Both the position numbers and the translations under genes were made by a program. Shown in pieces: positions 1 to 64,000 of a stretch of 64,000 bases of DNA. Source of the stretch: a virus; IMG/VR virus record IMGVR_UViG_3300050034_000081. One strand, given 5' to 3'. The notes beneath the pieces are model-generated. The model was not told the origin of the DNA, searched no databases, and saw only the letters and a program-made list of their open reading frames with translations. Positions within the stretch are counted from its first letter, which is position 1; the number at the start of each line of letters is the position of its first letter.

Positions 1-342
1 GTTTCCGGCTCCAGAGAATTTACTAGAGAAGATTTACTTTTTGAACATTTAGATAAATTACATAAGCAATATGAATTTATTACTATAGTATCTGGCGGAG
101 CTAAAGGTGCAGATACTATGGCAAAGAATTATGCCAATTTACATAATTTTAATATTATTGAATATCTACCAGATTATTCAAAAGGTAGATATGCTCCATT
201 TTTAAGAAATACTACTATTGCTCAAAAGTGTGACATTTTAGTAGCATGTTTAGTTAACCACTTATCTTGTAATGGAACTAGAGATACTATTAGAAAAACT
301 ATGGATCTCAATAAACAAATTATCTATATCGAGGAAAAATAA
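1..342 (+). CDS. SLOG/YspA-like (DUF2493-type) protein, 5'-truncated by window edge
   Basis: Frame 1 is open from base 1: VSGSREF...IVSGGAKGADTMAKNYA...APFLRNTTIAQKCD...GTRDTI, the SLOG nucleotide-binding motifs (recognised by eye). Confidence 0.8.
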   Translation, partial: VSGSREFTREDLLFEHLDKLHKQYEFITIVSGGAKGADTMAKNYANLHNFNIIEYLPDYSKGRYAPFLRNTTIAQKCDILVACLVNHLSCNGTRDTIRKTMDLNKQIIYIEEK

Positions 343-343
343 A

Positions 344-670
344 ATGAATAAAAATATCAAATCATCAGACATTGAAAAAGTTACAAGTTATCCAGTTGGT
401 GCTAATTCATTGAAAAAAGATACATCTGATCTTGAGGATTTATTTCAAAAATTTGATAAAGAATTTTCTATTAATCAAGAATTAATTACAGATATTTATA
501 AAAAGTTGGCTCCAGTTCTAGACCCAGGATATGCAACTACTGCAGAATGTCAGGATGACAAAAAAGGTTATTCTACAGAACTTAATTGTAAAGTTAGTAC
601 TCTAGTAGATACTTTAGAAATTCAAAATAAACACCTTCAAGAACTCAAAAGTCGCATTAATCTTTATTAA
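344..670 (+). CDS. Hypothetical protein (coiled-coil)
   Basis: ORF track 272..670; more likely start is ATG 344 after GAGGA RBS. Confidence 0.6.
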   Translation: MNKNIKSSDIEKVTSYPVGANSLKKDTSDLEDLFQKFDKEFSINQELITDIYKKLAPVLDPGYATTAECQDDKKGYSTELNCKVSTLVDTLEIQNKHLQELKSRINLY

Positions 671-874
671 ATGATTTATCCTAAACCAAAGTTAACGGAT
701 GAATTTATCAAAGATCTTCATATTAAAGAATGGAATCATGAAAATGATGAACTTTGTAGGGAATTAGAAATTCCAAATGCTCATGGTATTATTGCCCGTA
801 AAGTATCATTAGAAATTATCAATGCGCTTTTACATGATGCTTTAGAATACAGGAAACTAATAGATGATATCTAA
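671..874 (+). CDS. Hypothetical protein
   Basis: ORF abutting both neighbours (translational coupling). Confidence 0.6.
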   Translation: MIYPKPKLTDEFIKDLHIKEWNHENDELCRELEIPNAHGIIARKVSLEIINALLHDALEYRKLIDDI

Positions 875-1598
875 AATTGGACTTGCTGGTTTAAAGTTTA
901 ATGGTAAAGATACTTGTGCTGGTATCTTCCAAAGGATGATGCTGCAAAAATTTGAAATTCTCCATTATGCAGATTATTTAAAAGAATCGGTTAGTAGAAT
1001 TTTCAATATTGATATTGAAGACATTAATGATACCAAAAAGAAAGAAGAACCATTTATTAATGGTCCGGTTTGTATAGATATGTTTGTAATAAAGATGAGT
1101 TTGGAATATAAATTACAATTAGCATATAAAGGTAAGTTTGCTAAAAATATAAGAGAACTTCTCCAATACGTAGGCACAGATTATGTCCGTGCAGTTTGTC
1201 CTAATTATTGGACAGATCATTTAGATTTAACTGGTAAATATTGGGCAGTTTCGGATATCCGTTTTTCCAATGAGATTGAAAAAGTAGAAGCATATAATGG
1301 AATTAATATTTGGATTAATAGATTAGGTTATCCAAATAAAATAGATGGTCACGTTTCTGAAAATTCTATTCATGCAGGTTATTGTAATATTGAAATTGGA
1401 GTAAAAGAGAACGATTTTAGAATCGTAAAGATGTTAGCTAAAACTTTACGATATGGTAACCGAAAAGATATTTATAAATATAATTATAACAATATTATGT
1501 ATTGTTTGAATCATAATTTTAACATTACAGACTCTTGTAAATTCTTAGTATGCCAACCAGAATTTGTAAAATTCATTAGAGAATATTATGCAAAATAG
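864..1598 (+). CDS. Deoxynucleoside monophosphate kinase (T4 gp1-like)
   Basis: N-terminal P-loop IGLAGLKFNGKDT, RELLQYVGTDYVR and SDIRFSNE motifs typical of phage dNMP kinases. Confidence 0.85.
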   Translation: MISKIGLAGLKFNGKDTCAGIFQRMMLQKFEILHYADYLKESVSRIFNIDIEDINDTKKKEEPFINGPVCIDMFVIKMSLEYKLQLAYKGKFAKNIRELLQYVGTDYVRAVCPNYWTDHLDLTGKYWAVSDIRFSNEIEKVEAYNGINIWINRLGYPNKIDGHVSENSIHAGYCNIEIGVKENDFRIVKMLAKTLRYGNRKDIYKYNYNNIMYCLNHNFNITDSCKFLVCQPEFVKFIREYYAK

Positions 1599-1617
1599 TT
1601 AACAATTTTGTTATAAT
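1588..1617 (+). promoter_or_regulatory. Class A phage promoter (YGCAA -35, TGnTATAAT -10)
   Basis: ATGCAA 1588-1593, 18 nt spacer, TATAAT 1612-1617, then ATAAATGGAGG; one of 8 copies with identical spacing. Confidence 0.75.
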
Positions 1618-1635
1618 ATAAATGGAGGTAATGCA

Positions 1636-1947
1636 ATGGAACTTAATACTGAAGTTGTCACACTTAATGGAATCGAATACATCCGAAAGGATTCGATTCA
1701 GAAAGAAGGTGTTCTTGGTGATATTCGTATTATTGTGGCAGATAAAGGTTGGGTTTTTGTTGGATTTTGCAAAGATGAAGGTGATGGTTCTGTAACTATC
1801 ACGAATGCAAAAAATATTCGTCGTTGGGGAACTACGCAAGGTCTTGGTCAGTTAGTTAATGGACCTCTTTCTGAAACGAAATATGATAATTATGGAACGG
1901 TTCGTTGCGTTCCAGTTGTCTCTATTTCTGTAGTTTCAGGATGGTGA
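1636..1947 (+). CDS. DUF6948-like phage protein
   Basis: IIVADKGWVFVG...NIRRWGTTQGLGQL.NGP motif, recalled as a family usually followed by a Gly-Tyr-Asp repeat gene; GGAGG RBS. Confidence 0.7.
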   Translation: MELNTEVVTLNGIEYIRKDSIQKEGVLGDIRIIVADKGWVFVGFCKDEGDGSVTITNAKNIRRWGTTQGLGQLVNGPLSETKYDNYGTVRCVPVVSISVVSGW

Positions 1948-1950
1948 TTT

Positions 1951-2163
1951 ATGAAAGAACTTTTATTAGGAAATAACGGATACGGAGACGGATACGGATA
2001 CGGAGACGGAGACGGAGACGGATACGGATACGGATACGGAGACGGAGACGGAGACGGATACGGATACGGATACGGATACGGAGACGGATACGGATACGGA
2101 TACGGAGACGGAGACGGAGACGGATACGGATACGGATACGGATACGGAGACGGAGACGGATAA
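1951..2163 (+). CDS. Gly-Tyr/Gly-Asp repeat protein
   Basis: MKELLLGNN followed by 30 G[YD] dipeptides and a final G; stop TAA immediately after the repeat. Confidence 0.7.
   Translation: MKELLLGNNGYGDGYGYGDGDGDGYGYGYGDGDGDGYGYGYGYGDGYGYGYGDGDGDGYGYGYGYGDGDG
1978..2160 (+). repeat. Tandem 6-bp repeat, 30 units of GGATAC or GGAGAC
   Basis: Directly visible; the two unit types differ at one base. Confidence 0.97.
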
Positions 2164-2167
2164 AATT

Positions 2168-2199
2168 AAAAAATAAGCCCATAAGGGCTTATTTTTTTT
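2168..2199. terminator. Rho-independent terminator (bidirectional form)
   Basis: AAAAAATAAGCCC-ATAA-GGGCTTATTTTTT. Confidence 0.85.
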
Positions 2200-2204
2200 A
2201 AGTA

Positions 2205-2234
2205 TTGCAAATATTAAGATATTTTTGTTATAAT
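2205..2234 (+). promoter_or_regulatory. Class A phage promoter
   Basis: TTGCAA 2205-2210, 18 nt, TGtTATAAT; followed by 9-bp leader hairpin GAGATTACA-tcg-TGTAATCTC (2244-2264). Confidence 0.75.
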
Positions 2235-2289
2235 ATAAATGAAGAGATTACATCGTGTAATCTCAAAATTTATTTATTAAGGGATGGTT

Positions 2290-2412
2290 ATGAGGAAGCA
2301 ATGGTTACGAGAACAGCCCAAACTTATTCCAACCCTTAGACTTCGTATGGGTTGGATTTTGTTTGGAATGTTTATTGTATCTTGTATTGTAATTAAAATT
2401 TCAAGTCACTAA
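2290..2412 (+). CDS. Small membrane peptide, 40 aa (not in ORF track)
   Basis: MRKQWLREQPKLIPTLRLRMGWILFGMFIVSCIVIKISSH; one hydrophobic segment; sits between a promoter and a terminator. Confidence 0.55.
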   Translation: MRKQWLREQPKLIPTLRLRMGWILFGMFIVSCIVIKISSH

Positions 2413-2415
2413 GAG

Positions 2416-2440
2416 AAAAGACCCTTTCGGGTCTTTTTTT
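2416..2440. terminator. Bidirectional terminator between convergent units
   Basis: AAAAGACCC-TTTC-GGGTCTTTTTTT. Confidence 0.85.
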
Positions 2441-2443
2441 TAG

Positions 2444-2773
2444 CTATTCCTCACCTTTAGGTTTTCTAAATATTCCCCTACCAATAGCAGGTTCTACAGT
2501 CCCCAGAATCGAGCCATAAAGCCCACCCTCCACCAGACCTTTCTTGATGCCGTGACCTAGCTCATTCCTGAGCCCAGGATTACCCTTAATTTGCTTTAAA
2601 CCAGAAATGAGGCTACCACCCGTTCCTTTTAAGGTTTTAAATACATTTAAACCAGCATCAGCAGCAGCAAGTCCACCAGTTAATGCAATTCCTGAAGTCA
2701 AATAAGGATGACGTTGAGTAAAGCCAGCGATACCAGTTTTTTGTTGATCTAATGCTAATTTAATTAAACTCAT
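2444..2773 (-). CDS. MSLIKLA-leader basic Gly-rich protein (putative virion internal protein)
   Basis: Starts MSLIKLAL; Gly/Ala-rich helices (GIALTGGLAAADAG; GLVEGGLYGSILG); basic. Confidence 0.65.
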   Translation of the reverse strand: MSLIKLALDQQKTGIAGFTQRHPYLTSGIALTGGLAAADAGLNVFKTLKGTGGSLISGLKQIKGNPGLRNELGHGIKKGLVEGGLYGSILGTVEPAIGRGIFRKPKGEE

Positions 2774-2919
2774 TTTTTAGCCTTACTATCTTCTTCTTCC
2801 ATTTCTTTTACAGTTTTAAGAATTCCTTTCGAATTCTTTTTCATTTTTTCTAATTCTTCATGATCTTCTTTTAAATGAGAATCAGTAATTATAACTGAAC
2901 ATAATTTAATTAAACTCAT
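2770..2919 (-). CDS. MSLIKL-leader 49-aa protein (not in ORF track)
   Basis: MSLIKLCSVIITDSHLKEDHEELEKMKKNSKGILKTVKEMEEEDSKAKK; start and stop overlap both neighbours (ATGA coupling). Confidence 0.7.
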   Translation of the reverse strand: MSLIKLCSVIITDSHLKEDHEELEKMKKNSKGILKTVKEMEEEDSKAKK

Positions 2920-3635
2920 AATATAGGTTCCTGCGTTTTCTCAATAAGTTTATTATAATTATCTACTAAATATTTCTTATTACCTTTATGTAATTGTTTA
3001 ATAAATTCTTTTAAAAATTTACCATCACGAATAAAAGATAATTTTTCAATACCATCTTTACCATGTGTAAATTTAATTAATTGAGTTCTGTAATTACCTT
3101 TTTCATGAACTTTTGCTTCAATAGGGAATCTATGATAACCTCCAGGTTTAACTGGAATTTTTTCTTGTTTCATTGCTTCTGTAATTTTAGATCTAATCTT
3201 AGAATTAATATCTCTGGGATCTTCTAAATCTTTTTCCATTCTATTTATAATATTTTTTCTCATACCAGAGAGTCTATCTAATCCCCATCCTGAAGCACCG
3301 AAAAGAGCACCTGTTACAATCGCATTTTTAACTCTTTGACCTTTTGTGAATTTTTTATCAGTTATTTGATTTTTACTTTCTAATCCAGCCAGCCCAGCAC
3401 CTAAACCAACAGCACCTAAAGCAAATTTATTAGATTTGACAAAATTTTTGATATTTTCTAAATTAGAGGCTAATTTTATTAACCCTTTACTTCGTTTAAT
3501 TCCAGTTGCAATGGCTGTGCCTTCTGAACCACCATTTTTAAGTATGGCATTTGCAATTGAAATTGCTTTCTTCTGAATAGAAGGTTTAAAATATTTCATT
3601 GAAATTGGTACATTATCGGGATATGACCAGGGCAT
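2916..3635 (-). CDS. YdaT/DUF2188-like N-terminal domain fused to an IKLA-delimited basic domain
   Basis: MPWSYPDNVPISMKYF...KKAISIANAILKNG..EGTAIATGI resembles YdaT-like proteins; followed by GLIKLASN and glycine-zipper segments. Confidence 0.55.
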   Translation of the reverse strand: MPWSYPDNVPISMKYFKPSIQKKAISIANAILKNGGSEGTAIATGIKRSKGLIKLASNLENIKNFVKSNKFALGAVGLGAGLAGLESKNQITDKKFTKGQRVKNAIVTGALFGASGWGLDRLSGMRKNIINRMEKDLEDPRDINSKIRSKITEAMKQEKIPVKPGGYHRFPIEAKVHEKGNYRTQLIKFTHGKDGIEKLSFIRDGKFLKEFIKQLHKGNKKYLVDNYNKLIEKTQEPIL

Positions 3636-3639
3636 ACTA

Positions 3640-4383
3640 TTATCTCTTATGTAGTTTTAAAATATTAGTTCGTAAGAATTTCTCACCTTTAGCACCAACC
3701 ATTCCACCTAATATAGAAGCACCAATTCTCTTTCCTACAGTATTTTGATCATTTTCCCCTTTTATTAAAAATGGAGCAAGTGCCATGCCTGTTACTCTAC
3801 CAATAGCAGATTTTGATTTTGTGTGATATAAAGATTGTTTTAATGATGATTGATGTAATTTATCTATATCAGCAGCAGAAAGTAAATCTTTACCATAAGT
3901 TTTACCAGTTATATTTTTAATAATATCAGATTCACCAGTTAAATATCGCATCTTTTGTATTCTATTAATTGCATTTTTATTTTTTAATTTAGATAAATTA
4001 TTACTTTCTTCACCCAAAACGGCTAAAGTAGTATGTCTACCTCTTGGTACATTAAAAATACCTTGTCTTATATCTGCTTTTACAGGATTAGAAAACATTC
4101 TTTCGAAAGGACCTTTACCTTCATTATATTGATTAAGATATTTTCTTTCAGATAATTCATGCTTAATTCCTATTCTGTGTAAATCTTTTATATTTTGTTT
4201 GCTATCAAAAATTTTATGTAATGGAGAAGTGAATCTAAGCAATGGATTACGCACATCGCTAGCGATTATATTCCCACTATTAGACATAGTGGCATAACCT
4301 CCAACCGGCAATGCTGCAAGGTTATCTTTAAAACTATTAAATTTAGTCTGAGGAACAACTAAAGCTAATTTAATTAGACTCAT
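3640..4383 (-). CDS. MSLIKLA-leader basic protein
   Basis: Starts MSLIKLAL; C-terminal GASILGGMVGAKG glycine zipper. Confidence 0.65.
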   Translation of the reverse strand: MSLIKLALVVPQTKFNSFKDNLAALPVGGYATMSNSGNIIASDVRNPLLRFTSPLHKIFDSKQNIKDLHRIGIKHELSERKYLNQYNEGKGPFERMFSNPVKADIRQGIFNVPRGRHTTLAVLGEESNNLSKLKNKNAINRIQKMRYLTGESDIIKNITGKTYGKDLLSAADIDKLHQSSLKQSLYHTKSKSAIGRVTGMALAPFLIKGENDQNTVGKRIGASILGGMVGAKGEKFLRTNILKLHKR

Positions 4384-4384
4384 A

Positions 4385-4702
4385 TTAACTCACAATCTTA
4401 CTAATGGAAAATAAAACAATATCAGGTTCTTCAGTAGGAGAAATGACAACTTTAAATCCTTGATTTTTATAATACTTTGAAATACTTATTACCAACTTAA
4501 TAAAATTAGGAGAAAATCCATTATCAAAATTTGTATCTTGCATTGCAACTACAGCTTGATTATTTTTAATATGAGAATTAATAAAATCGATTAAAGATTG
4601 AATATCATTAAAATTTTCAACAATAATTTGCTGATCATTATTTATTGGAGATATGAAAGAAAAAGTTAATAATGAAAGAGTTAAAAACACAGGAATAAAC
4701 AT
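4385..4702 (-). CDS. Hypothetical protein with N-terminal hydrophobic or signal segment
   Basis: MFIPVFLTLSLLTFSFISP; GGAGA RBS; no lipobox Cys. Confidence 0.6.
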   Translation of the reverse strand: MFIPVFLTLSLLTFSFISPINNDQQIIVENFNDIQSLIDFINSHIKNNQAVVAMQDTNFDNGFSPNFIKLVISISKYYKNQGFKVVISPTEEPDIVLFSISKIVS

Positions 4703-4729
4703 CCTTATCTCCAGTGAAATTAATATTAG

Positions 4730-4888
4730 TTAAGTGATGGTCTCATTTTTCATACCCCAGTTCATAATAGCTTTATTCGGTTTTATTCTTAATTGAGGTT
4801 TTTGTCTTACCGTATCAGGAAGTAGACGAAGATCTTTATCACTCTCTACTAGTGGAGATGTTTCTAATGCTAGTTTAATTAGACCCAT
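4730..4888 (-). CDS. MGLIKLA-leader 52-aa protein (not in ORF track)
   Basis: MGLIKLALETSPLVESDKDLRLLPDTVRQKPQLRIKPNKAIMNWGMKNETIT. Confidence 0.7.
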   Translation of the reverse strand: MGLIKLALETSPLVESDKDLRLLPDTVRQKPQLRIKPNKAIMNWGMKNETIT

Positions 4889-5024
4889 TATAGTTCTCAA
4901 TAAATTTCTTCATTAACTTATTCATTTTGTCTTGCTCATGTTTTGGCATATTCTTAATTAAATCATTCATAGTTTCACAATATTCAAAGAAATCTTGTTT
5001 CTTTATAATATTTATGAGATTCAT
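4875..5024 (-). CDS. Hypothetical 49-aa protein (not in ORF track)
   Basis: MNLINIIKKQDFFEYCETMNDLIKNMPKHEQDKMNKLMKKFIENYNGSN; fills the gap with ATGA overlap to the upstream gene. Confidence 0.5.
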   Translation of the reverse strand: MNLINIIKKQDFFEYCETMNDLIKNMPKHEQDKMNKLMKKFIENYNGSN

Positions 5025-5710
5025 TTTCCATACCTATTATAAGTAATACCTTTATAAGTAAGTTTACTTAACTCACCATTAAAGTCTAAAAGAACTTTAC
5101 GAATACCTAAAATAGTAAAATTATTAATATGATTCATAAAATCAAATATTACTTTAGTTTTTATATTGTTATTATTATAAATATCTGTATCTTCACATAC
5201 ACTAATTATAAATGCATAAATAGCCTGAACTTTATCATCATACCATTCATTAAATCTATTTATTGCAATATCAGGTATATTATTTTCTTTAGCTCTAATC
5301 TCATACATTCTTACTATATTAGCTATACATTCCTGCATTCTTTTAGAATAGACCTCATTTGACATTAACTCAAGATTGTTATCTTCTATAATCTTTTTAA
5401 ATTCATCTTCTACTATCGTAAATTTAATAAGGAGAAAATCACGAAAAATAGCTTCTCGTAACCTTTCTCCTAATGTAAAATGTTTAATGTCGTAGTTTAT
5501 ATATTTTCTTAAATTAACAAACATTACGTGATTAGATAGATTATATTTTGTTTTAGTTTTATTAAATAATTTATTCCAAAGAGTTTTACCATTAATGGTC
5601 TTATGAATTAATATATATATAATTGTACTAAATAACAAAAAATGAAATCCAGCTACAAGTCCCCATTTTTTTATTATTTCACCTAATATTTGTATAAAAT
5701 CCATCATCAT
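5021..5710 (-). CDS. Membrane-anchored protein, possible lysis-module component
   Basis: N-terminal TM (WGLVAGFHFLLFSTIIYILIH) then a soluble helical domain. Confidence 0.55.
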   Translation of the reverse strand: MMMDFIQILGEIIKKWGLVAGFHFLLFSTIIYILIHKTINGKTLWNKLFNKTKTKYNLSNHVMFVNLRKYINYDIKHFTLGERLREAIFRDFLLIKFTIVEDEFKKIIEDNNLELMSNEVYSKRMQECIANIVRMYEIRAKENNIPDIAINRFNEWYDDKVQAIYAFIISVCEDTDIYNNNNIKTKVIFDFMNHINNFTILGIRKVLLDFNGELSKLTYKGITYNRYGK

Positions 5711-5725
5711 CTCTTTAAAATAACA

Positions 5726-6463
5726 TTATTTTTTAATGTAACGGTCATATAGCCAATACCCGCCACCACCAATACCTACACCAATAACAAATTTTATCTT
5801 ACCATTCATAGACTCAACTTTCAAGTCTTTCTCATATAAATTAATTTGTTTATCTTTATCTTTACCACTTTCTGTAAGTAAATTGTTTGAATTAGTAAGA
5901 CCATTATTTAAATCTTTTTCTGTAGCAACCAAATTCTGGTTAGCAGCATTTTCATTTTGAGTAGCCTTAAGATCTTCTTCGGTAGCGGCTAATTTATTTA
6001 TTAAAATTGGACCATTTACTTTCCACTGAATAGCGTCATTGGTTAAATTAATAGTAGTAGGTTGAATAATATTAAATCTAGTTCCATCAAATCCTACAGT
6101 ATTATCATTATAATTTTTAGCTATTGCATCTTTTACATCTTGAACTTCTTTAACTGGAGTAATTACTACAACTGATTGTGTATTATGAAGATGATTATCT
6201 GCAATAATAGTAACTTGATGAGCATTAGTTACACTAGTAGTTGCTTGATCAACTTTAGCCTGTAGAATCCGGTTCTTAGCAGTTTGATCTTTAATAGAAT
6301 TATTAAGTTCTGTTATTTTAGAATTTAATACTGCAATTTTAGTAGCATCTTTATTGGTAGATTTATTTAATATATAAGTATAAATACCGCTAGTAACTAA
6401 TGCAGTAATTAGAATTGTATATAAATAAGATTTAATGCTAGTTATTTTACTGAGGTCCATCAT
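5726..6463 (-). CDS. Coiled-coil protein with N- and C-terminal hydrophobic anchors (spanin-like candidate)
   Basis: YLYTILITALVTSGIYTYIL, long coiled coil, C-terminal FVIGVGIGGGGYWLY. Confidence 0.5.
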   Translation of the reverse strand: MMDLSKITSIKSYLYTILITALVTSGIYTYILNKSTNKDATKIAVLNSKITELNNSIKDQTAKNRILQAKVDQATTSVTNAHQVTIIADNHLHNTQSVVVITPVKEVQDVKDAIAKNYNDNTVGFDGTRFNIIQPTTINLTNDAIQWKVNGPILINKLAATEEDLKATQNENAANQNLVATEKDLNNGLTNSNNLLTESGKDKDKQINLYEKDLKVESMNGKIKFVIGVGIGGGGYWLYDRYIKK

Positions 6464-6830
6464 TATCTCCCTTTACTTGACTGGCAACAGCTTTAATTTC
6501 TTGCACCTTATTAAACACACCCTTTGCAGCACCAACGCCGATTGCCGTTCCAATTAAATAGAAAACTCCATCAGGTATTTTAAGATTTTTAACAACCGCA
6601 ACGCACACTAAACAAAAACCACCAATACCCCAAAGATAATCTAATAATCTTGTACTAGAATAAAATCCATCATTTCCTATAACAGAGCGATCAAATCTAT
6701 TAACTACACCCTGGAATAAAGAAATCACACAATCTCGTAATTGAGTAAGTGTAACTACTTTACGAATTAACATTTCAATAAATAAACTAGTAGATAAAAC
6801 AATAGTAATATATCCGACCAACTTCCACAT
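6447..6830 (-). CDS. Holin-like small multi-pass membrane protein
   Basis: 127 aa, 2-3 hydrophobic segments, charged C-terminal tail; AAGGAGA RBS. Confidence 0.5.
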   Translation of the reverse strand: MWKLVGYITIVLSTSLFIEMLIRKVVTLTQLRDCVISLFQGVVNRFDRSVIGNDGFYSSTRLLDYLWGIGGFCLVCVAVVKNLKIPDGVFYLIGTAIGVGAAKGVFNKVQEIKAVASQVKGDNDGPQ

Positions 6831-6863
6831 AAGAATCTCCTTCAGTTAATGATAACACAGAAA

Positions 6864-6893
6864 GCGCAAAAAGTCTTCCTTTTTTGTTATAAT
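6864..6893 (+). promoter_or_regulatory. Class A phage promoter
   Basis: GCGCAA 6864-6869, 18 nt, TGtTATAAT. Confidence 0.7.
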
Positions 6894-7046
6894 ATAAATG
6901 GAGATAATATTATATTATTTCTCTTGATAAGTAGTTATTGTTTATCAAAAAATACTTGATAAGCAATAGCAACTTATCGTCCTAATAACTATATAATCCT
7001 TACATATGGGAGGGTGTTTGAAATACAGTACACACAGAGGTAAAAT

Positions 7047-7088
7047 ATGTCTTGGCCATACTATGATGGCGACTCTGACGAGGATTAA
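7047..7088 (+). CDS. Candidate 13-aa micro-peptide MSWPYYDGDSDED
   Basis: GAGGT RBS at normal spacing; stop 2 nt before the next start. Confidence 0.35.
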   Translation: MSWPYYDGDSDED

Positions 7089-7090
7089 GA

Positions 7091-7378
7091 ATGTGTAGAG
7101 ATAAAATTATAAATAAAATAAATGAGTTTGGAGTGGCAAAAAATTGGAAAGTAGTTCTCGATATTGAAGAGGATACTGATAAAGTTAGACTCACTTTTTA
7201 TAAAAAATCTGGACTTGAAATTAAGTTATTCTTTTTGAAACAGCCAATGATTCTTTTTCAGACATGGAGATCCATAAGAAAAATTACAGATCTTTCTTAT
7301 GAAGATTTATTGAATAAATTAGAGAAATATCCTTTCCTATTAGAAACTGAAATGGAAATCATAAATGACCGACAATGA
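7091..7378 (+). CDS. Hypothetical protein
   Basis: ORF in a coupled early-gene run. Confidence 0.55.
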   Translation: MCRDKIINKINEFGVAKNWKVVLDIEEDTDKVRLTFYKKSGLEIKLFFLKQPMILFQTWRSIRKITDLSYEDLLNKLEKYPFLLETEMEIINDRQ

Positions 7379-7625
7379 AGATCGAGTTCAAGAAATTTAT
7401 AGTTTACTGAATCTTACTCCAGAGCAAGTTAACAACAAAGTATTTTCACTACGCGGTATCAGTATTAAGAACAAAATTTCGATTATTGCAAGTTGTTTAA
7501 ACGATAATAAATCTATCTGTCTTAATAATAAAGATCCAAAAGATCGATATCGAACAATTAAGAAAGCTGGACAATCACTTCAGGAATTGGTCGCAAAGAA
7601 TAGGATTGCAGATGGAATTTATTAA
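7365..7625 (+). CDS. Hypothetical protein
   Basis: ORF overlapping its neighbours. Confidence 0.55.
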   Translation: MTDNEDRVQEIYSLLNLTPEQVNNKVFSLRGISIKNKISIIASCLNDNKSICLNNKDPKDRYRTIKKAGQSLQELVAKNRIADGIY

Positions 7626-7788
7626 AATTGTTCAATCTAATGGAGAAGTTTTCGTAAATTTAAAATTAATTGAATCTATTTATGTTTTAGGAGAAAATAT
7701 TACTTTTCAAGGTACTGGAGAAAATTGTTATAAATGCACTACAAAAGAACTTGATGGAGAATCATTAATGAGAGTGTTGTTAAATTAA
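7612..7788 (+). CDS. Hypothetical protein
   Basis: ATG 7612 after AGGA; MEFIKIV..NGEVFVNLKLIESI is a common small phage beta-fold pattern. Confidence 0.55.
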   Translation: MEFIKIVQSNGEVFVNLKLIESIYVLGENITFQGTGENCYKCTTKELDGESLMRVLLN

Positions 7789-7790
7789 AC

Positions 7791-7819
7791 TTGCACCGTC
7801 CTCAGAATCGTGCTACAAT
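7791..7819 (+). promoter_or_regulatory. Class B promoter (TTGCAC-17-TACAAT, AGAATCGTGCTACAAT)
   Basis: Canonical 17-nt spacing with extended -10 TG; the 16-nt core recurs exactly at 50309-50324. Confidence 0.7.
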
Positions 7820-7844
7820 ATAGTATGATTACGAGGAATACGCC

Positions 7845-7988
7845 ATGTCAGAGTTATGTAAATTACACAGAAGAAAATTTGTCACAATCAGAGTGACAAG
7901 TGAAGAAAAAGAGCAATTTGAAAAGATTGCATCAGAGGCTAATAAGGACGTATCTACATACGTGCGCGAATTAGTTCTCGCTCAATAA
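7845..7988 (+). CDS. Ribbon-helix-helix DNA-binding protein, 47 aa (not in ORF track)
   Basis: MSELCKLHRRKFVTIRVTSEEKEQFEKIASEANKDVSTYVRELVLAQ matches the RHH pattern (beta strand, helix, S.Y+R helix); GAGGA RBS. Confidence 0.75.
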   Translation: MSELCKLHRRKFVTIRVTSEEKEQFEKIASEANKDVSTYVRELVLAQ

Positions 7989-8073
7989 TCAAACTAATAA
8001 AGTTTGATATTATTATAAAATAACATAACAATTGGCCATTGAGACATGGCCATCAACTCTTAACGGAGAAAGT

Positions 8074-8523
8074 ATGTCAACTAATAAGGTTATCCTTCAT
8101 GGATTTCTGGGTAAAGATCCTGAATTGAAGGCAACTCCAGGTGGTGCAACTCTTTGTCGTTTTTCGGTAGCCACTACTGAAAATTGGAGGGACAAGGATG
8201 GAAGTGCTAAGTCCAAGACTGAATGGCATAATATTGTAGCCTGGGGTAAGCAAGGCGAAGCAATTGAAAAGTTTTTTAAGAAGGGTGCTGAAATTATTAT
8301 CGAAGGTAAGATTGAGTATACCGAAGGTAAGAATCCCGCAGATGAAAATAAGAAGATTTGGTATACTCATATTAAGTTGAATGCTTTTGATTTCTGTGGT
8401 AAGAAGGGCGAGAGTGGGGGTCATCACGAACCAGATCCCGAACAGACTGGTTATGCAGATAGTGATAATAATGGTGGATCTGGAACTAATACCGTTGAAG
8501 ATGATTCAGATATCCCATTCTGA
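8074..8523 (+). CDS. ssb: Single-stranded DNA-binding protein
   Basis: NKVILHGFLGKDPE...FSVAT...TEWHNIVAW...IEGKI and acidic tail DDSDIPF; start ATG 8074 after GGAGA. Confidence 0.95.
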   Translation: MSTNKVILHGFLGKDPELKATPGGATLCRFSVATTENWRDKDGSAKSKTEWHNIVAWGKQGEAIEKFFKKGAEIIIEGKIEYTEGKNPADENKKIWYTHIKLNAFDFCGKKGESGGHHEPDPEQTGYADSDNNGGSGTNTVEDDSDIPF

Positions 8524-8554
8524 TATAATAAGGTTCTAGTAAATGTAAAATAAT

Positions 8555-8581
8555 AACAGGCACCTAATTGGTGCCTGTTTT
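8555..8581 (+). terminator. Rho-independent terminator
   Basis: AACAGGCACC-TAATT-GGTGCCTGTTTT. Confidence 0.8.
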
Positions 8582-8613
8582 CATTTCTCATAGAGAGATA
8601 TAATGGATCTAAA

Positions 8614-8853
8614 ATGAAAAAGTTAGAAGAATACACAAAAGAAGAATTAAATGATTTTCTAGATAATCATATTAGAATTCCTCAAAAACTAATTATTCAA
8701 ATTGCTATTTCGGAATCTCCACACGAAAATGATCCAGTATATGGAGATATTATAACAGATGGTGGTAATAGATTTTTCTGGCGTAGATCACTTCTTATTG
8801 ACAAATATGGAAAACATGACGTAGTAGACTTTACGATTAATCCGGAGGATTAA
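8614..8853 (+). CDS. Hypothetical protein
   Basis: ORF in early-gene run. Confidence 0.55.
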   Translation: MKKLEEYTKEELNDFLDNHIRIPQKLIIQIAISESPHENDPVYGDIITDGGNRFFWRRSLLIDKYGKHDVVDFTINPED

Positions 8854-9120
8854 ATGTTTAAGGTTTTCTTTCATACAAATATCGATGCATATTCTGATAA
8901 ACCTTATATTTCAGAACTTCCATTTAGACCAATGATTGGTGATAAGGTTCCTTTTTATGGTCAAATTAAAATTGGAAATAAATTACCAGTATTAGAAATT
9001 ATTTCAATTCAATATTGTGTAACTCAAGATTTTGACTGTTTCACATGTTTTCTTGATTTTTCGAAAAATGAACATCCTGAAATCATGCGTCGAGTATTAA
9101 ATCATGAGGTTGAATTCTAA
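8854..9120 (+). CDS. Hypothetical protein
   Basis: GGAGG RBS; LPFRPMIGDKV motif common in small phage proteins. Confidence 0.6.
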   Translation: MFKVFFHTNIDAYSDKPYISELPFRPMIGDKVPFYGQIKIGNKLPVLEIISIQYCVTQDFDCFTCFLDFSKNEHPEIMRRVLNHEVEF

Positions 9121-9452
9121 TGAAAAAGAGAACTGGTCATTGGGAAATTACCGCAATTGCAAATGGAGTTACAGTAAAGCTTTGTAATCTTGCTACATTT
9201 ATTCGAAAGTATAATTATGAGAAAACCTTTGTTTATAGTCAAATTGCAAAGGCACGTCGAGAAAAGGAAGATTCCACCATTATCGATGGATGGAAGATTA
9301 GTTGGTTCTATAATGATCCATTAGAATCTTTGGAAAAATTAGTAATTAATAAAAAGATTATTAATTGCCCAGTTATTAAACAAAAGAATAGAAGGGGTAG
9401 TTATAAAAATAGTATTTTGCCAGAATTAGTCGGAAGAGTATGTTACAACTAA
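9120..9452 (+). CDS. Hypothetical protein
   Basis: Coupled ORF, basic. Confidence 0.5.
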   Translation: MKKRTGHWEITAIANGVTVKLCNLATFIRKYNYEKTFVYSQIAKARREKEDSTIIDGWKISWFYNDPLESLEKLVINKKIINCPVIKQKNRRGSYKNSILPELVGRVCYN

Positions 9453-9634
9453 TTCTAGAACTTCTCCAATCTCACAAAGCCTTGACGGGTCGTGAGATTG
9501 GAGAAGTTATTGATTCGGAACATTGGCCAGATCATATTACTCAAGATTTGCAAGAACTTATGGATCAAGGTAGAATAGTCAGAAATCCTCTCGCTGTAAA
9601 ACAATGGGATTGTTATACATGGAGTTTGAAATGA
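9440..9634 (+). CDS. Small winged-helix-like protein
   Basis: ILELLQSHKALTGREIGEVI...ITQDLQELMDQGRIVR fits a wHTH pattern. Confidence 0.5.
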   Translation: MLQLILELLQSHKALTGREIGEVIDSEHWPDHITQDLQELMDQGRIVRNPLAVKQWDCYTWSLK

Positions 9635-9933
9635 TTTCAGATAAACGAATAAAAATTAATTATTTTAAAGTAAAGAAAATTTGTGAAGATATTAATCTAG
9701 CATTAGATAAAGGTTATGCAGTAATTAGTAATAATAAAATTGTAATAAATCCAAAATATAGATTTATATTTGAAGAACCAGATTGGAATGATTTGCAAAA
9801 TCATATATGGCTTAGCGAAATCACTTTTGCCGGTAATGATTATTTTGAACCAGATGAATCTTTGCGAGAAATTAAAAAGTATTGGTCTCAATGGTATGCA
9901 ATTCCACAAACTGATATAGTTAAATTTATTTAG
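9631..9933 (+). CDS. Hypothetical protein
   Basis: ATG 9631 overlaps the upstream stop (ATGA), GGAG RBS. Confidence 0.55.
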   Translation: MISDKRIKINYFKVKKICEDINLALDKGYAVISNNKIVINPKYRFIFEEPDWNDLQNHIWLSEITFAGNDYFEPDESLREIKKYWSQWYAIPQTDIVKFI

Positions 9934-9963
9934 TATACCTATACTGAATCTGGGGAATAAAAA

Positions 9964-10182
9964 ATGGAATCAATTACTATCGATAAAGTTAAAATTAATG
10001 CAAAAATTGGCGTTAATTTATACAATTGTATTTTAGATGCAATCGAACTTTCTGTTTCAGAAAAAAGAATTGTAGAATTAATTCATAATGATAGATTATA
10101 TAAGATTGACTATAATCAACTTGTCGATATAGTAGAAGATGCCTTCACCGTAGAGAAGGTAAAGAATTCTCATAAAGAATAG
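9964..10182 (+). CDS. Hypothetical protein
   Basis: GGGGA RBS. Confidence 0.6.
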   Translation: MESITIDKVKINAKIGVNLYNCILDAIELSVSEKRIVELIHNDRLYKIDYNQLVDIVEDAFTVEKVKNSHKE

Positions 10183-10357
10183 ACCAAGGGGTTCCTTCAT
10201 CAAAACTAGAGCATTGTTCCTTAATGGGACGGAGTAAGATGCAGGAATCCCTTTTTCTACAATCTTTACATGGCTTAGCATAATTTTTATCAATAGGTGG
10301 TAATTGTTCTCGAATAGGAAGGGAGTCTATTTCTTTTTTCTCTTTTTTTGAACCCAC
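10145..10357 (-). CDS. Cys-rich small protein (possible zinc binder)
   Basis: GTG start after AGGAG; CKDC-x5-C-x9-C; the plus strand here is otherwise unexplained. Confidence 0.45.
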   Translation of the reverse strand: MGSKKEKKEIDSLPIREQLPPIDKNYAKPCKDCRKRDSCILLRPIKEQCSSFDEGTPWSILYENSLPSLR

Positions 10358-10414
10358 GTTTCACACTCCTAACTTACATCATACCATGAAAATGAAAAAG
10401 AGAGGCATAATATA

Positions 10415-10759
10415 ATGACCGAAGATTTTAAACCATACATTAAAACTATTAAAATTAATGCCAAAACTGATTATAATAAAATGTTTTTAAATGTCACGCG
10501 AAATTTAAACAATAAAACTGCTAGAGAACATATTAATAAATTAAAACAAAATATGGAAGGAATTGAAAATTCAGCTTATCATTTTATTGATAATTCAACC
10601 ACTAAAGATCCAAAATATTCCAAAACTGCGTATACTGTAGTTGACGGAAATCATCGAACTACGGCAGAATATGAAAAAGCAATTGAAGCAAATATAGAGT
10701 TTATTATTAGACCTACCATTTATGATTGGGGTTATTTTGATTATCAAATAGTGCCGTAA
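10415..10759 (+). CDS. Hypothetical protein, C-terminus interrupted by IS insertion
   Basis: The last codons (QIVP*) derive from the IS left end that starts at 10745. Confidence 0.55.
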   Translation: MTEDFKPYIKTIKINAKTDYNKMFLNVTRNLNNKTAREHINKLKQNMEGIENSAYHFIDNSTTKDPKYSKTAYTVVDGNHRTTAEYEKAIEANIEFIIRPTIYDWGYFDYQIVP

Positions 10760-11973
10760 AACCCCTAGCTTTAGCTATGGGGATACAAGGCATAAATTGC
10801 CCACTATCATTTTCTCTCATAAGGGTGTTAAAATAAATCATGGTAAGGCACTACCATTAATGTCCTATTTGGACGGTGCCAAGAGAGGATATATTGTTAC
10901 TCACTTATAAGTTCAGAATTAAAGATGGTGGCTCTAAGAGTCACCATCTAAAAAGATGGGCTAATGCAGTAAATACAGTTTGGAATTACTGTAATGAAGC
11001 CTCGTACAATCAATTAAAGAAATATTCTAAATGGTTAAATTATTATGATTTAAATAATTTAACTAAAGGATCTAGTAAAGAATTAAATCTAAACTCAGCC
11101 ACTATACAACAGATTTGTAAAGAATATACCACAAAACGTTATCAATTTAAAAAACAAAAACTTAATTGGAGAACTTCAAAAGGATCAAGGAGATCTCTTG
11201 GATGGATTCCATGTACAAATCAAAACATTAAACTTAATAAAGATGCATTTTTTACATTTAGTGGTAAGACATTTAAATTTTGGAAAACAAGAGAGATTCC
11301 TAAAGATATTCGCACAATATCCTTAAATGAAGATTCTCGTGGACATTGGTATATTAACTTTGCGGTTGAAGTAGATTTTAAAAAACAAACTGGTAATTCT
11401 GAAATTGGTATAGATTTAGGATTATCTACAAATGCCACTCTTTCAGATGGTCGTAAATATAATAGAGAAAATATTACTAAATATTATGAAAAACAATTAG
11501 CAATGGCTCAACGAGCTAACAAGAAGCATCAAGTAACTAAAATATATGCTAAAATCAAAAATATTAGAAAAGATTGGAATCATAAAACTGCCAACAATAT
11601 ATTAAAAGATTCTAAATTGGTAATAGTTGGAGATGTATCTTCATCTAAGTTAACGAAAACTAAAATGGCTAAATCTGTCCTCGATGCTGGATGGTCCCAG
11701 CTACGCTCAATGCTTGCATATAAAGCTATTAAGCTTGGCATTGAGTTTAAAGAGGTTAACGAGAGTTGGACAAGTCGCACTTGTAATGTTTGTGGAGAAA
11801 TCGGCGAACATCAAGGTCTAAGCGGCTTATCCGTAAGGCAATGGGAATGTAAAAGTTGTCATACACTTCATGATCGTGACGTGAATGCAGCTATTAATAT
11901 TCTCAATGTCGGTCTTGGACATAAGACTCTAATTAAGGGAATCCCCCGGCTTTAGCCGTGGGGAGGATGTCAA
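10745..11973 (+). mobile_element. IS200/IS605-family element, tnpB only (IS1341-like, non-autonomous)
   Basis: Left end after TTAT: CAAATAGTGCCGT-AAAA-CCCCTAGCTTTAGCTATGGGG-ATACAAGG, near-identical in layout to IS608 LE as recalled; right end GAAT-CCCCCGGCTTTAGCCGTGGGG-AGGATG-TCAA (TCAA 11970-11973); no tnpA. Confidence 0.92.
10876..11955 (+). CDS. tnpB: TnpB RNA-guided endonuclease
   Basis: TYKFRIKD N-terminus, IGIDLG (RuvC-I), CNVC/CKSC zinc ribbon, HDRDVNAAINI (RuvC-III); likely start TTG 10894 after GAGAGGA. Confidence 0.93.
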   Translation: MPREDILLLTYKFRIKDGGSKSHHLKRWANAVNTVWNYCNEASYNQLKKYSKWLNYYDLNNLTKGSSKELNLNSATIQQICKEYTTKRYQFKKQKLNWRTSKGSRRSLGWIPCTNQNIKLNKDAFFTFSGKTFKFWKTREIPKDIRTISLNEDSRGHWYINFAVEVDFKKQTGNSEIGIDLGLSTNATLSDGRKYNRENITKYYEKQLAMAQRANKKHQVTKIYAKIKNIRKDWNHKTANNILKDSKLVIVGDVSSSKLTKTKMAKSVLDAGWSQLRSMLAYKAIKLGIEFKEVNESWTSRTCNVCGEIGEHQGLSGLSVRQWECKSCHTLHDRDVNAAINILNVGLGHKTLIKGIPRL

Positions 11974-12060
11974 TCTCTATGCAATCAATTATAAAAATAC
12001 ACGTAGGAGATTTACTGTATTTAATGAAGTTGGAGAAGAGATTGGTCCATCTTAAAAAAT

Positions 12061-12084
12061 AAAAAGCCCGAAAGGGCTTTTTTA
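12061..12084 (+). terminator. Rho-independent terminator
   Basis: AAAAAGCCC-GAAA-GGGCTTTTTT. Confidence 0.85.
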
Positions 12085-12091
12085 TTTAGCT

Positions 12092-12121
12092 ATGCAAAAA
12101 TAACTAATATTATGTTATAAT
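12092..12121 (+). promoter_or_regulatory. Class A phage promoter
   Basis: ATGCAA, 18 nt, TGtTATAAT, ATATATG. Confidence 0.75.
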
Positions 12122-12154
12122 ATATATGAAGATAATTATGTCTTTAAACTACTT

Positions 12155-12442
12155 ATGGAGAAAATCATGCTTTTAGGTCAAAAAAGTCTTGGATTTGTTT
12201 TCACCGCTAATGTAAAAAGAAAATCTGATCCACTTTATCTTTCAGAGAGTGGTTGGACTGAAGATATATTTGAAGCAATTAAATTTAAGACATTTCCTAT
12301 TATGATGGAATATCTTCGTAACAGTCCTGAAAATAAATTTAATGATTATAAATATAATGGATTTCAACAAATTATTACATCTTGGGGAACTAAAGAAATA
12401 TTAGTATCTGCAAATAATACACGAATGTTTCGTAAAAGTTAG
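12155..12442 (+). CDS. Hypothetical protein
   Basis: GGAG RBS; own promoter and terminator; GWTEDIFEAIKF motif. Confidence 0.6.
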   Translation: MEKIMLLGQKSLGFVFTANVKRKSDPLYLSESGWTEDIFEAIKFKTFPIMMEYLRNSPENKFNDYKYNGFQQIITSWGTKEILVSANNTRMFRKS

Positions 12443-12460
12443 CCCTTCGGGGCTTTTTTT
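12441..12460 (+). terminator. Rho-independent terminator
   Basis: AGCCC-TTCG-GGGCTTTTTTT. Confidence 0.85.
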
Positions 12461-12464
12461 AGCT

Positions 12465-12494
12465 ATGCAAATAAGTCCTATATTTTGTTATAAT
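12465..12494 (+). promoter_or_regulatory. Class A phage promoter
   Basis: ATGCAA, 18 nt, TGtTATAAT, ATATATG. Confidence 0.75.
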
Positions 12495-12532
12495 ATATAT
12501 GAAAACAATTATGTTTTCTATTGGGAGATGAA

Positions 12533-12694
12533 ATGACCTTAATGGAAAGTGATAGGCAGTTGTTTGTTTTTGCAACCAATCAATTAAATTTAGAAGCCGA
12601 AGAACTTCAAAGAGATTTGAATCTTTCAATTCAAAGCGCAATGCGTCTGGCGAGAGAACTACATCCTGGATGCATGATTGCTTTGCAAAATTAG
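12533..12694 (+). CDS. Hypothetical 53-aa protein, possible HTH (not in ORF track)
   Basis: MTLMESDRQLFVFATNQLNLEAEELQRDLNLSIQSAMRLARELHPGCMIALQN; GGGAG RBS. Confidence 0.6.
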   Translation: MTLMESDRQLFVFATNQLNLEAEELQRDLNLSIQSAMRLARELHPGCMIALQN

Positions 12695-12712
12695 ACATTT
12701 TTTTGTTATAAT
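12683..12712 (+). promoter_or_regulatory. Class A phage promoter driving the ncRNA candidate
   Basis: TTGCAA 12683-12688, 18 nt, TGtTATAAT 12707-12712. Confidence 0.75.
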
Positions 12713-12718
12713 ATATAT

Positions 12719-12950
12719 GGAACGGTTTAGAGGTTAACCGGGTCTTGTCGTAAGTACCTCAACAGCGAAAGCGACGGAGTAAACTGGGCTAGTATAGCTA
12801 AACCTCTATAGAGTCTTCTATGCAATCTCTATAACCTTCGGGGAAATAAGAGCATAGAAAAGCTAACGTTTAAGTTCGCAAAGGGGACTAACGATTAGTT
12901 GTAATAAGGGAACCACCGACCCGGCCTATATGGCGAAACGGTGCCTTTTT
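12719..12950 (+). ncRNA. Unclassified structured ncRNA candidate (~230 nt)
   Basis: No ORF; about 44% GC by hand count; bounded by a promoter and a U-tract; several 7-8 bp complementary pairs and GAAA/UUCG/GCAA loops (see findings). Confidence 0.65.
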
Positions 12951-12965
12951 TAGCTATGGAGAATA

Positions 12966-13154
12966 ATGAGAACTATAAGAGATGTTAAAGAAGAATTTTT
13001 ACAGAAAGTAATTACCATTATAGAACAAGTTAATTTAGGAAATAATAATGGAATTAATCAATATACTTGCGAACTTATTAAGCAAAAAATCATGAAAGAT
13101 CTAATGGATAAGAAATATGTAATCAAATATCGACAACCTGAAAGGAAGGATTGA
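12966..13154 (+). CDS. Hypothetical protein
   Basis: GGAG RBS. Confidence 0.55.
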   Translation: MRTIRDVKEEFLQKVITIIEQVNLGNNNGINQYTCELIKQKIMKDLMDKKYVIKYRQPERKD

Positions 13155-13423
13155 TAATGAAAGTATTAGGTTTTGGAGAAGGTTATCCAAAGAAGTATAT
13201 TTGTGAAGTTAACTCAAATGAACTTGATGCAGTTTTTGATTTTGATAATAGATGGAGTTGTGAAGATTTAAGAATTGGGGCCGAAGTAGATTTAGCAAAA
13301 GGTTATAAATTTAAACAAGATTTAGAATTATTATTTAAATCTTTTACTGAATCTCATGTAAAATTCATTAAAGCTAATGAGATAATGTACAACTTCGCTA
13401 AAGGAATGATCAAAAATGACTAA
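13151..13423 (+). CDS. Hypothetical protein
   Basis: GGAAGGA RBS; YICEVNSNEL...LRIGAEVDL pattern. Confidence 0.6.
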   Translation: MIMKVLGFGEGYPKKYICEVNSNELDAVFDFDNRWSCEDLRIGAEVDLAKGYKFKQDLELLFKSFTESHVKFIKANEIMYNFAKGMIKND

Positions 13424-13592
13424 ACATCAACATATCGGATTAGTTGAGATTAAAAATATTGATGGAAAATTACTACTTTTTCTTCTAGATATAGATGTTA
13501 TTTCTAAAAAAGTATTTGCAACATATGGACCTTTTGAAGAGTATATCGAAGTTGTAGATCACGCTGCTTTTATTGGACTTCAAATCAAATGA
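13416..13592 (+). CDS. Hypothetical 58-aa protein (not in ORF track)
   Basis: MTKHQHIGLVEIKNIDGKLLLFLLDIDVISKKVFATYGPFEEYIEVVDHAAFIGLQIK; overlaps both neighbours. Confidence 0.55.
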   Translation: MTKHQHIGLVEIKNIDGKLLLFLLDIDVISKKVFATYGPFEEYIEVVDHAAFIGLQIK

Positions 13593-13861
13593 TTAAAACT
13601 ACATTCGAAAATTCAGATATCTTTTATTCAAATGAAGTTCAATTCTATTTAGAACTTAAAATCACAGATCTTAAAGTAGTTAAATTAGCTAGAACGTTCA
13701 ATAAGTCAAAAGAATATTTTGCTGAAGCATATCTTTCGTTAATATATAAGTATTTAGCAAAGTTTTTGGAAGAACAGGTTGCTATGGAAAATCCATATAG
13801 TATGCCGAGTAAAAAGTTAATGTTGGAATATGCTAAATATCTTGCTAATGGAGAAGAGTAA
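13589..13861 (+). CDS. Hypothetical protein
   Basis: Coupled ORF. Confidence 0.55.
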   Translation: MIKTTFENSDIFYSNEVQFYLELKITDLKVVKLARTFNKSKEYFAEAYLSLIYKYLAKFLEEQVAMENPYSMPSKKLMLEYAKYLANGEE

Positions 13862-14052
13862 TGTATAAAGTCAAAGTTTTCTATATGAATGAAAAATTAA
13901 AGACTTCTACAATTAACTGTAATTTAACTCTTAAGGAAGCTCAAGATATTTGTGCTGATCCAGAATCATTTTGGAACACTTGTACGAAGTCATATCTTAA
14001 GCGTCGAACTAGAGAACGTGGTGCTTGGTTTTTGGGATATACAGAGGAATGA
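13861..14052 (+). CDS. Hypothetical protein
   Basis: LTLKEAQDIC.DPES...GAWFLGYTEE motif, common in phage early genes. Confidence 0.6.
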   Translation: MYKVKVFYMNEKLKTSTINCNLTLKEAQDICADPESFWNTCTKSYLKRRTRERGAWFLGYTEE

Positions 14053-14438
14053 TTTCAATCGATCCATTTCTTATAAATAATTTTGATGCAGAATTTAAAC
14101 AAAATAAACTTATTTTATATTTTGAAAATGGCGTAGAAGTAGTACCTCACAAGATTGAACTTTGTGAAAATTGTGATGGAGAAGGTAGACATCTTCGAGA
14201 AAGCTTACGGAATATAGCTTTCTCTAGTGAAGATGAAAACTATGATCCAGATTTTATGGATGAAATGAGAGAAGGTAATTACGATCAGCGATGTAATATT
14301 TGTAATGGTCAAGGAAGATTAATTGTTATTGACGGAGAATTATGTAATAAAGAAATTTTAAATGAAATTGAATTAACTCTTCAAAGTATATATGAAATGA
14401 ATCAAGAATATGAAATGGAACGAAGGATGGGATGCTAA
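14049..14438 (+). CDS. Protein with DnaJ-type CxxCxGxG zinc-finger motifs
   Basis: CENCDGEG and CNICNGQG; ATG 14049 after GAGGA. Confidence 0.65.
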   Translation: MISIDPFLINNFDAEFKQNKLILYFENGVEVVPHKIELCENCDGEGRHLRESLRNIAFSSEDENYDPDFMDEMREGNYDQRCNICNGQGRLIVIDGELCNKEILNEIELTLQSIYEMNQEYEMERRMGC

Positions 14439-14741
14439 ATGAAGACTTTTGAAAATATTAAAACTACTGTAGAATTGAAAGATACTAATATTTTAAATTC
14501 ATTAGAACTTAATATTTTGTTTCCAAAAGATAATCAATCAATTGTAGATTTTATTAAATGTAATTTTAACGATAACTACAAAGTCATTTCTAATTTTGAA
14601 GATGTTGGAATTTATAAAACTAATATTACTTTCGATAATAAAAATGCGATTGAAATCTTAATCCAATTTCTAACAGATCTCGATAATAAATATGCTAATC
14701 GAAATATCTTAATTGAAGATTTTAATAAGTTGCTTGACTAA
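14439..14741 (+). CDS. Hypothetical protein
   Basis: Coupled ORF. Confidence 0.5.
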   Translation: MKTFENIKTTVELKDTNILNSLELNILFPKDNQSIVDFIKCNFNDNYKVISNFEDVGIYKTNITFDNKNAIEILIQFLTDLDNKYANRNILIEDFNKLLD

Positions 14742-14742
14742 T

Positions 14743-15072
14743 ATGGATTATATAGAATTTGATACTGCTCCATCGGAAGAAAAATGTGCTTCGGTTGGAG
14801 AGGATGATTATTATATTAAAGCAAAAATAGAATATAATACTTTAGGAAATCAGATTGAACGTACTTTTGGATTAATTCCAGAAACTGTAAGTTTTAGACT
14901 CAAAGGATGTCCTCATGATTTTGGAACATACTATCAACTTATGATTAAGTATGATGAGAATAATGAAGCCGCAGAAGAATATATTTATAAAGTAGATAAT
15001 GAATTTCCTAAATTTTGGGATGATGAAGCTAAGAGGCAATTGACCGCTAATGGATACTACGGAAACAATTAA
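14743..15072 (+). CDS. Hypothetical protein
   Basis: MDYIEFDTAPSEEKCASVG...CPHDFGTYY, a recurrent phage early-protein motif. Confidence 0.6.
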   Translation: MDYIEFDTAPSEEKCASVGEDDYYIKAKIEYNTLGNQIERTFGLIPETVSFRLKGCPHDFGTYYQLMIKYDENNEAAEEYIYKVDNEFPKFWDDEAKRQLTANGYYGNN

Positions 15073-15760
15073 AGAACGTATTCGGAAACTCTTAGCAATG
15101 GCGGCTTCGGCTAATGAAAATGAAGCCGCTCTTGCTATGGGTTTTGCTCAGGAACTTTTAATTAAATATCGATTAACTGAAGCAGAATTGCATGATTCGA
15201 TTATCATAAATAATGAACCTATTATTAAGGACGAAGAACCTCTATTTATGGCTGGTAGAATTCCAGGGTGGAAGAGTCAACTAGCAACCATGTTAGCAAC
15301 TTTTAATAATTGTCGTTTAGTAAAATATGGTTATTCCCCAAGTGCAGATCAGAAACGTGGTACAAAATTAGTTATATTTGGACGACAAAGCAATATTGAT
15401 AATGTTAGATTCTTACTTGGTTATGCAGTAGTAACTCTAACTAATCTTTCTGTATTTGCTACTATTGGTGGTGGTCATAGTTATGCCCAGTCTTGGTTTC
15501 TTGGCGCTGTAGCTGGTATTTCAGAAAAATTATATGAAGGTAAAAAACGTGCTCAAGTAGGTTTTTCTAAATTTACTATTATTAAAGTCGAACATCAATT
15601 AGAAGATGTTGATAATTTTATTTCAGAAAGTGTTGGTAAATTACGTAAAGGAACTGGTAGTAATACTAAGATTAATAGTGAAGCGTATAATCAAGGTCAT
15701 AAAGCGGGAAAGAGTGTAGATTTAAATTCTACTTATAGACCTAAAGCAACTTTAGGATGA
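15050..15760 (+). CDS. DUF2786-domain protein
   Basis: IKERIRKLLAMAASANENEAALAMGFAQELLIKYRL N-terminus; AYNQGHKAGKSVDL C-terminus. Confidence 0.8.
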   Translation: MDTTETIKERIRKLLAMAASANENEAALAMGFAQELLIKYRLTEAELHDSIIINNEPIIKDEEPLFMAGRIPGWKSQLATMLATFNNCRLVKYGYSPSADQKRGTKLVIFGRQSNIDNVRFLLGYAVVTLTNLSVFATIGGGHSYAQSWFLGAVAGISEKLYEGKKRAQVGFSKFTIIKVEHQLEDVDNFISESVGKLRKGTGSNTKINSEAYNQGHKAGKSVDLNSTYRPKATLG

Positions 15761-16170
15761 TAAACGTAATCTCAGATAAAGTATTAACAATTAAACATTC
15801 CGAATCTCCAGATGGAATTTGGTATTGGGATATTTGTATATTTATAGCAATTAAACATGATGATGGTCATTATTATTGGGAATTTAAAAAATGGAGAAAT
15901 AAACCAATTGAAGGATTATTTCCACCAACTGAATTAATCGAATTAGCAAAGAAAATTTCTATAGAATCTAAAATTCCATACAAACCAAAACTCTCAATAA
16001 TTCGAAAAACTAAACCGGGGTCGTGTATGTATTTTCGAGATTTGAATGAAGAAGAAACTTTAGAATTTCAAAAGTATGCTCAGGAAAATGATCCAGATAT
16101 GAGCAAATGGGAAATATATCATCCTATATGCAGAACTGAATGGGAAAAGAGAGGATTTAAAAATGGATAG
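15757..16170 (+). CDS. Hypothetical protein
   Basis: Coupled ORF. Confidence 0.55.
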   Translation: MINVISDKVLTIKHSESPDGIWYWDICIFIAIKHDDGHYYWEFKKWRNKPIEGLFPPTELIELAKKISIESKIPYKPKLSIIRKTKPGSCMYFRDLNEEETLEFQKYAQENDPDMSKWEIYHPICRTEWEKRGFKNG

Positions 16171-16372
16171 TGTAATTATTCTAGCTTGTGAAAATCCACG
16201 AGATGGTTATATTGAACATCAAATGGATCATGGAAAGAAGATTTATATTAAAACTATTTTAATTGAAAATATGGATTATACAGAAGCTATGGATACTTTT
16301 GATTATGAAGATCTTAAAGTTGATGAAAATTTTGTGAATACCATTCCACTTTTTTATAATAGAGATGAGTGA
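16163..16372 (+). CDS. Hypothetical protein
   Basis: Coupled ORF, GAGGA RBS. Confidence 0.55.
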   Translation: MDSVIILACENPRDGYIEHQMDHGKKIYIKTILIENMDYTEAMDTFDYEDLKVDENFVNTIPLFYNRDE

Positions 16373-16397
16373 CATTTAGGATTTTTTGTGTTACAAT
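16369..16397 (+). promoter_or_regulatory. Class B-like promoter upstream of the DNA polymerase
   Basis: GTGACA 16369-16374, 17 nt, TGtTACAAT. Confidence 0.55.
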
Positions 16398-16450
16398 CAT
16401 TCTAGGGTCGCCATTATTCCGATGGCCTACTCTGAATGGAGAATGTATAA

Positions 16451-19400
16451 ATGCTATGTAATCTTGGATTTAAAACTGATTTTACATTATCTAAAAGTGC
16501 TATTAGATTTAAACAATTAAAAAAGATGAAATTTAATACACCAATTTCAATATGTGAAAATGGTAATATGTCATCCGTAGTTAGTTCTATAGGATTAAAT
16601 CCGCTTAATATTCCATCGGTAGAGTTATTTGTAGTAAATTCATATAACGAAAAACGTGCCCCTACTCAAAGGGCACGTTTTTTTGCTTATAATGAAGAAG
16701 CTTATAAATCACTTTGCTTAATGACGGATTTAGCCAATTTTCATAAGTACTATTCACCACGTATTACTATTTCAGATTTAATTCTGGAAGGTAATATTGT
16801 GGTGATTGTTGATCCAGATTTTCTTTTTATCAATGATCTACCAAAAGAAAAAACTTTTATTGCAGTTAATGCTAATGAGGATATTGCTAATAGAATTTAT
16901 TTACAATATAATCCAGTATTCTTTTACGATTCTTATGGTTTAAACGAACGAGATTTAAATATCGTAGAATTACTTTCTGCTCGTGGATATAAACATCAGG
17001 GACGAAAATGGTATTATGACGAAACTCATTATGATTTAGCATCTTTAATTCCAGATGCTATAACTAATTATAAAAATCTATTAACTCGACATTCTAAACC
17101 TATTATAGAATGTAAAGATAGATATCCTATTTATTGCAAAAACGCTTCAGATTATTTTGATGTATTAGTCGAAGCTGGTTTTAAACGTAAATGCCCAGAA
17201 TCAAAAGAATATAGAGAAAGATTAAATTATGAAACTTCTGTTATTAAAACTTTACACTATGAAAACTACTTCCTTATTAATTTTGATTTTATCAATTGGT
17301 CTAGGAAACATAATATTCCTATTGGTCCCGGAAGAGGTTCAGCCGCCGGTTCTATTGTTGCTTATTGTCTCGATATTACTAAACTTGACCCTATTCAAAA
17401 TGGTCTTTATTTCGAAAGATTTCTTAATCCAGAGCGAGTCTCTCCACCAGATATTGACACAGATATTAGTACTAATGATAGACAGTTCGTTATTGATTAT
17501 ATTAAAACAAAATATGGTACGGAATATGTTTCACAAATTGTTACATTTTCTGAATTAAAATCTAAATCTGCTCTAAAAGATGCTGCACGTTTATATAATA
17601 TAAATCCTGAAGAAATTAATAGAATTACTTCTTATTTTCCACCATCTAAATTTGGAACTCCTCCTACATTAAATGAGGCTTATGAAATTGAATTAGTTAA
17701 AGATTGGGCAGAGAATAATAAATCTGTTTGGAAAGAAGCATTAGAGTTAGAAGGATTTATTAGACAAACTGGTATTCATGCTGCTGGTTTAATTATATCA
17801 CCGAAACCAATTAATGAACTAACTGGCGTATCTTATGAAAAAGGTGAACGAATATGTCAGTTAGATAAAAAAGATTCTGAAAAGTTTGGTCTATTAAAAA
17901 TGGACTTTTTAGGATTAGCTACTTTAGGATTAATTAAAGATATTATGAATCTATTAGGTAAATCTTATTATGATATGGAAAACATTCCTCTAAATGATCC
18001 AAAAATATTTGAAGCATTTGCCAGAGCTGAAACACATGGAATATTCCAATTTGAATCTGATGGAATGCAAAAAATTTTAACTAGAATTAAACCAACAAGC
18101 TTTGCTGATATAGCAGCAGCCACAGCACTCTATCGCCCTGGACCTCTCATGAGCGGTCTGACAGATGATTTTATTCACAATAAGCATTCTGTTAATCCTG
18201 AATATACATTGCCAGAGTTTAAGGATTTGATGGCTGAAACTTATGGGGTATTTGTCTATCAGGAAGAGGTAATGCTTGTTTCTCAGAAAATCGCAGGCTT
18301 TACTTTAGCAAAAGCGGATAATCTCAGAAAAGCTATTGGCAAAAAAGATAAAGTATTAATGAAAACTATGGAAGACGCCTTTGTTAATGGAGCTATAAAT
18401 AACGGATATGATAAAGAGTTAATACAGAAACTTTGGCAACAGATCTTGAAATTTGCTGACTATTGCTTTAACAAGAGCCATAGTTATGCATATGCTCTAT
18501 TGAGTTATTGGACTATGTATCTGAAAATATATTATCCAAAAGAATTCGCAGTCTCCCTTCTCTCTCTAGATCTTAAAGATAGTGCAAAACTTAGATCTCA
18601 TTTTTTTAATTTAAAAGATAAAGTAGAATTTTTACCACCCTTATTAAATGAGGCTGAGGAATCTTTTAAATTAACTAAAGATGGTGTTATGATGGGATAT
18701 GGTTCTATTAAAGGTATGGGAAATGCCTCAATAGATTTAGCTAATAATAAACCATATTTGTCTATTATTCAGGTATTCGAAAAAAATAAATTAGATAAAA
18801 CTCAATTAGCAACATTAATTTATAGTGGAGCATTTGATCATTTCGAAAAAAATAAAGCAGTTCTTTTGGGTAATATTGATAGAATTTTAAAATTTAATAA
18901 ATCAAATGAAAATTCAGATATTTTTAATTTATTTGAACCAAGTGAGATATTCGCATTAGATTATGGTAAAAAAGCCAATGTTCCTTCAGATGCATATATG
19001 GAGAAAACTTGCTATGGATTCAACGTACATAGTGGATTTCTCAATGAAAATAAGTGGTTAATTGATTCTTTAAAAGAAGATATATATATTGGAATTATTA
19101 GTGAAATAAAAAGAACCAAAACTAAGAAAGATGGTAAGGATATGGCTATTCTTACCATTGAAACTATTAATGGAAAAATGAAGGCAGTACTTTTTACAAA
19201 ACAATATGCAGAATATGGAACTATACTTGAAAAAGAACAAACATATGCATTTAGAGGAATCTTAAAAACCAATACTAATAGTGAGGATGAAAACGAAACT
19301 TCATTAATTATTTATGAAATGGTTAATGAATTAGGAATTGTAGTAACACAAGCTAATTTGTATAGTGATAATAAAATTAAGGTAAAAGATATAGATAAAT

Positions 19401-19573
19401 CAGCTTTGTTAGGTTTTATCAAACCAGGTTGTTGTGATATTAATATTTATGAAAGTGATCTTGATGGAGAAAGTAATTTATTATTTAAATTATACGAAAA
19501 TATGAATTATGATAAAAGTATTCATGAAAAAGTAAAAGAAATGGGATTTAGAATTGAGTTAAATGTATTTTAA
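16451..19573 (+). CDS. dnaE: Family C DNA polymerase (DNA polymerase III alpha-like)
   Basis: GPGRGSAAGS, LYFERFLNPER.SPPDIDTD, IHAAG, GLLKMDFLGL, ALYRPGP, YQEEVM, FNKSHS, C-terminal OB fold. Confidence 0.96.
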   Translation: MLCNLGFKTDFTLSKSAIRFKQLKKMKFNTPISICENGNMSSVVSSIGLNPLNIPSVELFVVNSYNEKRAPTQRARFFAYNEEAYKSLCLMTDLANFHKYYSPRITISDLILEGNIVVIVDPDFLFINDLPKEKTFIAVNANEDIANRIYLQYNPVFFYDSYGLNERDLNIVELLSARGYKHQGRKWYYDETHYDLASLIPDAITNYKNLLTRHSKPIIECKDRYPIYCKNASDYFDVLVEAGFKRKCPESKEYRERLNYETSVIKTLHYENYFLINFDFINWSRKHNIPIGPGRGSAAGSIVAYCLDITKLDPIQNGLYFERFLNPERVSPPDIDTDISTNDRQFVIDYIKTKYGTEYVSQIVTFSELKSKSALKDAARLYNINPEEINRITSYFPPSKFGTPPTLNEAYEIELVKDWAENNKSVWKEALELEGFIRQTGIHAAGLIISPKPINELTGVSYEKGERICQLDKKDSEKFGLLKMDFLGLATLGLIKDIMNLLGKSYYDMENIPLNDPKIFEAFARAETHGIFQFESDGMQKILTRIKPTSFADIAAATALYRPGPLMSGLTDDFIHNKHSVNPEYTLPEFKDLMAETYGVFVYQEEVMLVSQKIAGFTLAKADNLRKAIGKKDKVLMKTMEDAFVNGAINNGYDKELIQKLWQQILKFADYCFNKSHSYAYALLSYWTMYLKIYYPKEFAVSLLSLDLKDSAKLRSHFFNLKDKVEFLPPLLNEAEESFKLTKDGVMMGYGSIKGMGNASIDLANNKPYLSIIQVFEKNKLDKTQLATLIYSGAFDHFEKNKAVLLGNIDRILKFNKSNENSDIFNLFEPSEIFALDYGKKANVPSDAYMEKTCYGFNVHSGFLNENKWLIDSLKEDIYIGIISEIKRTKTKKDGKDMAILTIETINGKMKAVLFTKQYAEYGTILEKEQTYAFRGILKTNTNSEDENETSLIIYEMVNELGIVVTQANLYSDNKIKVKDIDKSALLGFIKPGCCDINIYESDLDGESNLLFKLYENMNYDKSIHEKVKEMGFRIELNVF

Positions 19574-19575
19574 AG

Positions 19576-19610
19576 ATAGTGCCCAAATCTAATTGGGCGC
19601 TATTTTTTTT
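19576..19610 (+). terminator. Rho-independent terminator
   Basis: ATAGTGCCCA-AATCTAAT-TGGGCGCTAT-TTTTTTT. Confidence 0.8.
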
Positions 19611-19662
19611 AGCTATTATATTCTCAAGCTTTCATATATAATGGAAGTCGAGGACTAATTCT

Positions 19663-20673
19663 GTGACCGTTAGCGTAAAACAATTAGCAGAAAATACTTC
19701 TACTACAACAACAGTGGATACTATGATACCTATATTTATAGGTATATCCAAAACTCAAACATCTAGTATTCCAGTTTTTACTGATAGTACATATAATACA
19801 ATTCAATTGAGTCCCAATAGTAATCAAATATTAGATCCAACTTCTATAGTACCAACTATTTCATATTGGCAAGAATTAACAATAGAAATATCTTTAACTA
19901 ATAGTAGTTCTACTAATATTATCACATGTTCTATTCCTATTACTGCTAAATTTAATCCTAATTGTTTATTTGTAATTTACGATAGTAATAATAATTTATT
20001 ATTTGCATCTAATATAAGTTCTTTTACTTATAATTTAACTTCTTTAATTTCATTTACATTATCTACAACTTTAACTTTAACAGGAACTTTAACTTATAAA
20101 TTAATAGAAAAAGTAAGTGAAGTAATTCCGTATACATATAATATAAGTAGTCAGCAGGTAAGTTTAACTTTTAGTAATAGATCAAATATAGTGTCATTTC
20201 CAACTGTAATTAATGCAGATTCTATCATTACTTATAATACGACTATAAATACTTCAACTCTTACAATTTACAATCCTGTAACCGCTACTGATATTTCAAA
20301 TGAGAAAAATTTAGAACTTTCTAAAGGATTAAATTACTCATCACAAGCAATAGTAGTTTCGATACCAGATGAAACTTACATTAACAATGCTATTGACTTA
20401 ATTAAATATCAAACAGTTGGATACTATATAGTGCCAATTAATTTATCAACTACTTCAATAAATATATTATCTGCATATGTAAAATCTATTGTAGATAATA
20501 GATTTTTAAGTTTGTTAATTCCAGCAGTAATGCCGGCAGATTTAACTTTAGGTGCTGGATATTATATAGAACCAGATCGTTATGTTTTAAGTGGATATGT
20601 AATCGATGGTTATTCTGTGACGGTTCCAGTTCCACCTAATTATCCAATTCCGGGCTATGGGGATGTTTCATGA
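19663..20673 (+). CDS. Structural protein, paralog of the tail-sheath N-terminal half
   Basis: N- and C-terminal segments align by eye to 35053..36021; Thr/Ser-rich. Confidence 0.55.
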   Translation: MTVSVKQLAENTSTTTTVDTMIPIFIGISKTQTSSIPVFTDSTYNTIQLSPNSNQILDPTSIVPTISYWQELTIEISLTNSSSTNIITCSIPITAKFNPNCLFVIYDSNNNLLFASNISSFTYNLTSLISFTLSTTLTLTGTLTYKLIEKVSEVIPYTYNISSQQVSLTFSNRSNIVSFPTVINADSIITYNTTINTSTLTIYNPVTATDISNEKNLELSKGLNYSSQAIVVSIPDETYINNAIDLIKYQTVGYYIVPINLSTTSINILSAYVKSIVDNRFLSLLIPAVMPADLTLGAGYYIEPDRYVLSGYVIDGYSVTVPVPPNYPIPGYGDVS

Positions 20674-22235
20674 CTTTATCATTATATAGACGTACAGATT
20701 ATACGGTCGAATTAACTTGGGCTCAGTTAGATTCTAATTGGACTGTAATTGAAAATGCTATTAATGCATTAAATGGATTAAATATATTTGGTGGTGTTTG
20801 GAATGCTAGTGCTAATAGTCCAACTTTAGCTTCTGGGGTTGGAATTCAGGGAACTTATTATAGAGTAGGAACCACCGGAAGTACTACTCTTGATGGTATT
20901 TCAATCTGGAATCCAGGGGATTTGCTTTTCTTTAATGGAACTATTTGGGAAAAGGTAGATGGTATAGCTAATGAAAGTACTACTATTGGAACTACCAATA
21001 TATTACTTGGCGGAACTTCAACTGTATTAGCTGGTTTAACTTCTGTAACGTCTACCTTATTTGTTGGACCATTAACTGGAAATGCTAGTACAGCAACTTC
21101 ATTAGCTGGTGGTGGTGTAAATCAAATAGTTTACCAGTCAGCCGCCGGAACTTCAGCCTACATATCTCCGGCTAATTACGGCATATTAACGACCGGTGCG
21201 ACCGGTGTTCCGTCAATACTTGCAGGGGCTACGGGCGTATTGGTTGGATCGGCTTCGGCGATTCCTGCATGGTCTATAACACCAACTTTAACCGGAACTA
21301 ATTTTAGTGGTATTCCGGGAACTGCAATAAATAGTGCGGTAACTAAATCTACTAATTTAGTAGGCGGTAACTCTACTACATTATTAGGATCGGTTCCCTA
21401 TCAATCAAATACTGATACAACAACATTATTAGCTCCAAATACAACCACCACTAAGAAATTCTATACTCAAACAGGTACAGGAACAAATGGTGCTATTCCT
21501 GCATGGAATACTATCGTAACGTCAGATATAGCAACCGCCCTAACAACACCTGGACCTATTGGAGCTACTACTCCTAGTACTGGACAATTTACAACTACTA
21601 CTTTTACACAAAAGGTTAACTTTACAGCTTATTCTAATACTGCGGCATTAGGAGATATGTGGTTTAACTCAACTCAGCAAACCTTCTGTACATCTGAAGG
21701 TGCTAGTGGTAATCCGATTACTACTTATAAATCAGGAGTAATTGCAATAGTAAAATCTACTTCTGCAATTACTTTCGCAGCAGCTACAATTTATTATCCT
21801 ATTTTAACAAGCACGTTACTTGGCACTTTAACGCTTCCAATTAATTCATTAGTTGTCGGCAAAACAGTTACAATTCCAATTAATGGAGTTATTACTATAG
21901 TAACTACAGCCTCTACCGTCACAGCACAAGTTCAGATTGGATCTACGAATATTACATTTCCTGCATCAGCTTCATTAGCCGCTGGTACTTATAATTTTGA
22001 TTTAGAAATTAGAGCAAGCTTAACAGCGGCTGGATATCTGCAAGGAATGGGTAAATTAATAATTCAGTTACAAGGTGGATCTTCAATTACTAGTTATGGA
22101 ACTATTAATATTCCATCAACTACAGCTATCACTACCACAGTAGCAAATACTATTGGTTGTAGTTTCCAGACCGCAACAGCTACTACTTCTTCGACTATTC
22201 TTGCCAATCCTTCAGTTATTGAAATTAAGGGTTGA
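20670..22235 (+). CDS. Tail fiber / receptor-binding protein
   Basis: GGVWNASANSPTLASGVG..GTYYRV...GSTTLDGI..W..GD..FFNGT.WEKVD module typical of phage fibers; Thr/Gly-rich internal repeats. Confidence 0.75.
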   Translation: MTLSLYRRTDYTVELTWAQLDSNWTVIENAINALNGLNIFGGVWNASANSPTLASGVGIQGTYYRVGTTGSTTLDGISIWNPGDLLFFNGTIWEKVDGIANESTTIGTTNILLGGTSTVLAGLTSVTSTLFVGPLTGNASTATSLAGGGVNQIVYQSAAGTSAYISPANYGILTTGATGVPSILAGATGVLVGSASAIPAWSITPTLTGTNFSGIPGTAINSAVTKSTNLVGGNSTTLLGSVPYQSNTDTTTLLAPNTTTTKKFYTQTGTGTNGAIPAWNTIVTSDIATALTTPGPIGATTPSTGQFTTTTFTQKVNFTAYSNTAALGDMWFNSTQQTFCTSEGASGNPITTYKSGVIAIVKSTSAITFAAATIYYPILTSTLLGTLTLPINSLVVGKTVTIPINGVITIVTTASTVTAQVQIGSTNITFPASASLAAGTYNFDLEIRASLTAAGYLQGMGKLIIQLQGGSSITSYGTINIPSTTAITTTVANTIGCSFQTATATTSSTILANPSVIEIKG

Positions 22236-22236
22236 T

Positions 22237-23652
22237 ATGCCTGATTATAAATTACAAGAGCATCAAAATGATGCTGTAAAGCAATTTAATAAAACTAAGT
22301 CACAGATTTTATTCCATGGTTTAGGAAGTGGAAAAAGTTTATCATCAATTGCTATTGGAGAGCAAGATCCTTCTGAATCTAAATTAGTTTTAACTCCAGC
22401 ATCTCTTAGTCATAATTATATTAAAGAATTAAAAAAGTTTAACGTACCTTTAGATAACTACCATTTAGTATCTTACGAAAAATATCGTCTTAATCCAGAT
22501 TTTTATTTAAGCAAATATAAGCCAAAGATGATTATTGCCGATGAATTACATCGTGCTCAAAATGAAAGTTCTCTTACTGGAGATACACTTAGATATTCTA
22601 GATCTAAAGTTAATAAAATGTTGGGTTTAAGTGGTTCGATTGCCCAAAATAGTCCAACTGAAATAGCTTCATTACTACATACAGTAGCGGGTAAACCAGT
22701 TCTTGGTACAGAGAAAGAATTTAGAGCTAACTTTATTAAAGAACATAAAATTGGACCAGGACTTATTGGAAGATTAATGGGGCGAAAAGGCGGCACGATT
22801 CAGGAGGCTAAAAACTTAGATAAGTTTAAAGAATTAGCCTCTCCTTATATTAATACTTTTTCTGGTAATGAAGATTATAATAAGCATTTACCAAAAGTAG
22901 AAGAAGAAATTAAAAGAATTGGAATGAGCAAAGAACAGCAAGGATATTATGACTACGCATTTAAACAAGCCCCTGGCTGGGTTAAATACAAGATTAATCA
23001 CAATTTGCCTTTAAATAAACGCGAATCAGTTAATTTAAATGCTTTCTCTATTGCAGGTAGACAAATTTCAAATAGTGTTGAGGGTTATGGTGGTTCTACA
23101 CATACACCTAAAATAGATGCTATAATGAGCGATATTCAACAAGGAATGAAAAAGGATAAGAATTTCAAGGCTGCTATTTATTCTGGCTTTTTGGAATCAG
23201 GATTAGATCCGATAGCTCGAAAATTAAAAAAAAGAAATATACCATATGGTATGTTTACAGGAGAACAGAGTAAAGAAGAAAGAAATCAAATGGTAACTGA
23301 TTATAATAAAGGAAAATTAAAAACTTTATTAATTTCACCGGCAGGTGGTGAAGGTTTAGATCTTCATAATACAAAGATGATGGGAATTGTTGACCAAAGC
23401 TGGAATCCTCAAAAAACTTTACAGGCCATTGGAAGAGCGGCTAGATACGATTCTCATAAATCATTACCCGAAGAAGAAAGAAAATTAAAAGTTATACAAT
23501 ATCTTTCAGAACCTAGACTTGGGATGTTCGGAAAAATTAAGAGATACTTTAATCCAAATATACATAAAATTGGAATTGATGAATATATGCGCAATAGAAG
23601 CATGGAAAAACAGCAATTAAATGACCAATTTACAAATGTTTTAAAAGGTTAA
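22237..23652 (+). CDS. SF2/SNF2-type helicase within the tail module
   Basis: HGLGSGKS, IIADELH, LSGS, AGGEGLDL, QAIGRAARYDSH; start ATG 22237. Confidence 0.88.
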   Translation: MPDYKLQEHQNDAVKQFNKTKSQILFHGLGSGKSLSSIAIGEQDPSESKLVLTPASLSHNYIKELKKFNVPLDNYHLVSYEKYRLNPDFYLSKYKPKMIIADELHRAQNESSLTGDTLRYSRSKVNKMLGLSGSIAQNSPTEIASLLHTVAGKPVLGTEKEFRANFIKEHKIGPGLIGRLMGRKGGTIQEAKNLDKFKELASPYINTFSGNEDYNKHLPKVEEEIKRIGMSKEQQGYYDYAFKQAPGWVKYKINHNLPLNKRESVNLNAFSIAGRQISNSVEGYGGSTHTPKIDAIMSDIQQGMKKDKNFKAAIYSGFLESGLDPIARKLKKRNIPYGMFTGEQSKEERNQMVTDYNKGKLKTLLISPAGGEGLDLHNTKMMGIVDQSWNPQKTLQAIGRAARYDSHKSLPEEERKLKVIQYLSEPRLGMFGKIKRYFNPNIHKIGIDEYMRNRSMEKQQLNDQFTNVLKG

Positions 23653-23654
23653 TT

Positions 23655-24872
23655 ATGAATGTCGATTTTCTATTTAATTATCTTCCCTCAACATATAAAG
23701 ATAATTTAATAAACTCTAACGGAGATAACACTTTAATCCCTCTTTTTAACCAATACACGAATTGTATTGGAAGTATGATCTATGAAACTCAGCAATTATC
23801 CCAAGCACCTTATTTAGAAACATGTCCATTATTTATTAAAGAATATTACAAAACAGTTGATGTTTCAGTTGGTAATAATATTGGTGGAAATAATTATGCA
23901 ATCGAATCTAGTATTATTGGATTTTCAGATTTATATTATGATGGAAATTTAACATCATTAGCATGTTCAGCTTCTAATTTTACTATCAATAATAATTCAG
24001 TTACAGGTGTAAGATATATTACTTTTCCAGCAGCTTTTGATCCTAGAGTAATAACTTTATTTACCAAAACCTGTTATCATCAGAAGAATTTATTATATAA
24101 TATTTTTGGTAAATTATTAAACTATCAACCAGTATTTTCCTTTTTACAATATGGTACAGAATTTCTAACTCAACAACAGAATTATAAAAATCAGTTATTG
24201 GGATTACTATACACTTCCGTTAAAGGACAAACGTTAGAATCAATCAATATAGGATTGTCCATCTTTTTAAATTTGCAATATTCAACCATAAATGGTACAG
24301 TAAGAAATCTTACTACAACCAGCATAACCCTGGAAAGTAGTTCTGATGGAACTTTAACTACAATTACTGGAAATATAGATTCTACTTTAACTGTTGGTAC
24401 CATCATTCCTAAATATACAATTTTAGAAACAAAGAACTTTAATTTATATGATCAGTTTGCAGATCCGGCAAGATTTACTCAATTCATATTAGCTAATGGA
24501 TCACAATATCTTTTAAGTCTTTTAAATATAGACGTAACAGATCAAGAAAAATATGCACATTTAGATTTTGATAGTAATCTTTATTATGATGATGCAAATC
24601 TTTATTGGGATATGGGAGATAATACTGGAGTAAGTCATACATTACCAGGAGATGCTACCATTTATTCATTACCTAGCGCTGGATTGATTACTAATTTTAG
24701 TTCTTATGATGATTCTAGATTTCAAAGTAATAAAATATATGAAATGTTTAGAAATTTATTTATATTAGAATTTACAACAAATCAATCCACCCAAACTATA
24801 ACTAATGTAGCAAATTTTTTAAATAGATTTAAACCTTTAACTTCTAAATACATAATATATAATCCATCGTAG
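23655..24872 (+). CDS. Baseplate wedge-like structural protein
   Basis: Position in tail block; GQTLESINIGLSIFL and terminal FLNRFKPLTSKYII resemble wedge proteins (inference). Confidence 0.5.
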   Translation: MNVDFLFNYLPSTYKDNLINSNGDNTLIPLFNQYTNCIGSMIYETQQLSQAPYLETCPLFIKEYYKTVDVSVGNNIGGNNYAIESSIIGFSDLYYDGNLTSLACSASNFTINNNSVTGVRYITFPAAFDPRVITLFTKTCYHQKNLLYNIFGKLLNYQPVFSFLQYGTEFLTQQQNYKNQLLGLLYTSVKGQTLESINIGLSIFLNLQYSTINGTVRNLTTTSITLESSSDGTLTTITGNIDSTLTVGTIIPKYTILETKNFNLYDQFADPARFTQFILANGSQYLLSLLNIDVTDQEKYAHLDFDSNLYYDDANLYWDMGDNTGVSHTLPGDATIYSLPSAGLITNFSSYDDSRFQSNKIYEMFRNLFILEFTTNQSTQTITNVANFLNRFKPLTSKYIIYNPS

Positions 24873-24880
24873 GTGATATC

Positions 24881-25096
24881 ATGATTGTATCAAATTTAGG
24901 ATATGCCGCATATCTAATGCTAAAAGATTATAAACTATTAGATACGCCCACTAGAACCAATGATGGAAAGTTTAATTTCAACTTTGAGATAGAAGAAGAA
25001 TTAAACAAGAAATTATTGCATAAATACTCTACTAGTGATTTTTCTAAATTTGATAATTTCTTAGTAACTTTAAAAAGATTACTTCCGAGATATTAA
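24881..25096 (+). CDS. Small protein (DUF5659-like)
   Basis: SNLGYAAYLML...GKFNFNF motif, recalled not searched. Confidence 0.4.
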   Translation: MIVSNLGYAAYLMLKDYKLLDTPTRTNDGKFNFNFEIEEELNKKLLHKYSTSDFSKFDNFLVTLKRLLPRY

Positions 25097-25097
25097 T

Positions 25098-25484
25098 ATG
25101 ATATTAATTAAAGGAACTGATAAGTCAGTTAGATTTAAAGTATATGATAATATTTTACAAAAAAATCCTATTGACTTAACCGTATATAACGAATTTATTT
25201 GTGCTGTAACTGAAGGTTACGGAACTGTTTTAATAGAGAAAAAATTTAGCACAAATGATATTAAAGTATTTTCAGATAATCCAGATAAATATTCTAATTA
25301 TATTATCGAAGTTAAATTTAAAAAAGAAGATACAGCTAACATGACACTCAATCCTTCATATGAGGAAAGAATTAGAAATCTTGAATTATTTGGAATTATG
25401 AAAAATGAAGAAGTAACTAGATTTCTTATTACTGAATTTTACTTAGAAGGATCTGGATACTATGTACACAGAAATAGACGATAA
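25098..25484 (+). CDS. Structural protein (Ig/BppU-like candidate)
   Basis: IKGTDKSVRFKV...PIDLT pattern; tail block. Confidence 0.45.
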   Translation: MILIKGTDKSVRFKVYDNILQKNPIDLTVYNEFICAVTEGYGTVLIEKKFSTNDIKVFSDNPDKYSNYIIEVKFKKEDTANMTLNPSYEERIRNLELFGIMKNEEVTRFLITEFYLEGSGYYVHRNRR

Positions 25485-25511
25485 ATCTGATTATTATGTG
25501 GAGATTGAAGT

Positions 25512-26501
25512 ATGTCCTTAGCTTTCTTAGAAACTGGTTTATTATTAGATGCTTCTGGTTTAACTATTGGTGGAAGTAGTAATAATACTCTTACTAGTAA
25601 TTTAACTATAGATCAAAGAAGTACTTCTACCGCTTTAACTTCTTTTACAGTAACGGTATCTGCTAATACTGATACCACTTTACCATTTACGCCAATATTA
25701 GCAACTAGTATAGATGGTAAAGTTTGTGTATTAACTTTAACATTTAATCAACCAATTACTAGTGTTCATTTTGGTAACACCTATACGTTAACCATTACTG
25801 GTGCTGATGCTAGCACTTATACATTGTCAGTAATAGTAAATTATGCAAATAATTATAGTGATACTAATTGGACTAATACTACAAACTCTTCTTTATTAGT
25901 AGCAGACTTAGATAATAAGTCAAGCCTTAGTTCACTTCCTTTAAATAATAAATTAAGATCATTACTTCAATCTGCATTAACAGGTTTAAATCAAGCTTAT
26001 AATTATATTAAATATTATTCATATAAAGAAAAATATCTGAATGATATTATTGATTTTGCTATAGCAGCAGGTTCTAGTTATGAATCATCTACTTCTACAG
26101 TAACTTATAATACTAGCGGTCAAGTAGCAACAATCACTACAACATACGGAAATACTTCTAGACCAAGAACTCAGAATATTATTATTTCCTATACTTATGC
26201 AAATTATACACTAAATAGATTGCAATTAAGAAGTGGAATTTATACAACTTTAACCACAGAAACGGTTAGTTTAATTAGTGGTTTTACAGTAAATGCTATA
26301 GATGGTTCTGGTAATCTTGTTTATAATTTAGGAACAATCACATTAAATAGATCTTTAACTCCTACTATTTATAGTATACCTTATCTTTTAGATTATAATA
26401 GCACTTTATCTTCAGATGTTATAGCTACTGATCCTGATAATATTTTATCTGATTATAAATATTATCAGACAAATACTATAACTGGATGGACAATAGCATG
26501 A
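25512..26501 (+). CDS. Virion structural protein
   Basis: Thr/Ser/Asn-rich, beta-sandwich-like; tail block. Confidence 0.55.
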   Translation: MSLAFLETGLLLDASGLTIGGSSNNTLTSNLTIDQRSTSTALTSFTVTVSANTDTTLPFTPILATSIDGKVCVLTLTFNQPITSVHFGNTYTLTITGADASTYTLSVIVNYANNYSDTNWTNTTNSSLLVADLDNKSSLSSLPLNNKLRSLLQSALTGLNQAYNYIKYYSYKEKYLNDIIDFAIAAGSSYESSTSTVTYNTSGQVATITTTYGNTSRPRTQNIIISYTYANYTLNRLQLRSGIYTTLTTETVSLISGFTVNAIDGSGNLVYNLGTITLNRSLTPTIYSIPYLLDYNSTLSSDVIATDPDNILSDYKYYQTNTITGWTIA

Positions 26502-27487
26502 CAGATATAAAAAGTTTTGATAATAATACATTATATTATAAAGCTATTTACGATGCAGTTAGATTCGTTAATACTTCTGCTGAATCTACATATCTTTTAT
26601 ATGCAGATTTATTATCAAAATTTAATACTTATTCAGTCATTAATCAAGAGACCGATAGTCGTTTATCTCAAATTATAAGTATATCTACAACTTTTGGAAA
26701 TTCAGATACCACAGACACGGAAGTAAGACAATTTGTTTTTAATTCTGGTTGTACATTACAATATTTAAAAACATTACCATTTGATCAATCGGATGGTACT
26801 GAAGTTGTTAATTTCCAGACAATGGTTAATTATTTAAGTAATAGTAATACAGTGTATGCAGGAGATCCTGGTGCAGCGGCAACTATTGGAATTGGTACCG
26901 TAACAACTTTAAGTGCTGGGTCTTCGGTAACAGTTACTAATTCAGGTACTTCGAATGCGGCTGTGTTCAATTTTGCTATTCCTCAAGGTATAAATGGTGC
27001 AGCAGCAACGGTAGCTTTAGGAACTGTAACTACTGGTGCAGCAGGATCTAATGTTATTATTACTAATTCAGGATCTTCTAGTGCAGCAGTATTAAATTTT
27101 ACTATTCCTCAAGGTGCTGCTGGAACTTCTCCATATGCTGGATATATATCAGTTTCAGTAGACGGAACTACAGTAACTACATTATCAACTTCCGGATCTA
27201 CAAGTTGGGTTACTATATTAGGTAATGGAAATATAACTTTCAATAATACGGGAACTTATGAAATAGTAGGTTATTCTTATTATAGTGGTATATATCCAAT
27301 TGCTTATACTGGATATTCTACAATAGTATTTACTTTAAATAGTTTACCTATTTATTCTAATACGATTTTTGATATTACTAGTACTAACGTATCATTAACT
27401 GCAACTAGTAATATTATGGAAGTTGTTGGAAACGACACTCGTACAATAGGATATCCTAGATACATCACAATCAAAAAGCTTGTGTAA
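26498..27487 (+). CDS. Tail fiber-like protein with two TVTT.AGS...TNSG.S.AAV.NF.IPQG repeats
   Basis: Repeat module common in collagen-like phage fibers. Confidence 0.7.
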   Translation: MTDIKSFDNNTLYYKAIYDAVRFVNTSAESTYLLYADLLSKFNTYSVINQETDSRLSQIISISTTFGNSDTTDTEVRQFVFNSGCTLQYLKTLPFDQSDGTEVVNFQTMVNYLSNSNTVYAGDPGAAATIGIGTVTTLSAGSSVTVTNSGTSNAAVFNFAIPQGINGAAATVALGTVTTGAAGSNVIITNSGSSSAAVLNFTIPQGAAGTSPYAGYISVSVDGTTVTTLSTSGSTSWVTILGNGNITFNNTGTYEIVGYSYYSGIYPIAYTGYSTIVFTLNSLPIYSNTIFDITSTNVSLTATSNIMEVVGNDTRTIGYPRYITIKKLV

Positions 27488-27498
27488 GTAAAAATTTA

Positions 27499-27508
27499 GT
27501 GCTACAAT
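27499..27508 (+). promoter_or_regulatory. Class B extended -10 (GTGCTACAAT)
   Basis: Same 10-mer as at 7810 and 50315, 18 nt before the 27526 start. Confidence 0.45.
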
Positions 27509-27525
27509 ATGCTTAGAGCGAAAAC

Positions 27526-28701
27526 ATGGATTTAAAGTCAATATCAGCTATAGAAAAAATTAAGATTGGCGATATAAAATCTGCAATGGATCAATTGCAT
27601 TTTTTATGTAGTCAAGTTTCTAATATTAAAGAAAATATAACAGCTATATATGAAGCCTTAAGTGAGAAAGTAGATCTTACGTCAGCCATGCAAGATGGTT
27701 CTACCGTAGTGACTAAAGTAGGATCTGGTATTATTAGTTCTGTTTCAACTGATGGAGTTACGGTTACTGGAACTGGTACTTTATTTACAGCCGAAACTCA
27801 AACTGGAGACGGAATTAGAATAGGTTCTGAAACTACTTATATTACAGCAGTCACTAGTGATACGGTTATTACAGTAAGTCCAGCATTAACTGGATCTTAC
27901 TCTAATGTTATTTATGCTATAGTAAAAAATGCCACTAAAGAAGTACTAACTGGTGATTTTAATTTTGGTATTTTAAATGGTAATATTTTTAATGGTTCAG
28001 TAATTCAAGGTAGTACATTTCAACATTATGGTAGAATGTCTCAACCAAATGATATTGTAAATATATCATTTGTTCAAAAATCAGTTAATCCAGTAATGGT
28101 ACGAGCCCAGAATGCTATTCAACGTAATGGAGATTCAGTAGCTGGTACCCCTGGATCTGAATATTCATATACTTTTAATTATTTAACATGGGCATTTGGC
28201 GCTAATACAGATGTTAGATATGATGGTATAGTTTCTAATGGCGATAATATTGTAAATGTAAATTATATAACAAATGCTATTGCCATTGCTACTGATAAAT
28301 TTTATGCAAGATTGACAAATAGTACAATATATTTAGATGGATCTATATCAAAAAGTGCTAATTCTGGAGAATATATAACAGTTACTTCAAATGGTTTTGT
28401 GGCCGTTAAAAGTTTCTTAGGTATAGCATTTGGAAGTGTTGGAATTAACTTATCCAAACATTACTCTGGTCTTTTAACTATTAAGGTTAGTATACAGATT
28501 AATTCTATATACATTCAATCTACTCAAATTTCAATAGATACAGATAATACGAATATGACCTTAGAACCTAGAATTCAAGTAAGTTCACCTATTTACGTAA
28601 ATGCTGGTGATATTATAAGTGTTAAATTAGATACAACTAATACTAATCAATATAACGCTCCAGTTTATGATGGTTTTGATTTAGCGGTAGTTTCTCTGTA
28701 A
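27526..28701 (+). CDS. Tail fiber / appendage protein
   Basis: VTVTGTGTLFT...GDGIRIG...ITAVTSDTVITV module seen in phage fibers. Confidence 0.65.
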   Translation: MDLKSISAIEKIKIGDIKSAMDQLHFLCSQVSNIKENITAIYEALSEKVDLTSAMQDGSTVVTKVGSGIISSVSTDGVTVTGTGTLFTAETQTGDGIRIGSETTYITAVTSDTVITVSPALTGSYSNVIYAIVKNATKEVLTGDFNFGILNGNIFNGSVIQGSTFQHYGRMSQPNDIVNISFVQKSVNPVMVRAQNAIQRNGDSVAGTPGSEYSYTFNYLTWAFGANTDVRYDGIVSNGDNIVNVNYITNAIAIATDKFYARLTNSTIYLDGSISKSANSGEYITVTSNGFVAVKSFLGIAFGSVGINLSKHYSGLLTIKVSIQINSIYIQSTQISIDTDNTNMTLEPRIQVSSPIYVNAGDIISVKLDTTNTNQYNAPVYDGFDLAVVSL

Positions 28702-28711
28702 AGGACATAAA

Positions 28712-29638
28712 ATGTTTACTGACCATATTCATGATCAATTAGGTAGATATAGAATTGGTGCTATTAATGAAGCAATGCCAGAGTTTATTAAGGTAGCAGA
28801 AGATAATATTGTATCTGAAAATTTAGAAAAATTAGCAGATGGTTATTTTGCTTACTCTGATGGTATTAATAGATATTTTCCAATTCATACTCCTGAACAT
28901 ACATGGTTTAGTAATGCTTATTTTGAAAAATTTGCACATGAGTTTAATGAACAAGAAATATCTCAAATTAGAGAACGAATTACTGATGCTTATAAAACAT
29001 TCGAATTACCAGAAGTAGAATTTTCAAAAACTGCTTCCGAAGAAGATGATTTAGATGCTTTACATTCTTTATCTATTGAATTAAATAAATTTATTGAAAA
29101 TCACAAACGTTATCCTATTGAGGAACGTAGAGAAAAAGCTAAGGAAATCTTACATCATGCTCATGCTTTAGGAAAACAATCTTCTTTGCATGATTCAGTA
29201 TATAGATATGCTGGCGATCACTTTAAGAAAAATTATGGACATGCATTTGCCGATCGTATGAAATATTTTAAAAGCGATGCTCCAGAACGGACTCACTTAC
29301 TTAAAATGCAGGAAGAATCAGAATCACATATTCCAGAATTAGTAGCTAAAGCTTTAGGTATATTCGATCATAGAACTGGTTTACATAAATTTTATGATAA
29401 CGAATTGGAAGATCCTTACGCTGGTTTATTGACTCCATTTGAAACTAACGCTAATGAAAATGTTAATATTGGAGAAGAATCACTTCCTTTACATAAAATA
29501 AATAAATTTGACTTTAATTCTTTAAAAGATATTCTTGAAGATAAAGTCTTGGACAAATTAAAGAGTAATCCAGTGGATGCTTTACGTGAAATTAATCCTA
29601 ACATTCGTGTAATTGTGATTCGTAAGATAAATGAATAA
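28712..29638 (+). CDS. Head-associated protein with K-x-A motifs
   Basis: IKVAE, EKLAD, EKFAH, SKTAS; directly upstream of the portal candidate. Confidence 0.5.
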   Translation: MFTDHIHDQLGRYRIGAINEAMPEFIKVAEDNIVSENLEKLADGYFAYSDGINRYFPIHTPEHTWFSNAYFEKFAHEFNEQEISQIRERITDAYKTFELPEVEFSKTASEEDDLDALHSLSIELNKFIENHKRYPIEERREKAKEILHHAHALGKQSSLHDSVYRYAGDHFKKNYGHAFADRMKYFKSDAPERTHLLKMQEESESHIPELVAKALGIFDHRTGLHKFYDNELEDPYAGLLTPFETNANENVNIGEESLPLHKINKFDFNSLKDILEDKVLDKLKSNPVDALREINPNIRVIVIRKINE

Positions 29639-30059
29639 CTTAGAGAATGACACAATCGTCTTACTTAATGATGGCCGGTTATATGAAAACCAGCTTGAAA
29701 AAATTTTTGCACTTCGAGCACTTAAATCCAACCCTGGAATATTAGGTAATGTATTTACTTTTGAAAAATTAGTTTATGTACTTAATGGATTTAAACCTAA
29801 CGTAGATATCCTTGAACCTTCTACTATACTTCACATAGCTAAAGCTGTTAAACTATTAGGTGAACAGAACTGGCATCGTGAAGTAAAGAAGTATATAGCA
29901 GAAATTGCTTTTGAAGAAGGTTGGTGCCAACTTCCTGATATTTTAAAATTCGCACAAGATGAATTAGATGAAATATCAAACGAAGTTAAATTAGATATAG
30001 ATCAACAAAAAATGCAAGATTTAAAACATAAGGCTGTTGAAAGATATTTAAATGACTAA
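29631..30059 (+). CDS. Hypothetical protein
   Basis: Coupled ORF upstream of the portal candidate. Confidence 0.55.
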   Translation: MNNLENDTIVLLNDGRLYENQLEKIFALRALKSNPGILGNVFTFEKLVYVLNGFKPNVDILEPSTILHIAKAVKLLGEQNWHREVKKYIAEIAFEEGWCQLPDILKFAQDELDEISNEVKLDIDQQKMQDLKHKAVERYLND

Positions 30060-31875
30060 TGTATCTACAACATCAGTAGTAGCACCGGAGACTGGTCGTC
30101 GTTATCCAATGAACGGCTTGCAGTATCCTCAAAGATTTTATAATTTATTACATCTTCAAAGACCAAAGACTTTAAATGAAATTTTTAAATGGGCTATTGT
30201 TTTAAACGAATCTTCTGGTCTTTTAGATCGTATTACCGATACTATGTCACGATATCCTATTACTCCCGTGGTAGTAGATAATGATATTGGAGAAGATAAA
30301 AATTATTGGTCTAAATTACTTAATGATGAATTATGTATTCAAGATGAATTAGTTAAAAATGGAAAAGATTATTATACTTTTGGAAATGCTATAGTATCTA
30401 TAGTTCCTCCATTTAAACGTTATTTAGCTTGTCCTGATTGTAATACTTATAAAGCACATTGTATTACTGATGAAGATCGTAAATTTGAATGGCAATTTAG
30501 GGATTATAAATTTCTAGCTAAATGTTCTAATAAAAATTGTAAATTTCAAGGTGTAATGAAGGTTAAAGATGAATTGTTAGAAGGCGATGAATTCATTAAA
30601 AATATTAGAATTCAGAGATGGCCTGTTCAGTTTATTAAAGTAAGAGATTTAGGTATTGCTGGTAAAAAGAAAATTTATTATCGTATCGAAGATAAATATT
30701 CTAAACCAATTATGAAGGGTGATAAATTTGTAGTAGCTAATGTTCCAGAAACTTTCATATTAGCTTGCAAACAAAATCCAATTAATCCAGTAATAGAATT
30801 ACCTGCTGAATTAACTTTTCATTATCAGCATGAAGGCATTACAGAACCAGAATGGGAAGGATTATCAAAACCATTTTTCTTCTCAGCATGGAACGATTTA
30901 TTTATGAGTTTTATTTTACGTAAGGCTCAGGAATGTATTGCTTCAGATCATTTTCTTCCTAATAGATTTATATTTCCAACGTCGTCTAGTGGCACTGATC
31001 CGTTAAGTAAAATTGATGGTGCTGCATGGATGGGTATTGTAGCTACTCAATTAAAGAGACAGCAAAATGATCCCAATGAAATTGGAGTTGTTCCTTTTCC
31101 TGTTGGCTATCAGGCTTTGGGTGGCCAAGGAAAAGCTATGTCTTTACGGGAAGAAATTGAATTACAAGATCGTAGAATTCTTACTCAATTAGGAATTCCA
31201 CCAGAATTAATTTATGGTGGTATGACTTGGAGCGGATCTAATATTTCTTTACGTATGTTAGAGAATTTATTTTTATATTATATTAATAAACAAAATACAT
31301 TTATTAGATTTTTAGTACGTTATTTAGCACGTATGACCAATAAGCAAGCTCCAAGTAGTGTTAAACTTAAACCATTTAAAATGGCTGATGATATTCAGCA
31401 AATTCAAATGCTTTCAAATCTTGGTGCGCAGGGTCGTATTAGTGAAAGTACAGCTTTGGCTCAAGTTGGTATTAATATTGCCGATGAAGCTAAGCAAATG
31501 GAAGATGATAAACCCTTCCTTGAGAGAATTCAAGCAGCTAGACAATTGGCTGCTGCTGAAGTTAATAAAGAAGTTTCTCAAGTTACTAATGAAGGTCAAG
31601 TTGATGTTAATTTAAGAACACAATTATTACAAGGTCAAGAAACTCAATCTGCTCAATCTAATATAGGTGATGGATTTATAGCTACAACTACTCGTGGATT
31701 TGTGAATAAATTTAAAGATTTATCTTATGCTGATAGACAAAAAGAATTAAGAAATTTACAAGCTAAAGATCCTGAAGTTTATATGAAAGTTATGGCAGAA
31801 TTAAATGGAGTTTCGGCAGATCCATTACCAGAAGTAAAAGGACCAAGATCTACTCCTGATAAGGCAAAAGTATGA
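30052..31875 (+). CDS. Portal protein
   Basis: 607 aa; helical core with YQALGGQGK, ILTQLGIPPELIYGG, ISESTAL motifs; followed by neck, sheath and tube genes (inference). Confidence 0.7.
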   Translation: MTNVSTTSVVAPETGRRYPMNGLQYPQRFYNLLHLQRPKTLNEIFKWAIVLNESSGLLDRITDTMSRYPITPVVVDNDIGEDKNYWSKLLNDELCIQDELVKNGKDYYTFGNAIVSIVPPFKRYLACPDCNTYKAHCITDEDRKFEWQFRDYKFLAKCSNKNCKFQGVMKVKDELLEGDEFIKNIRIQRWPVQFIKVRDLGIAGKKKIYYRIEDKYSKPIMKGDKFVVANVPETFILACKQNPINPVIELPAELTFHYQHEGITEPEWEGLSKPFFFSAWNDLFMSFILRKAQECIASDHFLPNRFIFPTSSSGTDPLSKIDGAAWMGIVATQLKRQQNDPNEIGVVPFPVGYQALGGQGKAMSLREEIELQDRRILTQLGIPPELIYGGMTWSGSNISLRMLENLFLYYINKQNTFIRFLVRYLARMTNKQAPSSVKLKPFKMADDIQQIQMLSNLGAQGRISESTALAQVGINIADEAKQMEDDKPFLERIQAARQLAAAEVNKEVSQVTNEGQVDVNLRTQLLQGQETQSAQSNIGDGFIATTTRGFVNKFKDLSYADRQKELRNLQAKDPEVYMKVMAELNGVSADPLPEVKGPRSTPDKAKV

Positions 31876-32699
31876 GTTTAATAAAATTAGCTTTTAATCC
31901 GGGTAGCTTACTTCCTAGCTTTTATAGTATGAGAGCAGCTAGATCTGGTAATCCATTAAAATTTATGATGTCAAGGACTAATGGACTTGTTAGAAAAAAT
32001 ATAATTCAAAGATCAGCATTGGCAGGATTGGCTCAAGCTGAGGCTAATGTAAGAAAAGGATTGGTACAAGATTCCACTACTTTACGCGGTGCTTTTATAG
32101 ATGGCGTATTACTCGGACAATTTGGGCGTATGGGAATTAATGCTTTAGAAGATATTCATAATGTTCCTACAGGAACTAATAAGGTATTTAAAAATATATT
32201 AAAACATTCAATTTCGGATGATGGTCAATATAAAATTAACAATATCGAGGGAATGTTAAATTTAGCTAATAATACTCATAAGGTTTTAGGCATAGCAAAA
32301 AAAGTTCCAACTGCACATTTAGGAACTATTAGTGGTGCCGCCATTGGCTATACTCAAGGCGATAATGAAAAAGAGAAATTAAAGGGAATGGCTAAAGGTG
32401 GATTAATTGGTGGAGCGTTAGGTGGTTCAGTTAAGAAAATGATGAATTTTACTCATAGTAAATTATCTATGATACCCAAAATTCATAAAGAATATTTTAA
32501 AGATAATTATTGGAGATCTCAGTTAGAAGCTGCCAATAAACCTTTTTACAATAAATTAATTGGAAAACATATATTAGCAGATCGTTTAATGTCTACTCCA
32601 GAAGCAAGAGCGCGCCGTATTACTAGATTTGATAATTTTCAAAAATTAATGCATACTGATGTAAGGGATTTAAATCCATGGAAAAAACGCCAGTCGTAA
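31872..32699 (+). CDS. MSLIKLA-leader basic glycine-zipper protein
   Basis: Starts MSLIKLAF; GTISGAAIG...AKGGLIGGALGG. Confidence 0.65.
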   Translation: MSLIKLAFNPGSLLPSFYSMRAARSGNPLKFMMSRTNGLVRKNIIQRSALAGLAQAEANVRKGLVQDSTTLRGAFIDGVLLGQFGRMGINALEDIHNVPTGTNKVFKNILKHSISDDGQYKINNIEGMLNLANNTHKVLGIAKKVPTAHLGTISGAAIGYTQGDNEKEKLKGMAKGGLIGGALGGSVKKMMNFTHSKLSMIPKIHKEYFKDNYWRSQLEAANKPFYNKLIGKHILADRLMSTPEARARRITRFDNFQKLMHTDVRDLNPWKKRQS

Positions 32700-33136
32700 A
32701 ATCTCATTCCGAATATTTTGAATTAACTAATACTGATGAATTAGGTGAATATGTATTACTTTTAGATAAGATTGCTAATAATAATCATAAATATCATATA
32801 GTTGATAATGATATTAGATTAGATATGTTTGGCAATCCTTTTATTATTTTTCAGTATAGCGATATTACTGATTTAGAAGAAAAGAAATTAAAAAAGAAAT
32901 TTAGTTTTTTTGGTGAGATTATTTCTAGAATTCACTTAGACGAATATGATGATTTAATAAATAAGGATTGGGCTAAAGAAATTAAGTTATGTTATATTGG
33001 AGAATTTACAACTAAAGATAAAGAAAATCCAATGTTTTATCGTATAGTCATTTATTATAAAATAAATGATAAGAATGTATTAGATGGTTCTTTATTAAAT
33101 CAATATATGCCTAACGATAAGAATGTAAAGAAATAG
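32678..33136 (+). CDS. Hypothetical protein
   Basis: ORF in structural operon. Confidence 0.55.
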   Translation: MEKTPVVKSHSEYFELTNTDELGEYVLLLDKIANNNHKYHIVDNDIRLDMFGNPFIIFQYSDITDLEEKKLKKKFSFFGEIISRIHLDEYDDLINKDWAKEIKLCYIGEFTTKDKENPMFYRIVIYYKINDKNVLDGSLLNQYMPNDKNVKK

Positions 33137-33145
33137 GAGAATGAA

Positions 33146-33610
33146 ATGTCGTCATTGTCAGATCTAAGATTAAAAGCTGGTCAGAATAAAATTACAGAAC
33201 GTGACCAAGAATTAATGAAGAAGTTTACAGAAAATCCAATTGATTCAAATAGTATGCCAGAATTATTTTCAGATCAAATGACTTGTTTTTTATTTGAATC
33301 AGTAATCAGACCATTGGATAATGCTTTGGTTATTCATTTAAAACATCTTCCTCCTGCGTTTCGTAATCCTAGATTTTTTGATTTTGCTACAGAATTTATC
33401 AGAGATCGTATTGGTAAATTCGAATCACTTAATGCAAGTTTTATTGGTGAACTAGATTCAGCTAATAAACTTAATAGTTTAGATTTAATGTTTACTAAGT
33501 ATTATCCAGCTTTAATGGGTGATATGGATTTTATTAAGCAACATACTGCTAAAGTTGGAAAGCAGTTGAATGATCTTTTAGTAAGAGAATTAGATGCTCA
33601 TATATCTTGA
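33146..33610 (+). CDS. Hypothetical protein
   Basis: AGGAG RBS. Confidence 0.6.
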   Translation: MSSLSDLRLKAGQNKITERDQELMKKFTENPIDSNSMPELFSDQMTCFLFESVIRPLDNALVIHLKHLPPAFRNPRFFDFATEFIRDRIGKFESLNASFIGELDSANKLNSLDLMFTKYYPALMGDMDFIKQHTAKVGKQLNDLLVRELDAHIS

Positions 33611-34424
33611 ATGCAAAAATTTAACATATGCAGCAACAACTCTTTATTGGAATATAGAACCAGAGAGTAAGGAAACCGTATCTCATTTTGGATATATAGT
33701 TCAGATTTCGGAAGGCGAATTAGGTCCATGGACTGATTTATATACAGATCCAATTTATGCTTTTGGATTTGTAGACACAGTAACGCAAAGAGGTATGATA
33801 GATCAAAGAATTTTTTATAGAGTAAAAGCGGTAGATATAGATTCAGATGCTGTATTTTATTCTGATAATCTTTGTTTATTTAATGAAGCTGATAATTTTA
33901 TTAGCGATTACATTTCTGAACAAGAAATATTATATTTAAAAAGATTTGGTCAAGAATGTTTACATTTTGCTAGAAGAAAATTTGGTGATCGTTGTACTTT
34001 ATGCTATGATAAAGTTCAGAAAAAATCAATTCTTCCAAAATGTCCTGTTTGTTTCGGTACAACGTTTGTTGGAGGTTATTTTGCTCCAGTAAAAATATAT
34101 ATAAATACCGATCAGCAACCAATTCAAATAGATAAAACCGATTATGGAGTATCTGAAGCTGTAGCTTTATCGGCATGGACATCTAACGAAGTATTAATTG
34201 CTGCTGATGATATTTTGGCATTTTTAAAGAAACCTTCTCAGCGATATAAAATTGATAGAATAGTTCCTACATCTATAAGTAGTAATACAGTACGTCAAAT
34301 ATTAAACATGACACAATTAAGAGCAGATAATCCAGCTCAATTACTTCCTATAGATATTACAGCTTATACATTAGATGAATTTAATATCTTTAGAAGAGAC
34401 TGGAGAATCTCCTGTGGATTATAA
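33594..34424 (+). CDS. Neck / head-closure protein
   Basis: FN3-like N-terminus, CTLC...CPVC.GT.FVGGY zinc motif, beta-barrel C-terminus; position before the tail terminator. Confidence 0.6.
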   Translation: MLIYLECKNLTYAATTLYWNIEPESKETVSHFGYIVQISEGELGPWTDLYTDPIYAFGFVDTVTQRGMIDQRIFYRVKAVDIDSDAVFYSDNLCLFNEADNFISDYISEQEILYLKRFGQECLHFARRKFGDRCTLCYDKVQKKSILPKCPVCFGTTFVGGYFAPVKIYINTDQQPIQIDKTDYGVSEAVALSAWTSNEVLIAADDILAFLKKPSQRYKIDRIVPTSISSNTVRQILNMTQLRADNPAQLLPIDITAYTLDEFNIFRRDWRISCGL

Positions 34425-35043
34425 ACAATTTTTATATAGTAAGAATTTTAATCCGGGTTATTATGGTGTAACTGCTACTATTCTTTATTTACAAGAGATG
34501 TTTTCTATAAATAAAGATTTAGGTTATATATTATATAGTGACGATACCAATAAAGAAGAGTCATATCAATCTTTATGGATTGGAACTAAATTTCAATGGG
34601 AAGAAAAATATAGAAATAAAAGACCAGCAGCATTAATATATAGAGGAAATTTAATAAATGGAGCAAATGGTACTTTGGGTCAAGGTAGAGTTTTTTCGGT
34701 AAGTAGAACTAATGAAAAAACTGCATATAAGGATTATGTTTCTTTCCCAATTGTGGTAGAATGTATATCAGAGAGTGATTTGGAAGCAGAAGCTTTAAGT
34801 GCAATGGTAACTTCTTTTATTTCTTTAGATCTTAGATCTTATAGAGATTTGGGACTTCAAGTGCAGGGAACTGTAACAAATACTGCACCGCAAATATTTG
34901 AGAAGGGTAACACATCTTTTACAGCTTCTACTATATTACAGATTCAAATGGAAAGATCTTACATTGCTAGATTGCTGAGTAAAGATAAATTAACTAACAT
35001 TCAACTTAAACTTAATGGCTCAACTGCTTTAAATATTGAATAG
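34414..35043 (+). CDS. Tail terminator / completion protein
   Basis: KRPAALIYRG...VVECISESDLEAEALS pattern; immediately before the sheath; GTG 34414 after GGAGA. Confidence 0.55.
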   Translation: MDYKQFLYSKNFNPGYYGVTATILYLQEMFSINKDLGYILYSDDTNKEESYQSLWIGTKFQWEEKYRNKRPAALIYRGNLINGANGTLGQGRVFSVSRTNEKTAYKDYVSFPIVVECISESDLEAEALSAMVTSFISLDLRSYRDLGLQVQGTVTNTAPQIFEKGNTSFTASTILQIQMERSYIARLLSKDKLTNIQLKLNGSTALNIE

Positions 35044-35052
35044 GATTTTAAT

Positions 35053-36021
35053 ATGACTTATACATTACCCGGCGTTTCTGTTACTCAGATTTTACTTCGT
35101 TCTAGTCAGAATCTGGCTAATAGTTCTATGTTACCTTGTTTCGTTGGATCAATTAATCAGGTAGTAACTAACTCACCTATTAATTTAACTTTTCCAATAA
35201 CTAGTGCAACTATAGTTTATCCAGGGTTAGCTTTATCTGCTATTATTAAAACTTCCAGTATTGCAATTACTATCAATAATGCATATGTGCAGATCGGAAC
35301 AAGTGCCGTTACTGGATCGGCCTTAGTTGCTAGTGGAAATATTATTCAGGGAACGACAGGTTCGTTCTTAAATGCCGTAGCTGGTGATTCCATCATATTT
35401 AATACTCTTACTCATGGTAGTTATACAATTAAATCAATCAATGGCGATGTGGCTACTATTAATGAAATTATTTCATATCCCGCTGCAATAGCTGATGCCT
35501 TTACAATTCAAAGAAGTGTTGGAAATGTAACTGCTATAATTGGAGGAGCTTCTTATGCCTCATCTTCATTTACTTTTACTTCTCTTGAATATGGTACTTA
35601 TAATATTATAGCTGGAACACCTTATATTTCTTATATAGCCCTTAGAAAAGATCTTACTGGTTTTTACGATGTAACTAATCTTGATGATTTAAAAGTAGAT
35701 ATGGATGTAACGATTAGTAATCCATTGGGTTTCTATTTAGGAACCGTTGCTCCTACCGCTAATGGTGGATCAGAAACTTTAGCTTATATCTTAACTGACG
35801 AAACTGACACTTCTTACATAACGGCATTAAGTGACTTATCTACTAGACAGGATATCTATTTACTAGTTCCTTTAAGTAATAGTACAAATGTAGCAGAAGC
35901 CTATGCCGCTCATGTTACTACAATGTCAGAACCAGCTTCTAGTTATTTTAGAGCGACCTTACTTAATGCAACTTTACCAGTATCTTCTATATTGGTTTCA
36001 GAAACTTATACTCATAGCTAA
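35053..36021 (+). CDS. Tail sheath protein, N-terminal half
   Basis: Starts MTYTLPGVSVTQ (sheath-type PGVxV) and ends in the YITALSDL..QDIYLLVPL sheath subdomain. Confidence 0.65.
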   Translation: MTYTLPGVSVTQILLRSSQNLANSSMLPCFVGSINQVVTNSPINLTFPITSATIVYPGLALSAIIKTSSIAITINNAYVQIGTSAVTGSALVASGNIIQGTTGSFLNAVAGDSIIFNTLTHGSYTIKSINGDVATINEIISYPAAIADAFTIQRSVGNVTAIIGGASYASSSFTFTSLEYGTYNIIAGTPYISYIALRKDLTGFYDVTNLDDLKVDMDVTISNPLGFYLGTVAPTANGGSETLAYILTDETDTSYITALSDLSTRQDIYLLVPLSNSTNVAEAYAAHVTTMSEPASSYFRATLLNATLPVSSILVSETYTHS

Positions 36022-36037
36022 ATTAGGAGATACATAA

Positions 36038-37060
36038 ATGACTGCATTACAACCATTAGTTATAGTTGGAACAGGATTTCTCACTGCTGGTGTTAAGATT
36101 GGCGATACCGTAGCTACGATAAGTGTAACTAATACTGCCTACACTACTACTAATTCAGGAAATCCATTAGTTAGTGGTAAATTATTATCAGTAGGAGCTA
36201 CACCAAATGCAGCAGTTTTTGCTTACGATTCTATTTTAGTAAGCGAAGTTACAAGTGAGACTTCTTTAAAGGCCATTCCATATGTAAATGGAGTAGCAAT
36301 TACAGATTCTTCACAGTCACCACAATATAATTTAGCATTAGCGACTGGTGATACTTTCACTTATCAAGTTATACATTATCTTACCAAAGATGAACAAGTA
36401 ACTTCTATTGCAGCTACAGCTTCTTCTTATGCTTCAAAACGCGTTCTTTATATTTGGCCTCCAGAAGCATATTGGGATTCAGCTTTAACTGAAACCGTGA
36501 ATGGATCTGCTCTTGCTGCTTGTACCGCTGCTGCTATGGCAACTTACCCCGCACAGCAATCATTTACCAATTTAGGTTTTGGTGGACCTTATAAATTACT
36601 TTATTCAAATACTTATTTTACACCTACTCAGTTAAATAAACTTAGCGAAAATGGAGTTTTCGTTTTAGTACAAGATACTCCAGGTGGCAATATCTATAGT
36701 CGTCATCAGAAAACAACTAGTACGGTTTCTATTCAGGAACAAGAATTCAGTATTACTAAAGCAGTAGATAAACTTTCGTTAGACTTATACTCATCTACCA
36801 AACCTTATATCGGTAAGTATAATATTAATCAGGACTTACTTACCCAGATAGCTTCAGTACTTGATTTATATATGTATAGTGCTCAGTCTAATAAATCTGC
36901 TTATTGTGGTGCTTTGATTATTAGTTATGCTACGCCAACTCTTCGCGCTAATTTAGATGGTGCTAATACCGATCTTACTGTAGGTACTATTGAAATTTCC
37001 GTAACTGTCGAAATTGGATATCCTGCAAACTTTGTAAATATTCTGCTTTACGTTAATTAA
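36038..37060 (+). CDS. Tail sheath protein, C-terminal half
   Basis: FTPTQLNKLSENGVFVL...RHQKTT...EFSITKAVD...IEISVTVEIGYPANFVNILL are sheath C-terminal motifs; own AGGAGA RBS. Confidence 0.75.
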   Translation: MTALQPLVIVGTGFLTAGVKIGDTVATISVTNTAYTTTNSGNPLVSGKLLSVGATPNAAVFAYDSILVSEVTSETSLKAIPYVNGVAITDSSQSPQYNLALATGDTFTYQVIHYLTKDEQVTSIAATASSYASKRVLYIWPPEAYWDSALTETVNGSALAACTAAAMATYPAQQSFTNLGFGGPYKLLYSNTYFTPTQLNKLSENGVFVLVQDTPGGNIYSRHQKTTSTVSIQEQEFSITKAVDKLSLDLYSSTKPYIGKYNINQDLLTQIASVLDLYMYSAQSNKSAYCGALIISYATPTLRANLDGANTDLTVGTIEISVTVEIGYPANFVNILLYVN

Positions 37061-37072
37061 AAAGGATTAGAT

Positions 37073-37792
37073 ATGACTCTTTCTATTGCTGATGTTTTAG
37101 GATCTGGGGATGGCACTTCAACTTGGAGTTGGAAAGAGAACTTCGTCCAGTTAGATGAAAATATGGCCACCCCTGGATTGTTTATTGCTGCTGAATCTAC
37201 ACTTATTGCTTTTGGACCAGCTAAGGCTACTGCCGCTTTTGATGTAGTTAGAATTGGTTTAACTCCAAATATTGCAATTAGTCAACAGATTCCACAGCAA
37301 CGATTACCTGAGATTGGATCAATGAGAGTGCATATTTTAAATGGCACTCCAGTTGGTGGTGGCTCAATGTCACGTCTTGTATATAACGGACCATCATTAG
37401 CTCGTTCTTGTTATGGTAATATCTATGATGATAATGGAAACTTAACATCAATTGGTATTACTGGTATGATGACTGACTCAGGAACTGCACAGACGTACGT
37501 TGCTAATGCATGGAGTAATATTACTAGCAATCCTGATAAGGTAATGCAGGCAGATTCAAATACGAATTTGTGGATGTCAATGTGGGACGTTAGGCTTCGC
37601 ACACCCTTCGGAATCTGTATTTATATGCAAGACATAGCTAATCATGCAGTAGGTGGAATTTATGCAGAAGGAGTTAAAATCAATTCTCATAACTTTAATC
37701 AATCTGCTGGACAGTTGATTATGGTTGAAGGTATTAGTTTTGCATTCGATCGTTTAGTTCCGGTAAAGGGTACGGGAACTTCTTCATCTTAA
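37073..37792 (+). CDS. Tail tube protein
   Basis: Follows the sheath; IGLTPNIAISQQIPQQRLPEIGS motif; less AT-biased codon usage suggests high expression. Confidence 0.75.
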   Translation: MTLSIADVLGSGDGTSTWSWKENFVQLDENMATPGLFIAAESTLIAFGPAKATAAFDVVRIGLTPNIAISQQIPQQRLPEIGSMRVHILNGTPVGGGSMSRLVYNGPSLARSCYGNIYDDNGNLTSIGITGMMTDSGTAQTYVANAWSNITSNPDKVMQADSNTNLWMSMWDVRLRTPFGICIYMQDIANHAVGGIYAEGVKINSHNFNQSAGQLIMVEGISFAFDRLVPVKGTGTSSS

Positions 37793-37814
37793 TTATAGAT
37801 TATATCTTAAATAT

Positions 37815-37841
37815 AAAAGACCTCTTATTGAGGTCTTTTTT
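37815..37841. terminator. Rho-independent terminator
   Basis: AAAAGACCTC-TTATT-GAGGTCTTTTTT. Confidence 0.85.
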
Positions 37842-37846
37842 ATTAT

Positions 37847-37876
37847 CTGCAATTATTAGAATAATTTTGTTATAAT
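37847..37876 (+). promoter_or_regulatory. Class A phage promoter
   Basis: CTGCAA, 18 nt, TGtTATAAT, ATAAATGGAGG. Confidence 0.7.
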
Positions 37877-38025
37877 ATAAATGGAGGTAATATAATGTGG
37901 TATAAAATTATAATTATCTGGTTTAGTTTTCTAATATTGATTTTTGGTAGAATATATTGGATTAATAGAAAAAAGAAATCAGTAATTATTTTTAAAGATA
38001 ATAAAGCTAATAATGTATTAAGAAA

Positions 38026-38100
38026 TGTCAAGACAAGCTCGCATTTTCACCCCTTATATCCCCGCCCTAAAGGACGGGGTTTCACGGGGCTTACCGATAA
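38026..38100 (-). mobile_element. Solo IS200/IS605 left end
   Basis: Reverse strand reads TTAT-CGGTAAGCCCCGT-GAAA-CCCCGTCCTTTAGGGCGGGG-ATATAAGG...TTGACA, the same layout as the left end at 10741-10790. Confidence 0.75.
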
Positions 38101-38101
38101 C

Positions 38102-38131
38102 AAAAAAAAGACCCTTTTGGGTCTTTTTTTT
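38102..38131. terminator. Bidirectional terminator
   Basis: AAAAAAAAGACCC-TTTT-GGGTCTTTTTTTT; near-identical to 2416-2440. Confidence 0.85.
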
Positions 38132-38133
38132 AG

Positions 38134-38970
38134 CTATAACTTAAATGCAATCATCTGGCCTTCCATTCGAGTATCAGGTACTATTGGAATCCAAATAAAT
38201 AAAACATTTTTATTTTGAAAAACAATATTAACTTTATTTCGTAAATCAGTTCCAGTAATTGGATCCATAATTCTTACATCGACATCTGAATTTAAATTGT
38301 GATAGAAATTTATTACGTAACGATTATTTATCGGATCGAGGGTCCAATTGCTCATTACAAATACAAATGGGTCGGTTTTCTGGGGTGTCTGGGGTCTACC
38401 GCTGGGACCATTCGGGCCTAGAATACCACCAGGAACGGCAGACATAGAGGAAGTTCCCGTAGCAGTTAAATAGTCTGGACCAGTATAAAGTCCTGAGTAA
38501 TCCCAAAGCATATATTCAGCACTTTTAACAATACCAAATGTACGTCCATAATTAATTGCAAGTTTAAATTCATATTTTTTCTTTTCTACTAATTGAGCCC
38601 ACATACCAGCTACACCCATATAAGCTGGACCCTTCGTCCATGGACTAGTAGTAATACCACTATCATTAAATTGCAATTCATTTCTATATTGTAATACACC
38701 AGCAGACTGCAAAATAAACATAGCACTTGCCACAATTAACCAATCCATAACTGGAAAATTAGTTAATCCAACGTGAGTTAAAAGTGGTGGAGTGCTATTC
38801 CAATCACTAATAGCCATATTAATAGCTAATTTAATTTCATCATCATCTGTTTCTTCTTTTTTAATTAAAGCATTTAATTTAGGTTTATCTCGAAGAAACA
38901 TGCGAATAAGATTAATTAAAATTTGTGGAGTCATTTGACCATTTGGAAAGGTCTGGGGTGGATTAATCAT
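38134..38970 (-). CDS. Head-tail adaptor / head completion protein
   Basis: IRMFLRDKPKLNALI...DDEIKLAINMAISDWNSTPP helical adaptor-like motif; downstream of the capsid gene. Confidence 0.55.
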   Translation of the reverse strand: MINPPQTFPNGQMTPQILINLIRMFLRDKPKLNALIKKEETDDDEIKLAINMAISDWNSTPPLLTHVGLTNFPVMDWLIVASAMFILQSAGVLQYRNELQFNDSGITTSPWTKGPAYMGVAGMWAQLVEKKKYEFKLAINYGRTFGIVKSAEYMLWDYSGLYTGPDYLTATGTSSMSAVPGGILGPNGPSGRPQTPQKTDPFVFVMSNWTLDPINNRYVINFYHNLNSDVDVRIMDPITGTDLRNKVNIVFQNKNVLFIWIPIVPDTRMEGQMIAFKL

Positions 38971-39006
38971 GTGAGTTACCTCTATCTGATTATATCATAA
39001 AACAAC

Positions 39007-39029
39007 AAAAACCGCTAGAAGCGGTTTTT
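39007..39029. terminator. Rho-independent terminator
   Basis: AAAAACCGC-TAGAA-GCGGTTTTT. Confidence 0.8.
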
Positions 39030-39051
39030 AGTTGTTTCATATTATAACAAT

Positions 39052-39423
39052 TTACTTTTTATCATCTGAAGAAGGAGGAGTTACTACTTTTTTAACTTCT
39101 TTCTTAGGCTCTTCAACAATATAATTAGATGGGATTCCATTAATAATAGTAGGTTGAGTATTTTCCCAATCAATTAAACTAACAGGAGCATTTTCGCCTT
39201 CAGGAGGATTTAAAGATTTGTAACTTTTATTAAATAATTCCTGACGAGAAATAAACTTAAAAGCTTCAGCCTCTTCATGAGAATCTTTAACAATAACGAG
39301 ACCGCGTTTAACTAGATCATTTAAGATATGCTTTTTACTATCTTCAATAAATCCAATCTGCCCCTCTTTTAACGAAAGACCTTCTCCAGTAATATGACCA
39401 AACAAAGCTTTGACATACGACAT
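39052..39423 (-). CDS. Hypothetical head-module protein
   Basis: AGGAG RBS; follows the capsid gene. Confidence 0.55.
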   Translation of the reverse strand: MSYVKALFGHITGEGLSLKEGQIGFIEDSKKHILNDLVKRGLVIVKDSHEEAEAFKFISRQELFNKSYKSLNPPEGENAPVSLIDWENTQPTIINGIPSNYIVEEPKKEVKKVVTPPSSDDKK

Positions 39424-39436
39424 ATGTAACTCCTAT

Positions 39437-40357
39437 TTAAGTGAGAGAGGCAATACCAGTAACCTTAGCAACTGAGGCAACGTTACCAATTTCAGCACCC
39501 TGATCAGCCCATGAATACCATTCGAGAATATTAGCTTCACGCTTCATTTCCTGTTGAACATCACCCAGGATAAAGTTAGAACCTAAAAATTCAGGCATTG
39601 CAATGGCATAGATACTATCATCAGGCCATACGCTATTAGCGGTAGTGGAGTTAATCGAAGTGATAACTTCATAACCTAAGAATGTCTTTTCCGCAGCAAC
39701 GCCATTCAGCGCAATACGTCCAACATTCTCATAACCAATCTTATCAGGTTCGAGCTTAGCCAGGTCCAGCCAAGTTGATTCTGTCATAATAAGGCGAGCA
39801 ACTCTACGCCGTTTACCAAGCACCTGACGAACCGCTGTAATAACTGCATTCTTAAAGTTATCTTTTACGGCACCAGCAGTAGCAGCAGAGGTATTACCGG
39901 AAGCGGCTACGGAAGCATCAAGTCTAATCTTAAAGAGAGCATCAAGCTGTTCCTGCATATCCAGTACGAAGTTGTTATTCACAACATCCATAAGAGGATA
40001 ACGCATTGTCATTAATTCTTCACGGGTCTTCTTAAAGTGCTGAGTTTCAATCTTGGTAAAGTAAACTTCATACTTTCTGCCTTCCATAAAGTTAGCAGAA
40101 CCCTTACCACGGAAGCCAAGAGTGAAAGCTTTAGAATCGGGCTCAATCTCAACGCGCTTCAGAGGCCAGTCATTAGTAGTATTACGTTCAATCTGCGCTT
40201 CGGTAAGTACTACAGGAGGAATAGCGCGATTTAATACGCTAGTCTCACGAAGGCGATCACGAATAAAATCCTCAGTAAGAGCGGCTACCTTCTCCATACC
40301 GGAAGCTGATTTTCCGGTAAATACATCCCAAAGCTGGGAAGCCATCATATTACTCAT
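39437..40357 (-). CDS. Major capsid protein (HK97-fold)
   Basis: 306 aa, higher-GC optimised codons, FIRDRLRETSVLNRAIPP start and GAEIGNVASVAKV end; lies after protease, scaffold and decoration genes. Confidence 0.8.
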   Translation of the reverse strand: MSNMMASQLWDVFTGKSASGMEKVAALTEDFIRDRLRETSVLNRAIPPVVLTEAQIERNTTNDWPLKRVEIEPDSKAFTLGFRGKGSANFMEGRKYEVYFTKIETQHFKKTREELMTMRYPLMDVVNNNFVLDMQEQLDALFKIRLDASVAASGNTSAATAGAVKDNFKNAVITAVRQVLGKRRRVARLIMTESTWLDLAKLEPDKIGYENVGRIALNGVAAEKTFLGYEVITSINSTTANSVWPDDSIYAIAMPEFLGSNFILGDVQQEMKREANILEWYSWADQGAEIGNVASVAKVTGIASLT

Positions 40358-40390
40358 AATTAAAATCTCCTATTTAATTTTTAATTTATC

Positions 40391-40825
40391 TTAAAAGGTT
40401 ACGATACGATAAACCGAAGTGCTAATACCCTGAGCATCATTAGCAATGCTGTAACTATCAGCTACCTGACCTTTAACTAAATTAGCATCGCCAGGAAGAC
40501 TAGCTGCAATAAGTAAACCGGCAGTAGCACCAGTGCCAGGCTTAAGATAAGAACCAATGGCAGGTGATCCAGAAACCTGATCAGTTTCAGCTTCCATGAC
40601 ACCATAAACTACGGTATAAGAACCGGAAGTCTGACTTAACAGATCTTCAAAGATGAAACCAATTGAAGATCCAAGACCTACGGTGCTATTATCAGATTTA
40701 GCAATAGTATTAGAAGTACCAGTTAACTGAACAACCGTACCTTTAACCAGTCCGGCGGGGCCAGAACGGCTAGTGATCATTACTGAGTGAGAACCTTCCT
40801 GAAGGCCACTGAGAATGTTAAACAT
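40391..40825 (-). CDS. Capsid decoration / cement protein
   Basis: 144 aa Gly-rich beta protein directly upstream of the MCP, AGGAG RBS. Confidence 0.65.
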   Translation of the reverse strand: MFNILSGLQEGSHSVMITSRSGPAGLVKGTVVQLTGTSNTIAKSDNSTVGLGSSIGFIFEDLLSQTSGSYTVVYGVMEAETDQVSGSPAIGSYLKPGTGATAGLLIAASLPGDANLVKGQVADSYSIANDAQGISTSVYRIVTF

Positions 40826-40850
40826 ATTTTATATCTCCTTGATATAATGG

Positions 40851-41234
40851 TTAATTTTCGTCAAGTCCTAATTCACCCATTAACGCAGCTTGCTTTTCCA
40901 TGAATGAATCAATTGCTTTAGAGCCTGAAATTGGAATTACTTTTTCTTCTGTATATACGGAACCAAAAGATCTATTCTGTCTCATAATAGAGGCCATTTT
41001 TACCATGGCATCGATACTTTCACCTGATTCGCTCGCAGTCTTAATCATATCAGAAGCCTGATTAAAAGACACGCCTAATTTAACGGCCACTTCCTCCGCT
41101 TTCTTGGACATATCTTCGTCTTTTCCCTTAGACTGAATCTGAGCAGTTAATTCTTGAATAATAGCAGCAGATTCATCTAAAAGCTGTAAAGCATCCTGAA
41201 GCGGATCTGATTGACCTTGCTGAACTGGGTCCAT
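40851..41234 (-). CDS. Scaffold-like acidic protein with K-x-A motifs
   Basis: SKKAE, IKTAS, VKMAS; coiled-coil. Confidence 0.55.
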   Translation of the reverse strand: MDPVQQGQSDPLQDALQLLDESAAIIQELTAQIQSKGKDEDMSKKAEEVAVKLGVSFNQASDMIKTASESGESIDAMVKMASIMRQNRSFGSVYTEEKVIPISGSKAIDSFMEKQAALMGELGLDEN

Positions 41235-41235
41235 T

Positions 41236-41640
41236 TTAATTTACCTCTTTAAAAAGTTTAGATCCTCTAGCCGAAACTAACGAAGCTAAAGAGGCTAATT
41301 TAATTTGCGTTCCATCAGGTCTTTGAATCATTACTGTGCTATTACCAGATGTAGTAGCTCCTACAGCTTGAGCAGCGGCAGCTTCGGCAGGTTGATCTTC
41401 CTGATTAGGCTGCGCATTAGGATCACCTTCTGCTGGAGTCCCACCCTGAGATAAAGCAGCTTTAAACTGTTCTACTTTCTGTAAAAAGGCTTGAGCGGTA
41501 GTTAAAATATCACCACCACCCTGTTCCTGATTAGATGGAGCATCGGGCGCACCATTTTCATCATTAGCTGACTTTTCTAAATCCGAACCAATCTCAGATT
41601 CGGCTTCTGCTAAAAGTTTATCAATAAAACTATCACTCAT
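41236..41640 (-). CDS. Acidic head protein with K-x-A motifs
   Basis: Start ATG 41640 after GGAG; LEKSAN, IKLAS. Confidence 0.55.
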   Translation of the reverse strand: MSDSFIDKLLAEAESEIGSDLEKSANDENGAPDAPSNQEQGGGDILTTAQAFLQKVEQFKAALSQGGTPAEGDPNAQPNQEDQPAEAAAAQAVGATTSGNSTVMIQRPDGTQIKLASLASLVSARGSKLFKEVN

Positions 41641-41641
41641 A

Positions 41642-42205
41642 TTAAGCTCCCACCATGGCATTTAATTCATCGGAAAGAGCAGTAGCAGTTTCCTCATCAA
41701 TAAGTTTTTTCATAAAACCATCTTGTAATCCTACTTTAACCATTTTTATTAATTCCTGAATAGCATCAGGATATTGCTCACCAACGGCTTTTACAAATGG
41801 CATAATCTTATTAGATTGCCCTTCTTCTAAAGCTTCATCAATTGCATTTTTAATATCCTGAGCCCTCATACCGCCTGGAGTAGTAGTTGGGTCCATTGTT
41901 TCATTAGTTTTATTACCAGTAGCAGGAGTACTATCTATTTTAACATTTTCATCTTCTACAGCAGCTTGTTCTGCACTTTCCTCATTAGGATTATCGGTAT
42001 TTTCAACCTCTTCCTTTGGTTCTTTCTTTTCAGATAATTCTTCGGCAATCTTTTCTAAGACAAGCTGTGCTGTATAATTTGCGGTCTTTTCTAACAAAGG
42101 AAAGATAGCATCTATTACTTTATTAACCATTTCATCTTGAGCTTCGGACGCGAGTTTTTGCAAGACCTCTGGCTCTGTTTTTTCTATAAATTCTTTGAGA
42201 TCCAT
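41642..42205 (-). CDS. Acidic head protein with K-x-A motifs
   Basis: QKLAS, EKTAN, EKIAE. Confidence 0.55.
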   Translation of the reverse strand: MDLKEFIEKTEPEVLQKLASEAQDEMVNKVIDAIFPLLEKTANYTAQLVLEKIAEELSEKKEPKEEVENTDNPNEESAEQAAVEDENVKIDSTPATGNKTNETMDPTTTPGGMRAQDIKNAIDEALEEGQSNKIMPFVKAVGEQYPDAIQELIKMVKVGLQDGFMKKLIDEETATALSDELNAMVGA

Positions 42206-43929
42206 TATTTTTTATCCTTAAAAATTTTGCTTACGCCAGTTGTTAAATCATTAGATACATTCTTAATAGCTTTATAACTATTCTTTGCACCAGCCATTCC
42301 CATTGCGGCACCAACAATTCCCATTTTACCAGGGTTGTTAGCAATAGTTCTACCTAAAACTCCAACAGGATATCCTTGTTGCATTTTATTTTGGTAGTGG
42401 GCACTAGCAATATATGGAGCTGCAAAACCAATAGCTCCTTTAGTTAATAATCCTTTGCCTGAATTCCAGAAACCAGGAACTGCGGCAGCTTGTTTATTTA
42501 ACTCTTCATTAGTAAATGGATTATTACTAATATATTTATCAGACTCTTTATTGTCTCTAATCATTTGAGAAATACCAGAACCTAATAAACCATAAGCGCT
42601 AAATTTACTTTCAGCGTTATTACGATATAATAAATATAATGCAGAAAGAATAGATCCAAGACCTATAGTTCTAGTCATTTCAGCTTCTTTGCGTAAACCC
42701 TTTTCAGTATTATAAATTCTATCTCCAACACATCCAATAGATCTTTCATCTAATATATGAGTAGGAATTTCATTAGATAATTTAACGGCTTTATGTGTAA
42801 TATCAATATCAGCTAAAGAATGCAATTCTTCATCTAATCCTTTTACATCAGGATTTTTAATAACTGCTTTAGTATGATAAAACTCTTGAGCTAAATCATC
42901 TCGCTTAGAATTTTTTAATAAAATATAAGCAAACTCATTTGGCTTAGCAATAATGCCAGCATGAGTTAAAGCGCCCCAAGCTTCAGAAGGTTTAAGTTTA
43001 GCTAATTCTTCCATTAATTTATGAGGTAAATCTCTTTCAGTATTACATACTTTAGCTATTGCACCTTCAATATGAGTTGGCATTTCTTTGTAAAGAGTAG
43101 AATGTTTTTCTATCTCTTCTGCTTCTTTATCAAATTGTCCAATATCATAATAATCAGCAAGATCTAAACTAAATTCAAAATCTGTACTAGCTACCTTTTC
43201 TAATTGCATACCAGCCAGAAATGCTGGTCTATTTACTTTACTAATATCAAAAAATCTAGGAAATAAATTTTCAGCATAGACTTTACGACCATCTTCCAAT
43301 ATTTTACCCATCTGAAATTTAAGATGAGGACAGTATTTCATAATAGAAGTATTATGTTGATGACAAATGGAGCAACGATCCCAAGGAAGTTTGGCTCCCA
43401 TGGAAACTGCTACTAATTGATTAGCGTCAATCATTCCTGCGGTTTCAGGATCTTTTTTTCTATCTACTCCAATGATAAGTAAAACTGTATGCATTTTGGG
43501 ATTCCAAATTGCATTTGGTACATATCCATATACCTGATCACCATTTTCGGGTTTGTTATGGTGATGTTTATAAAATCCGGCATCTTCAAATGACTTATAA
43601 CGTAACTTAGCTTTTATTCTATCGTTTAATCTTTCATCTTTAGGTGAAACTTCATCCCAAACAGGAGTATTCTGTAATCCTAATAATGAATCATAAGGAA
43701 AATAGTCATGATTTTTATTATCGCCAAAAGTTTCACCATCACTCATGGCGGTAACTAATATATAACTATGATCTTTCTTACGTTTTAAATTTTTAATAGC
43801 CTCATCAACTTCTTTAGGAAGATCGCGTTTTGTCGCAGTCTTAATAAAATCGTTCTCATATCTATCTTCTAATGAGATAGATAATTGAAGATCTTCTGGT
43901 ATGTTAGTTGATGAGAGTAATTTGTACAT
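42205..43929 (-). CDS. Prohead maturation protease with C-terminal extensions
   Basis: DNKNHDYF...HHHNK...VAVSMGAK...CSICH...CPHL...FFDISKVNRPA resembles herpes/HK97-type phage prohead proteases; the domain ends at LEKVAS. Confidence 0.7.
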   Translation of the reverse strand: MYKLLSSTNIPEDLQLSISLEDRYENDFIKTATKRDLPKEVDEAIKNLKRKKDHSYILVTAMSDGETFGDNKNHDYFPYDSLLGLQNTPVWDEVSPKDERLNDRIKAKLRYKSFEDAGFYKHHHNKPENGDQVYGYVPNAIWNPKMHTVLLIIGVDRKKDPETAGMIDANQLVAVSMGAKLPWDRCSICHQHNTSIMKYCPHLKFQMGKILEDGRKVYAENLFPRFFDISKVNRPAFLAGMQLEKVASTDFEFSLDLADYYDIGQFDKEAEEIEKHSTLYKEMPTHIEGAIAKVCNTERDLPHKLMEELAKLKPSEAWGALTHAGIIAKPNEFAYILLKNSKRDDLAQEFYHTKAVIKNPDVKGLDEELHSLADIDITHKAVKLSNEIPTHILDERSIGCVGDRIYNTEKGLRKEAEMTRTIGLGSILSALYLLYRNNAESKFSAYGLLGSGISQMIRDNKESDKYISNNPFTNEELNKQAAAVPGFWNSGKGLLTKGAIGFAAPYIASAHYQNKMQQGYPVGVLGRTIANNPGKMGIVGAAMGMAGAKNSYKAIKNVSNDLTTGVSKIFKDKK

Positions 43930-43935
43930 TTTTAA

Positions 43936-44133
43936 TTATTTATCTTTCTTCTTTTTATTATGTAAATAATTACTTAATCCCATTCCAGCAGCACCACCTG
44001 CGCCGCCAGCCATCAATCCTCTTTTAAGACCTTTTTTAAGACCTTTTTTAAGACCTTCTTCAAGACCCTGTTTTATACCATCATTTTTAGCAGCTTGATA
44101 ATACCAATCATAAGAAAGTTTAATAAGACTCAT
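43936..44133 (-). CDS. MSLIKLS-leader small basic protein
   Basis: GLEEGLKKGLKKGLKRG repeat, MAGGAGGAAGMG, ends KKKDK. Confidence 0.65.
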   Translation of the reverse strand: MSLIKLSYDWYYQAAKNDGIKQGLEEGLKKGLKKGLKRGLMAGGAGGAAGMGLSNYLHNKKKKDK

Positions 44134-44134
44134 A

Positions 44135-44488
44135 TTATTTCGCCTTTAAAGCAAGAGATTTAAGTTTGCCGACAAAAGGAAGAATTTCGGCTTTAGGTAA
44201 TGGTTTTTTAAGCGCACTAGAAATACCAGCTTTTACAGCATCATCTAATCTTAACGGTCCAGTCTTTTTTAATCCCTGTAAACGCTGTCTCATTACACCT
44301 AATTTAGAAGGATCTTTTTTAGCAGCAGCAACAGCATCTGTAGCAAGATTATAATGAAGTCCCTGTTCAGGATTCATAGTCTTACCAATAGCCATTTGCA
44401 TAGGATTAACTGCACCATCTTTTTCAAGAATAGATGCGAGTTTATATAATTCTAAATCATCATATTTTAATGCAATTTCTTTAATCAT
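44135..44488 (-). CDS. Small basic protein with K-x-A motif
   Basis: Start ATG 44488 overlapping the upstream gene; LYKLAS. Confidence 0.55.
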   Translation of the reverse strand: MIKEIALKYDDLELYKLASILEKDGAVNPMQMAIGKTMNPEQGLHYNLATDAVAAAKKDPSKLGVMRQRLQGLKKTGPLRLDDAVKAGISSALKKPLPKAEILPFVGKLKSLALKAK

Positions 44489-44750
44489 GCTTTTTTCCAG
44501 CCTTAAGGGCAGCTCCAACACCCAAAGCAGCACTTCCGTAAAGAGCAGCGCTAGGAGCTAAAGATTTTAAGCCAGATTTAGTAGTAGCAAAATGTTTAAG
44601 TTTATCAGCGGCAGTAGGAAGTCTACGTAACGAAGTTAAAGTACTATTCTCAAGACGATGAGCCTCAGATTTAATGGCCGTACCTTTAGCCGCATTTACA
44701 ACAGCATCTTTAATCCCAGAAAGATTAAAAGCAAGTTTTACGATAGACAT
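44481..44750 (-). CDS. MSIVKLA-leader small basic protein
   Basis: C-terminal AALYGSAALGVGAALKAGKK. Confidence 0.65.
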   Translation of the reverse strand: MSIVKLAFNLSGIKDAVVNAAKGTAIKSEAHRLENSTLTSLRRLPTAADKLKHFATTKSGLKSLAPSAALYGSAALGVGAALKAGKKHD

Positions 44751-45097
44751 TATGATTTCTCCACATTCTTTTTATGTTTAAATGCTAAACTTCCAGCACC
44801 AATAGTAGTTCCCAATCCAATACCGCCAATAATCTTTTCTTTTAATTTATGAGAATTAATTTCAGATTCATGACCTTTAATTTGGTCTCTTAATTTATGA
44901 ATCTTCTTTCCTAAATCACCATTCATTTTGCGTTGTTTTAAATAAGCTTCACCTAAATCACCATTCTTAGCACCTTCGTAAGCACCACGAATAGCTTTCT
45001 TGGTTGCATTTCTAGAATTTTTAATATCAGCTTCTACGGCACCAAATAAACCTCGAATAGCTTTACCGGTTCGCATAGCCAATTTAATTAAACTCAT
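44750..45097 (-). CDS. MSLIKLA-leader small basic protein
   Basis: C-terminal IIGGIGLGTTIGAGSLAFKHKK; GAGGA RBS. Confidence 0.65.
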   Translation of the reverse strand: MSLIKLAMRTGKAIRGLFGAVEADIKNSRNATKKAIRGAYEGAKNGDLGEAYLKQRKMNGDLGKKIHKLRDQIKGHESEINSHKLKEKIIGGIGLGTTIGAGSLAFKHKKNVEKS

Positions 45098-45124
45098 GTG
45101 ATCCTCTAGGTAATAATTATTAGT

Positions 45125-45148
45125 GAAGCACTAACGAATTAGTGCTTC
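45125..45148. terminator. Hairpin (attenuator, terminator or processing site)
   Basis: GAAGCACTAA-CGAA-TTAGTGCTTC, 10-bp perfect stem, no long U-tract. Confidence 0.55.
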
Positions 45149-45156
45149 CGTAATAA

Positions 45157-45798
45157 TTACTTATCATGCATCTTTTTAGCACCATAACCAAGAGCGGCAA
45201 GAGCGGCAGCGGCACCTATTCCACCAGCACTCTTAGGATGAGACTTAATAAAAGCCTTTACCGCACTAGCTTTCTGACCAGCTTTCTCAGCATATTCCTT
45301 AGCCTTATCTTTAGCACTAGCATCCTTCTCTACTTCTTCCTCAGCCATCTTATCTAACTGAGTATGAACTTCATTGGCCTCTTCAGTAAGTTCATTGGAA
45401 ATATTAATAAGAGTTTCAGCCATCTTATTAAGAGTTTCGTCTTCCTTAGCCTCATCAGCAATCTCAGCATAAACTGAAGCGATCTTATTCATATCTTCAG
45501 CAATGTCAAGAGCTTCTTCTAAAGCCGAACCATCTTCAGAAGCAGTCTTGGTAAGGCAAGCTCCCATTCTTTCGCCAAGCTGATAAGTATCAGCAGCAAG
45601 AGCTTTCAGATTATCATTCTCTAACTCTTCAGCGATCTTATACATTTCCTCGCCAATAGCAATCAGAGAACGCGAATCATCCAGAACGCCAATTTCACCA
45701 GCTACCTTTTCAAGGGCCTGTTCCTCGGCAGTCTTTTCAACTTCAGAAGCTGTCTTTTCTACTTCTTCAGTGAGTTTATCAATTAAAAGCTTCGACAT
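45157..45798 (-). CDS. Scaffold/core-like protein with 10 K-x-A motifs
   Basis: EKTAS, EKTAE, EKVAG, YKIAE, TKTAS, NKIAS, NKMAE, DKMAE, EKDAS, PKSAG; acidic body and basic Gly/Ala tail; high-expression codons. Confidence 0.65.
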   Translation of the reverse strand: MSKLLIDKLTEEVEKTASEVEKTAEEQALEKVAGEIGVLDDSRSLIAIGEEMYKIAEELENDNLKALAADTYQLGERMGACLTKTASEDGSALEEALDIAEDMNKIASVYAEIADEAKEDETLNKMAETLINISNELTEEANEVHTQLDKMAEEEVEKDASAKDKAKEYAEKAGQKASAVKAFIKSHPKSAGGIGAAAALAALGYGAKKMHDK

Positions 45799-45828
45799 TT
45801 AAATGTCTCCTATGTGTGAGTTTGGTTA

Positions 45829-47040
45829 CTATTCAGGTTTGCCATTATAATAAGTATTTACTACAACGGGTTTAACATCTTTCTTTTTAAATGCATCAAA
45901 TCCCTTAGTGAAACTACCAGCCATGTCTAAAATAGAAGGACTATCATTTCTACTGCCACGATCCTGAATTTCACGAAGTTTACCAACTGTATTAACATCA
46001 ACTCCATTAAATGTATCGAATTGACGAATTAATGATGGGGCAACCATTGGATCTAAAGCTAAAGAAGGACTATGCCGCGCAATTACATCAAAATAATCTC
46101 TAGCATTAGGAATATTACGAATATCAGCATTAGCTTTAGCAATTGTATTAAATGAATCATTTAACTGTCGTTCCTGCATCATTCTTGAAACGATACCACC
46201 AGCGCCTCTAGCAGCAGCAATACCTACTCCAACAGAACCTAACGCTAAAGCTGGAACTAAATTTTCACCTAATGCTTGTATAACCTTATCAAATACGCCA
46301 GCTTCTTTAGTAACTTCAGCGGCTTTATTCATAATAAATTTACCAGTACTATCAGGCACTTTTTTCATCCCCTCCTTAAATGATCCAATATAACTAGCCG
46401 GCATTAAGCCTCTTTTAATTGGAGCTTCGGCAACATAACCACCAACCTTACCAACTACTTTAGCAGAACCTTTTAATGCTCCACCAGCTAAACCAGAAAT
46501 GATTCCCGCACGTTTTTCAACTAAATAGTCAATTACTTTTTCTTTATGAGCAATTTTATCCATATCTTTCTTTAATGCGGGAACTTCACTATAAGCTAAT
46601 TTTTCTAAAGAAGGATTTTCATAAACCAATCTTCTATAATAAGAAGCTACTTTAGTTAATTCTTCTCCAATTTCTTTTCTACATTTATCAATTGCAAGTT
46701 GATACTGTAAAGTTTCAACTTCATTTTCTTCTGCTACTTTTTCTAAATCACTATATTCTGTAAATTTGATAGCAGCAGTTTTTTCAACTTTATCTAATAA
46801 ACCGATTTTTTCTTTAACAATATTAAATTGTGCTACATCAAAAATCTGATCACCAGTAGATGCAAATTTCTGTAAATAACAAGTTTTATTGGACTCTTCT
46901 ACTAATCTTTTAGTTTGCTCAATATTTAACTTATTTTCAGCAGCATACTTAGCTATAGATTCATTCATATCTACGTTTGACTTGAGATATTTCGAAGCTA
47001 TTTTATTTGCTGTAAGTTCTAAATCCATAGGAGGGTCCAA
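45829..47040 (-). CDS. Head/internal protein with many K-x-A motifs
   Basis: NKIAS, QKFAS, EKTAA, EKVAE, TKVAS, EKLAY, DKIAH, EKRAG, NKAAE, TKEAG; glycine-zipper segments. Confidence 0.6.
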   Translation of the reverse strand: MDPPMDLELTANKIASKYLKSNVDMNESIAKYAAENKLNIEQTKRLVEESNKTCYLQKFASTGDQIFDVAQFNIVKEKIGLLDKVEKTAAIKFTEYSDLEKVAEENEVETLQYQLAIDKCRKEIGEELTKVASYYRRLVYENPSLEKLAYSEVPALKKDMDKIAHKEKVIDYLVEKRAGIISGLAGGALKGSAKVVGKVGGYVAEAPIKRGLMPASYIGSFKEGMKKVPDSTGKFIMNKAAEVTKEAGVFDKVIQALGENLVPALALGSVGVGIAAARGAGGIVSRMMQERQLNDSFNTIAKANADIRNIPNARDYFDVIARHSPSLALDPMVAPSLIRQFDTFNGVDVNTVGKLREIQDRGSRNDSPSILDMAGSFTKGFDAFKKKDVKPVVVNTYYNGKPE

Positions 47041-47079
47041 TTCAAGATACTTTTATTGTCTCAACAAATTCGTCTAGTG

Positions 47080-48657
47080 TCAATCATTTTCGTTCATATT
47101 CACACTAACATCAGAGTCACCTGGATCCAATCGCGTACTAATTATCTGATCAGTACGTTTCATCCAGGTGAGTCGTGCATATAAAAGACTATGAAACGCA
47201 TCATCGGGTTGACTATGAATATATCTCATCTGTCTTAATCTATCAGAATATTCAGAATTAATATTACAATAATCTTTTCCAATATCTTCAAATTCTGACC
47301 ACTGATAAGGTTCTACTTTTTTACTTTTAATAGCATTAAATAAATCTGTCATAACTTCAGTTCTATTAGTCACATAAGTATTACCTTGGTCATCCCATGC
47401 TAAAGCTTTTTTAATAATACTATGTCTATAGGTTACATATATAACATGCTTAGGTAATAATCCACGCATTCTCGAATTTAAATCAAAACCAAATCCAAAG
47501 TCTGCTCCAACAAATGAAACATGAAAATCCATTAAAGTTTTAGTAATAGAAAATACTAAATTCTCAGGTTCAGCTTCTCTACCAATATATCTTTTCGCAA
47601 ATATAATTTTAAATTTATTAGCAATAGTATCAAAATATCCAATTGTTAAAATTGTAAATCCAGTATTACCACCACCCCAATCTATTCCGGCATATAATTC
47701 TACGCCAGAAATGCTAGTTGGCATTATGTTCCACATGGGTCTATCTAGACTGCAAGATGATATTAACTGATCTCTGGATAGGGGTTTTTGGCCGTTGTCG
47801 TAGGATTCTCCAAAAGTTTCATTCATCAGTGCTCCAGTATCAAAATTGCGCATTTTAAAAAATAAATCTTTCCAATCTACATCTTCGGTTGGAAGAATAA
47901 TGTAAGGTAATCTAAATCCCTGAATTTCAGATTCTTGAGCAGATACCCAACAACCATATCTAGTATATATTTCTTTTTTACATTTTCTACACCATAAACC
48001 TGGCTTATCTAATAATACGACTTCTATTCCTAATTTATTATAATATCCACAATGCATACATTTTACATGCCATTCATTTTGCGAAGATTTTTCCCACTTT
48101 TTCTGTATATTATTATCTAAAGTTTTAGGAGTTCCTGCATACATATATTTAGCATTTTTACGTTTCTGAGAACATGCCTCAATTATTGGTGCCACATCTT
48201 CTAACTGGTCTTGAATTTCGTCATGATACTGATAATCAATTGTTAATCCCCGAATACTATCTGCATCGTGAAATGCAGATCGAAAATATAAAGTAGATAG
48301 GTTTTTTAAACGCTTTTCTTCTATTCTAAAACCTTTAATTCCCGGATAAAAAGTTTTATTTAAAAGCTGAGATGTTTCAAATATTTCATCTATTTTCTTA
48401 CGTGAGTAGACCCCAGATTGTTTGAAGGTAGGAGCAACATATAAAGAACTAGTATATGGATTTAAACAAGCATTAGCAATTTGATTACCACTCATTGTAG
48501 TAGATTTTTCAGTCTGTCGTGCTGCAAGTAAAAGAGTTCTTTTAGCAATATTGTTAATAATTGGAAAAATATATGGTCTTTCTTTAAATCTCCATAATCT
48601 TCCATCAAGTCTCATAACTTTTTGTATGAAGTCTGAATTTGAAATTTTAATTGACAC
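47080..48657 (-). CDS. terL: Terminase large subunit (GpA-like)
   Basis: LLLAARQTEKST Walker A variant, YHDEIQD Walker B, AGTPKT, CxxC pairs, AGIDWG and QPDDAFHS nuclease motifs. Confidence 0.88.
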   Translation of the reverse strand: MSIKISNSDFIQKVMRLDGRLWRFKERPYIFPIINNIAKRTLLLAARQTEKSTTMSGNQIANACLNPYTSSLYVAPTFKQSGVYSRKKIDEIFETSQLLNKTFYPGIKGFRIEEKRLKNLSTLYFRSAFHDADSIRGLTIDYQYHDEIQDQLEDVAPIIEACSQKRKNAKYMYAGTPKTLDNNIQKKWEKSSQNEWHVKCMHCGYYNKLGIEVVLLDKPGLWCRKCKKEIYTRYGCWVSAQESEIQGFRLPYIILPTEDVDWKDLFFKMRNFDTGALMNETFGESYDNGQKPLSRDQLISSCSLDRPMWNIMPTSISGVELYAGIDWGGGNTGFTILTIGYFDTIANKFKIIFAKRYIGREAEPENLVFSITKTLMDFHVSFVGADFGFGFDLNSRMRGLLPKHVIYVTYRHSIIKKALAWDDQGNTYVTNRTEVMTDLFNAIKSKKVEPYQWSEFEDIGKDYCNINSEYSDRLRQMRYIHSQPDDAFHSLLYARLTWMKRTDQIISTRLDPGDSDVSVNMNEND

Positions 48658-48698
48658 GTGTCATTCCTTATGATACCATTTTTTATGGAGAGTGAAAA

Positions 48699-49634
48699 AT
48701 GTCTAGACATCCCAACGATTGGCAGGGTCAAGTATATCATAATTGTGAAGTAATAAAACCTTATGATGAAACAAAACTTGGAGGCCACGATATGTGGTAT
48801 CTTAAATGTTTTTGTGGAAAAATTTTTATCACTCAACCTTCTGAAGTTAAACGAGGAAAAACTGTTTCTTGTGGATGTTATAGACGAGAAGCATCAACTA
48901 TAAGAATGAATAAACAAATTGAAAATAATAATGGTCTTAGTATAGGAACTAAAAAAATAAATTATAGAAATTATATATCTGAAAATAATCTTAAAATAAT
49001 TGATCCGGTTATTCCAGAAAAAGATTCTGGTATGGATTATTGGAATGTATTATGTCCAAAATGTAATCAAATATTTCAAACAAAACCACGAGATGTAATT
49101 AATAGTAAAACTAAATCATGTAAATGTTCTCAATATAACAATATGATTGCCGCTAAAAAAGCAAGAGATGAAAGAATTCGTTTAGAAAATGGAGGAATAA
49201 GATTAACCGATTTAAATAACTCTTTGAGAATGGGTATATGTAATCCTATTAAACAATTAATTTTTAAATTAGATAATTATACATGTAATTTATGTTATGG
49301 TAATAAAAATATGTATTTTAACATGCATCATATAGTTCCAATAAAATTAAACTCTGATTTTAAATTTGATAAAAAAGAAGATTTTTATTCGGTTTATGAT
49401 ATTAATAATTTAATTACATTATGTGAAGAATGCCATAGGAAAGATGCCCATAATGGAAATGGTAGATGTGAACTGAATAAAGAAGTTCAAGAAGAATTAC
49501 AATTATTAACATCAATGCGTTATGTTCCAAAAGATATTCAAGAAGAATATGATCAAATAGTTAAAAATATAATTGAACCATGGATTGAAGATTATTTAAA
49601 TAACCGCGCAAAACAAGCCACTTTTTTGTTATAA
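48699..49634 (+). CDS. HNH homing endonuclease
   Basis: N-terminal CFCG/CGCY and CPKC/CKC zinc motifs; C-terminal CNLC...MHHIVP...NLITLCEECH HNH core. Confidence 0.85.
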   Translation: MSRHPNDWQGQVYHNCEVIKPYDETKLGGHDMWYLKCFCGKIFITQPSEVKRGKTVSCGCYRREASTIRMNKQIENNNGLSIGTKKINYRNYISENNLKIIDPVIPEKDSGMDYWNVLCPKCNQIFQTKPRDVINSKTKSCKCSQYNNMIAAKKARDERIRLENGGIRLTDLNNSLRMGICNPIKQLIFKLDNYTCNLCYGNKNMYFNMHHIVPIKLNSDFKFDKKEDFYSVYDINNLITLCEECHRKDAHNGNGRCELNKEVQEELQLLTSMRYVPKDIQEEYDQIVKNIIEPWIEDYLNNRAKQATFLL

Positions 49635-49635
49635 T
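49606..49635 (+). promoter_or_regulatory. Class A phage promoter
   Basis: GCGCAA 49606-49611, 18 nt, TGtTATAAT; leader has two hairpins. Confidence 0.7.
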
Positions 49636-49709
49636 ATATATGGAGTGAATGCATATCGCTATTCACCATAATATCTCTCGTTTGAGAGTAGTTTGGAAAG
49701 GAAGTTGTA

Positions 49710-50303
49710 ATGGCTTCTAAAAACATTTTTCTTACTGAACGGGGCTTCGGAACTTCGAAGCACGGAGAAGCAGTTATCATTGCTGGCCCCAATGGGGAAC
49801 CGGTAACGCTGCGAACCGTCATTACCCCGAATAAGTCCATTGGCGGTCAGCTTACCATCGTACCTCTTAAGGAACGTATCGATAAGTATAGCTCCAGTGA
49901 CATTAATGACAAGGAAGTAATTTTTGAATTAAAGATTGTTCGCAATACTACTACAATGAGTGGTGGAACGATCAGGGTGAAGCGGGTCGATGCGATCAAT
50001 ATGGAAGTCCAAATGTTCGAAATTGGATTTCTGTATAATCAAAAGACCAATATCGCCCAATTTGTGGAATCTTCAGAAATGGAGAATTCCGAAAGCGCAA
50101 AGGAACTGTTGAATGGAATTCTGTTCAACGCTTTCTGTGCCGGTCTTGATCGAACTTCGGTATATCGTCCCGACAAGCTTTATTATGGGAAGCAGGCTAC
50201 GGATGTTGCTCCCATTGAAAAGAAGTGGTTCGATAAGAAACTCGGTAAGGAAGTTGAAGAACGACCGAATAACCGAGAGCTTCAGGAAGTAGCTGTTTCC
50301 TGA
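49710..50303 (+). CDS. Hypothetical protein, probably highly expressed
   Basis: AAGGAAG RBS, higher-GC codons, own promoter and terminator. Confidence 0.65.
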   Translation: MASKNIFLTERGFGTSKHGEAVIIAGPNGEPVTLRTVITPNKSIGGQLTIVPLKERIDKYSSSDINDKEVIFELKIVRNTTTMSGGTIRVKRVDAINMEVQMFEIGFLYNQKTNIAQFVESSEMENSESAKELLNGILFNAFCAGLDRTSVYRPDKLYYGKQATDVAPIEKKWFDKKLGKEVEERPNNRELQEVAVS

Positions 50304-50308
50304 GAACT

Positions 50309-50355
50309 AGAATCGTGCTACAATAAAGGGTGCAATCACGCACCCTTTATTTTTT
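50309..50355 (+). promoter_or_regulatory. Class B promoter overlapping a terminator
   Basis: AGAATCGTGCTACAAT (50309-50324) then AAAGGGTGC-AATCAC-GCACCCTTT plus T-tract. Confidence 0.65.
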
Positions 50356-50365
50356 AACTGTGTAT

Positions 50366-50749
50366 ATGAGCGAATCTAATGGATCACAAATATTTATAAA
50401 AGAACAAAAAGATAAGTATGGAAAATTACTGTTTATAGAAAAAGTAATAAAACCCGATATGAAGGGTGAGCCGGATATCTTTGCGATATATAAATCAATG
50501 CCCGTATATGCTGAAGCTAAATTAATTAATACTTTTAGCTATCGGAACCTTTATCCATTTAAGGAATTACAGCTAGATACCTTAGAGGAGCGAGCTAAAA
50601 GTGGAGCTATGTGTATTGGGTTACTTTATTTAGAAAAACAGATAAGATATTTAATGTATTATGATTTAGAGGAATTTGTAGATTGGAATAAAGCAATTCC
50701 ATTTAGTTGGGAAGGCTTACGGGAGAAATGGATTGAATGTCTAAAATAA
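50366..50749 (+). CDS. Holliday-junction resolvase-like PD-(D/E)XK nuclease (RecU/VRR-NUC type)
   Basis: GEPDIF...YAEAK...ELQLDTLE motif. Confidence 0.7.
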   Translation: MSESNGSQIFIKEQKDKYGKLLFIEKVIKPDMKGEPDIFAIYKSMPVYAEAKLINTFSYRNLYPFKELQLDTLEERAKSGAMCIGLLYLEKQIRYLMYYDLEEFVDWNKAIPFSWEGLREKWIECLK

Positions 50750-52497
50750 ATATATCCATGGATGAAAAACGTCCAGATCAATTTTTAATAGAAACCGATG
50801 CGGACGTTTCATTATTTGGATGGGAAACTAAATCTAAATTCTGTTCCTATTATATGAACATGTCCCCATGGAATTTATCGGATTTATTTACGACTAATAA
50901 GACAAAACTTGGACACACTATTATTTATGATGACAGAGTTTTACCAATTATCGAAAATCTACGTAATGAAATTAAATTGTACAAAGATGCAGCAAGTATT
51001 AAAAATTTACCTATAGATGATATTAATGATATGTGGGAGGAACAAAGCTTCCCTTATTTATTTCCTAAAATCGAAGCTGATATGCACCAGAAACGTATGG
51101 TGCTTTGGGCATTAAAAGCAAAGAAGGTTGGATGTTTTGCTGAGCAAGGTACTGGTAAAACTCCAATAGGTATATTCATTTTAGGTAAATTATTATATGA
51201 TGGTTTAATTCGTAAACCAATAGTATTTGCACCTTTATCGTTATTAAATGATAATGTATGGTTTAAAGATTTGCGTCAATTTTCCGATTTTAAACCATTC
51301 AATCTACGAGATCCTGACAATTTATTTTGCGATGGTCAAATATCATTCATTAATTATGATAAACTGCAAAATTGGTGTTTTGAAAAAACTAAAACTGGAG
51401 AACATAGTTATATCAAAGATAATTTTTTCGAAATGCAAAAATTTGATGCAATTTACTATGATGAATCTTCTTCATTAAAAGGACATTCATCTTATAGAAC
51501 TCGTGCATTTATAAAAATAAGTAAATATGCAAAATATATATCTCTAGCATCAGGAACTGTTGCTCCAAATTCAATTTTCCAAATCTGGGGACAAATGAAG
51601 GCTTTAGGATCAGTTCTAGGAGATTCATATAGTCAATTTGAATCTAGATATGGTGCTCAAAGATCAGTTGGTCCAGTTATGAAATATTTCCCAAGATATA
51701 ACGCAGAACAAGAAATTCGTAAGCGCATAGATCTTGTTTCTTACTTTATTAAACGCTCAGACGTTTACGACCTCCCTCTTAGGAGCTTCGTTACTATAAA
51801 CGTAGATCTTCATGAAGATCATATGAAGCTTTATAAAAAGATAGAGAAAGATTATATAAGTGCCGTACAAGGTTTTGGAGATGATGGAGAAATAATAGAT
51901 GGTAAATTAAGAATTCAACATGAAGTTGCGGTCAGAATTCGTTTAATGCAGATTATGAATGGGTTCACGGTAGTAGAAGATAAAAATGGTAAGATACATC
52001 GAGTATCTTTACCATGGAATGCTAAGCTAGAAGCATTAGATAACTTTATTACTAAGTTCTTAGCTGAATCTGATGACAATAACATTATAGTATGGGCAAC
52101 CTTTAGGTGGGAAATCGAAACAATCTATAATAAGTATAAGGATATAGCTTCTTATATTTATGGTGGTTTAAATGATACTAAACGCAATGAATTACTAGAT
52201 AGATGGCTAAATGATAAAAGTTGTAGAATTATGGTAGCCATGCCACAAGCAGCCATGTTCGGCCATACGTGGTTAAAATCTAATGCATCATTCTACTATT
52301 CATGTACTGAAAATTATGAGTTTTATGCACAGTCGCATGATAGAAACTATAGACGTGGTTTAACAAGAGAAGTTACTGAGTATAAATTAGTCACATCAAA
52401 CACTATTGAAAGTAAAATATGGGCAGCAGTAAAATCACGTAAGAAACTTGATAAATTCCTAAAAGATTATTATCTAGAAAAAGCAAAATCACTTTAA
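50737..52497 (+). CDS. SNF2-family helicase
   Basis: HQKR, AEQGTGKT, INYD, YYDESS, LASGT, QSHDRNYRRG. Confidence 0.85.
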   Translation: MSKINISMDEKRPDQFLIETDADVSLFGWETKSKFCSYYMNMSPWNLSDLFTTNKTKLGHTIIYDDRVLPIIENLRNEIKLYKDAASIKNLPIDDINDMWEEQSFPYLFPKIEADMHQKRMVLWALKAKKVGCFAEQGTGKTPIGIFILGKLLYDGLIRKPIVFAPLSLLNDNVWFKDLRQFSDFKPFNLRDPDNLFCDGQISFINYDKLQNWCFEKTKTGEHSYIKDNFFEMQKFDAIYYDESSSLKGHSSYRTRAFIKISKYAKYISLASGTVAPNSIFQIWGQMKALGSVLGDSYSQFESRYGAQRSVGPVMKYFPRYNAEQEIRKRIDLVSYFIKRSDVYDLPLRSFVTINVDLHEDHMKLYKKIEKDYISAVQGFGDDGEIIDGKLRIQHEVAVRIRLMQIMNGFTVVEDKNGKIHRVSLPWNAKLEALDNFITKFLAESDDNNIIVWATFRWEIETIYNKYKDIASYIYGGLNDTKRNELLDRWLNDKSCRIMVAMPQAAMFGHTWLKSNASFYYSCTENYEFYAQSHDRNYRRGLTREVTEYKLVTSNTIESKIWAAVKSRKKLDKFLKDYYLEKAKSL

Positions 52498-52508
52498 TTG
52501 GAGTCCTA

Positions 52509-55500
52509 GTGTCAGACGAAGAAGATAAGGTAACTTCTGAATTTAATAAATTTGTGGAAAGTGTAAAATCAAAAATTCCGATTGATCAACTTTACACAAA
52601 ATTAACTGGAGAAGAATTTGTAAGAGTGGAGTCAAGGCCGAGAGCTAAAATCTCTTGGCGCGAAGATAATAGTCCAAGTTTATGTTATGTTCCTGATAAA
52701 AATCTTCTCACCGATTTCACCGATAAAAACGAAGGATCTGAAAAGGCTGGAAAGTCTTATAATGTCCTTGATATATTACAGAAATGTGGTGGAGCTATTA
52801 ATTTTGCTCATGCCTTGCAAATGGCATGTGATCTTGCTCAAGTACAATGGCCAGAAAATATTAAGAAAAAAGGTATTGAGAAACTTGGACATACACCTTT
52901 TAATCTTGGTTCTAAAATTAAAGAAGTCTGGGAAGCCTGTGAAAATAATATGGATTTTTTAATTAATAATCCATCTAGGCGTCCTATTGGAATTGTAAAA
53001 TTTTTTGAAAATAGAAATATTCCATTTGAAGCAGATTTTATTAAACCTATGAAATTAGGTATTGTTCCAAAGTATGATGTAGTATTTAATATTCTTAAAG
53101 GTCAGGGAATTTTAAGAAAAGGAAATGATAATAAAGAACTTAATATATATAGAAAAGATCTAGAGGATAATGGTTTAGTATATCCTTTATATAATGTTGA
53201 CGGAGCATTATGTGGTTTACGTTTTCGTCAATTAGATGTAAAGGATTTTGCTGAATGGATTCCTGTAGGTCACGTTTGTTTTTATAATGGTCAGAGATTT
53301 AAATTTCGTCCACAAACTCGTAGAAACATACTAGTTGAAGGAGAAATGAATCTCGTAGCTTATGCTATAGCAGTATATAGACATTTAAAAAAATGTAACG
53401 ATCCTGATTTCGAAAAGAAATTTAATGACTCATTAAATATTATTTTTGCAATGGGATCTAAAGGTGGTTCTGCAACTATCTTTAAGGATCAGATCAATAA
53501 GGTTTTATATCTACCTGATTATGATATTTCTGAGGTAGATGAAGACGTAGCTCCTAAAAATCATCCGATCGTAAGAACCTGCGCTAGAGTAGCTAGGGAA
53601 ATGAATTCAGATGATTTATTAATTACGGATTGGGGTAAACTCTCATACGTAAAAGCTAAATTTGATTTGGAAGATTATCTTAAATATAATGATTATCAAT
53701 TGGAAACTATATCTTCGATTGAACAAATTAGTCTCTCAAGATATGCGATTGAAGCTATTAAAAAGTTTTGTGCTAGTATTAAAAATGAAGATAATAGACG
53801 AGAGGTTCAGGTTAAATATGTATTATTCATTTCTGAAATTCTACAATATTCACAAAGAGAAGTTTTTAAAGAATTAGTTAAGAGAGAGTTCGCAATCAGT
53901 GAAGATATTGAAAATAATATTACCTCTCATCAAAGAGAGGTTATGATTGAGAATTTCTCAATTGATGCTTTAGGGCATATTATAGAAACTAAAATTAATG
54001 ATGATGGATCAAAAGTAAATTACAAAGCTACTAATTTTTATATGAGAATTAATGATGAAATAACTTATTACAATTATAATGATAATACGTCTGAAAAGTA
54101 CTATACCGTAGAAATTGTTATTAATGGTAAAAGTGCAGGATCTGGTGAAATAATATCAGATGATATTGTTGATCTTAAGAAAATGAAAGCTTTTCTAGCT
54201 ACTAAGGCTAGTTTAACAGATTTGGTTTATTACAACAACGATCTTAGAAATGGTAAGTTTGATAAAATTACAAGTTTAATGAGTAGTATTCCTGTAGGTA
54301 ATAAATCTTATGTATTTCCATGTTTAGGTAGACCATTTCAAGATTTTTGTATGACTTATTTTAAAACTGAATTATTTTGTTTATTTCCTAAAGTATCTAT
54401 TATTAATGGAATAATTAAACAAAATGAAAATTTTGATGTTAATTTGTTCGGTAGAGATGCTGTGGTTAATAATCTTCCATTTGAATTAGAAGTTTTAAAT
54501 GAGGAAGATTACAAGAGAGCATTAGATATTTTTTGGTATGATTTACGTCATGTTCATGATTCTAATGTTATTGATAGTTTAATTAGTTTAGTTTTCGATT
54601 CCTGTACCAGAGAATTACAAGGTATTGGTATTGTTGAAAACGATCATGGATTTCCAATTTATCTTGCTGGCCAGAGTGGAGCATATAAAACTACCGCAGC
54701 TATTATGGCTATGTCTTTACTCGGTAAATTTAAAGCTGGCAATGATTTACTTGGATGGAATGGAACTTCATTATCTCTCGAACATCAATTAATGAAAATT
54801 GGAAATATGACTCATTGTATTGATGATTTAAAACTTGAAGAAATGGCAAGTGATGAATTTGATAAATTCATTCATAAACTTTATGGTGGAACTACTAGAA
54901 CTAGAATGGATTCTTCTGCTACGAAGATTAAGGGTGGAAATAAGTTAACTTGTTCTGCCATTATTACTTCAGAATCAGAAAATGAAAATGTTCCAGAATC
55001 CATTGCCGCTCGAATGCTTACTTTACGTATTCGTAGATGTACAAAAGAAATATCGGCAGAACGAGAAGTTCATTATCGTAAAATGATTAATTTTTATAAT
55101 GATAGCATTATTAATCTAGATCTGATGAGAGGTATTACTCCACGGTTAATTGCTTGGGCTCAGAAACGTGGAATTGTTCCTTATTCAACATCTTTAAGAA
55201 AATGGAAAAATGTATTTGTAGAAATTCTTAAAGATAATAAAAATAATGCTGAACGACCATCAGATATGGTTTCTAGATTAGTAAGTTCATTCGAACAAAT
55301 TTGTGAATTTATGAAAACCGAGGGAGTTGCTACTAGTATTGAAATTGATGAAACTTTTGAGAAATTCGTAAAATATTGGAAGACTCAGATTAAAAATCAA
55401 ATTGTGCGTATTGAAAAACAATCTTCAACTTATAAAGTTATTGACATGTTGTGTCAGATTATTAATAGCGAAACTATTGGAATTAGAGTTTATAATAATG

Positions 55501-55847
55501 AAAGATGGCAAGATCCTAAACGTAATTTTCCAAACTATCCAATTAAGGATATTACTTACCCACCAACTCAAAATGGTCCCGGTGGACGTAAACTTTTAAT
55601 TGTTTCTGCTAATTCAGTTATTAAATGTATGAATATGCAGATTGATAATAGTCTTCCTATTATTATTGGAAAATTTACAGAAGATTTAAAAGAAAGTGGA
55701 ATTATTGAAACTACCTCAGATGGTAAACTTAAACATTATCCAATTCCAAACGATAAAAATAAAATTGATTGGAATAAACCAATTACCGCTATAGCTATAG
55801 ACTATGAGAAACTAATGGATACATATGATAGGATAAAAAATGATTAA
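52509..55847 (+). CDS. Primase-helicase (Toprim plus DUF927-like AAA+)
   Basis: ILVEGEMN, YLPDYD, FDLEDYL (Toprim); LAGQSGAYKTT and CIDDLK (P-loop helicase). Confidence 0.8.
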   Translation: MSDEEDKVTSEFNKFVESVKSKIPIDQLYTKLTGEEFVRVESRPRAKISWREDNSPSLCYVPDKNLLTDFTDKNEGSEKAGKSYNVLDILQKCGGAINFAHALQMACDLAQVQWPENIKKKGIEKLGHTPFNLGSKIKEVWEACENNMDFLINNPSRRPIGIVKFFENRNIPFEADFIKPMKLGIVPKYDVVFNILKGQGILRKGNDNKELNIYRKDLEDNGLVYPLYNVDGALCGLRFRQLDVKDFAEWIPVGHVCFYNGQRFKFRPQTRRNILVEGEMNLVAYAIAVYRHLKKCNDPDFEKKFNDSLNIIFAMGSKGGSATIFKDQINKVLYLPDYDISEVDEDVAPKNHPIVRTCARVAREMNSDDLLITDWGKLSYVKAKFDLEDYLKYNDYQLETISSIEQISLSRYAIEAIKKFCASIKNEDNRREVQVKYVLFISEILQYSQREVFKELVKREFAISEDIENNITSHQREVMIENFSIDALGHIIETKINDDGSKVNYKATNFYMRINDEITYYNYNDNTSEKYYTVEIVINGKSAGSGEIISDDIVDLKKMKAFLATKASLTDLVYYNNDLRNGKFDKITSLMSSIPVGNKSYVFPCLGRPFQDFCMTYFKTELFCLFPKVSIINGIIKQNENFDVNLFGRDAVVNNLPFELEVLNEEDYKRALDIFWYDLRHVHDSNVIDSLISLVFDSCTRELQGIGIVENDHGFPIYLAGQSGAYKTTAAIMAMSLLGKFKAGNDLLGWNGTSLSLEHQLMKIGNMTHCIDDLKLEEMASDEFDKFIHKLYGGTTRTRMDSSATKIKGGNKLTCSAIITSESENENVPESIAARMLTLRIRRCTKEISAEREVHYRKMINFYNDSIINLDLMRGITPRLIAWAQKRGIVPYSTSLRKWKNVFVEILKDNKNNAERPSDMVSRLVSSFEQICEFMKTEGVATSIEIDETFEKFVKYWKTQIKNQIVRIEKQSSTYKVIDMLCQIINSETIGIRVYNNERWQDPKRNFPNYPIKDITYPPTQNGPGGRKLLIVSANSVIKCMNMQIDNSLPIIIGKFTEDLKESGIIETTSDGKLKHYPIPNDKNKIDWNKPITAIAIDYEKLMDTYDRIKND

Positions 55848-57507
55848 GTCAGTCATTATTAATAACTTCGGACCAATTGAAAATATTCAGTTTGATTGTA
55901 AGAAATTTAACATGTTTCAGGGTAAATCTCATCAGGGCAAGAGCAGTATTCTACAGGCCATTCAGTGGGCTGTGATTGGTGGAAATGATGAGTTTCTTGT
56001 GAGAAATGGAACCGCTACCTGTGAGGTTATTTTGGTATCAAATAACCAGTCACGAATCGAGCGCCGTTTAACTCGTGGTGGATCCAGTAAGCTTTATTTG
56101 TATGGACCCGATGAGAAGCCGCTTAATAAACCTCAAGATGTTTTAAATAAAACTTATAATCCATTTCTATTTAGCCCAACAGATATAATTAATATGAAAC
56201 CTAAAGATTTAAACGAATTTATCTCTTCTACTATTAGTAAACGAGTGAAGTTAACTAGCGAAGAAATTAAATTATATGGATTGGAAAAAGTGGATTTAGC
56301 GGAAGATCCAGTTAATGCAATCCAAAAACATTACGATGGATTATATAAAGAACGTACTGGTGTTAATGCTATTGTAAAAGATTTTGATGCTAAAACTGCT
56401 GGGGCTCAAATTATTAAACAAGTAACCGAAGAAGAATTAAAGTTTATGGAAGATCTCGTTAATAATACCGAGGCAGATTTACGAAAAGCTAAAGATACAA
56501 ACATTCGAATTGATATTGGTAAGAAAAATATTGATATTAAAACTAAGACTGAAGAAAACGTAAAAATTATTAAGAAAGAATTAGAAGATGGTAAGAGTGT
56601 ATTAGAAAATCTTGATAATTCTATTAAAGAATTAGAAGAGATTAATAAACAAGTTTCTACGTTAGAGGCAGAACTGGCTAAGGATAGGAGTGAAGTTTCT
56701 AATATCAAGGCAACTTTAAGTAAACTCAGTAGTGGCGAAATTAATTGTCCCATCAGTGGATTGATTAAATGCACTACAGATATGAAGCCTTATAAACAAA
56801 AGCTTGAAAAGTCCGAAAAGACTTTAACTGATAATGGTAAAATTAAATTTACTAATGTTACTGAATTAAAAACTAAATCTGAAAAGCTTAAGCAAGATAT
56901 TGAAACTGCCAAAGACTTAAAGCGAAAACAACTTGAACTTGATAGAGCTGAAAGTATTTTGAAGGAACTTGAGATTTTCGAAGCAGATCCAATTGATATT
57001 ACTGAAACTGAAGCCAAGTTAGTTCAGATGAAAGATGAATTATATAAGGCTAGGTTAGCTAAAGATATTGGAACTATCACAGGAGTTGATGAAGCTAGAA
57101 AGCGTCAAGAGGAATTAAATCTTTCTCTTGAGAAACTGAATAAGTTATTGAAAGAGGTAATCCCTGGAAGGTTGACAATAGGATTAAAGGGAATATCATT
57201 ATCTAAGGATGGCCTATTCTTTCAGGGTTTGCCGATTCGTAGATTAGCAGACAGTATGAAGCTCCGAATCTGCACCGCTATTCTTAAAGATATGTTTACA
57301 AATTGCAATCTATTCACATTAGATCGCATGGAGATTATTGATAAGAATGAATTGGAGAAGTATATTACTTACTATGCAGCAGAAAATAATAGTATACAGT
57401 ACTTTGGTTCCTATGTTGGCGATATTGGACAATTAAAAATTCCAAACTTAAATATATTTACAATGAATAAATTTAAAGTGGAGAGTTGCAATGGAGAAGA
57501 CAGGTAG
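55840..57507 (+). CDS. SMC/Rad50-like coiled-coil ATPase
   Basis: INNFGPIE, GKSHQGKSS Walker A, long coiled coil, central CPISGLIKC, C-terminal FTLDRME. Confidence 0.8.
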   Translation: MIKSVIINNFGPIENIQFDCKKFNMFQGKSHQGKSSILQAIQWAVIGGNDEFLVRNGTATCEVILVSNNQSRIERRLTRGGSSKLYLYGPDEKPLNKPQDVLNKTYNPFLFSPTDIINMKPKDLNEFISSTISKRVKLTSEEIKLYGLEKVDLAEDPVNAIQKHYDGLYKERTGVNAIVKDFDAKTAGAQIIKQVTEEELKFMEDLVNNTEADLRKAKDTNIRIDIGKKNIDIKTKTEENVKIIKKELEDGKSVLENLDNSIKELEEINKQVSTLEAELAKDRSEVSNIKATLSKLSSGEINCPISGLIKCTTDMKPYKQKLEKSEKTLTDNGKIKFTNVTELKTKSEKLKQDIETAKDLKRKQLELDRAESILKELEIFEADPIDITETEAKLVQMKDELYKARLAKDIGTITGVDEARKRQEELNLSLEKLNKLLKEVIPGRLTIGLKGISLSKDGLFFQGLPIRRLADSMKLRICTAILKDMFTNCNLFTLDRMEIIDKNELEKYITYYAAENNSIQYFGSYVGDIGQLKIPNLNIFTMNKFKVESCNGEDR

Positions 57508-57658
57508 TTTTGAATACGTAGTATTCAAAAAAGAAGGAAAAGTTTGGATGCGCTCTCCCGGCGGATCCGTAATTATTTATGATAACCGTTTTAGTGACTG
57601 CCCTTTACTTTCTGAAGGGCAGTCATTTATTAAGGTTAAGGAGGATATTAGTGAGTGA
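57491..57658 (+). CDS. Hypothetical 55-aa protein (not in ORF track)
   Basis: MEKTGSFEYVVFKKEGKVWMRSPGGSVIIYDNRFSDCPLLSEGQSFIKVKEDISE; overlaps both neighbours. Confidence 0.45.
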   Translation: MEKTGSFEYVVFKKEGKVWMRSPGGSVIIYDNRFSDCPLLSEGQSFIKVKEDISE

Positions 57659-58370
57659 ATTAGATCCAACTATTATTCAGGAAATTGTAAAAGCTATTAA
57701 ACATCCATGGACTACTTTTCATAGGACAATTAACACTTTGGGTAGTGTTATTGTTATTGTCTGTGGTGTTTTTATTGGATATGAATCACAAATAAATAAT
57801 AAGACAGCAGAACGAAATACTAATCAATTAGAACTTTTAAATAGATATTATGTAATTCAAAATCAACAAACTATTTTATTGAAAATCATTGATCAAAATC
57901 TTCGAGATGATAAATCTAGTAGTCTAGGAAGCGCACCTCTTGAAGAGAAAGTTGCTACTGCTAAGATTATGTATGATTTGAGTATAACTAAACGAGTTCC
58001 ATTAAGTTTACTTTGTGGAATTGCACAGACAGAAAGTTATTGGAATACTCATGCGGTAAGTCTTATGGGTTGTGTTGGTCTTATTCAACCTAACCCTTTA
58101 TATGCTAGACCATATTTACGTGAAAATAGGATTGATTATAAAAAAGATATTTACTTTGATCCAGTTATAAATTGTACTGTAGGTATTGGAATGTTAAATG
58201 ATTTCCAAAATGAAAAAATTGAAAAAGGTTTAGCAACTCCAGATAATTGGAATTTTGCAACACATGATTATCTTTGGGGACCAGCTACTAGAGGAAATAT
58301 TTATGATATGAATTATAGTCTTAAAGTAATTACAGCTATGAAAGAATTCCAAAAGATGGGATTGATTTAA
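57651..58370 (+). CDS. Membrane-anchored lytic transglycosylase (SLT domain)
   Basis: GIAQTESYWN.HAVS.MGCVGLIQ SLT motif with catalytic Glu; N-terminal TM; GTG start after AAGGAGG. Confidence 0.8.
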   Translation: MSELDPTIIQEIVKAIKHPWTTFHRTINTLGSVIVIVCGVFIGYESQINNKTAERNTNQLELLNRYYVIQNQQTILLKIIDQNLRDDKSSSLGSAPLEEKVATAKIMYDLSITKRVPLSLLCGIAQTESYWNTHAVSLMGCVGLIQPNPLYARPYLRENRIDYKKDIYFDPVINCTVGIGMLNDFQNEKIEKGLATPDNWNFATHDYLWGPATRGNIYDMNYSLKVITAMKEFQKMGLI

Positions 58371-58564
58371 TGGAAGATGAATGGCCATTTAATATTAATT
58401 TTGAAGAATTAAAATATGATTTACATATTTATAGAATACAAAGAGAAATTTTTGAATTAATTCGAAATACTAATTTAGATCTAGAATCTTGGAAAATCCT
58501 CTATAATTTAATCAAGGATCAAATAGAACTAAGAAAGACTAATGATAGCAGCTTTAAAGACTAA
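58370..58564 (+). CDS. Hypothetical protein
   Basis: Coupled ORF. Confidence 0.5.
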   Translation: MEDEWPFNINFEELKYDLHIYRIQREIFELIRNTNLDLESWKILYNLIKDQIELRKTNDSSFKD

Positions 58565-60149
58565 GTTATTCAATTATCAATTACAACTTCGAGAAATTGG
58601 AATTCCAAGTTATATTTTAGATAATTATGATGAACTTCAGTTAGAGAGAATGTTAGTATTAGTTAAAACTAATCCATGGTGTTTATATAATATTGAAAAT
58701 GGATTTAGTTTAAAGTTATGTGAACAACTTGCTGAAAAATTTCATATAGATGATGAATTAGAAAAAGGAAAAGTTTATCTACAAGCCGCTCTCGATAAAA
58801 TCGCCTCTCAGGGACATACTTATGGAAAAGAATGGCAAATAAATTCATTTATTAAAAGCTGCAACTTCACAGACTATGTAAAACAAAAAGCAATCAATTC
58901 ATTACAAAATGAGGGACTGCTTTTTGTAAGCGATAAAGGCAATTACTTTCTTTCGAAATATTATAATTCTGAGAGAAGTTTTGCAGAGTTGTTAAAGAAC
59001 TTGGCAAAACAAAATGGTTATTTTACAGGATTTAGGAAAGACTATTCATTTTTATATGAAGAATTAAATGATGACCAAAAGAACGTCGTTGATGCACTTG
59101 AGTATAATAAACTTGTAATTTTAACTGGCTTACCGGGAACTGGTAAAACTACAACGGTTAGAGCAATAGTCGAATCTTTCGGCTCTGACAATGTAGTTTT
59201 ACTAGCTCCTACTGGTAAGGCGGCCTCTCGAATGTCTGAACTATGTGGAATACCCGCATCTACTCTACATAGTTTTTTCTTTAATCCTAATGGTTATGTT
59301 AATATTATTGAAAATAAGATTGTTATTATTGATGAAACATCGATGCTTGATGCTGAGATTGCAGGATGGATTTCTAATGGAATAGGTGAAGGATGTTGTC
59401 TTTTGCTTGTCGGAGATCCAAATCAGTTGCCTTCAATTGGTCCAGGTGAGGTTCTTAAGTGTGTTCTTGACTCAAGGATCGGATTGAGTTACCATTTAGA
59501 TATAATCATGAGGCAATCACCTGGATCGATCATTAAGTCAGCACATAATATTCACGCTGGTAATAATCTCGTCTACGGAAGTGACCATCAGGTATTATCT
59601 TATTTTCCTAAAAGATGGGATCTAGAAAGAATAGCATCTAAAATTTGCCAACACCCAGAATGGCGTGATGCCCAGTATCTTTCTGTGCTTAAGGAAAAAG
59701 GTTCGACTATCATAAATAAGATAGCTCAGAACATTTTAAATCCTAGTAAGATTGATGGATTTCATACCGGAGATCATGTTATTCATGTAAAAAATAATAA
59801 AGATTTGGGTATATCTAATGGAGAATGTGGTGTAATTATTAATAGTAATTTAAGTATAATTAGAGTTGAATATAAAGATAAAATCATAGAATACCCACAT
59901 TCTCTATTATGGCAATTAGAATTATCTTACTGTATTACGGTCCACAAGTCACAAGGCTCCGAATATAATAAAGTAGTTCTATTTGTGAATGAGAGTAGTA
60001 TTTTAAATAGAAATTTGATTTATACAGCTATCACAAGAGCTAAAAATAAAATTCTTATTATAGCTCCATCAGAAAACGTTCTACAAGAAGCGATACAAAA
60101 TAAACAGAAATCCAGACAGACTTCTTTAAGGTGGTTATTAGAGAAATGA
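58542..60149 (+). CDS. RecD2-like SF1B helicase
   Basis: LTGLPGTGKTT, LAPTGKAA, IIDETSM, LVGDPNQLPSIGPG, YCITVHKSQGSEY, YTAITRAK. Confidence 0.92.
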   Translation: MIAALKTKLFNYQLQLREIGIPSYILDNYDELQLERMLVLVKTNPWCLYNIENGFSLKLCEQLAEKFHIDDELEKGKVYLQAALDKIASQGHTYGKEWQINSFIKSCNFTDYVKQKAINSLQNEGLLFVSDKGNYFLSKYYNSERSFAELLKNLAKQNGYFTGFRKDYSFLYEELNDDQKNVVDALEYNKLVILTGLPGTGKTTTVRAIVESFGSDNVVLLAPTGKAASRMSELCGIPASTLHSFFFNPNGYVNIIENKIVIIDETSMLDAEIAGWISNGIGEGCCLLLVGDPNQLPSIGPGEVLKCVLDSRIGLSYHLDIIMRQSPGSIIKSAHNIHAGNNLVYGSDHQVLSYFPKRWDLERIASKICQHPEWRDAQYLSVLKEKGSTIINKIAQNILNPSKIDGFHTGDHVIHVKNNKDLGISNGECGVIINSNLSIIRVEYKDKIIEYPHSLLWQLELSYCITVHKSQGSEYNKVVLFVNESSILNRNLIYTAITRAKNKILIIAPSENVLQEAIQNKQKSRQTSLRWLLEK

Positions 60150-61045
60150 GTAGAAAATTAACTTTATTAGATTGTCAAAATATAGCTGCTTCTAATGGTG
60201 GATTTTGTAGATCTACCGAATATAAGGATGCTAATAGTAAAATGTTATGGGAATGTAAATTAGGACATCAATGGGAGACAACTTTACATTCTTTAAGAAC
60301 TATGCATACATGGTGTGATAAATGCGCTCATACGAAACTTGGATTAAGCAAGAGAACTAATATTGAAATATGTCAAAATTATGCAATAGGTAAAAGAGGT
60401 AAGTTGTTATCTACAGAATATAAAGATAATAGAACTAAGATGTTATGGGAATGTGAATTTTTACATCAATGGTGGGCTGCTTGGCATGATATTAATGGAC
60501 AAAATCAATGGTGTCCGTTATGCCAACCTACAGCACCAGGTAGTTTAGGAGAATGTCAAGAATATGTAAAAATGGAGCATGAAGGATTTTGTTTATCTAC
60601 TGAATATATAAATTCTCAAACTAAAATGTTATGGCAATGTAAATTTAAACATCAATGGATGGCTACTTTTGGTAGTATTAAAAATAGTAAAACTTGGTGC
60701 CCTAAATGTTCAGCATTTAAAACAGAACGTTTATGTAGAGAAATATTAGAACAAAAATTAGGGTATGAATTTAAAAAAACTAAATTCCATTATTATGGAC
60801 AACAATTAGAATTTGATGGTTTAAACGATGAGCATAGTATAGCTTTTGAGTTTCACGGATATCAACATTATATTTATCCTAATACTTTTTATAAAACTAT
60901 AGAAGCCTTTAATGCTCAGTTAAAACGCGATGATCTTAAGGAACAATATTGTGCTGAAAGAGATATTAGATTGTTAATAATTCCTTATACTGAATATAAA
61001 AATCTAGAAAGTTATATAAATCAACTAATCATAGAAGGAGAATAG
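60146..61045 (+). CDS. Repeat-containing PD-(D/E)XK endonuclease (probable homing endonuclease)
   Basis: Repeats of C....GG.C.STEY....KMLW.C...HQW......WC..C; C-terminal LEFDG..D...AFEFHGYQHY. Confidence 0.75.
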   Translation: MSRKLTLLDCQNIAASNGGFCRSTEYKDANSKMLWECKLGHQWETTLHSLRTMHTWCDKCAHTKLGLSKRTNIEICQNYAIGKRGKLLSTEYKDNRTKMLWECEFLHQWWAAWHDINGQNQWCPLCQPTAPGSLGECQEYVKMEHEGFCLSTEYINSQTKMLWQCKFKHQWMATFGSIKNSKTWCPKCSAFKTERLCREILEQKLGYEFKKTKFHYYGQQLEFDGLNDEHSIAFEFHGYQHYIYPNTFYKTIEAFNAQLKRDDLKEQYCAERDIRLLIIPYTEYKNLESYINQLIIEGE

Positions 61046-61046
61046 A

Positions 61047-61946
61047 TTGACTCTTAACATATATCAACATACCATCCAAGCTCGTTTGGCTATAGGCGAG
61101 AGACATGCAGAGAAAAACTACCCAATCAAATTAGATCATTTTATCGCTACCCATCCATATGATCCCAAAACTAAAACTGCTCCAAAACACAAGAAGCTTG
61201 GAGAGTACTTTAAGGAAAAGTATAAAACTTCTGAACCTAAATTCGTCGATGTAGTTTTGATCGATCACCATCCTGATGAATGCCTGTATAGCGACTATAT
61301 GAACTTTCCAGGAACTACTTGCAACTGTAAGGGTAATGGCGAAACTGCGATAAGAACAGACTCTGAAGGTAATAAAAAAGAGATAGAATGTAACTATAAA
61401 ACTTGTGAGTTTCGGTTAACTAAAACAAATAAGGGAATTGTTAATGCTTGTCGCCCCACTGGGATTTTATCGTTTATCATCCCTGAAGCCCCTATGTCTG
61501 GAGGTGTGATTAAGTTCACCACTCATTCCATTATGACCATAGGCAAAATCAACGATGCATTGCAAAACATTTATGCAATTCGCAAAACTCTTTTTGGTCT
61601 AAAGGTAAGATTGCATGTTGTAATGGTTCAGGTAAGTGTAGGTGGTAAGAATACAAATGTTCCAACTGTAGAACTTGAGATTCCATTCAGTTATAATGAG
61701 ATCGCAGAAGGTGCTGGAACTACTATTGGAACTTTAATGGAAGCTCAGGCTAAGCATCTTGCAATGGGTGCGCTTCCTAATAAGGAGGTTATGAAAGAAC
61801 TTTCTACGGCTGCTGAAAAGGAAGCTTATGATGGTTCTAATGATGAAATTCCACCTACTACAAAGAGTGAAAAGCCAATCGATGTTGAAATTGTAGATGA
61901 ACCTAAAGATGCAATTACCGAAGATTCTGATGAATTTTCTTTTTAA
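61047..61946 (+). CDS. Recombination protein, mycobacteriophage Gp3/RDF-like family
   Basis: ARLAIGE...PIKLDHF...CKGNGETA...CRPTGILSF...FTTHS motifs recalled for this family; acidic tail ending EFSF. Confidence 0.55.
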   Translation: MTLNIYQHTIQARLAIGERHAEKNYPIKLDHFIATHPYDPKTKTAPKHKKLGEYFKEKYKTSEPKFVDVVLIDHHPDECLYSDYMNFPGTTCNCKGNGETAIRTDSEGNKKEIECNYKTCEFRLTKTNKGIVNACRPTGILSFIIPEAPMSGGVIKFTTHSIMTIGKINDALQNIYAIRKTLFGLKVRLHVVMVQVSVGGKNTNVPTVELEIPFSYNEIAEGAGTTIGTLMEAQAKHLAMGALPNKEVMKELSTAAEKEAYDGSNDEIPPTTKSEKPIDVEIVDEPKDAITEDSDEFSF

Positions 61947-61962
61947 AAGAGGATAAATTATT

Positions 61963-62706
61963 ATGGCTAAATTCATTGCTTTCAATAATTTAAAGATAAA
62001 ATGCAATAATATAGCCTTTAAAGAATGTAGTATTGTATTTCGAAAAATTACTCCATTAAAGGTACCTGAAAGAATACTTATTTCAAATTTAGTAAATCCA
62101 TCTTATAGTATACATAAAGGTAAAGTTATATGTTATTGTGATACTTTAATTTATGTAGAAGTTAAACCTAAAGTTAAAAAAGAAAAAGTAGTATTAGAAG
62201 AATATCAAGAAGATATAGAATTAGAAGATCCATTTCCTCAATATAATATAGTTGAAAAAATGGATCTTGAAGAAGATATAGAATTAATCTATAAAAAAGA
62301 AAAATTAGATTGGATTCATAGATTTAGTAAAAACCAGCATCTTATCGATGCTGTAAATGCGGATTATGATTGTGATGAAGAGTATTGCTTAGAAAGAATG
62401 TCTCAGGAATATCCCGGATTCTTTATGGTAGATGAGACTACCACTTGTTATAAATCTCATTATCCATCTAATGAGCTATTAGCTTTAGAAAAAAGATTAA
62501 CTGTACAGGTTAATAAATTAAGATCTAAATATGGCACCTATACGAGAATAGCTCGTTTAGAGTGCCATAACCATGTAGATTATAATTTTGAAGAAGCTAT
62601 CGTGATATTCTTTTATCTGAATAAATTTGATATCATTGGTCTGAAGTCTGTCGTGGAGCAATATTTAAATGGCAAACAACTCGAATCTGGCAGTAATCGG
62701 AGCTAG
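61963..62706 (+). CDS. Hypothetical protein
   Basis: GAGGA RBS. Confidence 0.55.
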   Translation: MAKFIAFNNLKIKCNNIAFKECSIVFRKITPLKVPERILISNLVNPSYSIHKGKVICYCDTLIYVEVKPKVKKEKVVLEEYQEDIELEDPFPQYNIVEKMDLEEDIELIYKKEKLDWIHRFSKNQHLIDAVNADYDCDEEYCLERMSQEYPGFFMVDETTTCYKSHYPSNELLALEKRLTVQVNKLRSKYGTYTRIARLECHNHVDYNFEEAIVIFFYLNKFDIIGLKSVVEQYLNGKQLESGSNRS

Positions 62707-63889
62707 GTATTCGGCTATTAACGCAATGCATCAATGTCGCTTGTGGTGCTATAATACTTATCGTCTCAAGCTTCCCGGTTATAAAAATAAATTTGCAAAG
62801 TTAGGAACCGTTCTTCATGATGTATTAGAAGAATATGGAAAATATTGTATTAAGAATAAAGTTGATACTGATTATACTGAATTTGATAAAATTAAATATA
62901 AATATCTTAATGTACTTCAAGAAGATCAAATTGCAGAAGCTCTTTTAATTTTAGATAATATTAAGACTAATTTTAACTGGTCTGCTCTGAAAGAATTTGA
63001 ACTTATTGATATTGAAGCACGATATGCAATTGATAAAGATTTAAATATTACCGAAGATCCTAATCCATATCTTTCTGGTGGTGTGGATCTTTTTTATGCT
63101 GACGGTGATATTGGTTATGTTGATGATTATAAAAGTGTAAGAACTATTTATACTAAAGGTTATATGAGTAAATCTTTGCAGCGTAAGATTTACTCATTGC
63201 TTCTTTTGATGAAATATCCTGAATTGAATGTAATTAAGTTTAGATTTAACTTTATTCGTTATGGATTCATTTCAGATTATTTTGATATTTATCGAGAAGA
63301 ATTAGATACTCTCGCTCCAATGATTGTTGAAGAGATTGAAGCTCTTAATAATCTTCTTAGTCAAGAAAATCCTCCAGAACCTAGTGCTGGGGGACATTGT
63401 ATTCTTTGCGAAAGTCGAGCTACTTGTCCTGCATATAAAAATGCTTTTGCTAAGATTGAACAAATTAATACTGAAGAAGATGCAGTTAAATTATTTGGAG
63501 CTTATAAACTAGCTTCTATTCGCATTAAAAATATGGAAGAGATTTTAAAACTTTGGATTGATAATAATAGTCCAATTAAATTTAAGGATGAGCAATATGG
63601 TCCCCAAAGTTATGATAAAATCGAATTTGAAGATACATTAAAATTAATTGATATTTTAAAAGAAGCTGAAGTTCCTGAAGGTGCAATCTTTGAACAATTA
63701 AATATGTCAAATACTAAAGTTAAGAAGATTGTGAAGAAATTTAAATTATCTGAAGATATTCAGAAGAAGATTGCTAAGATTGCAACAAATTCTCAATATA
63801 CTAAATTTAATTCAATTAAGTTAACTGAAGAAGATGTAGAAGAATTAGAGGAAGAAATTCAGGATCAATTAGTGGACCAATATTTATGA
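62669..63889 (+). CDS. Cas4/AddB-like PD-(D/E)XK exonuclease
   Basis: YSAI...QC...GTVLH, GGVDL, DDYKS, C-terminal HCILC-x5-C giving four Cys for an Fe-S cluster. Confidence 0.85.
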   Translation: MANNSNLAVIGARYSAINAMHQCRLWCYNTYRLKLPGYKNKFAKLGTVLHDVLEEYGKYCIKNKVDTDYTEFDKIKYKYLNVLQEDQIAEALLILDNIKTNFNWSALKEFELIDIEARYAIDKDLNITEDPNPYLSGGVDLFYADGDIGYVDDYKSVRTIYTKGYMSKSLQRKIYSLLLLMKYPELNVIKFRFNFIRYGFISDYFDIYREELDTLAPMIVEEIEALNNLLSQENPPEPSAGGHCILCESRATCPAYKNAFAKIEQINTEEDAVKLFGAYKLASIRIKNMEEILKLWIDNNSPIKFKDEQYGPQSYDKIEFEDTLKLIDILKEAEVPEGAIFEQLNMSNTKVKKIVKKFKLSEDIQKKIAKIATNSQYTKFNSIKLTEEDVEELEEEIQDQLVDQYL

Positions 63890-64000
63890 TTGCTGGTGTA
63901 TTAACTAAATATTTAAAAAAAGTAAAAGAATTTGCAAATGAGAAATCATCTTATGAATTATGTAAAAATGTAAAAATAAAGGGAACTGAAAAGCAAATAA
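63886..64000 (+). CDS. Hypothetical protein, 3'-truncated by window edge
   Basis: ATG 63886 overlaps the upstream stop; open to the end of the window. Confidence 0.5.
   Translation, partial: MIAGVLTKYLKKVKEFANEKSSYELCKNVKIKGTEKQI

What the first reader, a model, noticed from the sequence alone, without database searches (positions are those of the whole stretch)
2444..45097. Shared [MG]S-L-I-K-L-A leader on at least 8 dispersed small basic proteins: candidate capsid-targeting and cargo system
Seen: the same N-terminus opens 2444-2773 (MSLIKLAL), 2770-2919 (MSLIKLCS), 3640-4383 (MSLIKLAL), 4730-4888 (MGLIKLAL), 31872-32699 (MSLIKLAF), 43936-44133 (MSLIKLSY), 44481-44750 (MSIVKLAF) and 44750-45097 (MSLIKLAM); it also occurs internally in 2916-3635 (GLIKLASN). 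The genes lie in three loci on both strands, the bodies are unrelated, and the codons vary synonymously (agt tta att / agt cta att / agt ctt att / tct atc gta), so selection is on the peptide rather than the DNA. Two members are missing from the ORF track. Established: T4 internal proteins carry a short N-terminal capsid-targeting sequence removed by the gp21 protease. Inference: this is an analogous, sequence-distinct targeting and cleavage leader ending in K-x-A that loads a set of cargo peptides into the head for injection.
Basis: partly seen in the sequence, partly recalled or inferred. Interest (0 to 1): 0.85.

Follow-up and report, generated by a model that had tools for sequence, protein, structure and literature searches.

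The report
Seven-residue head-address tag on phage proteins
An uncultured large phage starts at least eight unrelated, mostly small basic proteins with the same tag, MSLIKLA. The tag ends in the motif that appears to be the cutting site of the phage's own head protease, so it probably loads these proteins into the capsid as phage T4 does, but with a different signal and an undescribed protease specificity.

Summary
Eight ORFs in three loci begin M-[S/G]-[L/I]-[I/V]-K-L-[A/C/S], against 0.11 pattern matches expected. The codons vary synonymously and the bodies show no sequence similarity.

The leader is the N-terminal form of a wider motif, hydrophobic-x-K-hydrophobic/T-A, often followed by S. 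It occurs 25 times in the head module against 2.2 expected. It lies in scaffold-like proteins, at residues 21-26 of the major capsid protein, and on both flanks of the prohead protease domain. K245 and A247 are nearly invariant across 51 aligned homologues. The protease model has the T4 gp21 / herpesvirus assemblin fold.

Related contigs carry the same leader on at least 35 distinct bodies, including arrays of about 10. One is a helicase whose homologue is abundant in the virion proteome of Salmonella phage Arash. More distant clades use other shared leaders that also end in K-x-A.

Best reading (0.62): a T4 CTS-like address-and-cleavage tag. No cleavage or packaging has been shown.

It is a new variant of a known kind: known gp21-type proteases cut after Glu. 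The scan has reported analogous leader systems with other motifs on other DNA.

The parts
2444..2773 (-). Leader protein, 109 aa, MSLIKLAL..., pI 10.0, two Gly-rich segments. The orthologue in G002 is 113 aa.
2770..2919 (-). Leader peptide, 49 aa, MSLIKLCS..., with Cys at the Ala position. The only acidic/neutral member (pI 6.7). Seen only in this window.
2916..3635 (-). 239-aa protein with an internal leader-like site, GLIKLA|S, at residues 51-57. The G002 orthologue (286 aa) has IVKLAA at the same position.
3640..4383 (-). Leader protein, 247 aa, MSLIKLAL..., pI 10.2. No family, fold or phage homologue found.
4730..4888 (-). Leader peptide, 52 aa, MGLIKLAL.... The C-terminal part (RLLPxTxRQKPQxRxKPNK..NWGMK) is conserved in G002 and G005.
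31872..32699 (+). Leader protein, 275 aa, with a glycine zipper at residues 147-191. Its start overlaps the stop of the probable portal gene. Fourteen orthologues down to 32% identity keep M1, L3, K5 and A7 invariant. The model is all-alpha with a disordered N-terminal 25 residues.
43936..44133 (-). Leader protein, 65 aa, MSLIKLSY..., immediately upstream of the protease gene. Close relatives (95% identical protease) have a different 71-aa body behind the same leader at this position.
44481..44750 (-). Leader protein, 89 aa, MSIVKLAF..., with a Gly/Ala-rich segment and a basic tail.
44750..45097 (-). Leader protein, 115 aa, MSLIKLAM..., with a Gly-rich segment and a basic tail.
42205..43929 (-). 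Prohead protease, 574 aa. The catalytic domain spans about residues 40-240 and has the T4 gp21/assemblin fold. Motif sites FIKTA|T (28-33) and LEKVA|S (243-248) flank it. The C-terminal part is Gly-rich.
45157..45798 (-). Acidic scaffold-like protein, 213 aa, with 8 K-x-A motif sites against 1.1 expected. The first is at residues 13-18.
45829..47040 (-). 403-aa head protein with 7 motif sites in its first 165 residues. It is a homologue of Arash gp220, which was detected in virions.
44135..44488 (-). 117-aa protein without the leader, but with LYKLA|S at residues 14-19.
40851..42205 (-). Three scaffold-like acidic proteins (127, 141 and 187 aa) carrying MIKTAS, MVKMAS, QIKLAS, LQKLAS, LEKTAN and LEKIAE.
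39437..40357 (-). Major capsid protein (weak HK97-type hits) with MEKVA|A at residues 21-26. The site is conserved in position in six lineages.
28712..29638 (+). 308-aa protein with 4 motif sites in its first 110 residues, so a probable long propeptide. The G002 orthologue keeps FEKFAS and LVKFAS.
30052..31875 (+). Probable portal protein, 607 aa. This rests on a language-model feature search only and is a lead.
   Evidence: no Pfam, PHROG or PDB sequence hit

Best explanation
MSLIKLA is a short N-terminal propeptide that marks proteins destined for the inside of the prohead and that the phage's own prohead protease removes.

The protease (42205-43929) has the T4 gp21 / herpesvirus assemblin fold. 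Its inferred recognition motif is hydrophobic(P5)-x-K(P3)-hydrophobic/Thr(P2)-Ala(P1), with cleavage most likely after the Ala; Ser is the commonest next residue. The same motif would:
- chop the acidic scaffold-like proteins into small pieces;
- trim about 26 residues from the major capsid protein;
- release the protease domain from its own precursor.

Proteins that begin Met-Ser plus this motif are mostly small, basic and glycine-zipper-bearing. In one relative the tagged protein is an SNF2-type helicase. I propose they are co-assembled with the scaffold/protease core through the tag, trimmed, kept in the head with the DNA, and probably ejected into the host. The genes form hypervariable arrays, as the T-even internal-protein genes do.

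Shown here: the motif, its statistics, its positions, its conservation, and the fold class of the protease.
Inferred: cleavage itself and the exact scissile bond, the addressing role of the tag, residence in the virion, and ejection.
For: 1. The leader is real and non-random: 8 matches against 0.11 expected. In the related 112-kb contig G002 there are 8-9 matches against 0-2 for the reversed control pattern.

2. Selection acts on the peptide. Codons vary synonymously and the upstream DNA is unrelated. In the 275-aa family, M1, L3, K5 and A7 are invariant in 14 orthologues down to 32% identity, while the next roughly 10 residues are hypervariable with indels.

3. The leader is one instance of [LMFVI]-x-K-[LVIFMT]-A. 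The head module has 25 sites against 2.2 expected (SD 1.4; maximum of 500 shuffles was 8). The 64 other ORFs have 12 against 6.4.

4. The sites sit where maturation cleavages are expected. One is at MCP residues 21-26, at the same position relative to the F-x-R-x-x-L-R-E block in the window, Arash, Vibrio phage D69, L069, L070 and L071. Two flank the protease domain: K245 and A247 are at least 90% conserved in 51 homologues with 23-95% identity to the query, and the site before the domain is conserved in most of them. In the models, protease residues 15-33 and residues 1-25 of the 275-aa protein have pLDDT below 50, so they look like flexible segments.

5. Protease identity: it hits PHROG head maturation protease at E 9.5e-11. 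The best structural matches of the model are T4 gp21 (5jbl_A: Z 8.9, rmsd 2.9 A, 127 residues aligned) and VZV protease (Z 7.9), followed by HCMV and KSHV proteases. H123 and S176 are invariant.

6. Genomic context. Three leader genes lie between the scaffold-like genes and the protease gene. One overlaps the stop codon of the probable portal gene. None of the recognisable replication or nucleotide-metabolism genes in the window carries the leader.

7. The tag is portable and its cargo is hypervariable. Related contigs carry at least 35 distinct bodies behind the leader. The slot upstream of the protease holds a different body in relatives whose protease is 95% identical. The G002 locus homologous to 2444-4888 holds about 10 leader ORFs against 4 in the window.

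8. In G002 the tag, followed by a Lys/Glu linker, sits on the orthologue of the window helicase 22237-23652. That helicase is 35% identical (E 2e-88) to Arash gp217. Arash gp217 gave 1148 spectra in the Arash virion proteome, close to the capsid protein's 1333 (PMC10585845).

9. More distant clades of the same protease family use other leaders, each shared by several proteins of one genome and each ending in K-x-A:
- M[LI]VK[IL]A in L069 (46% identical protease);
- MxFxxGFxKxA, five times in L070 (26%);
- MNNxLxGFAxELTKVA in L071;
- MFKSA|S in D69.
In L070 and L071 the leader holds conserved residues (G-F) that the internal sites lack, so the leader carries more information than a cut site.

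10. [quoted passage not shown]
Against: There is no proteomic, N-terminal or genetic evidence for cleavage or packaging in this phage or in any relative. The Arash paper does not mention a protease or processing. Its virion proteome lists 116 of 272 proteins, including ribonucleotide reductases, so detection there is weak proof of virion residence.

Known gp21-type proteases cut after Glu, so the proposed specificity has no characterised precedent in that family.

The residue after the leader's Ala is very variable (L, F, M, W, G, K and others), whereas internal sites prefer Ser.

The complex prediction of protease with leader gave no verdict.

The window's own helicase and Arash gp217 lack the tag, so the tag is not needed for that protein's presence in virions.

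The portal assignment of the gene upstream of 31872 rests on a feature search alone.
Confidence: 0.62

Rival explanations
1. The motif is a protease site only. The heptapeptide is a minimal propeptide that the head protease removes, but it does not address the protein to the prohead. Entry would depend on other features, for example the glycine-zipper or basic tail binding scaffold, portal or DNA.
For: The leader matches the general internal site consensus. Most cargo bodies share a Gly-rich segment and a basic tail that could mediate incorporation. Arash gp217 and the window helicase lack the tag, yet gp217 is abundant in virion preparations.
Against: Removing 7 residues has no obvious purpose on its own. 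The leader is far more strictly conserved (S2, I4, L6) than the internal sites. In L070 and L071 the leaders have extra conserved residues that the internal sites lack. The tag occurs on bodies without any Gly-rich segment: the 49- and 52-aa peptides, the helicase and the 247-aa protein.
Confidence: 0.17
2. The motif is an uncleaved docking peptide. The hydrophobic-x-K-hydrophobic-A element would bind a pocket on the inner capsid surface or on the scaffold, as encapsulin cargo-loading peptides do. Its repeats in scaffold-like proteins would give avidity rather than cut sites.
For: It is a short linear motif, repeated 7-8 times in acidic scaffold-like proteins. The capsid protein is HK97-like. 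The variable residue after Ala in the leaders would not matter for docking.
Against: The motif lies on the capsid protein's own N-terminus and on both flanks of the protease domain, at positions conserved over 23-95% identity. That fits autoprocessing and propeptide removal, not cargo docking. Small P1 Ala with a preference for Ser next matches the Ala|Ser rule of assemblins, which share the fold (established knowledge; fold).
Confidence: 0.12
3. The leader is unrelated to the capsid. It would be a membrane-targeting or translation-initiation feature of a family of small membrane proteins, such as lysis, exclusion or host-takeover proteins.
For: Many bodies have glycine-zipper segments typical of membrane-active peptides. 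The first locus lies next to three genes with hydrophobic N-termini (5021-6830). Codons 2-6 are AT-rich in all variants.
Against: The same motif pervades the capsid protein, scaffold-like proteins and protease. Three members lie inside the head module. The tag is also on a soluble helicase. The Gly-rich segments are only moderately hydrophobic, with a 19-residue Kyte-Doolittle maximum of 0.7-1.4. G002 uses GC-richer synonymous codons (AGC, ATC, AAG, CTT) for the same peptide.
Confidence: 0.06
4. The leader is a relic of paralogy. The genes would descend from one ancestor and have simply kept its first seven codons.
For: The genes are tandemly arrayed and share a compositional architecture.
Against: There is no detectable similarity between bodies. 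The tag is present on proteins of 47 to 494 aa, including an SNF2 helicase whose orthologues lack it. The heptapeptide is kept exactly at 32% overall identity. Different clades each have their own shared leader.
Confidence: 0.03

Closest known systems
Capsid targeting sequence (CTS) of phage T4 internal proteins IPI-III and Alt, removed by prohead protease gp21
   Same: A short N-terminal peptide of 7-16 residues here and 10-20 in T4. It is shared by otherwise unrelated, mostly basic proteins and ends in the phage's own head-protease motif. The cargo genes are hypervariable between relatives, with only the tag conserved (PMC3012670, PMC5694885). The protease has the gp21 fold.
   Different: There is no sequence similarity (MSLIKLA against MKTYQEFIAE). 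The inferred cut is after Ala with Lys at P3, not after Glu. There are many more cargo genes (8 here, about 14 in G002). The cargo is mostly glycine-zipper peptides. Nothing has been shown experimentally.
Propeptides and S/A/G-x-E or A-x-E processing in phiKZ-like giant phages (phiKZ gp175, SPN3US gp245)
   Same: Many head and ejection proteins are processed at one short motif. The protease cleaves itself C-terminal to its catalytic domain. Paralogous or arrayed head proteins have identical N-termini (PMC5694885).
   Different: Those propeptides are mostly longer than 100 residues and the motif ends in Glu. No sequence relation to this protease was detected beyond the fold class.
Herpesvirus assemblin (maturational protease), which cleaves at (V/L/I)-x-Ala|Ser
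   Same: The fold is shared: VZV Z 7.9, HCMV Z 5.8, KSHV Z 5.5. P1 is Ala and Ser is favoured at P1'. One site lies directly after the protease domain, like the assemblin release site. The assemblin specificity is from established knowledge, not tested here.
   Different: The motif here has an invariant Lys at P3 and a hydrophobic residue at P5. This is a phage, with separate scaffold-like proteins and N-terminal tags on cargo.
Encapsulin cargo-loading peptides
   Same: A short portable peptide directs unrelated cargo into an HK97-fold shell.
   Different: Encapsulin peptides are usually C-terminal, are not cleaved, and bind the shell directly. Here the motif also marks the protease and the capsid protein itself.
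N-terminal extensions of the capsid and scaffold proteins of Staphylococcus phage 80alpha, cut by the host Prp protease (the ribosomal protein L27 motif)
   Same: A short shared N-terminal peptide is removed from phage head proteins.
   Different: That motif (as I recall it, ...LNLQFF-A|S) mimics a host ribosomal protein and is cut by a host cysteine protease. Here the motif flanks the phage's own serine-type protease domain and does not resemble the L27 extension. This comparison is from memory only.

Membership tests
T4-type capsid targeting sequence system (CTS plus prohead protease) | The same short N-terminal peptide is present on several otherwise unrelated proteins of one phage. | tested here: met
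   Eight ORFs, against 0.11 expected. The bodies show no similarity.
T4-type capsid targeting sequence system (CTS plus prohead protease) | The peptide ends in the cleavage motif used by the phage's prohead protease on capsid, scaffold and protease proteins. | tested here: inconclusive
   The motif is shared with the capsid protein N-terminus, the scaffold-like proteins and the protease flanks. That it is the cleavage motif is inferred, not shown.
T4-type capsid targeting sequence system (CTS plus prohead protease) | The peptide is necessary and sufficient for encapsidation, and is removed in the mature head. | not testable with these tools
   This needs virion N-terminomics and reporter fusions.
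T4-type capsid targeting sequence system (CTS plus prohead protease) | Sequence membership: a CTS resembling MKTYQEFIAE with an L/I-x-E site. | tested here: not met
   The leader is MSLIKLA, with no Glu at the end of the motif.
T4 gp21-type prohead protease, assemblin fold (I recall this as MEROPS S77, clan SH) | The gp21/assemblin fold. | tested here: met
   The AF2 model has pLDDT 83. Its best matches are 5jbl_A (Z 8.9) and 1vzv_A (Z 7.9). Foldseek alone was not significant.
T4 gp21-type prohead protease, assemblin fold (I recall this as MEROPS S77, clan SH) | A conserved catalytic His and Ser. | tested here: inconclusive
   H123 and S176 are invariant in 51 homologues. Their equivalence to the gp21 catalytic residues rests on my reading of local motifs, not on a residue-level superposition.
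T4 gp21-type prohead protease, assemblin fold (I recall this as MEROPS S77, clan SH) | A match to the curated sequence family. | tested here: not met
   No Pfam family matched the query or any of the 51 members at E <= 0.1. The only hit is PHROG 18299, 'head maturation protease'.
T4 gp21-type prohead protease, assemblin fold (I recall this as MEROPS S77, clan SH) | Cleavage C-terminal to Glu. | tested here: not met
   The recurrent motif ends in Ala with Lys two residues before it. I did not look for a recurrent motif ending in Glu.
Encapsulin cargo-loading peptide | An uncleaved peptide, usually C-terminal, that binds the shell interior. It is absent from the shell protein itself. | tested here: not met
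   The tag is N-terminal, and the motif is also present on the capsid protein and the protease.
Host Prp / L27-type N-terminal extension on phage head proteins | The leader mimics the host L27 extension and the phage has no protease of its own. | tested here: not met
   The phage encodes its own protease, flanked by the motif. The host is unknown, so its L27 could not be compared.

The most novel reading that the evidence does not exclude
A widespread, uncultured clade of roughly 110-180-kb phages has a gp21/assemblin-fold head protease with a new specificity: hydrophobic-x-Lys-hydrophobic-Ala, cut before Ser or another small residue. The clade is related distantly to Salmonella phage Arash, Vibrio phage D69 and Bacillus phage G. 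In the window's subclade a seven-residue, freely portable tag (MSLIKLA) is enough to load any protein into the head. The phages use it to carry hypervariable arsenals of injected membrane-active peptides and enzymes, including an SNF2 helicase. Leader and protease would co-diversify between clades.
Probability: 0.45. Interest if true: 0.72.

Novelty: new variant of a known kind. Interest (0 to 1): 0.6.

Why it matters
If the reading is right, four things follow.

1. It gives the cleavage code of a large, unstudied family of phage head proteases. At least 88 protein clusters match, on contigs up to 182 kb. The code differs from the 'cut after Glu' rule of every characterised gp21-type enzyme.

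2. It offers a rule for annotation. Any ORF in these phages that begins with the clade's leader can be called a head-internal, probably injected protein. That turns dozens of orphan ORFs into candidates for anti-defence or host-takeover factors.

3. A 7-residue tag would be the shortest known phage encapsidation signal, which is attractive for packaging foreign proteins.

4. The arrays, which differ between near-identical phages, look like arms-race loci comparable to the T-even internal-protein loci.

It can be tested directly in the cultured relatives Arash and D69.

Tried and rejected
- Complex prediction of protease residues 1-252 with the first 40 residues of 2444-2773 gave no verdict (score 0.00). 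It counts neither for nor against binding.
- Foldseek of the protease model against the PDB gave no significant hit. T4 gp21 and EBV protease appeared only at ranks 46-49. The exhaustive aligner was needed to find the fold.
- A sequence search of the protease against PDB chains found nothing. Pfam found nothing on the protease family.
- PHROGs matched none of the leader proteins, and Pfam gave only glycine-zipper hits and one below-cutoff hit.
- tblastn of the 275-aa and 247-aa leader proteins against 50,697 phage records found no match.
- The Atlas feature search of the 247-aa protein was uninformative. Foldseek of the 275-aa model against BFVD gave no significant hit.
- I suspected a ChaB-like domain in the first 50 residues of 2916-3635. 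There was no Pfam support and I dropped the idea.
- The probable portal (30052-31875) is not similar to the Arash portal-position protein gp218 by BLASTP.
- An antisense 'SLIKLAL' at 22742(-) lies inside the helicase gene and has no start codon. I treat it as chance in AT-rich DNA. The bare pentamer SLIKL also occurs four more times in non-coding frames.
The pattern that ran fixes Ser = AGT and Lys = AAA, so it undercounts leaders in relatives.
- Some of its hits are chance matches in unrelated GC-rich phages (L021/L043, L041/L049, L039) and were set aside.
- No whole genome is held for this window. The distribution of the leader over the complete genome could not be measured.

Full report
**What the window is.** It is a 64-kb piece of an uncultured phage with about 30% G+C. 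No whole genome is held for it and no cultured phage is similar at the DNA level.

The minus-strand block 38134-48657 is the head module:
- large terminase, 47080-48657 (PHROG 675, E 4e-55);
- a 403-aa and a 213-aa scaffold-like protein;
- four small ORFs;
- a 574-aa protein whose residues 107-241 hit 'head maturation protease' (PHROG 18299, E 9.5e-11);
- three acidic proteins;
- an HK97-like major capsid protein, 39437-40357.

Elsewhere the window holds a DnaE-type polymerase, several helicases and nucleases, an HNH endonuclease and a probable tail operon. The nearest cultured relatives are remote: Salmonella phage Arash, Vibrio phages D69, D181 and D148, and Bacillus phage G (protease and capsid protein 25-32% identical). 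The protease has at least 88 homologous clusters in metagenomes, many on contigs of about 110-180 kb.

**The observation.** A degenerate DNA pattern for M-[S/G/..]-[L/I]-[I/V]-K-L-x matches exactly these eight places. Shuffled sequence gave a mean of 0.11 matches and never more than 1 in 100 shuffles. Codons differ synonymously at Leu3, Ile4, Leu6 and Ala7, and the upstream DNA is simply the end of each preceding gene and is unrelated. Selection is therefore on the peptide. With the leader removed, no pair of bodies reaches BLASTP E < 0.1. They are not independent in architecture, though. Seven of the nine are basic with pI about 10. Most contain a Gly/Ala-rich, moderately hydrophobic segment, and several end in a Lys-rich tail.

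**The leader is one case of a wider motif.** Reading the head-module proteins shows the same core again and again: LQKLAS, LEKVAS, VEKTAS, MNKIAS, LTKVAS, QIKLAS, MIKTAS and others. Counting [LMFVI]-x-K-[LVIFMT]-A gives 25 sites in the 12 head-module proteins against 2.2 expected from shuffles (SD 1.4, maximum 8 of 500). The 64 remaining ORFs have 12 against 6.4. Four of those 12 sit in the first 110 residues of one protein, 28712-29638.

The consensus over 34 sites is:
- P5: Leu, Met, Phe or Val;
- P4: Glu in internal sites, Ile in leaders;
- P3: Lys, invariant by construction;
- P2: Leu, Thr, Val or Ile;
- P1: Ala;
- next residue: Ser in 12 of 34, then Glu.

MSLIKLA is thus Met-Ser followed by a canonical site.

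**Where the sites lie.** Nearly every head-module protein has its first site within its first 33 residues:
- capsid protein, residues 21-26 (MEKVAA);
- protease, 28-33;
- the 187-aa protein, 15-20;
- the 213-aa protein, 13-18;
- the 403-aa protein, 11-16;
- the leaderless 117-aa ORF, 14-19.

The capsid-protein site holds the same position, 6-8 residues before a conserved F/V-R-x-x-L-R-E/Q block, in the window, Arash, D69 and three metagenomic lineages. The protease domain is bracketed by FIKTA|T and LEKVA|S. In an alignment of 51 homologues with 23-95% identity to the query, K245 and A247 are at least 90% conserved, and the site before the domain reads hydrophobic-x-K-x-A in most of them. Phage G gp19 also has LVKTAA before its protease domain and LEKVAS after it. 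This pattern has three parts: a short propeptide on the capsid protein, many sites in acidic scaffold-like proteins, and self-release of the catalytic domain. It is the signature of prohead-protease processing described for T4 and the phiKZ-like phages (PMC5694885).

**The protease.** An AlphaFold model of residues 1-252, built with 51 sequences, has mean pLDDT 83. Residues 15-33 and 248-252 fall below 50, so the two sites lie in or beside flexible segments. Foldseek found nothing significant. An exhaustive structural alignment ranks T4 gp21 first (5jbl_A: Z 8.9, rmsd 2.9 A, 127 of 165 residues) and varicella-zoster protease second (Z 7.9). Cytomegalovirus and KSHV proteases follow at Z 5.8 and 5.5. 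MCE-domain beta-barrels fall in the same Z 5-6 range and I regard them as a generic resemblance. H123 and S176 are invariant, and I take them as the catalytic pair by inference.

All characterised gp21-type phage proteases cut after Glu: T4 at L/I-x-E, phiKZ at S/A/G-x-E and SPN3US at A-x-E (PMC5694885). A motif ending in Ala is closer to the (V/L/I)-x-Ala|Ser rule of the herpesvirus assemblins, which I cite from established knowledge. No paper I found describes a K-x-A motif. The Arash paper mentions neither a protease nor cleavage, and the recent phage G paper only lists gp19 as a maturation protease.

**Relatives.** Contigs with a 95% identical protease have a different 71-aa body behind the same leader in the slot just upstream of the protease. 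Contigs with a 70% identical protease have yet other bodies of 147 and 169 aa. A collection scan with one codon version of the leader, followed by six-frame extraction, gave 43 body clusters. After setting aside obvious chance hits in GC-rich unrelated phages, at least 35 remain. One 6.4-kb contig has five leader ORFs in tandem.

The 112-kb contig G002 has 8-9 pattern matches, against 0-2 for the reversed control pattern. Its locus homologous to window 2444-4888 holds about ten leader ORFs, including the variants MGLIKIA, MNLIKLA, MSIIKIA and MSLFKLA. In the 275-aa family, M1, L3, K5 and A7 are invariant in 14 orthologues down to 32% identity. The residues that follow are the most variable part of the protein. 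The model of this protein is all-alpha with a low-confidence N-terminal 25 residues, so the tag sits on a flexible extension.

**A tagged enzyme.** In G002 the orthologue of the window helicase 22237-23652 begins MSLIKLAKKEKEKEKEK, that is, the tag plus a Lys/Glu linker. The window copy begins MPDYKLQEHQ. The window helicase is 35% identical (E 2e-88) to Arash gp217. In the Arash virion proteome gp217 gave 38 unique peptides and 1148 spectra, comparable to the capsid protein's 1333 (PMC10585845). That proteome is permissive, listing 116 of 272 proteins, so this is supportive rather than decisive. It also shows that the tag is not required for this protein's presence in virions.

**Other clades, other leaders.** Around more distant protease homologues the K-x-A motif again fills the head-module proteins, and several small proteins of each genome share a clade-specific N-terminus that ends in it:
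- MLVKIAA and MIVKLAG in L069 (46% identical protease);
- MxFxxGFxKxA on five proteins in L070 (26%);
- MNNxLxGFAxELTKVA on two proteins in L071 (31%);
- MFKSAS in D69.

In L070 and L071 the leader contains conserved residues (G-F) that the internal sites lack. The leader therefore carries information beyond 'cut here', as a targeting sequence would.

**Context of the three loci.**
- Locus 3 (43936-45097) lies between the scaffold-like genes and the protease gene.
- Locus 2 (31872-32699) overlaps the stop codon of a 607-aa gene. All of that gene's best language-model neighbours are portal families, at score 0.93. This is a lead only, with no HMM or PDB support. The gene after the portal is the place where phages such as SPP1 and Mu encode a head-internal minor protein (from memory).
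- Locus 1 (2444-4888) is a separate array whose size varies between relatives.

None of the recognisable replication or nucleotide-metabolism genes in the window has the leader.

**Mechanism proposed.**
1. Late in infection the tagged proteins, the acidic scaffold-like proteins, the protease precursor and the capsid protein co-assemble. This is inferred by analogy with T4, where the CTS brings internal proteins into the scaffolding core (PMC3012670).
2. The protease frees itself at the two flanking sites, fragments the scaffold-like proteins at their many sites, removes about 26 residues from the capsid protein and trims the heptapeptide from the cargo. This is inferred from site positions and conservation.
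3. The basic, glycine-zipper cargo stays with the DNA and is probably ejected. The Gly-rich segments suggest oligomerisation or membrane insertion. This step is speculative.

**Rivals.** I weighed four alternatives:
- cleavage without addressing (0.17);
- uncleaved docking peptides, as in encapsulins (0.12);
- a role unrelated to the capsid, in membranes or translation (0.06);
- a paralogy relic (0.03).

The main arguments against them are the motif on the capsid protein and on the protease flanks, the stricter and extended conservation of leaders compared with internal sites, the tag on bodies without Gly-rich segments, and exact conservation of the tag at 32% overall identity.

**Limits.** No experiment bears on this phage. 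The scissile bond is assumed. The complex prediction gave no verdict. Only 64 kb of a probably larger genome could be examined.

**Relation to other scan notes.** I re-derived the first three from the sequence before reading those notes and extended all four afterwards. The scan has reported analogous shared-leader systems on other DNA, mostly with T4-type x-x-E motifs. One has Lys-x-Phe|Ser. None involves this protease family.

**Verdict.** This is a new variant of a known kind: a T4-like capsid address-and-cleavage system with a different code, in a new protease lineage.

Noticed in passing
window 22237-23652 (+); G002 contig positions 95246-96730 (L074:2247-3731): This SNF2/D6-D11-like helicase is 35% identical to Arash gp217, which is among the most abundant proteins in the Arash virion proteome. 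In the relative G002 the orthologue has gained the MSLIKLA tag plus a (KE)n linker; the window copy has not.
   Followed up: partly
window 42205-43929 (-), protease residues 184-200: A nearly invariant Cys cluster (D184, C186, C189, C200, in DRCSIC...YCPH) is inserted in the protease domain, and a few homologues gave weak zinc-ribbon hits. It may be a structural zinc site, which I do not recall in T4 gp21.
   Followed up: no
protease homologues P0056, P0076 and P0085: Some homologues of the prohead protease are 684-968 aa long and carry LAGLIDADG or intein-type Pfam domains. These are inteins or homing endonucleases inserted in a head-protease gene.
   Followed up: no
window 1949-2182, both strands: A tandem repeat encodes (G-Y/G-D)n on the plus strand (70 aa) and (R-I/R-L)n on the minus strand (77 aa). 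Which strand is coding, if either, is unclear.
   Followed up: no
window 42205-43929 (-), residues about 415-574; also 45157-45798 and 45829-47040: The protease C-terminal region and both scaffold-like proteins end in the same kind of Gly/Ala-rich segment plus Lys-rich tail as the leader-tagged cargo. Further K-x-A sites (RKEAE, NKQAA) lie before it. The precursors may each release a cargo-like peptide.
   Followed up: partly
window 48699-49634 (+): An HNH endonuclease gene lies directly beside the large terminase gene and is transcribed divergently from it. HNH genes are often found next to terminase genes.
   Followed up: no
window 22722-22742 (-): An exact SLIKLAL heptapeptide occurs in the antisense frame of the helicase gene, with no start codon. 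It is probably chance in AT-rich sequence, since SLIKL occurs four more times in non-coding frames.
   Followed up: yes
window 30052-31875 (+): This 607-aa protein has no Pfam, PHROG or PDB sequence match, but all its top language-model neighbours are portal families. The portal gene would then sit in the tail/neck operon, 13 kb from the rest of the head module and on the other strand.
   Followed up: partly

Follow-up and report, generated by a model that had tools for sequence, protein, structure and literature searches.

Element and its insertion site in the phage genome

The window analyzed here, a stretch of 64,000 nucleotides from the IMG/VR record IMGVR_UViG_3300050034_000081, is DNA of a large, uncultured peat phage and encodes a DNA polymerase, helicases, a large terminase, and a prohead protease. 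Within it lies a mobile element with a single gene, tnpB, inserted in a phage gene. The features of the element and its flanks are listed below.

10415–10759 (+): 5′ portion of a phage gene, cut short to 114 codons, the last 5 of which, with the stop, are supplied by the LE of the element; the gene is intact (315 codons) in the sibling phage record G001
10741–10744 (+): TTAT, TnpA target, left cleavage site (CL), and predicted TnpB TAM; it precedes the element at both insertion sites
10745–11973 (+): non-autonomous element of the IS200/IS605 family (IS608-like), 1229 bp, tnpB only; delimited by the break in collinearity with G001 and by a second copy
10758–10761 (+): left guide tetranucleotide GL (AAAA), which abuts the LE hairpin on its 5′ side and holds the position of AAAG in the Pt11509_1 element
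10762–10786 (+): LE imperfect palindrome with a bulged T, then ATAC; located by motif search and by its likeness to an IS608-like LE
10894–11955 (+): tnpB, assigned by the guided_TnpB profile, Pfam domains, and AF2 fold
11939–11973 (+): RE, consisting of GR GAAT (11939–11942), a hairpin (11943–11963), and a 10-nt tail ending in TCAA (11970–11973), in the IS608 RE layout
11974–12055 (+): 3′ remnant of the disrupted gene; the 536 bp between its two parts are missing

The bounds of the element were determined by comparison with G001, the nearest virus record in the comparison, which is 97–98% identical to window positions 9415–10744 and 11974–13172. The similarity ends at 10744 and restarts at 11974, and between the two blocks the window has 1229 bp, whereas G001 has 536 bp of the intact gene of 315 codons. 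Because the blocks break exactly at these positions, the element was assigned to 10745–11973. The flanks were identical to those of G001 at 330 of 330 positions on the left and at 86 of 87 on the other side; hence, the insertion/deletion event was recent. G001 was the sole match when the right flank of this site was searched in metagenome and viral contigs. The disrupted gene gave no match in Pfam or PHROGs, and its weak structural leads were to ParB_N, GmrSD_N, or DUF6551-like folds.

The missing block of 536 bp is itself bounded by the target tetranucleotide: in G001 it starts after one TTAT (GATTAT/AAGTT) and ends with another (ATTTAT/TCTCT). As TTAT covers only about 2% of positions in the disrupted gene, a second junction of this kind is unlikely to have arisen by chance. 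The location of both junctions 3′ of TTAT suggests a TnpA-catalyzed adjacent deletion or recombination between two nearby insertions, not a random deletion. Three routes are possible: an adjacent deletion may have arisen when TnpA joined the RE to a TTAT target close by; two copies, one at each TTAT, may have recombined; or insertion at the second TTAT may have been followed by deletion through the 4-nt TTAT microhomology.

Both ends had been described as intact in the initial annotation, and they follow the IS608 architecture feature by feature. The LE hairpin reads CCCCTAGC-TTTA-GCTA(T)GGGG and is followed by ATAC; the LE linker, guide included, is 17 nt. The two hairpins (10762–10782 and 11943–11963) are direct copies, 80% alike and each with a bulged T, and there are no inverted terminal repeats. 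Their motif occurs nowhere else in the 64 kb, where 0 occurrences are expected by chance, and the RE pattern GGAATC…GGGGAGGATGTCAA is conserved throughout the clade of related elements. According to the IS608 pairing rule (C1-G2, C2-G1, C4-G4, and C3 an unpaired A; He et al. 2011), GL AAAA specifies TTAT and GR GAAT specifies TCAA, and both are exactly as observed. The TTAT at 10741–10744 that had been predicted from the left guide is thus present, and the same tetranucleotide is found at two independent insertion sites; insertion is 3′ of TTAT in each case, with no target duplication.

Comparison with IS608 of Helicobacter pylori and the IS608-like element of Helicobacter phage Pt11509_1 (PQ159904.1) showed an identical LE hairpin with ATAC next to it, and over 39 nt the sequence shares 97% identity with the phage element's LE. 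The guide tetranucleotides 5′ of each hairpin, the RE with GAAT and a 10-nt tail to TCAA, and insertion 3′ of a TTAN tetranucleotide are also shared. In contrast, the GL/target pair is AAAA/TTAT here and AAAG/TTAC in IS608, the LE linker is 17 nt instead of 19 nt, and tnpA is absent. No Y1 (HUH) TnpA was detected in the element, the 64-kb window, or G001; therefore, the element is a non-autonomous, tnpB-only derivative of the IS200/IS605 family; its relatives include autonomous elements. A promoter scan of the LE gave no convincing promoter.

TnpB protein and its rearranged RuvC site

The open reading frame listed for tnpB spans 10876–11955 (+) and encodes 359 aa from a GTG at 10876. The real start is probably not this codon but the TTG at 10894, located behind AGAGAGGA, which would give a protein of 353 aa with the N-terminus MLLTYKF. 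The same start is found in an 81%-identical relative and in 353-aa gene calls. The product is a TnpB: it scored 217.4 bits with the NCBIfam profile guided_TnpB (NF040570; curated cut-off 100), and Pfam OrfB_IS605 (PF01385) and Cas12f1-like_TNB (PF07282) were both above cut-off. An AF2 model built with 27 homologues in the alignment had a pLDDT of 83, and its best fold matches were ISDra2 TnpB (8H1J), ISFba1 TnpB (8IAZ), and Fanzor2 (9B0L). The RuvC triad D180/E296/D335, with the Glu at an alternative position, and a C4 zinc finger are all present. The gene and the RE overlap closely, the conserved C-terminus …GIPRL being translated from GR and the 5′ arm of the RE hairpin and the stop codon TAG lying in the hairpin loop. 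The residues considered below are as follows.

11413–11415 (+): RuvC-I Asp180, motif DLG; invariant in a 27-sequence alignment
11629–11631 (+): Gly252, at the canonical RuvC-II Glu position; aligned to the Glu of ISDra2 TnpB and 9YYG
11761–11763 (+): Glu296, predicted alternative catalytic Glu (Ealt); invariant, six residues before CxxC, as in the published definition
11782–11859 (+): C4 zinc finger C303, C306, C325, and C328; invariant cysteines, Pfam TNB domain
11878–11880 (+): RuvC-III Asp335, motif DRDVN; aligned to D361 of ISDra2 TnpB, nearly invariant

The initial annotation had noted intact motifs for RuvC-I and RuvC-III, the loss of the usual RuvC-II Glu in VIVGDVS, and a Glu 44 residues downstream in VNESWTS. 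Each of these features was recovered: D180 lies in EIGIDLG, D335 in HDRDVN, and E296 exactly 44 residues after G252. In HMMER alignments, G252 was placed opposite the RuvC-II Glu of ISDra2 TnpB (…GTEHL…) and of the designed nuclease 9YYG (…VEDL…), and the Glu of VNE was placed opposite a non-acidic residue (Pro or Arg) in these proteins. An arrangement of this type had been attributed to Fanzors and a subset of TnpBs. Indeed, the spacing E296-SWTSRT-C303, with six residues between the Glu and the first Cys, agrees with the Ealt definition of a Glu that precedes the zinc-finger CxxC by six residues (Yoon et al. 2023, PMC10711439).

The rearranged site is conserved among relatives. D180, G252, and E296 were invariant in the 27-sequence alignment, which extends down to 50% identity. 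In the set of the 120 closest database proteins, the position of Glu296 was Glu in 111 of 111 homologues, that of Gly252 was Gly in 100 of 101, and RuvC-I read DLG in 114 of 120. Among the best 150 representatives at 50% clustering, the corresponding values were 103 of the 105 with a recognizable zinc finger for Glu and 81 of about 90 for Gly. In the AF2 model, E296 directly follows strand 290–294, the next strand beyond the one ending at G252, and placement of the Glu after that strand agrees with published models of the clade. Judging from this secondary-structure placement and those models, E296 is predicted to be located beside D180 and D335 in space. D180, E296, and D335 are thus the predicted catalytic triad, in which E296 would take the role of the canonical Glu. 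A triad of this type has bench precedent, as TvTnpB cuts DNA and the E467A mutant of ApmFz2 is dead (Jiang et al. 2023, PMC10530073); cryo-EM of Fanzor2 revealed the triad D324/E467/D501.

Ealt proteins have been divided into DΦG and DPG clades, the latter containing Fanzors and cyanobacterial IS607 “pro-Fanzors” (Yoon et al. 2023, PMC10711439). Motif and gene context place the present protein in the DΦG/Ealt group and outside the Fanzor ancestor (pro-Fanzor) line, because its RuvC-I reads DLG (D180-L181-G182), not DPG, and its relatives are associated with a Y1 TnpA, not with an IS607 recombinase. A Y1 TnpA is encoded directly upstream of the Ealt tnpB in about 28 fetched family loci, and the ends of the element are IS608-type hairpins, neither those of an IS607 element nor those of a eukaryotic transposon. 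The description “Fanzor-like” given in the initial annotation is therefore apt for the position of the glutamate but not for the lineage, and close kinship with Fanzors was ruled out by the DLG motif and the Y1 TnpA association. With Fanzor2 (mimivirus ApmFz2, PDB 9B0L) the protein has in common the alternative Glu position and the fold (TM-score 0.67), whereas the link to an IS607 serine recombinase and the N-terminal extensions of Fanzors and pro-Fanzors are absent, and it does not come from a eukaryote, a giant virus, or a cyanobacterium, as theirs do.

A phylogeny had been proposed as a check of the assignment. In a FastTree analysis of 86 database proteins, the 76 Ealt sequences all grouped in a single clade (support 100, branch 0.83) that excluded the canonical-Glu TnpBs from viral contigs as well as the IS608-like TnpB. 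The latter has the canonical Glu (IFIEDL) and is 26% identical to the present protein. Together with this grouping, the non-acidic Gly at the canonical site and the conserved Glu that precedes the first CxxC by six residues identify the protein as Ealt. It matches a large Ealt clade of prokaryotes, which has been named TnpB2 (Jiang et al. 2023, PMC10530073) or RIIr, and would belong to RIIr-5 or another RIIr branch; this label follows from published motif definitions and from a tree composed of database relatives. The survey of Altae-Tran et al. (2023, PMC10691335) described major clades with a Glu-to-Gly rearrangement of RuvC-II, of which RIIr-5 is the largest, with mobility like that of ordinary TnpBs, and reported that some rearranged branches are virus-enriched.

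At 50% clustering, the clade comprised 253 representatives with E ≤ 1e-30 and 5391 with E ≤ 1e-10. Its members were found in genomes of Bacteroidota, Burkholderiales, and Bdellovibrionota, often in multiple copies, and in more than 60 IMG/VR viral contigs; the nearest relatives (60–81% identity) were also on phage-like contigs. TnpB2/RIIr proteins such as TvTnpB of Thermoplasma volcanium share with the present protein the Gly in place of the RuvC-II Glu, the alternative Glu about 45 residues downstream and six before the zinc finger, a DΦG RuvC-I, an IS200/IS605 context with Y1 TnpA in relatives, and a length of 350–400 aa. TvTnpB, from an IS605 element, recognizes the TAM NTGAC and shows DNA cleavage with no collateral activity (Jiang et al. 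2023, PMC10530073). Unlike TvTnpB, the copy studied here resides in a phage without tnpA, and its predicted TAM is TTAT, not NTGAC. The best solved match in both sequence and fold was ISDra2 TnpB (PDB 8EXA, 8H1J), which likewise has a DRDxN RuvC-III, a zinc finger, and an ωRNA overlapping the 3′ end of the gene and the RE (the last being a prediction here), but which carries the canonical Glu278 where this protein has Gly. The rearranged RuvC site is thus not new; it has been published, is common, and has been partly bench-tested.

Predicted ωRNA and guide, and a second insertion site

In the IS608-like arrangement described above, the RE and the 3′ end of tnpB would also encode the guide RNA, and the following RNA features were predicted.

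11774–11973 (+): predicted ωRNA/reRNA scaffold; the folded stretch is the last 200 nt of the element and overlaps the tnpB 3′ end and the RE
11911–11928 (+): predicted penultimate ωRNA stem-loop; compensatory changes in 6 of 7 pairs, 98% of cells paired
11974–11989 (+): predicted current ωRNA guide, TCTCTATGCAATCAAT…, in the right flank; unique in the window

The last 200 nt of the element folded with −73.4 kcal/mol (z = −5.5 relative to shuffles). Covariation was assessed on 21 aligned family loci that end at the RE. The penultimate stem (11911–11917 with 11922–11928) and the RE hairpin together showed compensatory changes in 12 pairs, with 96% of cells paired, and 75 double-change cells were counted; shuffles gave 21 ± 3, and sliding the partners gave no more than 25. 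Covariation of the RE hairpin could stem from DNA recognition by TnpA, so only the penultimate stem is taken as an RNA-specific signal: this stem supports an RNA because it has no DNA role, whereas the RE hairpin is a DNA substrate of TnpA. An Rfam scan of 10000–13000 yielded no family; the ωRNA has no Rfam model. Flanks of copies at other sites diverge exactly after TCAA. A structured ωRNA formed from the tnpB 3′ end and the RE, with a guide taken from the flank, is thus predicted to be expressed. The flank starting at 11974 had been put forward as the current guide, and TCTCTATGCAATC does begin at 11974, at the true boundary of the element.

The sibling phage provides a candidate target. G001 reads …AAATTTAT/TCTCTATGCAATCAAT…, that is, TTAT and, directly behind it, at least 30 nt identical to the current guide region. 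As judged from sequence, this is the arrangement expected for cutting of the empty allele by TnpB, and the occupied allele should be spared because TCAA stands in the place of TTAT.

The same protein cluster (90% identity) was also found at another site on dozens of metagenome contigs of up to 159 kb. This second site has a Tad2-like gene on one side and, on the other, a 170-aa gene and then an RNase H gene, and its junctions read …gtccTTAT/IS/GCTTAAGTCC…. The copy there is 99.76% identical to that in the window across exactly positions 1–1229 of the element; the 3 differences are A31T, one silent change, and K326E. These contigs belong to the same phage lineage, because a 21-kb stretch around the second site is 95–98% identical to window positions 56427–64000. 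The site maps about 2.8 kb past the right end of the window, about 56 kb from the first site, and was seen in related contigs beyond the reach of the window. It was occupied in every fetched contig, with no empty allele among them.

The element has therefore moved recently within the phage lineage by TnpA-type transposition, since two independent TTAT sites are joined to it with sharp common boundaries. The two insertion sites likewise make TTAT the expected TAM, and TTAT is probably the TAM of this TnpB. A search for the LEs of distant relatives by similarity to their own REs mostly failed to locate them, and TTAT was seen at the two sites of this one phage lineage.

Proposed mechanism and significance

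Here, we propose that the locus is an IS608-like non-autonomous element whose Ealt TnpB performs ωRNA-guided cutting of the empty site, with TnpA acting in trans. We assign this reading a probability of roughly 0.8, nuclease activity being a prediction from the conserved site. A transcript running through the tnpB 3′ end and the RE would provide the ωRNA scaffold, and the 16–20 nt of flank from 11974 would serve as its guide. TnpB with this ωRNA would cut DNA in which TTAT is followed by a match to the guide, namely the empty site, and the occupied site, with TCAA where TTAT would be, would escape. A Y1 TnpA supplied in trans, presumably from the host or a co-resident element, would move the element as single-stranded DNA and insert it 3′ of TTAT; an RE–LE circle junction would be expected to read …GTCAA/CAAATAGTG….

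The most serious competitor, though improbable, is that the element is a passive passenger, in which tnpB and the ωRNA are idle in the phage and the two sites reflect only rare TnpA-driven hops. The absence of TnpA in cis is compatible with it, and the 3 differences between the copies, of which 2 are non-synonymous, give no measurable signal of selection. Nevertheless, the full-length reading frame retains every catalytic and zinc-finger residue, clade members are widespread in phage contigs, and the second site is occupied in each fetched contig. Slightly less probable still is that the loss of the Glu is a true inactivation, the protein being catalytically dead or an RNA-guided DNA binder or regulator like TldR-type exapted TnpBs. 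Inactive exapted TnpBs are indeed known and the canonical RuvC-II Glu is absent here, but D180, E296, and D335 are conserved clade-wide, the same type of triad is active in TvTnpB and Fanzor2, and, unlike immobilized exapted TnpBs, this element has intact ends and moved recently. It is very improbable that the compensating acid is another residue than Glu296: Asp253, which immediately follows Gly252 in VIVGDVS, was ruled out as the substitute because Asn is so frequent at this position (69 Asp and 31 Asn among 100 close homologues from the set of 120; 41 Asp and 34 Asn among 81 of the best 150 representatives at 50% clustering), whereas Glu296 is essentially invariant and published structures and mutants put the catalytic Glu six residues before CxxC.

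If the proposed guided cutting of the empty site takes place, the element might in addition work as a device for RNA-guided homing or allele exclusion between phages in a co-infection, a tentative idea that we consider rather doubtful at present. The window allele, with the element and the 536-bp deletion, and G001, with the intact gene and TTAT plus the guide match, form a natural donor/recipient pair. If homing is real, the sibling would acquire the deletion together with the element when the G001 allele is cut and then repaired from the element-bearing genome. Spread of transposons between co-infecting phages driven by TnpB has been proposed in reviews (PMC13565253), and no natural example was found in the literature.

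Earlier work has described, surveyed, and in part bench-tested the rearranged RuvC site, so that feature alone would make the present protein only another member of its clade. What the locus adds is a view of the population, with two insertion sites, a target allele that lacks the element, and a TTAT-bounded deletion. It is a clean natural system: one phage lineage carries the same element at two TTAT sites, the empty-site allele of the sibling offers the current guide a perfect predicted target, and a gene deletion bounded by two TTAT sites adjoins the element. The locus further yields a predicted nuclease of the Ealt type that is compact (about 353 aa) and has a short predicted TAM. Taken together, the two sites, the target allele, and the deletion could be used to test the spread of elements between co-infecting phages driven by TnpB.

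Gene tails and a terminator-like hairpin at the insertion sites

The first 15 nt of the left end (LE) of the element (window 10745-10759) provide five codons in one reading frame, reading QIVP followed by a stop. The truncated gene at site 1 in the window ends in this LE-derived tail, as does a Tad2-like gene (anti-Thoeris family PF11195) at site 2 in the related phage contig L173 (L173:2178-2384). At window 12056-12087, a T-run follows a strong hairpin, forming a site that resembles an intrinsic terminator and is readable on both strands. This site lies 83 nt beyond the right end (RE), immediately past what is left of the disrupted gene, and could define where read-through ωRNA precursors end on the 3' side.

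Element fragments and a second indel in related phages

Contig L189 (Ga0302280_1015277, 3951 bp, read as the reverse complement) carried three pieces of the element on one short contig:

RE with a third right flank, junction TCAA/TAATAAAGGAC…
IS 939-1229, a 291-bp 3' remnant at site 2
IS 735-865, at the contig end

At site 2 of this contig, the LE and the Tad2-like gene were deleted. Either the element has genuinely decayed and been rearranged here, or the contig is a chimera assembled across repeats.

Elsewhere, window 58470-64000 was compared with L197:1993-7040, from a relative. About 480 bp (window 60383-60865) were missing from L197, and in the interval of this indel the window has a 304-aa ORF (60131..61045) and L197 a 138-aa gene. 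This difference is a second indel polymorphism within the phage lineage.

RE-like unit in mycobacteriophages

A lone RE-like unit was identified in Mycobacterium phage SG4 (NC_023699.1; L008:2501-2543), and the same unit was present in phages Enby and Lorde. In SG4, it consists of GAAT, a hairpin, and AGGAGGTCAA, in that order, and the hairpin is identical to that of the window RE. In cluster-F mycobacteriophages, the unit is placed between gp43 and the repressor gene gp44, and neither an LE nor tnpB lies in its vicinity. The unit may represent a captured RE/ωRNA end, or else a relic.

Follow-up and report, generated by a model that had tools for sequence, protein, structure and literature searches.

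A structured RNA as the payload of an early promoter-terminator cassette in a small clade of large peat phages

Early accessory cassettes of phages are a site of host take-over and counter-defence functions, and the functions known from them are, to our knowledge, almost all carried by proteins. In T4-type phages, small accessory genes lie among repeated modules of a terminator and an early promoter, the PeSL cassettes, and these modules coincide with gene gain, loss and replacement between relatives (PMC2839356, PMC4122927). Comparative genomics has also brought to light 10,006 viral structured-RNA candidates (PMC10690425). With such orphan phage RNAs and riboswitch candidates, manA and wcaG for example, the RNA described below shares a phage carrier, a place upstream of genes, a terminator at its end and an intricate fold in which the junctions are conserved and the hairpins vary. 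Antitermination by RNA alone or by RNA together with a protein has been described for phages and for mobile elements of Gram-positive bacteria (PMC9378689, PMC8191782); HK022 put, EAR and conAn2 are early, cis-transcribed structured RNAs that lie upstream of terminators. Terminator/antiterminator leaders and ON-type riboswitches of Firmicutes, finally, follow the order promoter, structured leader, intrinsic terminator, ribosome-binding site. We compare here with these systems a locus in a 64,000-nt stretch of phage DNA (IMG/VR record IMGVR_UViG_3300050034_000081), which is called the window below.

The early region of the clade to which this phage belongs is a cassette array in which a terminator, TTTAGCTATGCAA, 17-18 nt, TGTTATAATATATATG, a payload and another terminator follow each other. 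As in PeSL cassettes, repeated terminator and early-promoter modules flank variable payloads and mark places where relatives differ by gain, loss or replacement. Unlike PeSL, the module has the composition just given and the phages are unrelated to T4, and one of the payloads is a structured RNA instead of an ORF. In the sister cassettes the same promoter module drives small ORFs, and these payloads are often GC-rich in relatives.

The flagged stretch is a gene for a structured RNA of ~230 nt, on the + strand and with its own promoter and terminator (Table 1); in one early cassette, this RNA takes the place of the payload between the two signals. The covariance model of the family, R1, scores it with 224 bits (E 5e-60), on the + strand only. 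The first-pass annotation had described a transcript that starts just after a strong -10 element, lacks an ORF, has a GC content of about 44% and ends in a U-tract, and each of these points was borne out. The promoter is of the extended -10 type (TG-n-TATAAT, scored 10/12 with the TG; hexamer TATAAT at 12707-12712), no + strand ORF of at least 30 aa lies in 12719-12951, and the GC content of the stretch is 44.6%, compared with 31.5% for the whole window and 25-37% for the four flanking ORFs. The high GC content is not specific evidence for an RNA, because it is shared by the ORFs that sister cassettes of relatives carry as payload. At the other end, the hairpin has the layout GG..CACCG..GCC-loop-GGC..CGGUG-CC, then six U; a simple terminator scan overlooked it because the stem is interrupted. 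A GC-containing hairpin directly before a U-tract is found in the window and in the homologues L011, L139 and L012, and the CACCG/CGGTG pairing proposed for it earlier is present in all lineages, with invariant pairs.

Table 1. Features of the predicted RNA gene, with positions in the window
Feature	Position	Strand	Remarks
RNA	12719..12951	+	predicted start at the conserved G, 12719 or 12720; end in U-tract 12946-51
Early sigma-70-type promoter	12683..12712	+	-35 TTGCAA 12683-88, 18-nt spacer, extended -10 TGTTATAAT 12704-12
S1, invariant 5' segment (G)GAACGGUU	12719..12727	+	identical in all four lineages
Domain 1	12728..12808	+	closed by P1, 12728-35 with 12801-08
P1b, CCGG/YYGG	12738-41 with 12784-87	+	C/U changes at YYGG fit G-Y pairing
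P2 hairpin, GAAA-capped insert	12747-50 with 12772-75	+	unrelated sequences, same place, three lineages
P3 hairpin	12788-91 with 12795-98	+	unrelated sequences, same place, three lineages
P4 hairpin, UAGAG/CUCUA	12809..12831	+	extendable to 12807-13 with 12827-33
P5, CC-UUCG-GG	12835..12842	+	CC-UACG-GG in L139; UCCU-AAAA-AGGA in L012
P6 enclosing P7	12862..12899	+	P6 12862-68 with 12892-99, bulged A12894; P7 12873-77 with 12885-89
Invariant 3' motif GGGAACCACCGACCCGGCC	12908..12926	+	left half of 3' hairpin
Interrupted terminator hairpin, then six U	12908..12951	+	hairpin 12908-12945; U-tract 12946-51; U-rich tail in all lineages
Terminator stems	T0 12908-11/12944-46; T1 CACCG/CGGUG 12914-18/12939-43; T2 GCC/GGC 12924-26/12932-34	+	invariant pairs

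The promoter belongs to a larger set. Eight copies of the 16-mer TGTTATAATATA(T/A)ATG are present in the window, every one of them on the + strand, where 0.34 would be expected; it therefore represents a phage promoter class. Its members lie at 1609, 2226, 6885, 12113, 12486, 12704, 37868 and 49627; they recur in L129-L131, L134-L136 and L139, usually with (A/T)TGCAA in front, and are thus shared clade-wide. Many of the transcripts that start from them open with a short 5' hairpin before the ribosome-binding site. The cassette driven from 6885 has a leader of ~150 nt with repeated TTGATAAG / CTTATC(A/G) inverted repeats (6900-7040), which could be two hairpins or operator-like sites. The motif TTTAGCTAT follows terminator U-tracts even where no promoter comes after it (12085, 12458, 12949), with near-matches at 2439, 19608 and 38129 and an exact copy in the left-end hairpin of a TnpB element (10770); it may be a processing site, a recombination joint or a factor site. 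Immediately upstream of the RNA, a cassette for a 57-aa ORF (12486-12718) has no terminator of its own, so that its transcript must enter the RNA, and the -35 hexamer of the RNA promoter falls within the end of this ORF. The RNA can consequently also be the 3' part of that mRNA.

Full-length homologues were recovered at L011:820-1051, L139:2846-3067 and L012:4400-4642, all from one phage clade. The nearest IMG/VR record, G001, carries the RNA with one G deleted. L011, reached through the 62-aa ORF downstream of the RNA, is of the same phage type, and its RNA is 90.6% identical, with the changes all in the middle; the same ORF also led to L009, L010 and L125, which hold truncated copies. L012, a 112-kb IMG/VR contig whose DnaE protein is 63% identical to that of the window, was found by the invariant 19-mer of the 3' motif, and L139 by walking from a DUF2786 protein. 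RNA identity between the three lineages is 58-69%, and all copies have the same promoter module in front (L011, L139 and L012 included) and the same kind of hairpin with a U-rich tail at the end.

Further searches added little. Exact-word scans of IMG/VR returned only the near-identical G001 and L012, and a word match in L013 was rejected as chance, lying in coding DNA. A metagenome scan with an 18-mer gave 115 matches, of which the truncated copy in L125 is real and the rest are chance, mostly in DNA of more than 50% GC. The exact two-block pattern was found in none of 185,579 prokaryote genomes, a test of that exact pattern only. Nor did model R1 turn up another copy in the 334 kb of clade loci searched, L129, L131 and L133-L137 among them, or in any of five entire IMG/VR records; contigs with a homologue of the gene upstream of the RNA in L012 (P0041, P0042) stop short of the RNA position. 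The RNA family is so far found only in a small clade of large (roughly 110-230 kb) phages, and its carriers come from peat metagenomes. Because relatives lack an R1 copy and nothing was found in the prokaryote genomes, we regard the RNA as an accessory, patchily distributed payload. A case in point is L134, whose DUF2786 protein is 78% identical: it keeps a homologue of the upstream 57-aa ORF and a 62-aa ORF downstream, and has a 43-codon ORF after the same promoter, in the slot of the RNA. A different ORF-free transcript of ~230 nt was noticed in L136 (3146-3378; MFE z -2.6), running from the same promoter to a terminator within the final cassette ahead of the long operon; R1 does not recognise it, and it could be a second RNA payload.

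Is the RNA selected for its fold? The minimum free energy of the single sequence is unremarkable against shuffles (z -0.70 on the + strand, -0.35 on the - strand), and the case therefore rests on comparison, which draws on only three diverged lineages plus close variants and hence has modest statistical power. RNAalifold recovered several helices with compensatory changes from a MAFFT alignment, and R1, built from the same alignment, was used to realign five sequences. In the R1 alignment 97.7% of the cells are paired, as against 87.7% after shuffling and 32-47% with slid partners, and 18 pairs changed on both sides, as against 7.0 +/- 1.8 in shuffles (reached in 0/500) and 0-2 with slid partners; the first-pass annotation had asked for covariation among homologues, and this is what was found. 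A hand-made, segment-wise structural alignment holds 60 pairs, 22 of them compensatory and with no broken cell, and RNAalifold assigns it -55.8 kcal/mol, compared with -2.3 +/- 1.8 for column shuffles. There are 16 G-U cells among the 207 paired cells, and these fit the + strand only. The columns of P2, P3 and P5 were fitted by hand to the structure and indicate conservation of shape instead of providing independent statistics, whereas P1, P4, P6 and P7 sit in sequence-alignable context.

A contrasting view would take the stretch for what is left of a protein-coding cassette, or for a spacer that is GC-rich by chance, and would give it no function at the RNA level. The ordinary stability of the single-sequence fold and the ORF payloads next door would suit this view, which is nonetheless contradicted by compensatory changes without a broken pair across lineages. 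Conservation is also higher at the ends of the RNA than in the genes on either side: the window and L011 are 98.9% identical over its first 90 nt, 80% over the middle and 97.7% over the last 44 nt, compared with 74.9% for the upstream and 92.1% for the downstream ORF. A small conserved ORF was rejected, as no reading frame is common to the lineages. We consider the absence of any function at the RNA level highly improbable.

The fold supported by these comparisons comprises a three-way-junction domain (P1, P1b-P2 and P3), the hairpins P4 and P5, a P6/P7 arm and the conserved, interrupted 3' hairpin. The parts conserved in sequence are the junctions and the two ends, namely the 5' end and the 3' hairpin; the peripheral hairpins keep their shape and not their sequence. 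Five helices of the first-pass annotation reappear in this fold, the terminator stem among them. The helix TAGAGGTT/AACCTCTA corresponds to P1, with three compensatory pairs, one G-U change and none broken (TAGAGGTT/AACCTCTA becomes TAGGGAAT/ATTCCCTA). TATAGAG/CTCTATA corresponds to P4, in which compensatory changes arose twice independently: L011 has G-C for A-U, and L139 has C-G for U-A. The CC-UUCG-GG hairpin keeps its place across lineages with a changed sequence, and for GTCG/CGAC a hairpin at that position stood while the sequence itself is unrelated between lineages. In the P6/P7 arm, GCUAA/UUAGU and CG/CG of P6 become GCUUG/CAAGU and GAU/AUC in L012, and AGUUC/GGACU of P7 becomes AGCCU/GGGCU in L011. 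The 3' motif is identical at 19/19 positions in the window, L011 and L012, and L139 has a 2-nt insertion in it.

Other proposed pairings did not survive the comparison. A 7-bp helix CCGGGTC/GACCCGG had been thought to close the molecule; L012 and L139 keep CCGG/CCGG, the other three pairs break uncompensated, and the 5' CCGG pairs with the conserved YYGG at 12784-87 at least as well as with the 3' CCGG. Both segments of a helix TTCTATGC/GCATAGAA are missing from L139 and L012. An ACTAA/TTAGT helix was abandoned because the partner of TTAGT is the upstream GCTAA (12862-66) of P6, which becomes GCTTG/CAAGT in L012. The suggestion of pseudoknots or a conformational switch had been drawn from crossing helices; most of those are among the unsupported ones, and what is left of it are alternative pairings of the invariant 5' end GAACGGUUU, which has four possible partners, all invariant.

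The shape of the fold also speaks to the earlier idea of a 6S-like decoy of RNA polymerase. 6S RNA has a long closing stem, a large central bubble and a terminal loop, forming a rod that mimics an open promoter. The RNA described here resembles it only in length (about 200-230 nt, within a similar range) and in its signal for early, strong and probably abundant expression. The covariation-supported architecture is multi-branched, with a three-way junction, four hairpins and a 3' hairpin in place of a long rod with central bubble, and no 6S family model matched even at E<10. The decoy idea finds no support, and we give it very little credence.

The RNA is absent from Rfam 15 as a family. Rfam 15 covariance models gave no match at gathering score across the whole window and no family match in any of the three lineages; at E<10, the RNA and its two most distant homologues produced only scattered, mutually inconsistent weak matches. 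ARAGORN found no tRNA or tmRNA, and blastn of the RNA against GenBank phages found no match. The first-pass annotation's label of a novel phage RNA is accordingly upheld, also by the RNA's own promoter and terminator and by strong covariation across four lineages. Resemblances to 5S RNA and tracrRNA were rejected, being short, not conserved in L012 and without a model match. The GGCGAAG of the 3' hairpin resembles the Kt-7 sequence, and a K-turn there was rejected, since by eye the strand opposite GGCGAAG lacks the G-A pair. In comparison with the orphan phage RNAs introduced above, the present RNA is set apart by the lack of an Rfam 15 match and by its occurrence in one peat-phage clade only. 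As a family it is new, and its general kind, that of structured early phage RNAs or leaders, is known; the 10,006 unnamed viral candidates (PMC10690425) may include it.

RNA libraries are consistent with transcription. Two libraries from different studies contain contigs (12739-12908 and 12754-12908; 169 and 155 nt) that lie wholly within the RNA without mismatches, and neither run yielded a further contig identical to any part of the 3.5-kb stretch. At least half of the sampled words of the RNA are present in each of five runs from five studies; runs X27-X31, with shares below 0.2, were left out of account. Such contigs give no strand, ends or level, and DNA carry-over is possible; they are supportive of expression, short of proof. 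Runs X15 and X17 contain other pieces of the phage and not the RNA, and X18 and X20 leave 12719-12738 and 12909-12951 uncovered, gaps that prove nothing. Both contigs end at 12908, where the invariant 3' motif begins, which we note as a weak hint.

Further upstream lies an IS200/IS605-type element (10755-11975) that contains tnpB only (359 aa; Pfam OrfB_IS605 and Cas12f1-like TNB) between matching end hairpins (left 10759-83, right 11940-64). Several RNA-library runs contain contigs that match its right end (11938-11973) and differ in their flanks, so that ends of the omega-RNAs of related elements appear in these libraries. An omega-RNA runs across the 3' end of tnpB and terminates with the guide. 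Conceivably, the RNA could be a guide or omega-RNA of this element, given that its TnpB (10876-11955) is confirmed by Pfam and that the 11-mer TCTATGCAATC, which occurs just past the right-end hairpin (11976-11986, about where a guide would start) and resembles the module CTATGCAA, recurs in the P4 loop (12817-12827). Between the tnpB stop and the start of the RNA, though, lie 760 nt with two cassettes and two terminators, and neither an overlap with the end of tnpB or of the element, nor a guide, nor co-occurrence with TnpB was found. The element is unrelated to the RNA, because no TnpB lies near the copies in L012 and L139. As the P4 loop is not conserved in L139 or L012, the recurrence of the 11-mer, which is within chance, is probably accidental or derived from the module. 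Of all readings considered, we find this one the hardest to credit.

How might the RNA act? We envision that host RNA polymerase transcribes it early in infection from the near-consensus extended -10 promoter and that most transcripts would end at its own terminator, releasing a discrete, stable RNA. This RNA would then act in trans as a folded molecule, binding a protein or another partner via the conserved junctions and the 3' hairpin, and might serve an accessory role in host take-over or counter-defence, as do small proteins of the neighbouring cassettes. The terminator hairpin contributes -11 to -14 kcal/mol compared with -3 to -4 kcal/mol for either closing helix between the 5' end and the left terminator strand, so that transcription would be expected to stop by default and to release a discrete RNA. 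We favour a stand-alone, trans-acting folded RNA, with a probability of roughly 45%, because of its position in a cassette, its dispensability in close relatives and the unrelated genes downstream. Against it stand the invariant 5' end, which is pairable with the left terminator half, and a downstream gene without a promoter of the class.

These two features would be accommodated by a cis-acting leader switch, either an attenuator or an ON-type riboswitch, with the folded body as sensor, the main alternative, which we consider somewhat less probable. The invariant 5' end (CGGU or GGUU) would close the molecule on the ACCG or AACC of the left terminator half. A ligand or protein that stabilises this pairing would prevent formation of the terminator and allow read-through into the downstream genes; otherwise transcription would stop, and the 230-nt RNA would be a by-product. 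In all lineages these bases are invariant and able to pair, albeit in a weak helix, and in constrained folds truncated before the right terminator strand the 5' end pairs with ACCG in 3/4 lineages. The 5' end and both terminator strands are all invariant, as a three-way pairing constraint would predict, and in L139 extra bases in the 5' leader could pair with the UC insertion in the 3' motif. Each lineage has promoter, RNA with terminator, then ribosome-binding site and ORF, with no recognisable class promoter between, and the next promoter of the class lies 25 kb downstream in the window. Conserved junctions with variable peripheral hairpins also form an aptamer-like pattern. This arrangement recalls the Firmicutes leaders, including a conserved segment that overlaps the left terminator half and a 5' end that could compete with the terminator.

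Nevertheless, the resemblance is incomplete. The closing helix is without covariation and far weaker than the terminator, whose sequence is invariant, whereas expression platforms of leaders normally vary, and a ligand is only putative here. A covariation-supported structured domain does precede a same-strand gene, an ORF following in three lineages, but these genes do not form a consistent class of regulated genes as in riboswitches: they encode unrelated proteins (a soluble one of 62 aa, a hydrophobic one of 62 aa and one of 148 aa). L134 lacks the RNA and has a 62-aa ORF at the corresponding place downstream, and terminator-ended ORF cassettes of relatives also precede the long operon, so that read-through does not require this RNA.

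Alternatively, the nascent RNA might bind the transcribing polymerase and let it pass the RNA's own and later terminators, as in the processive antitermination of HK022 put, EAR or conAn2. The RNA does lie directly behind an early promoter and upstream of terminators, and in L012 three more terminated cassettes follow it. It bears no likeness in sequence or shape to put, which consists of two stem-loops of ~70 nt in total (PMC9378689), and departs from put, EAR and conAn2 in size, fold, dispensability in close relatives and the possession of its own strong, conserved terminator. Close relatives without the RNA share the terminator-rich layout, and we judge antitermination to be improbable. Put-like antitermination, a 6S-like decoy, a TnpB guide and the lack of a function are all unlikely explanations.

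What could such an RNA recognise? A rather speculative proposition, to which we assign a low probability, is that the RNA is a phage-borne sensor of a small molecule or of a host- or defence-derived signal that gates the early-to-middle switch, or else a decoy that disarms a host defence protein. Were it a sensor, its conserved core would do the binding, stabilised pairing between 5' end and terminator would open the way from the early cassettes to the 25-kb operon of replication and structural genes, and the RNA would be a new riboswitch class timing the early-to-middle switch of the phage. With a covariance model, a map of its base pairs and four diverged sequences available, the family is accessible to probing, mutation and direct searches. 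Placed in an accessory slot, a structured RNA whose junctions are conserved is a defined candidate for an RNA-based effector or a phage transcription switch.
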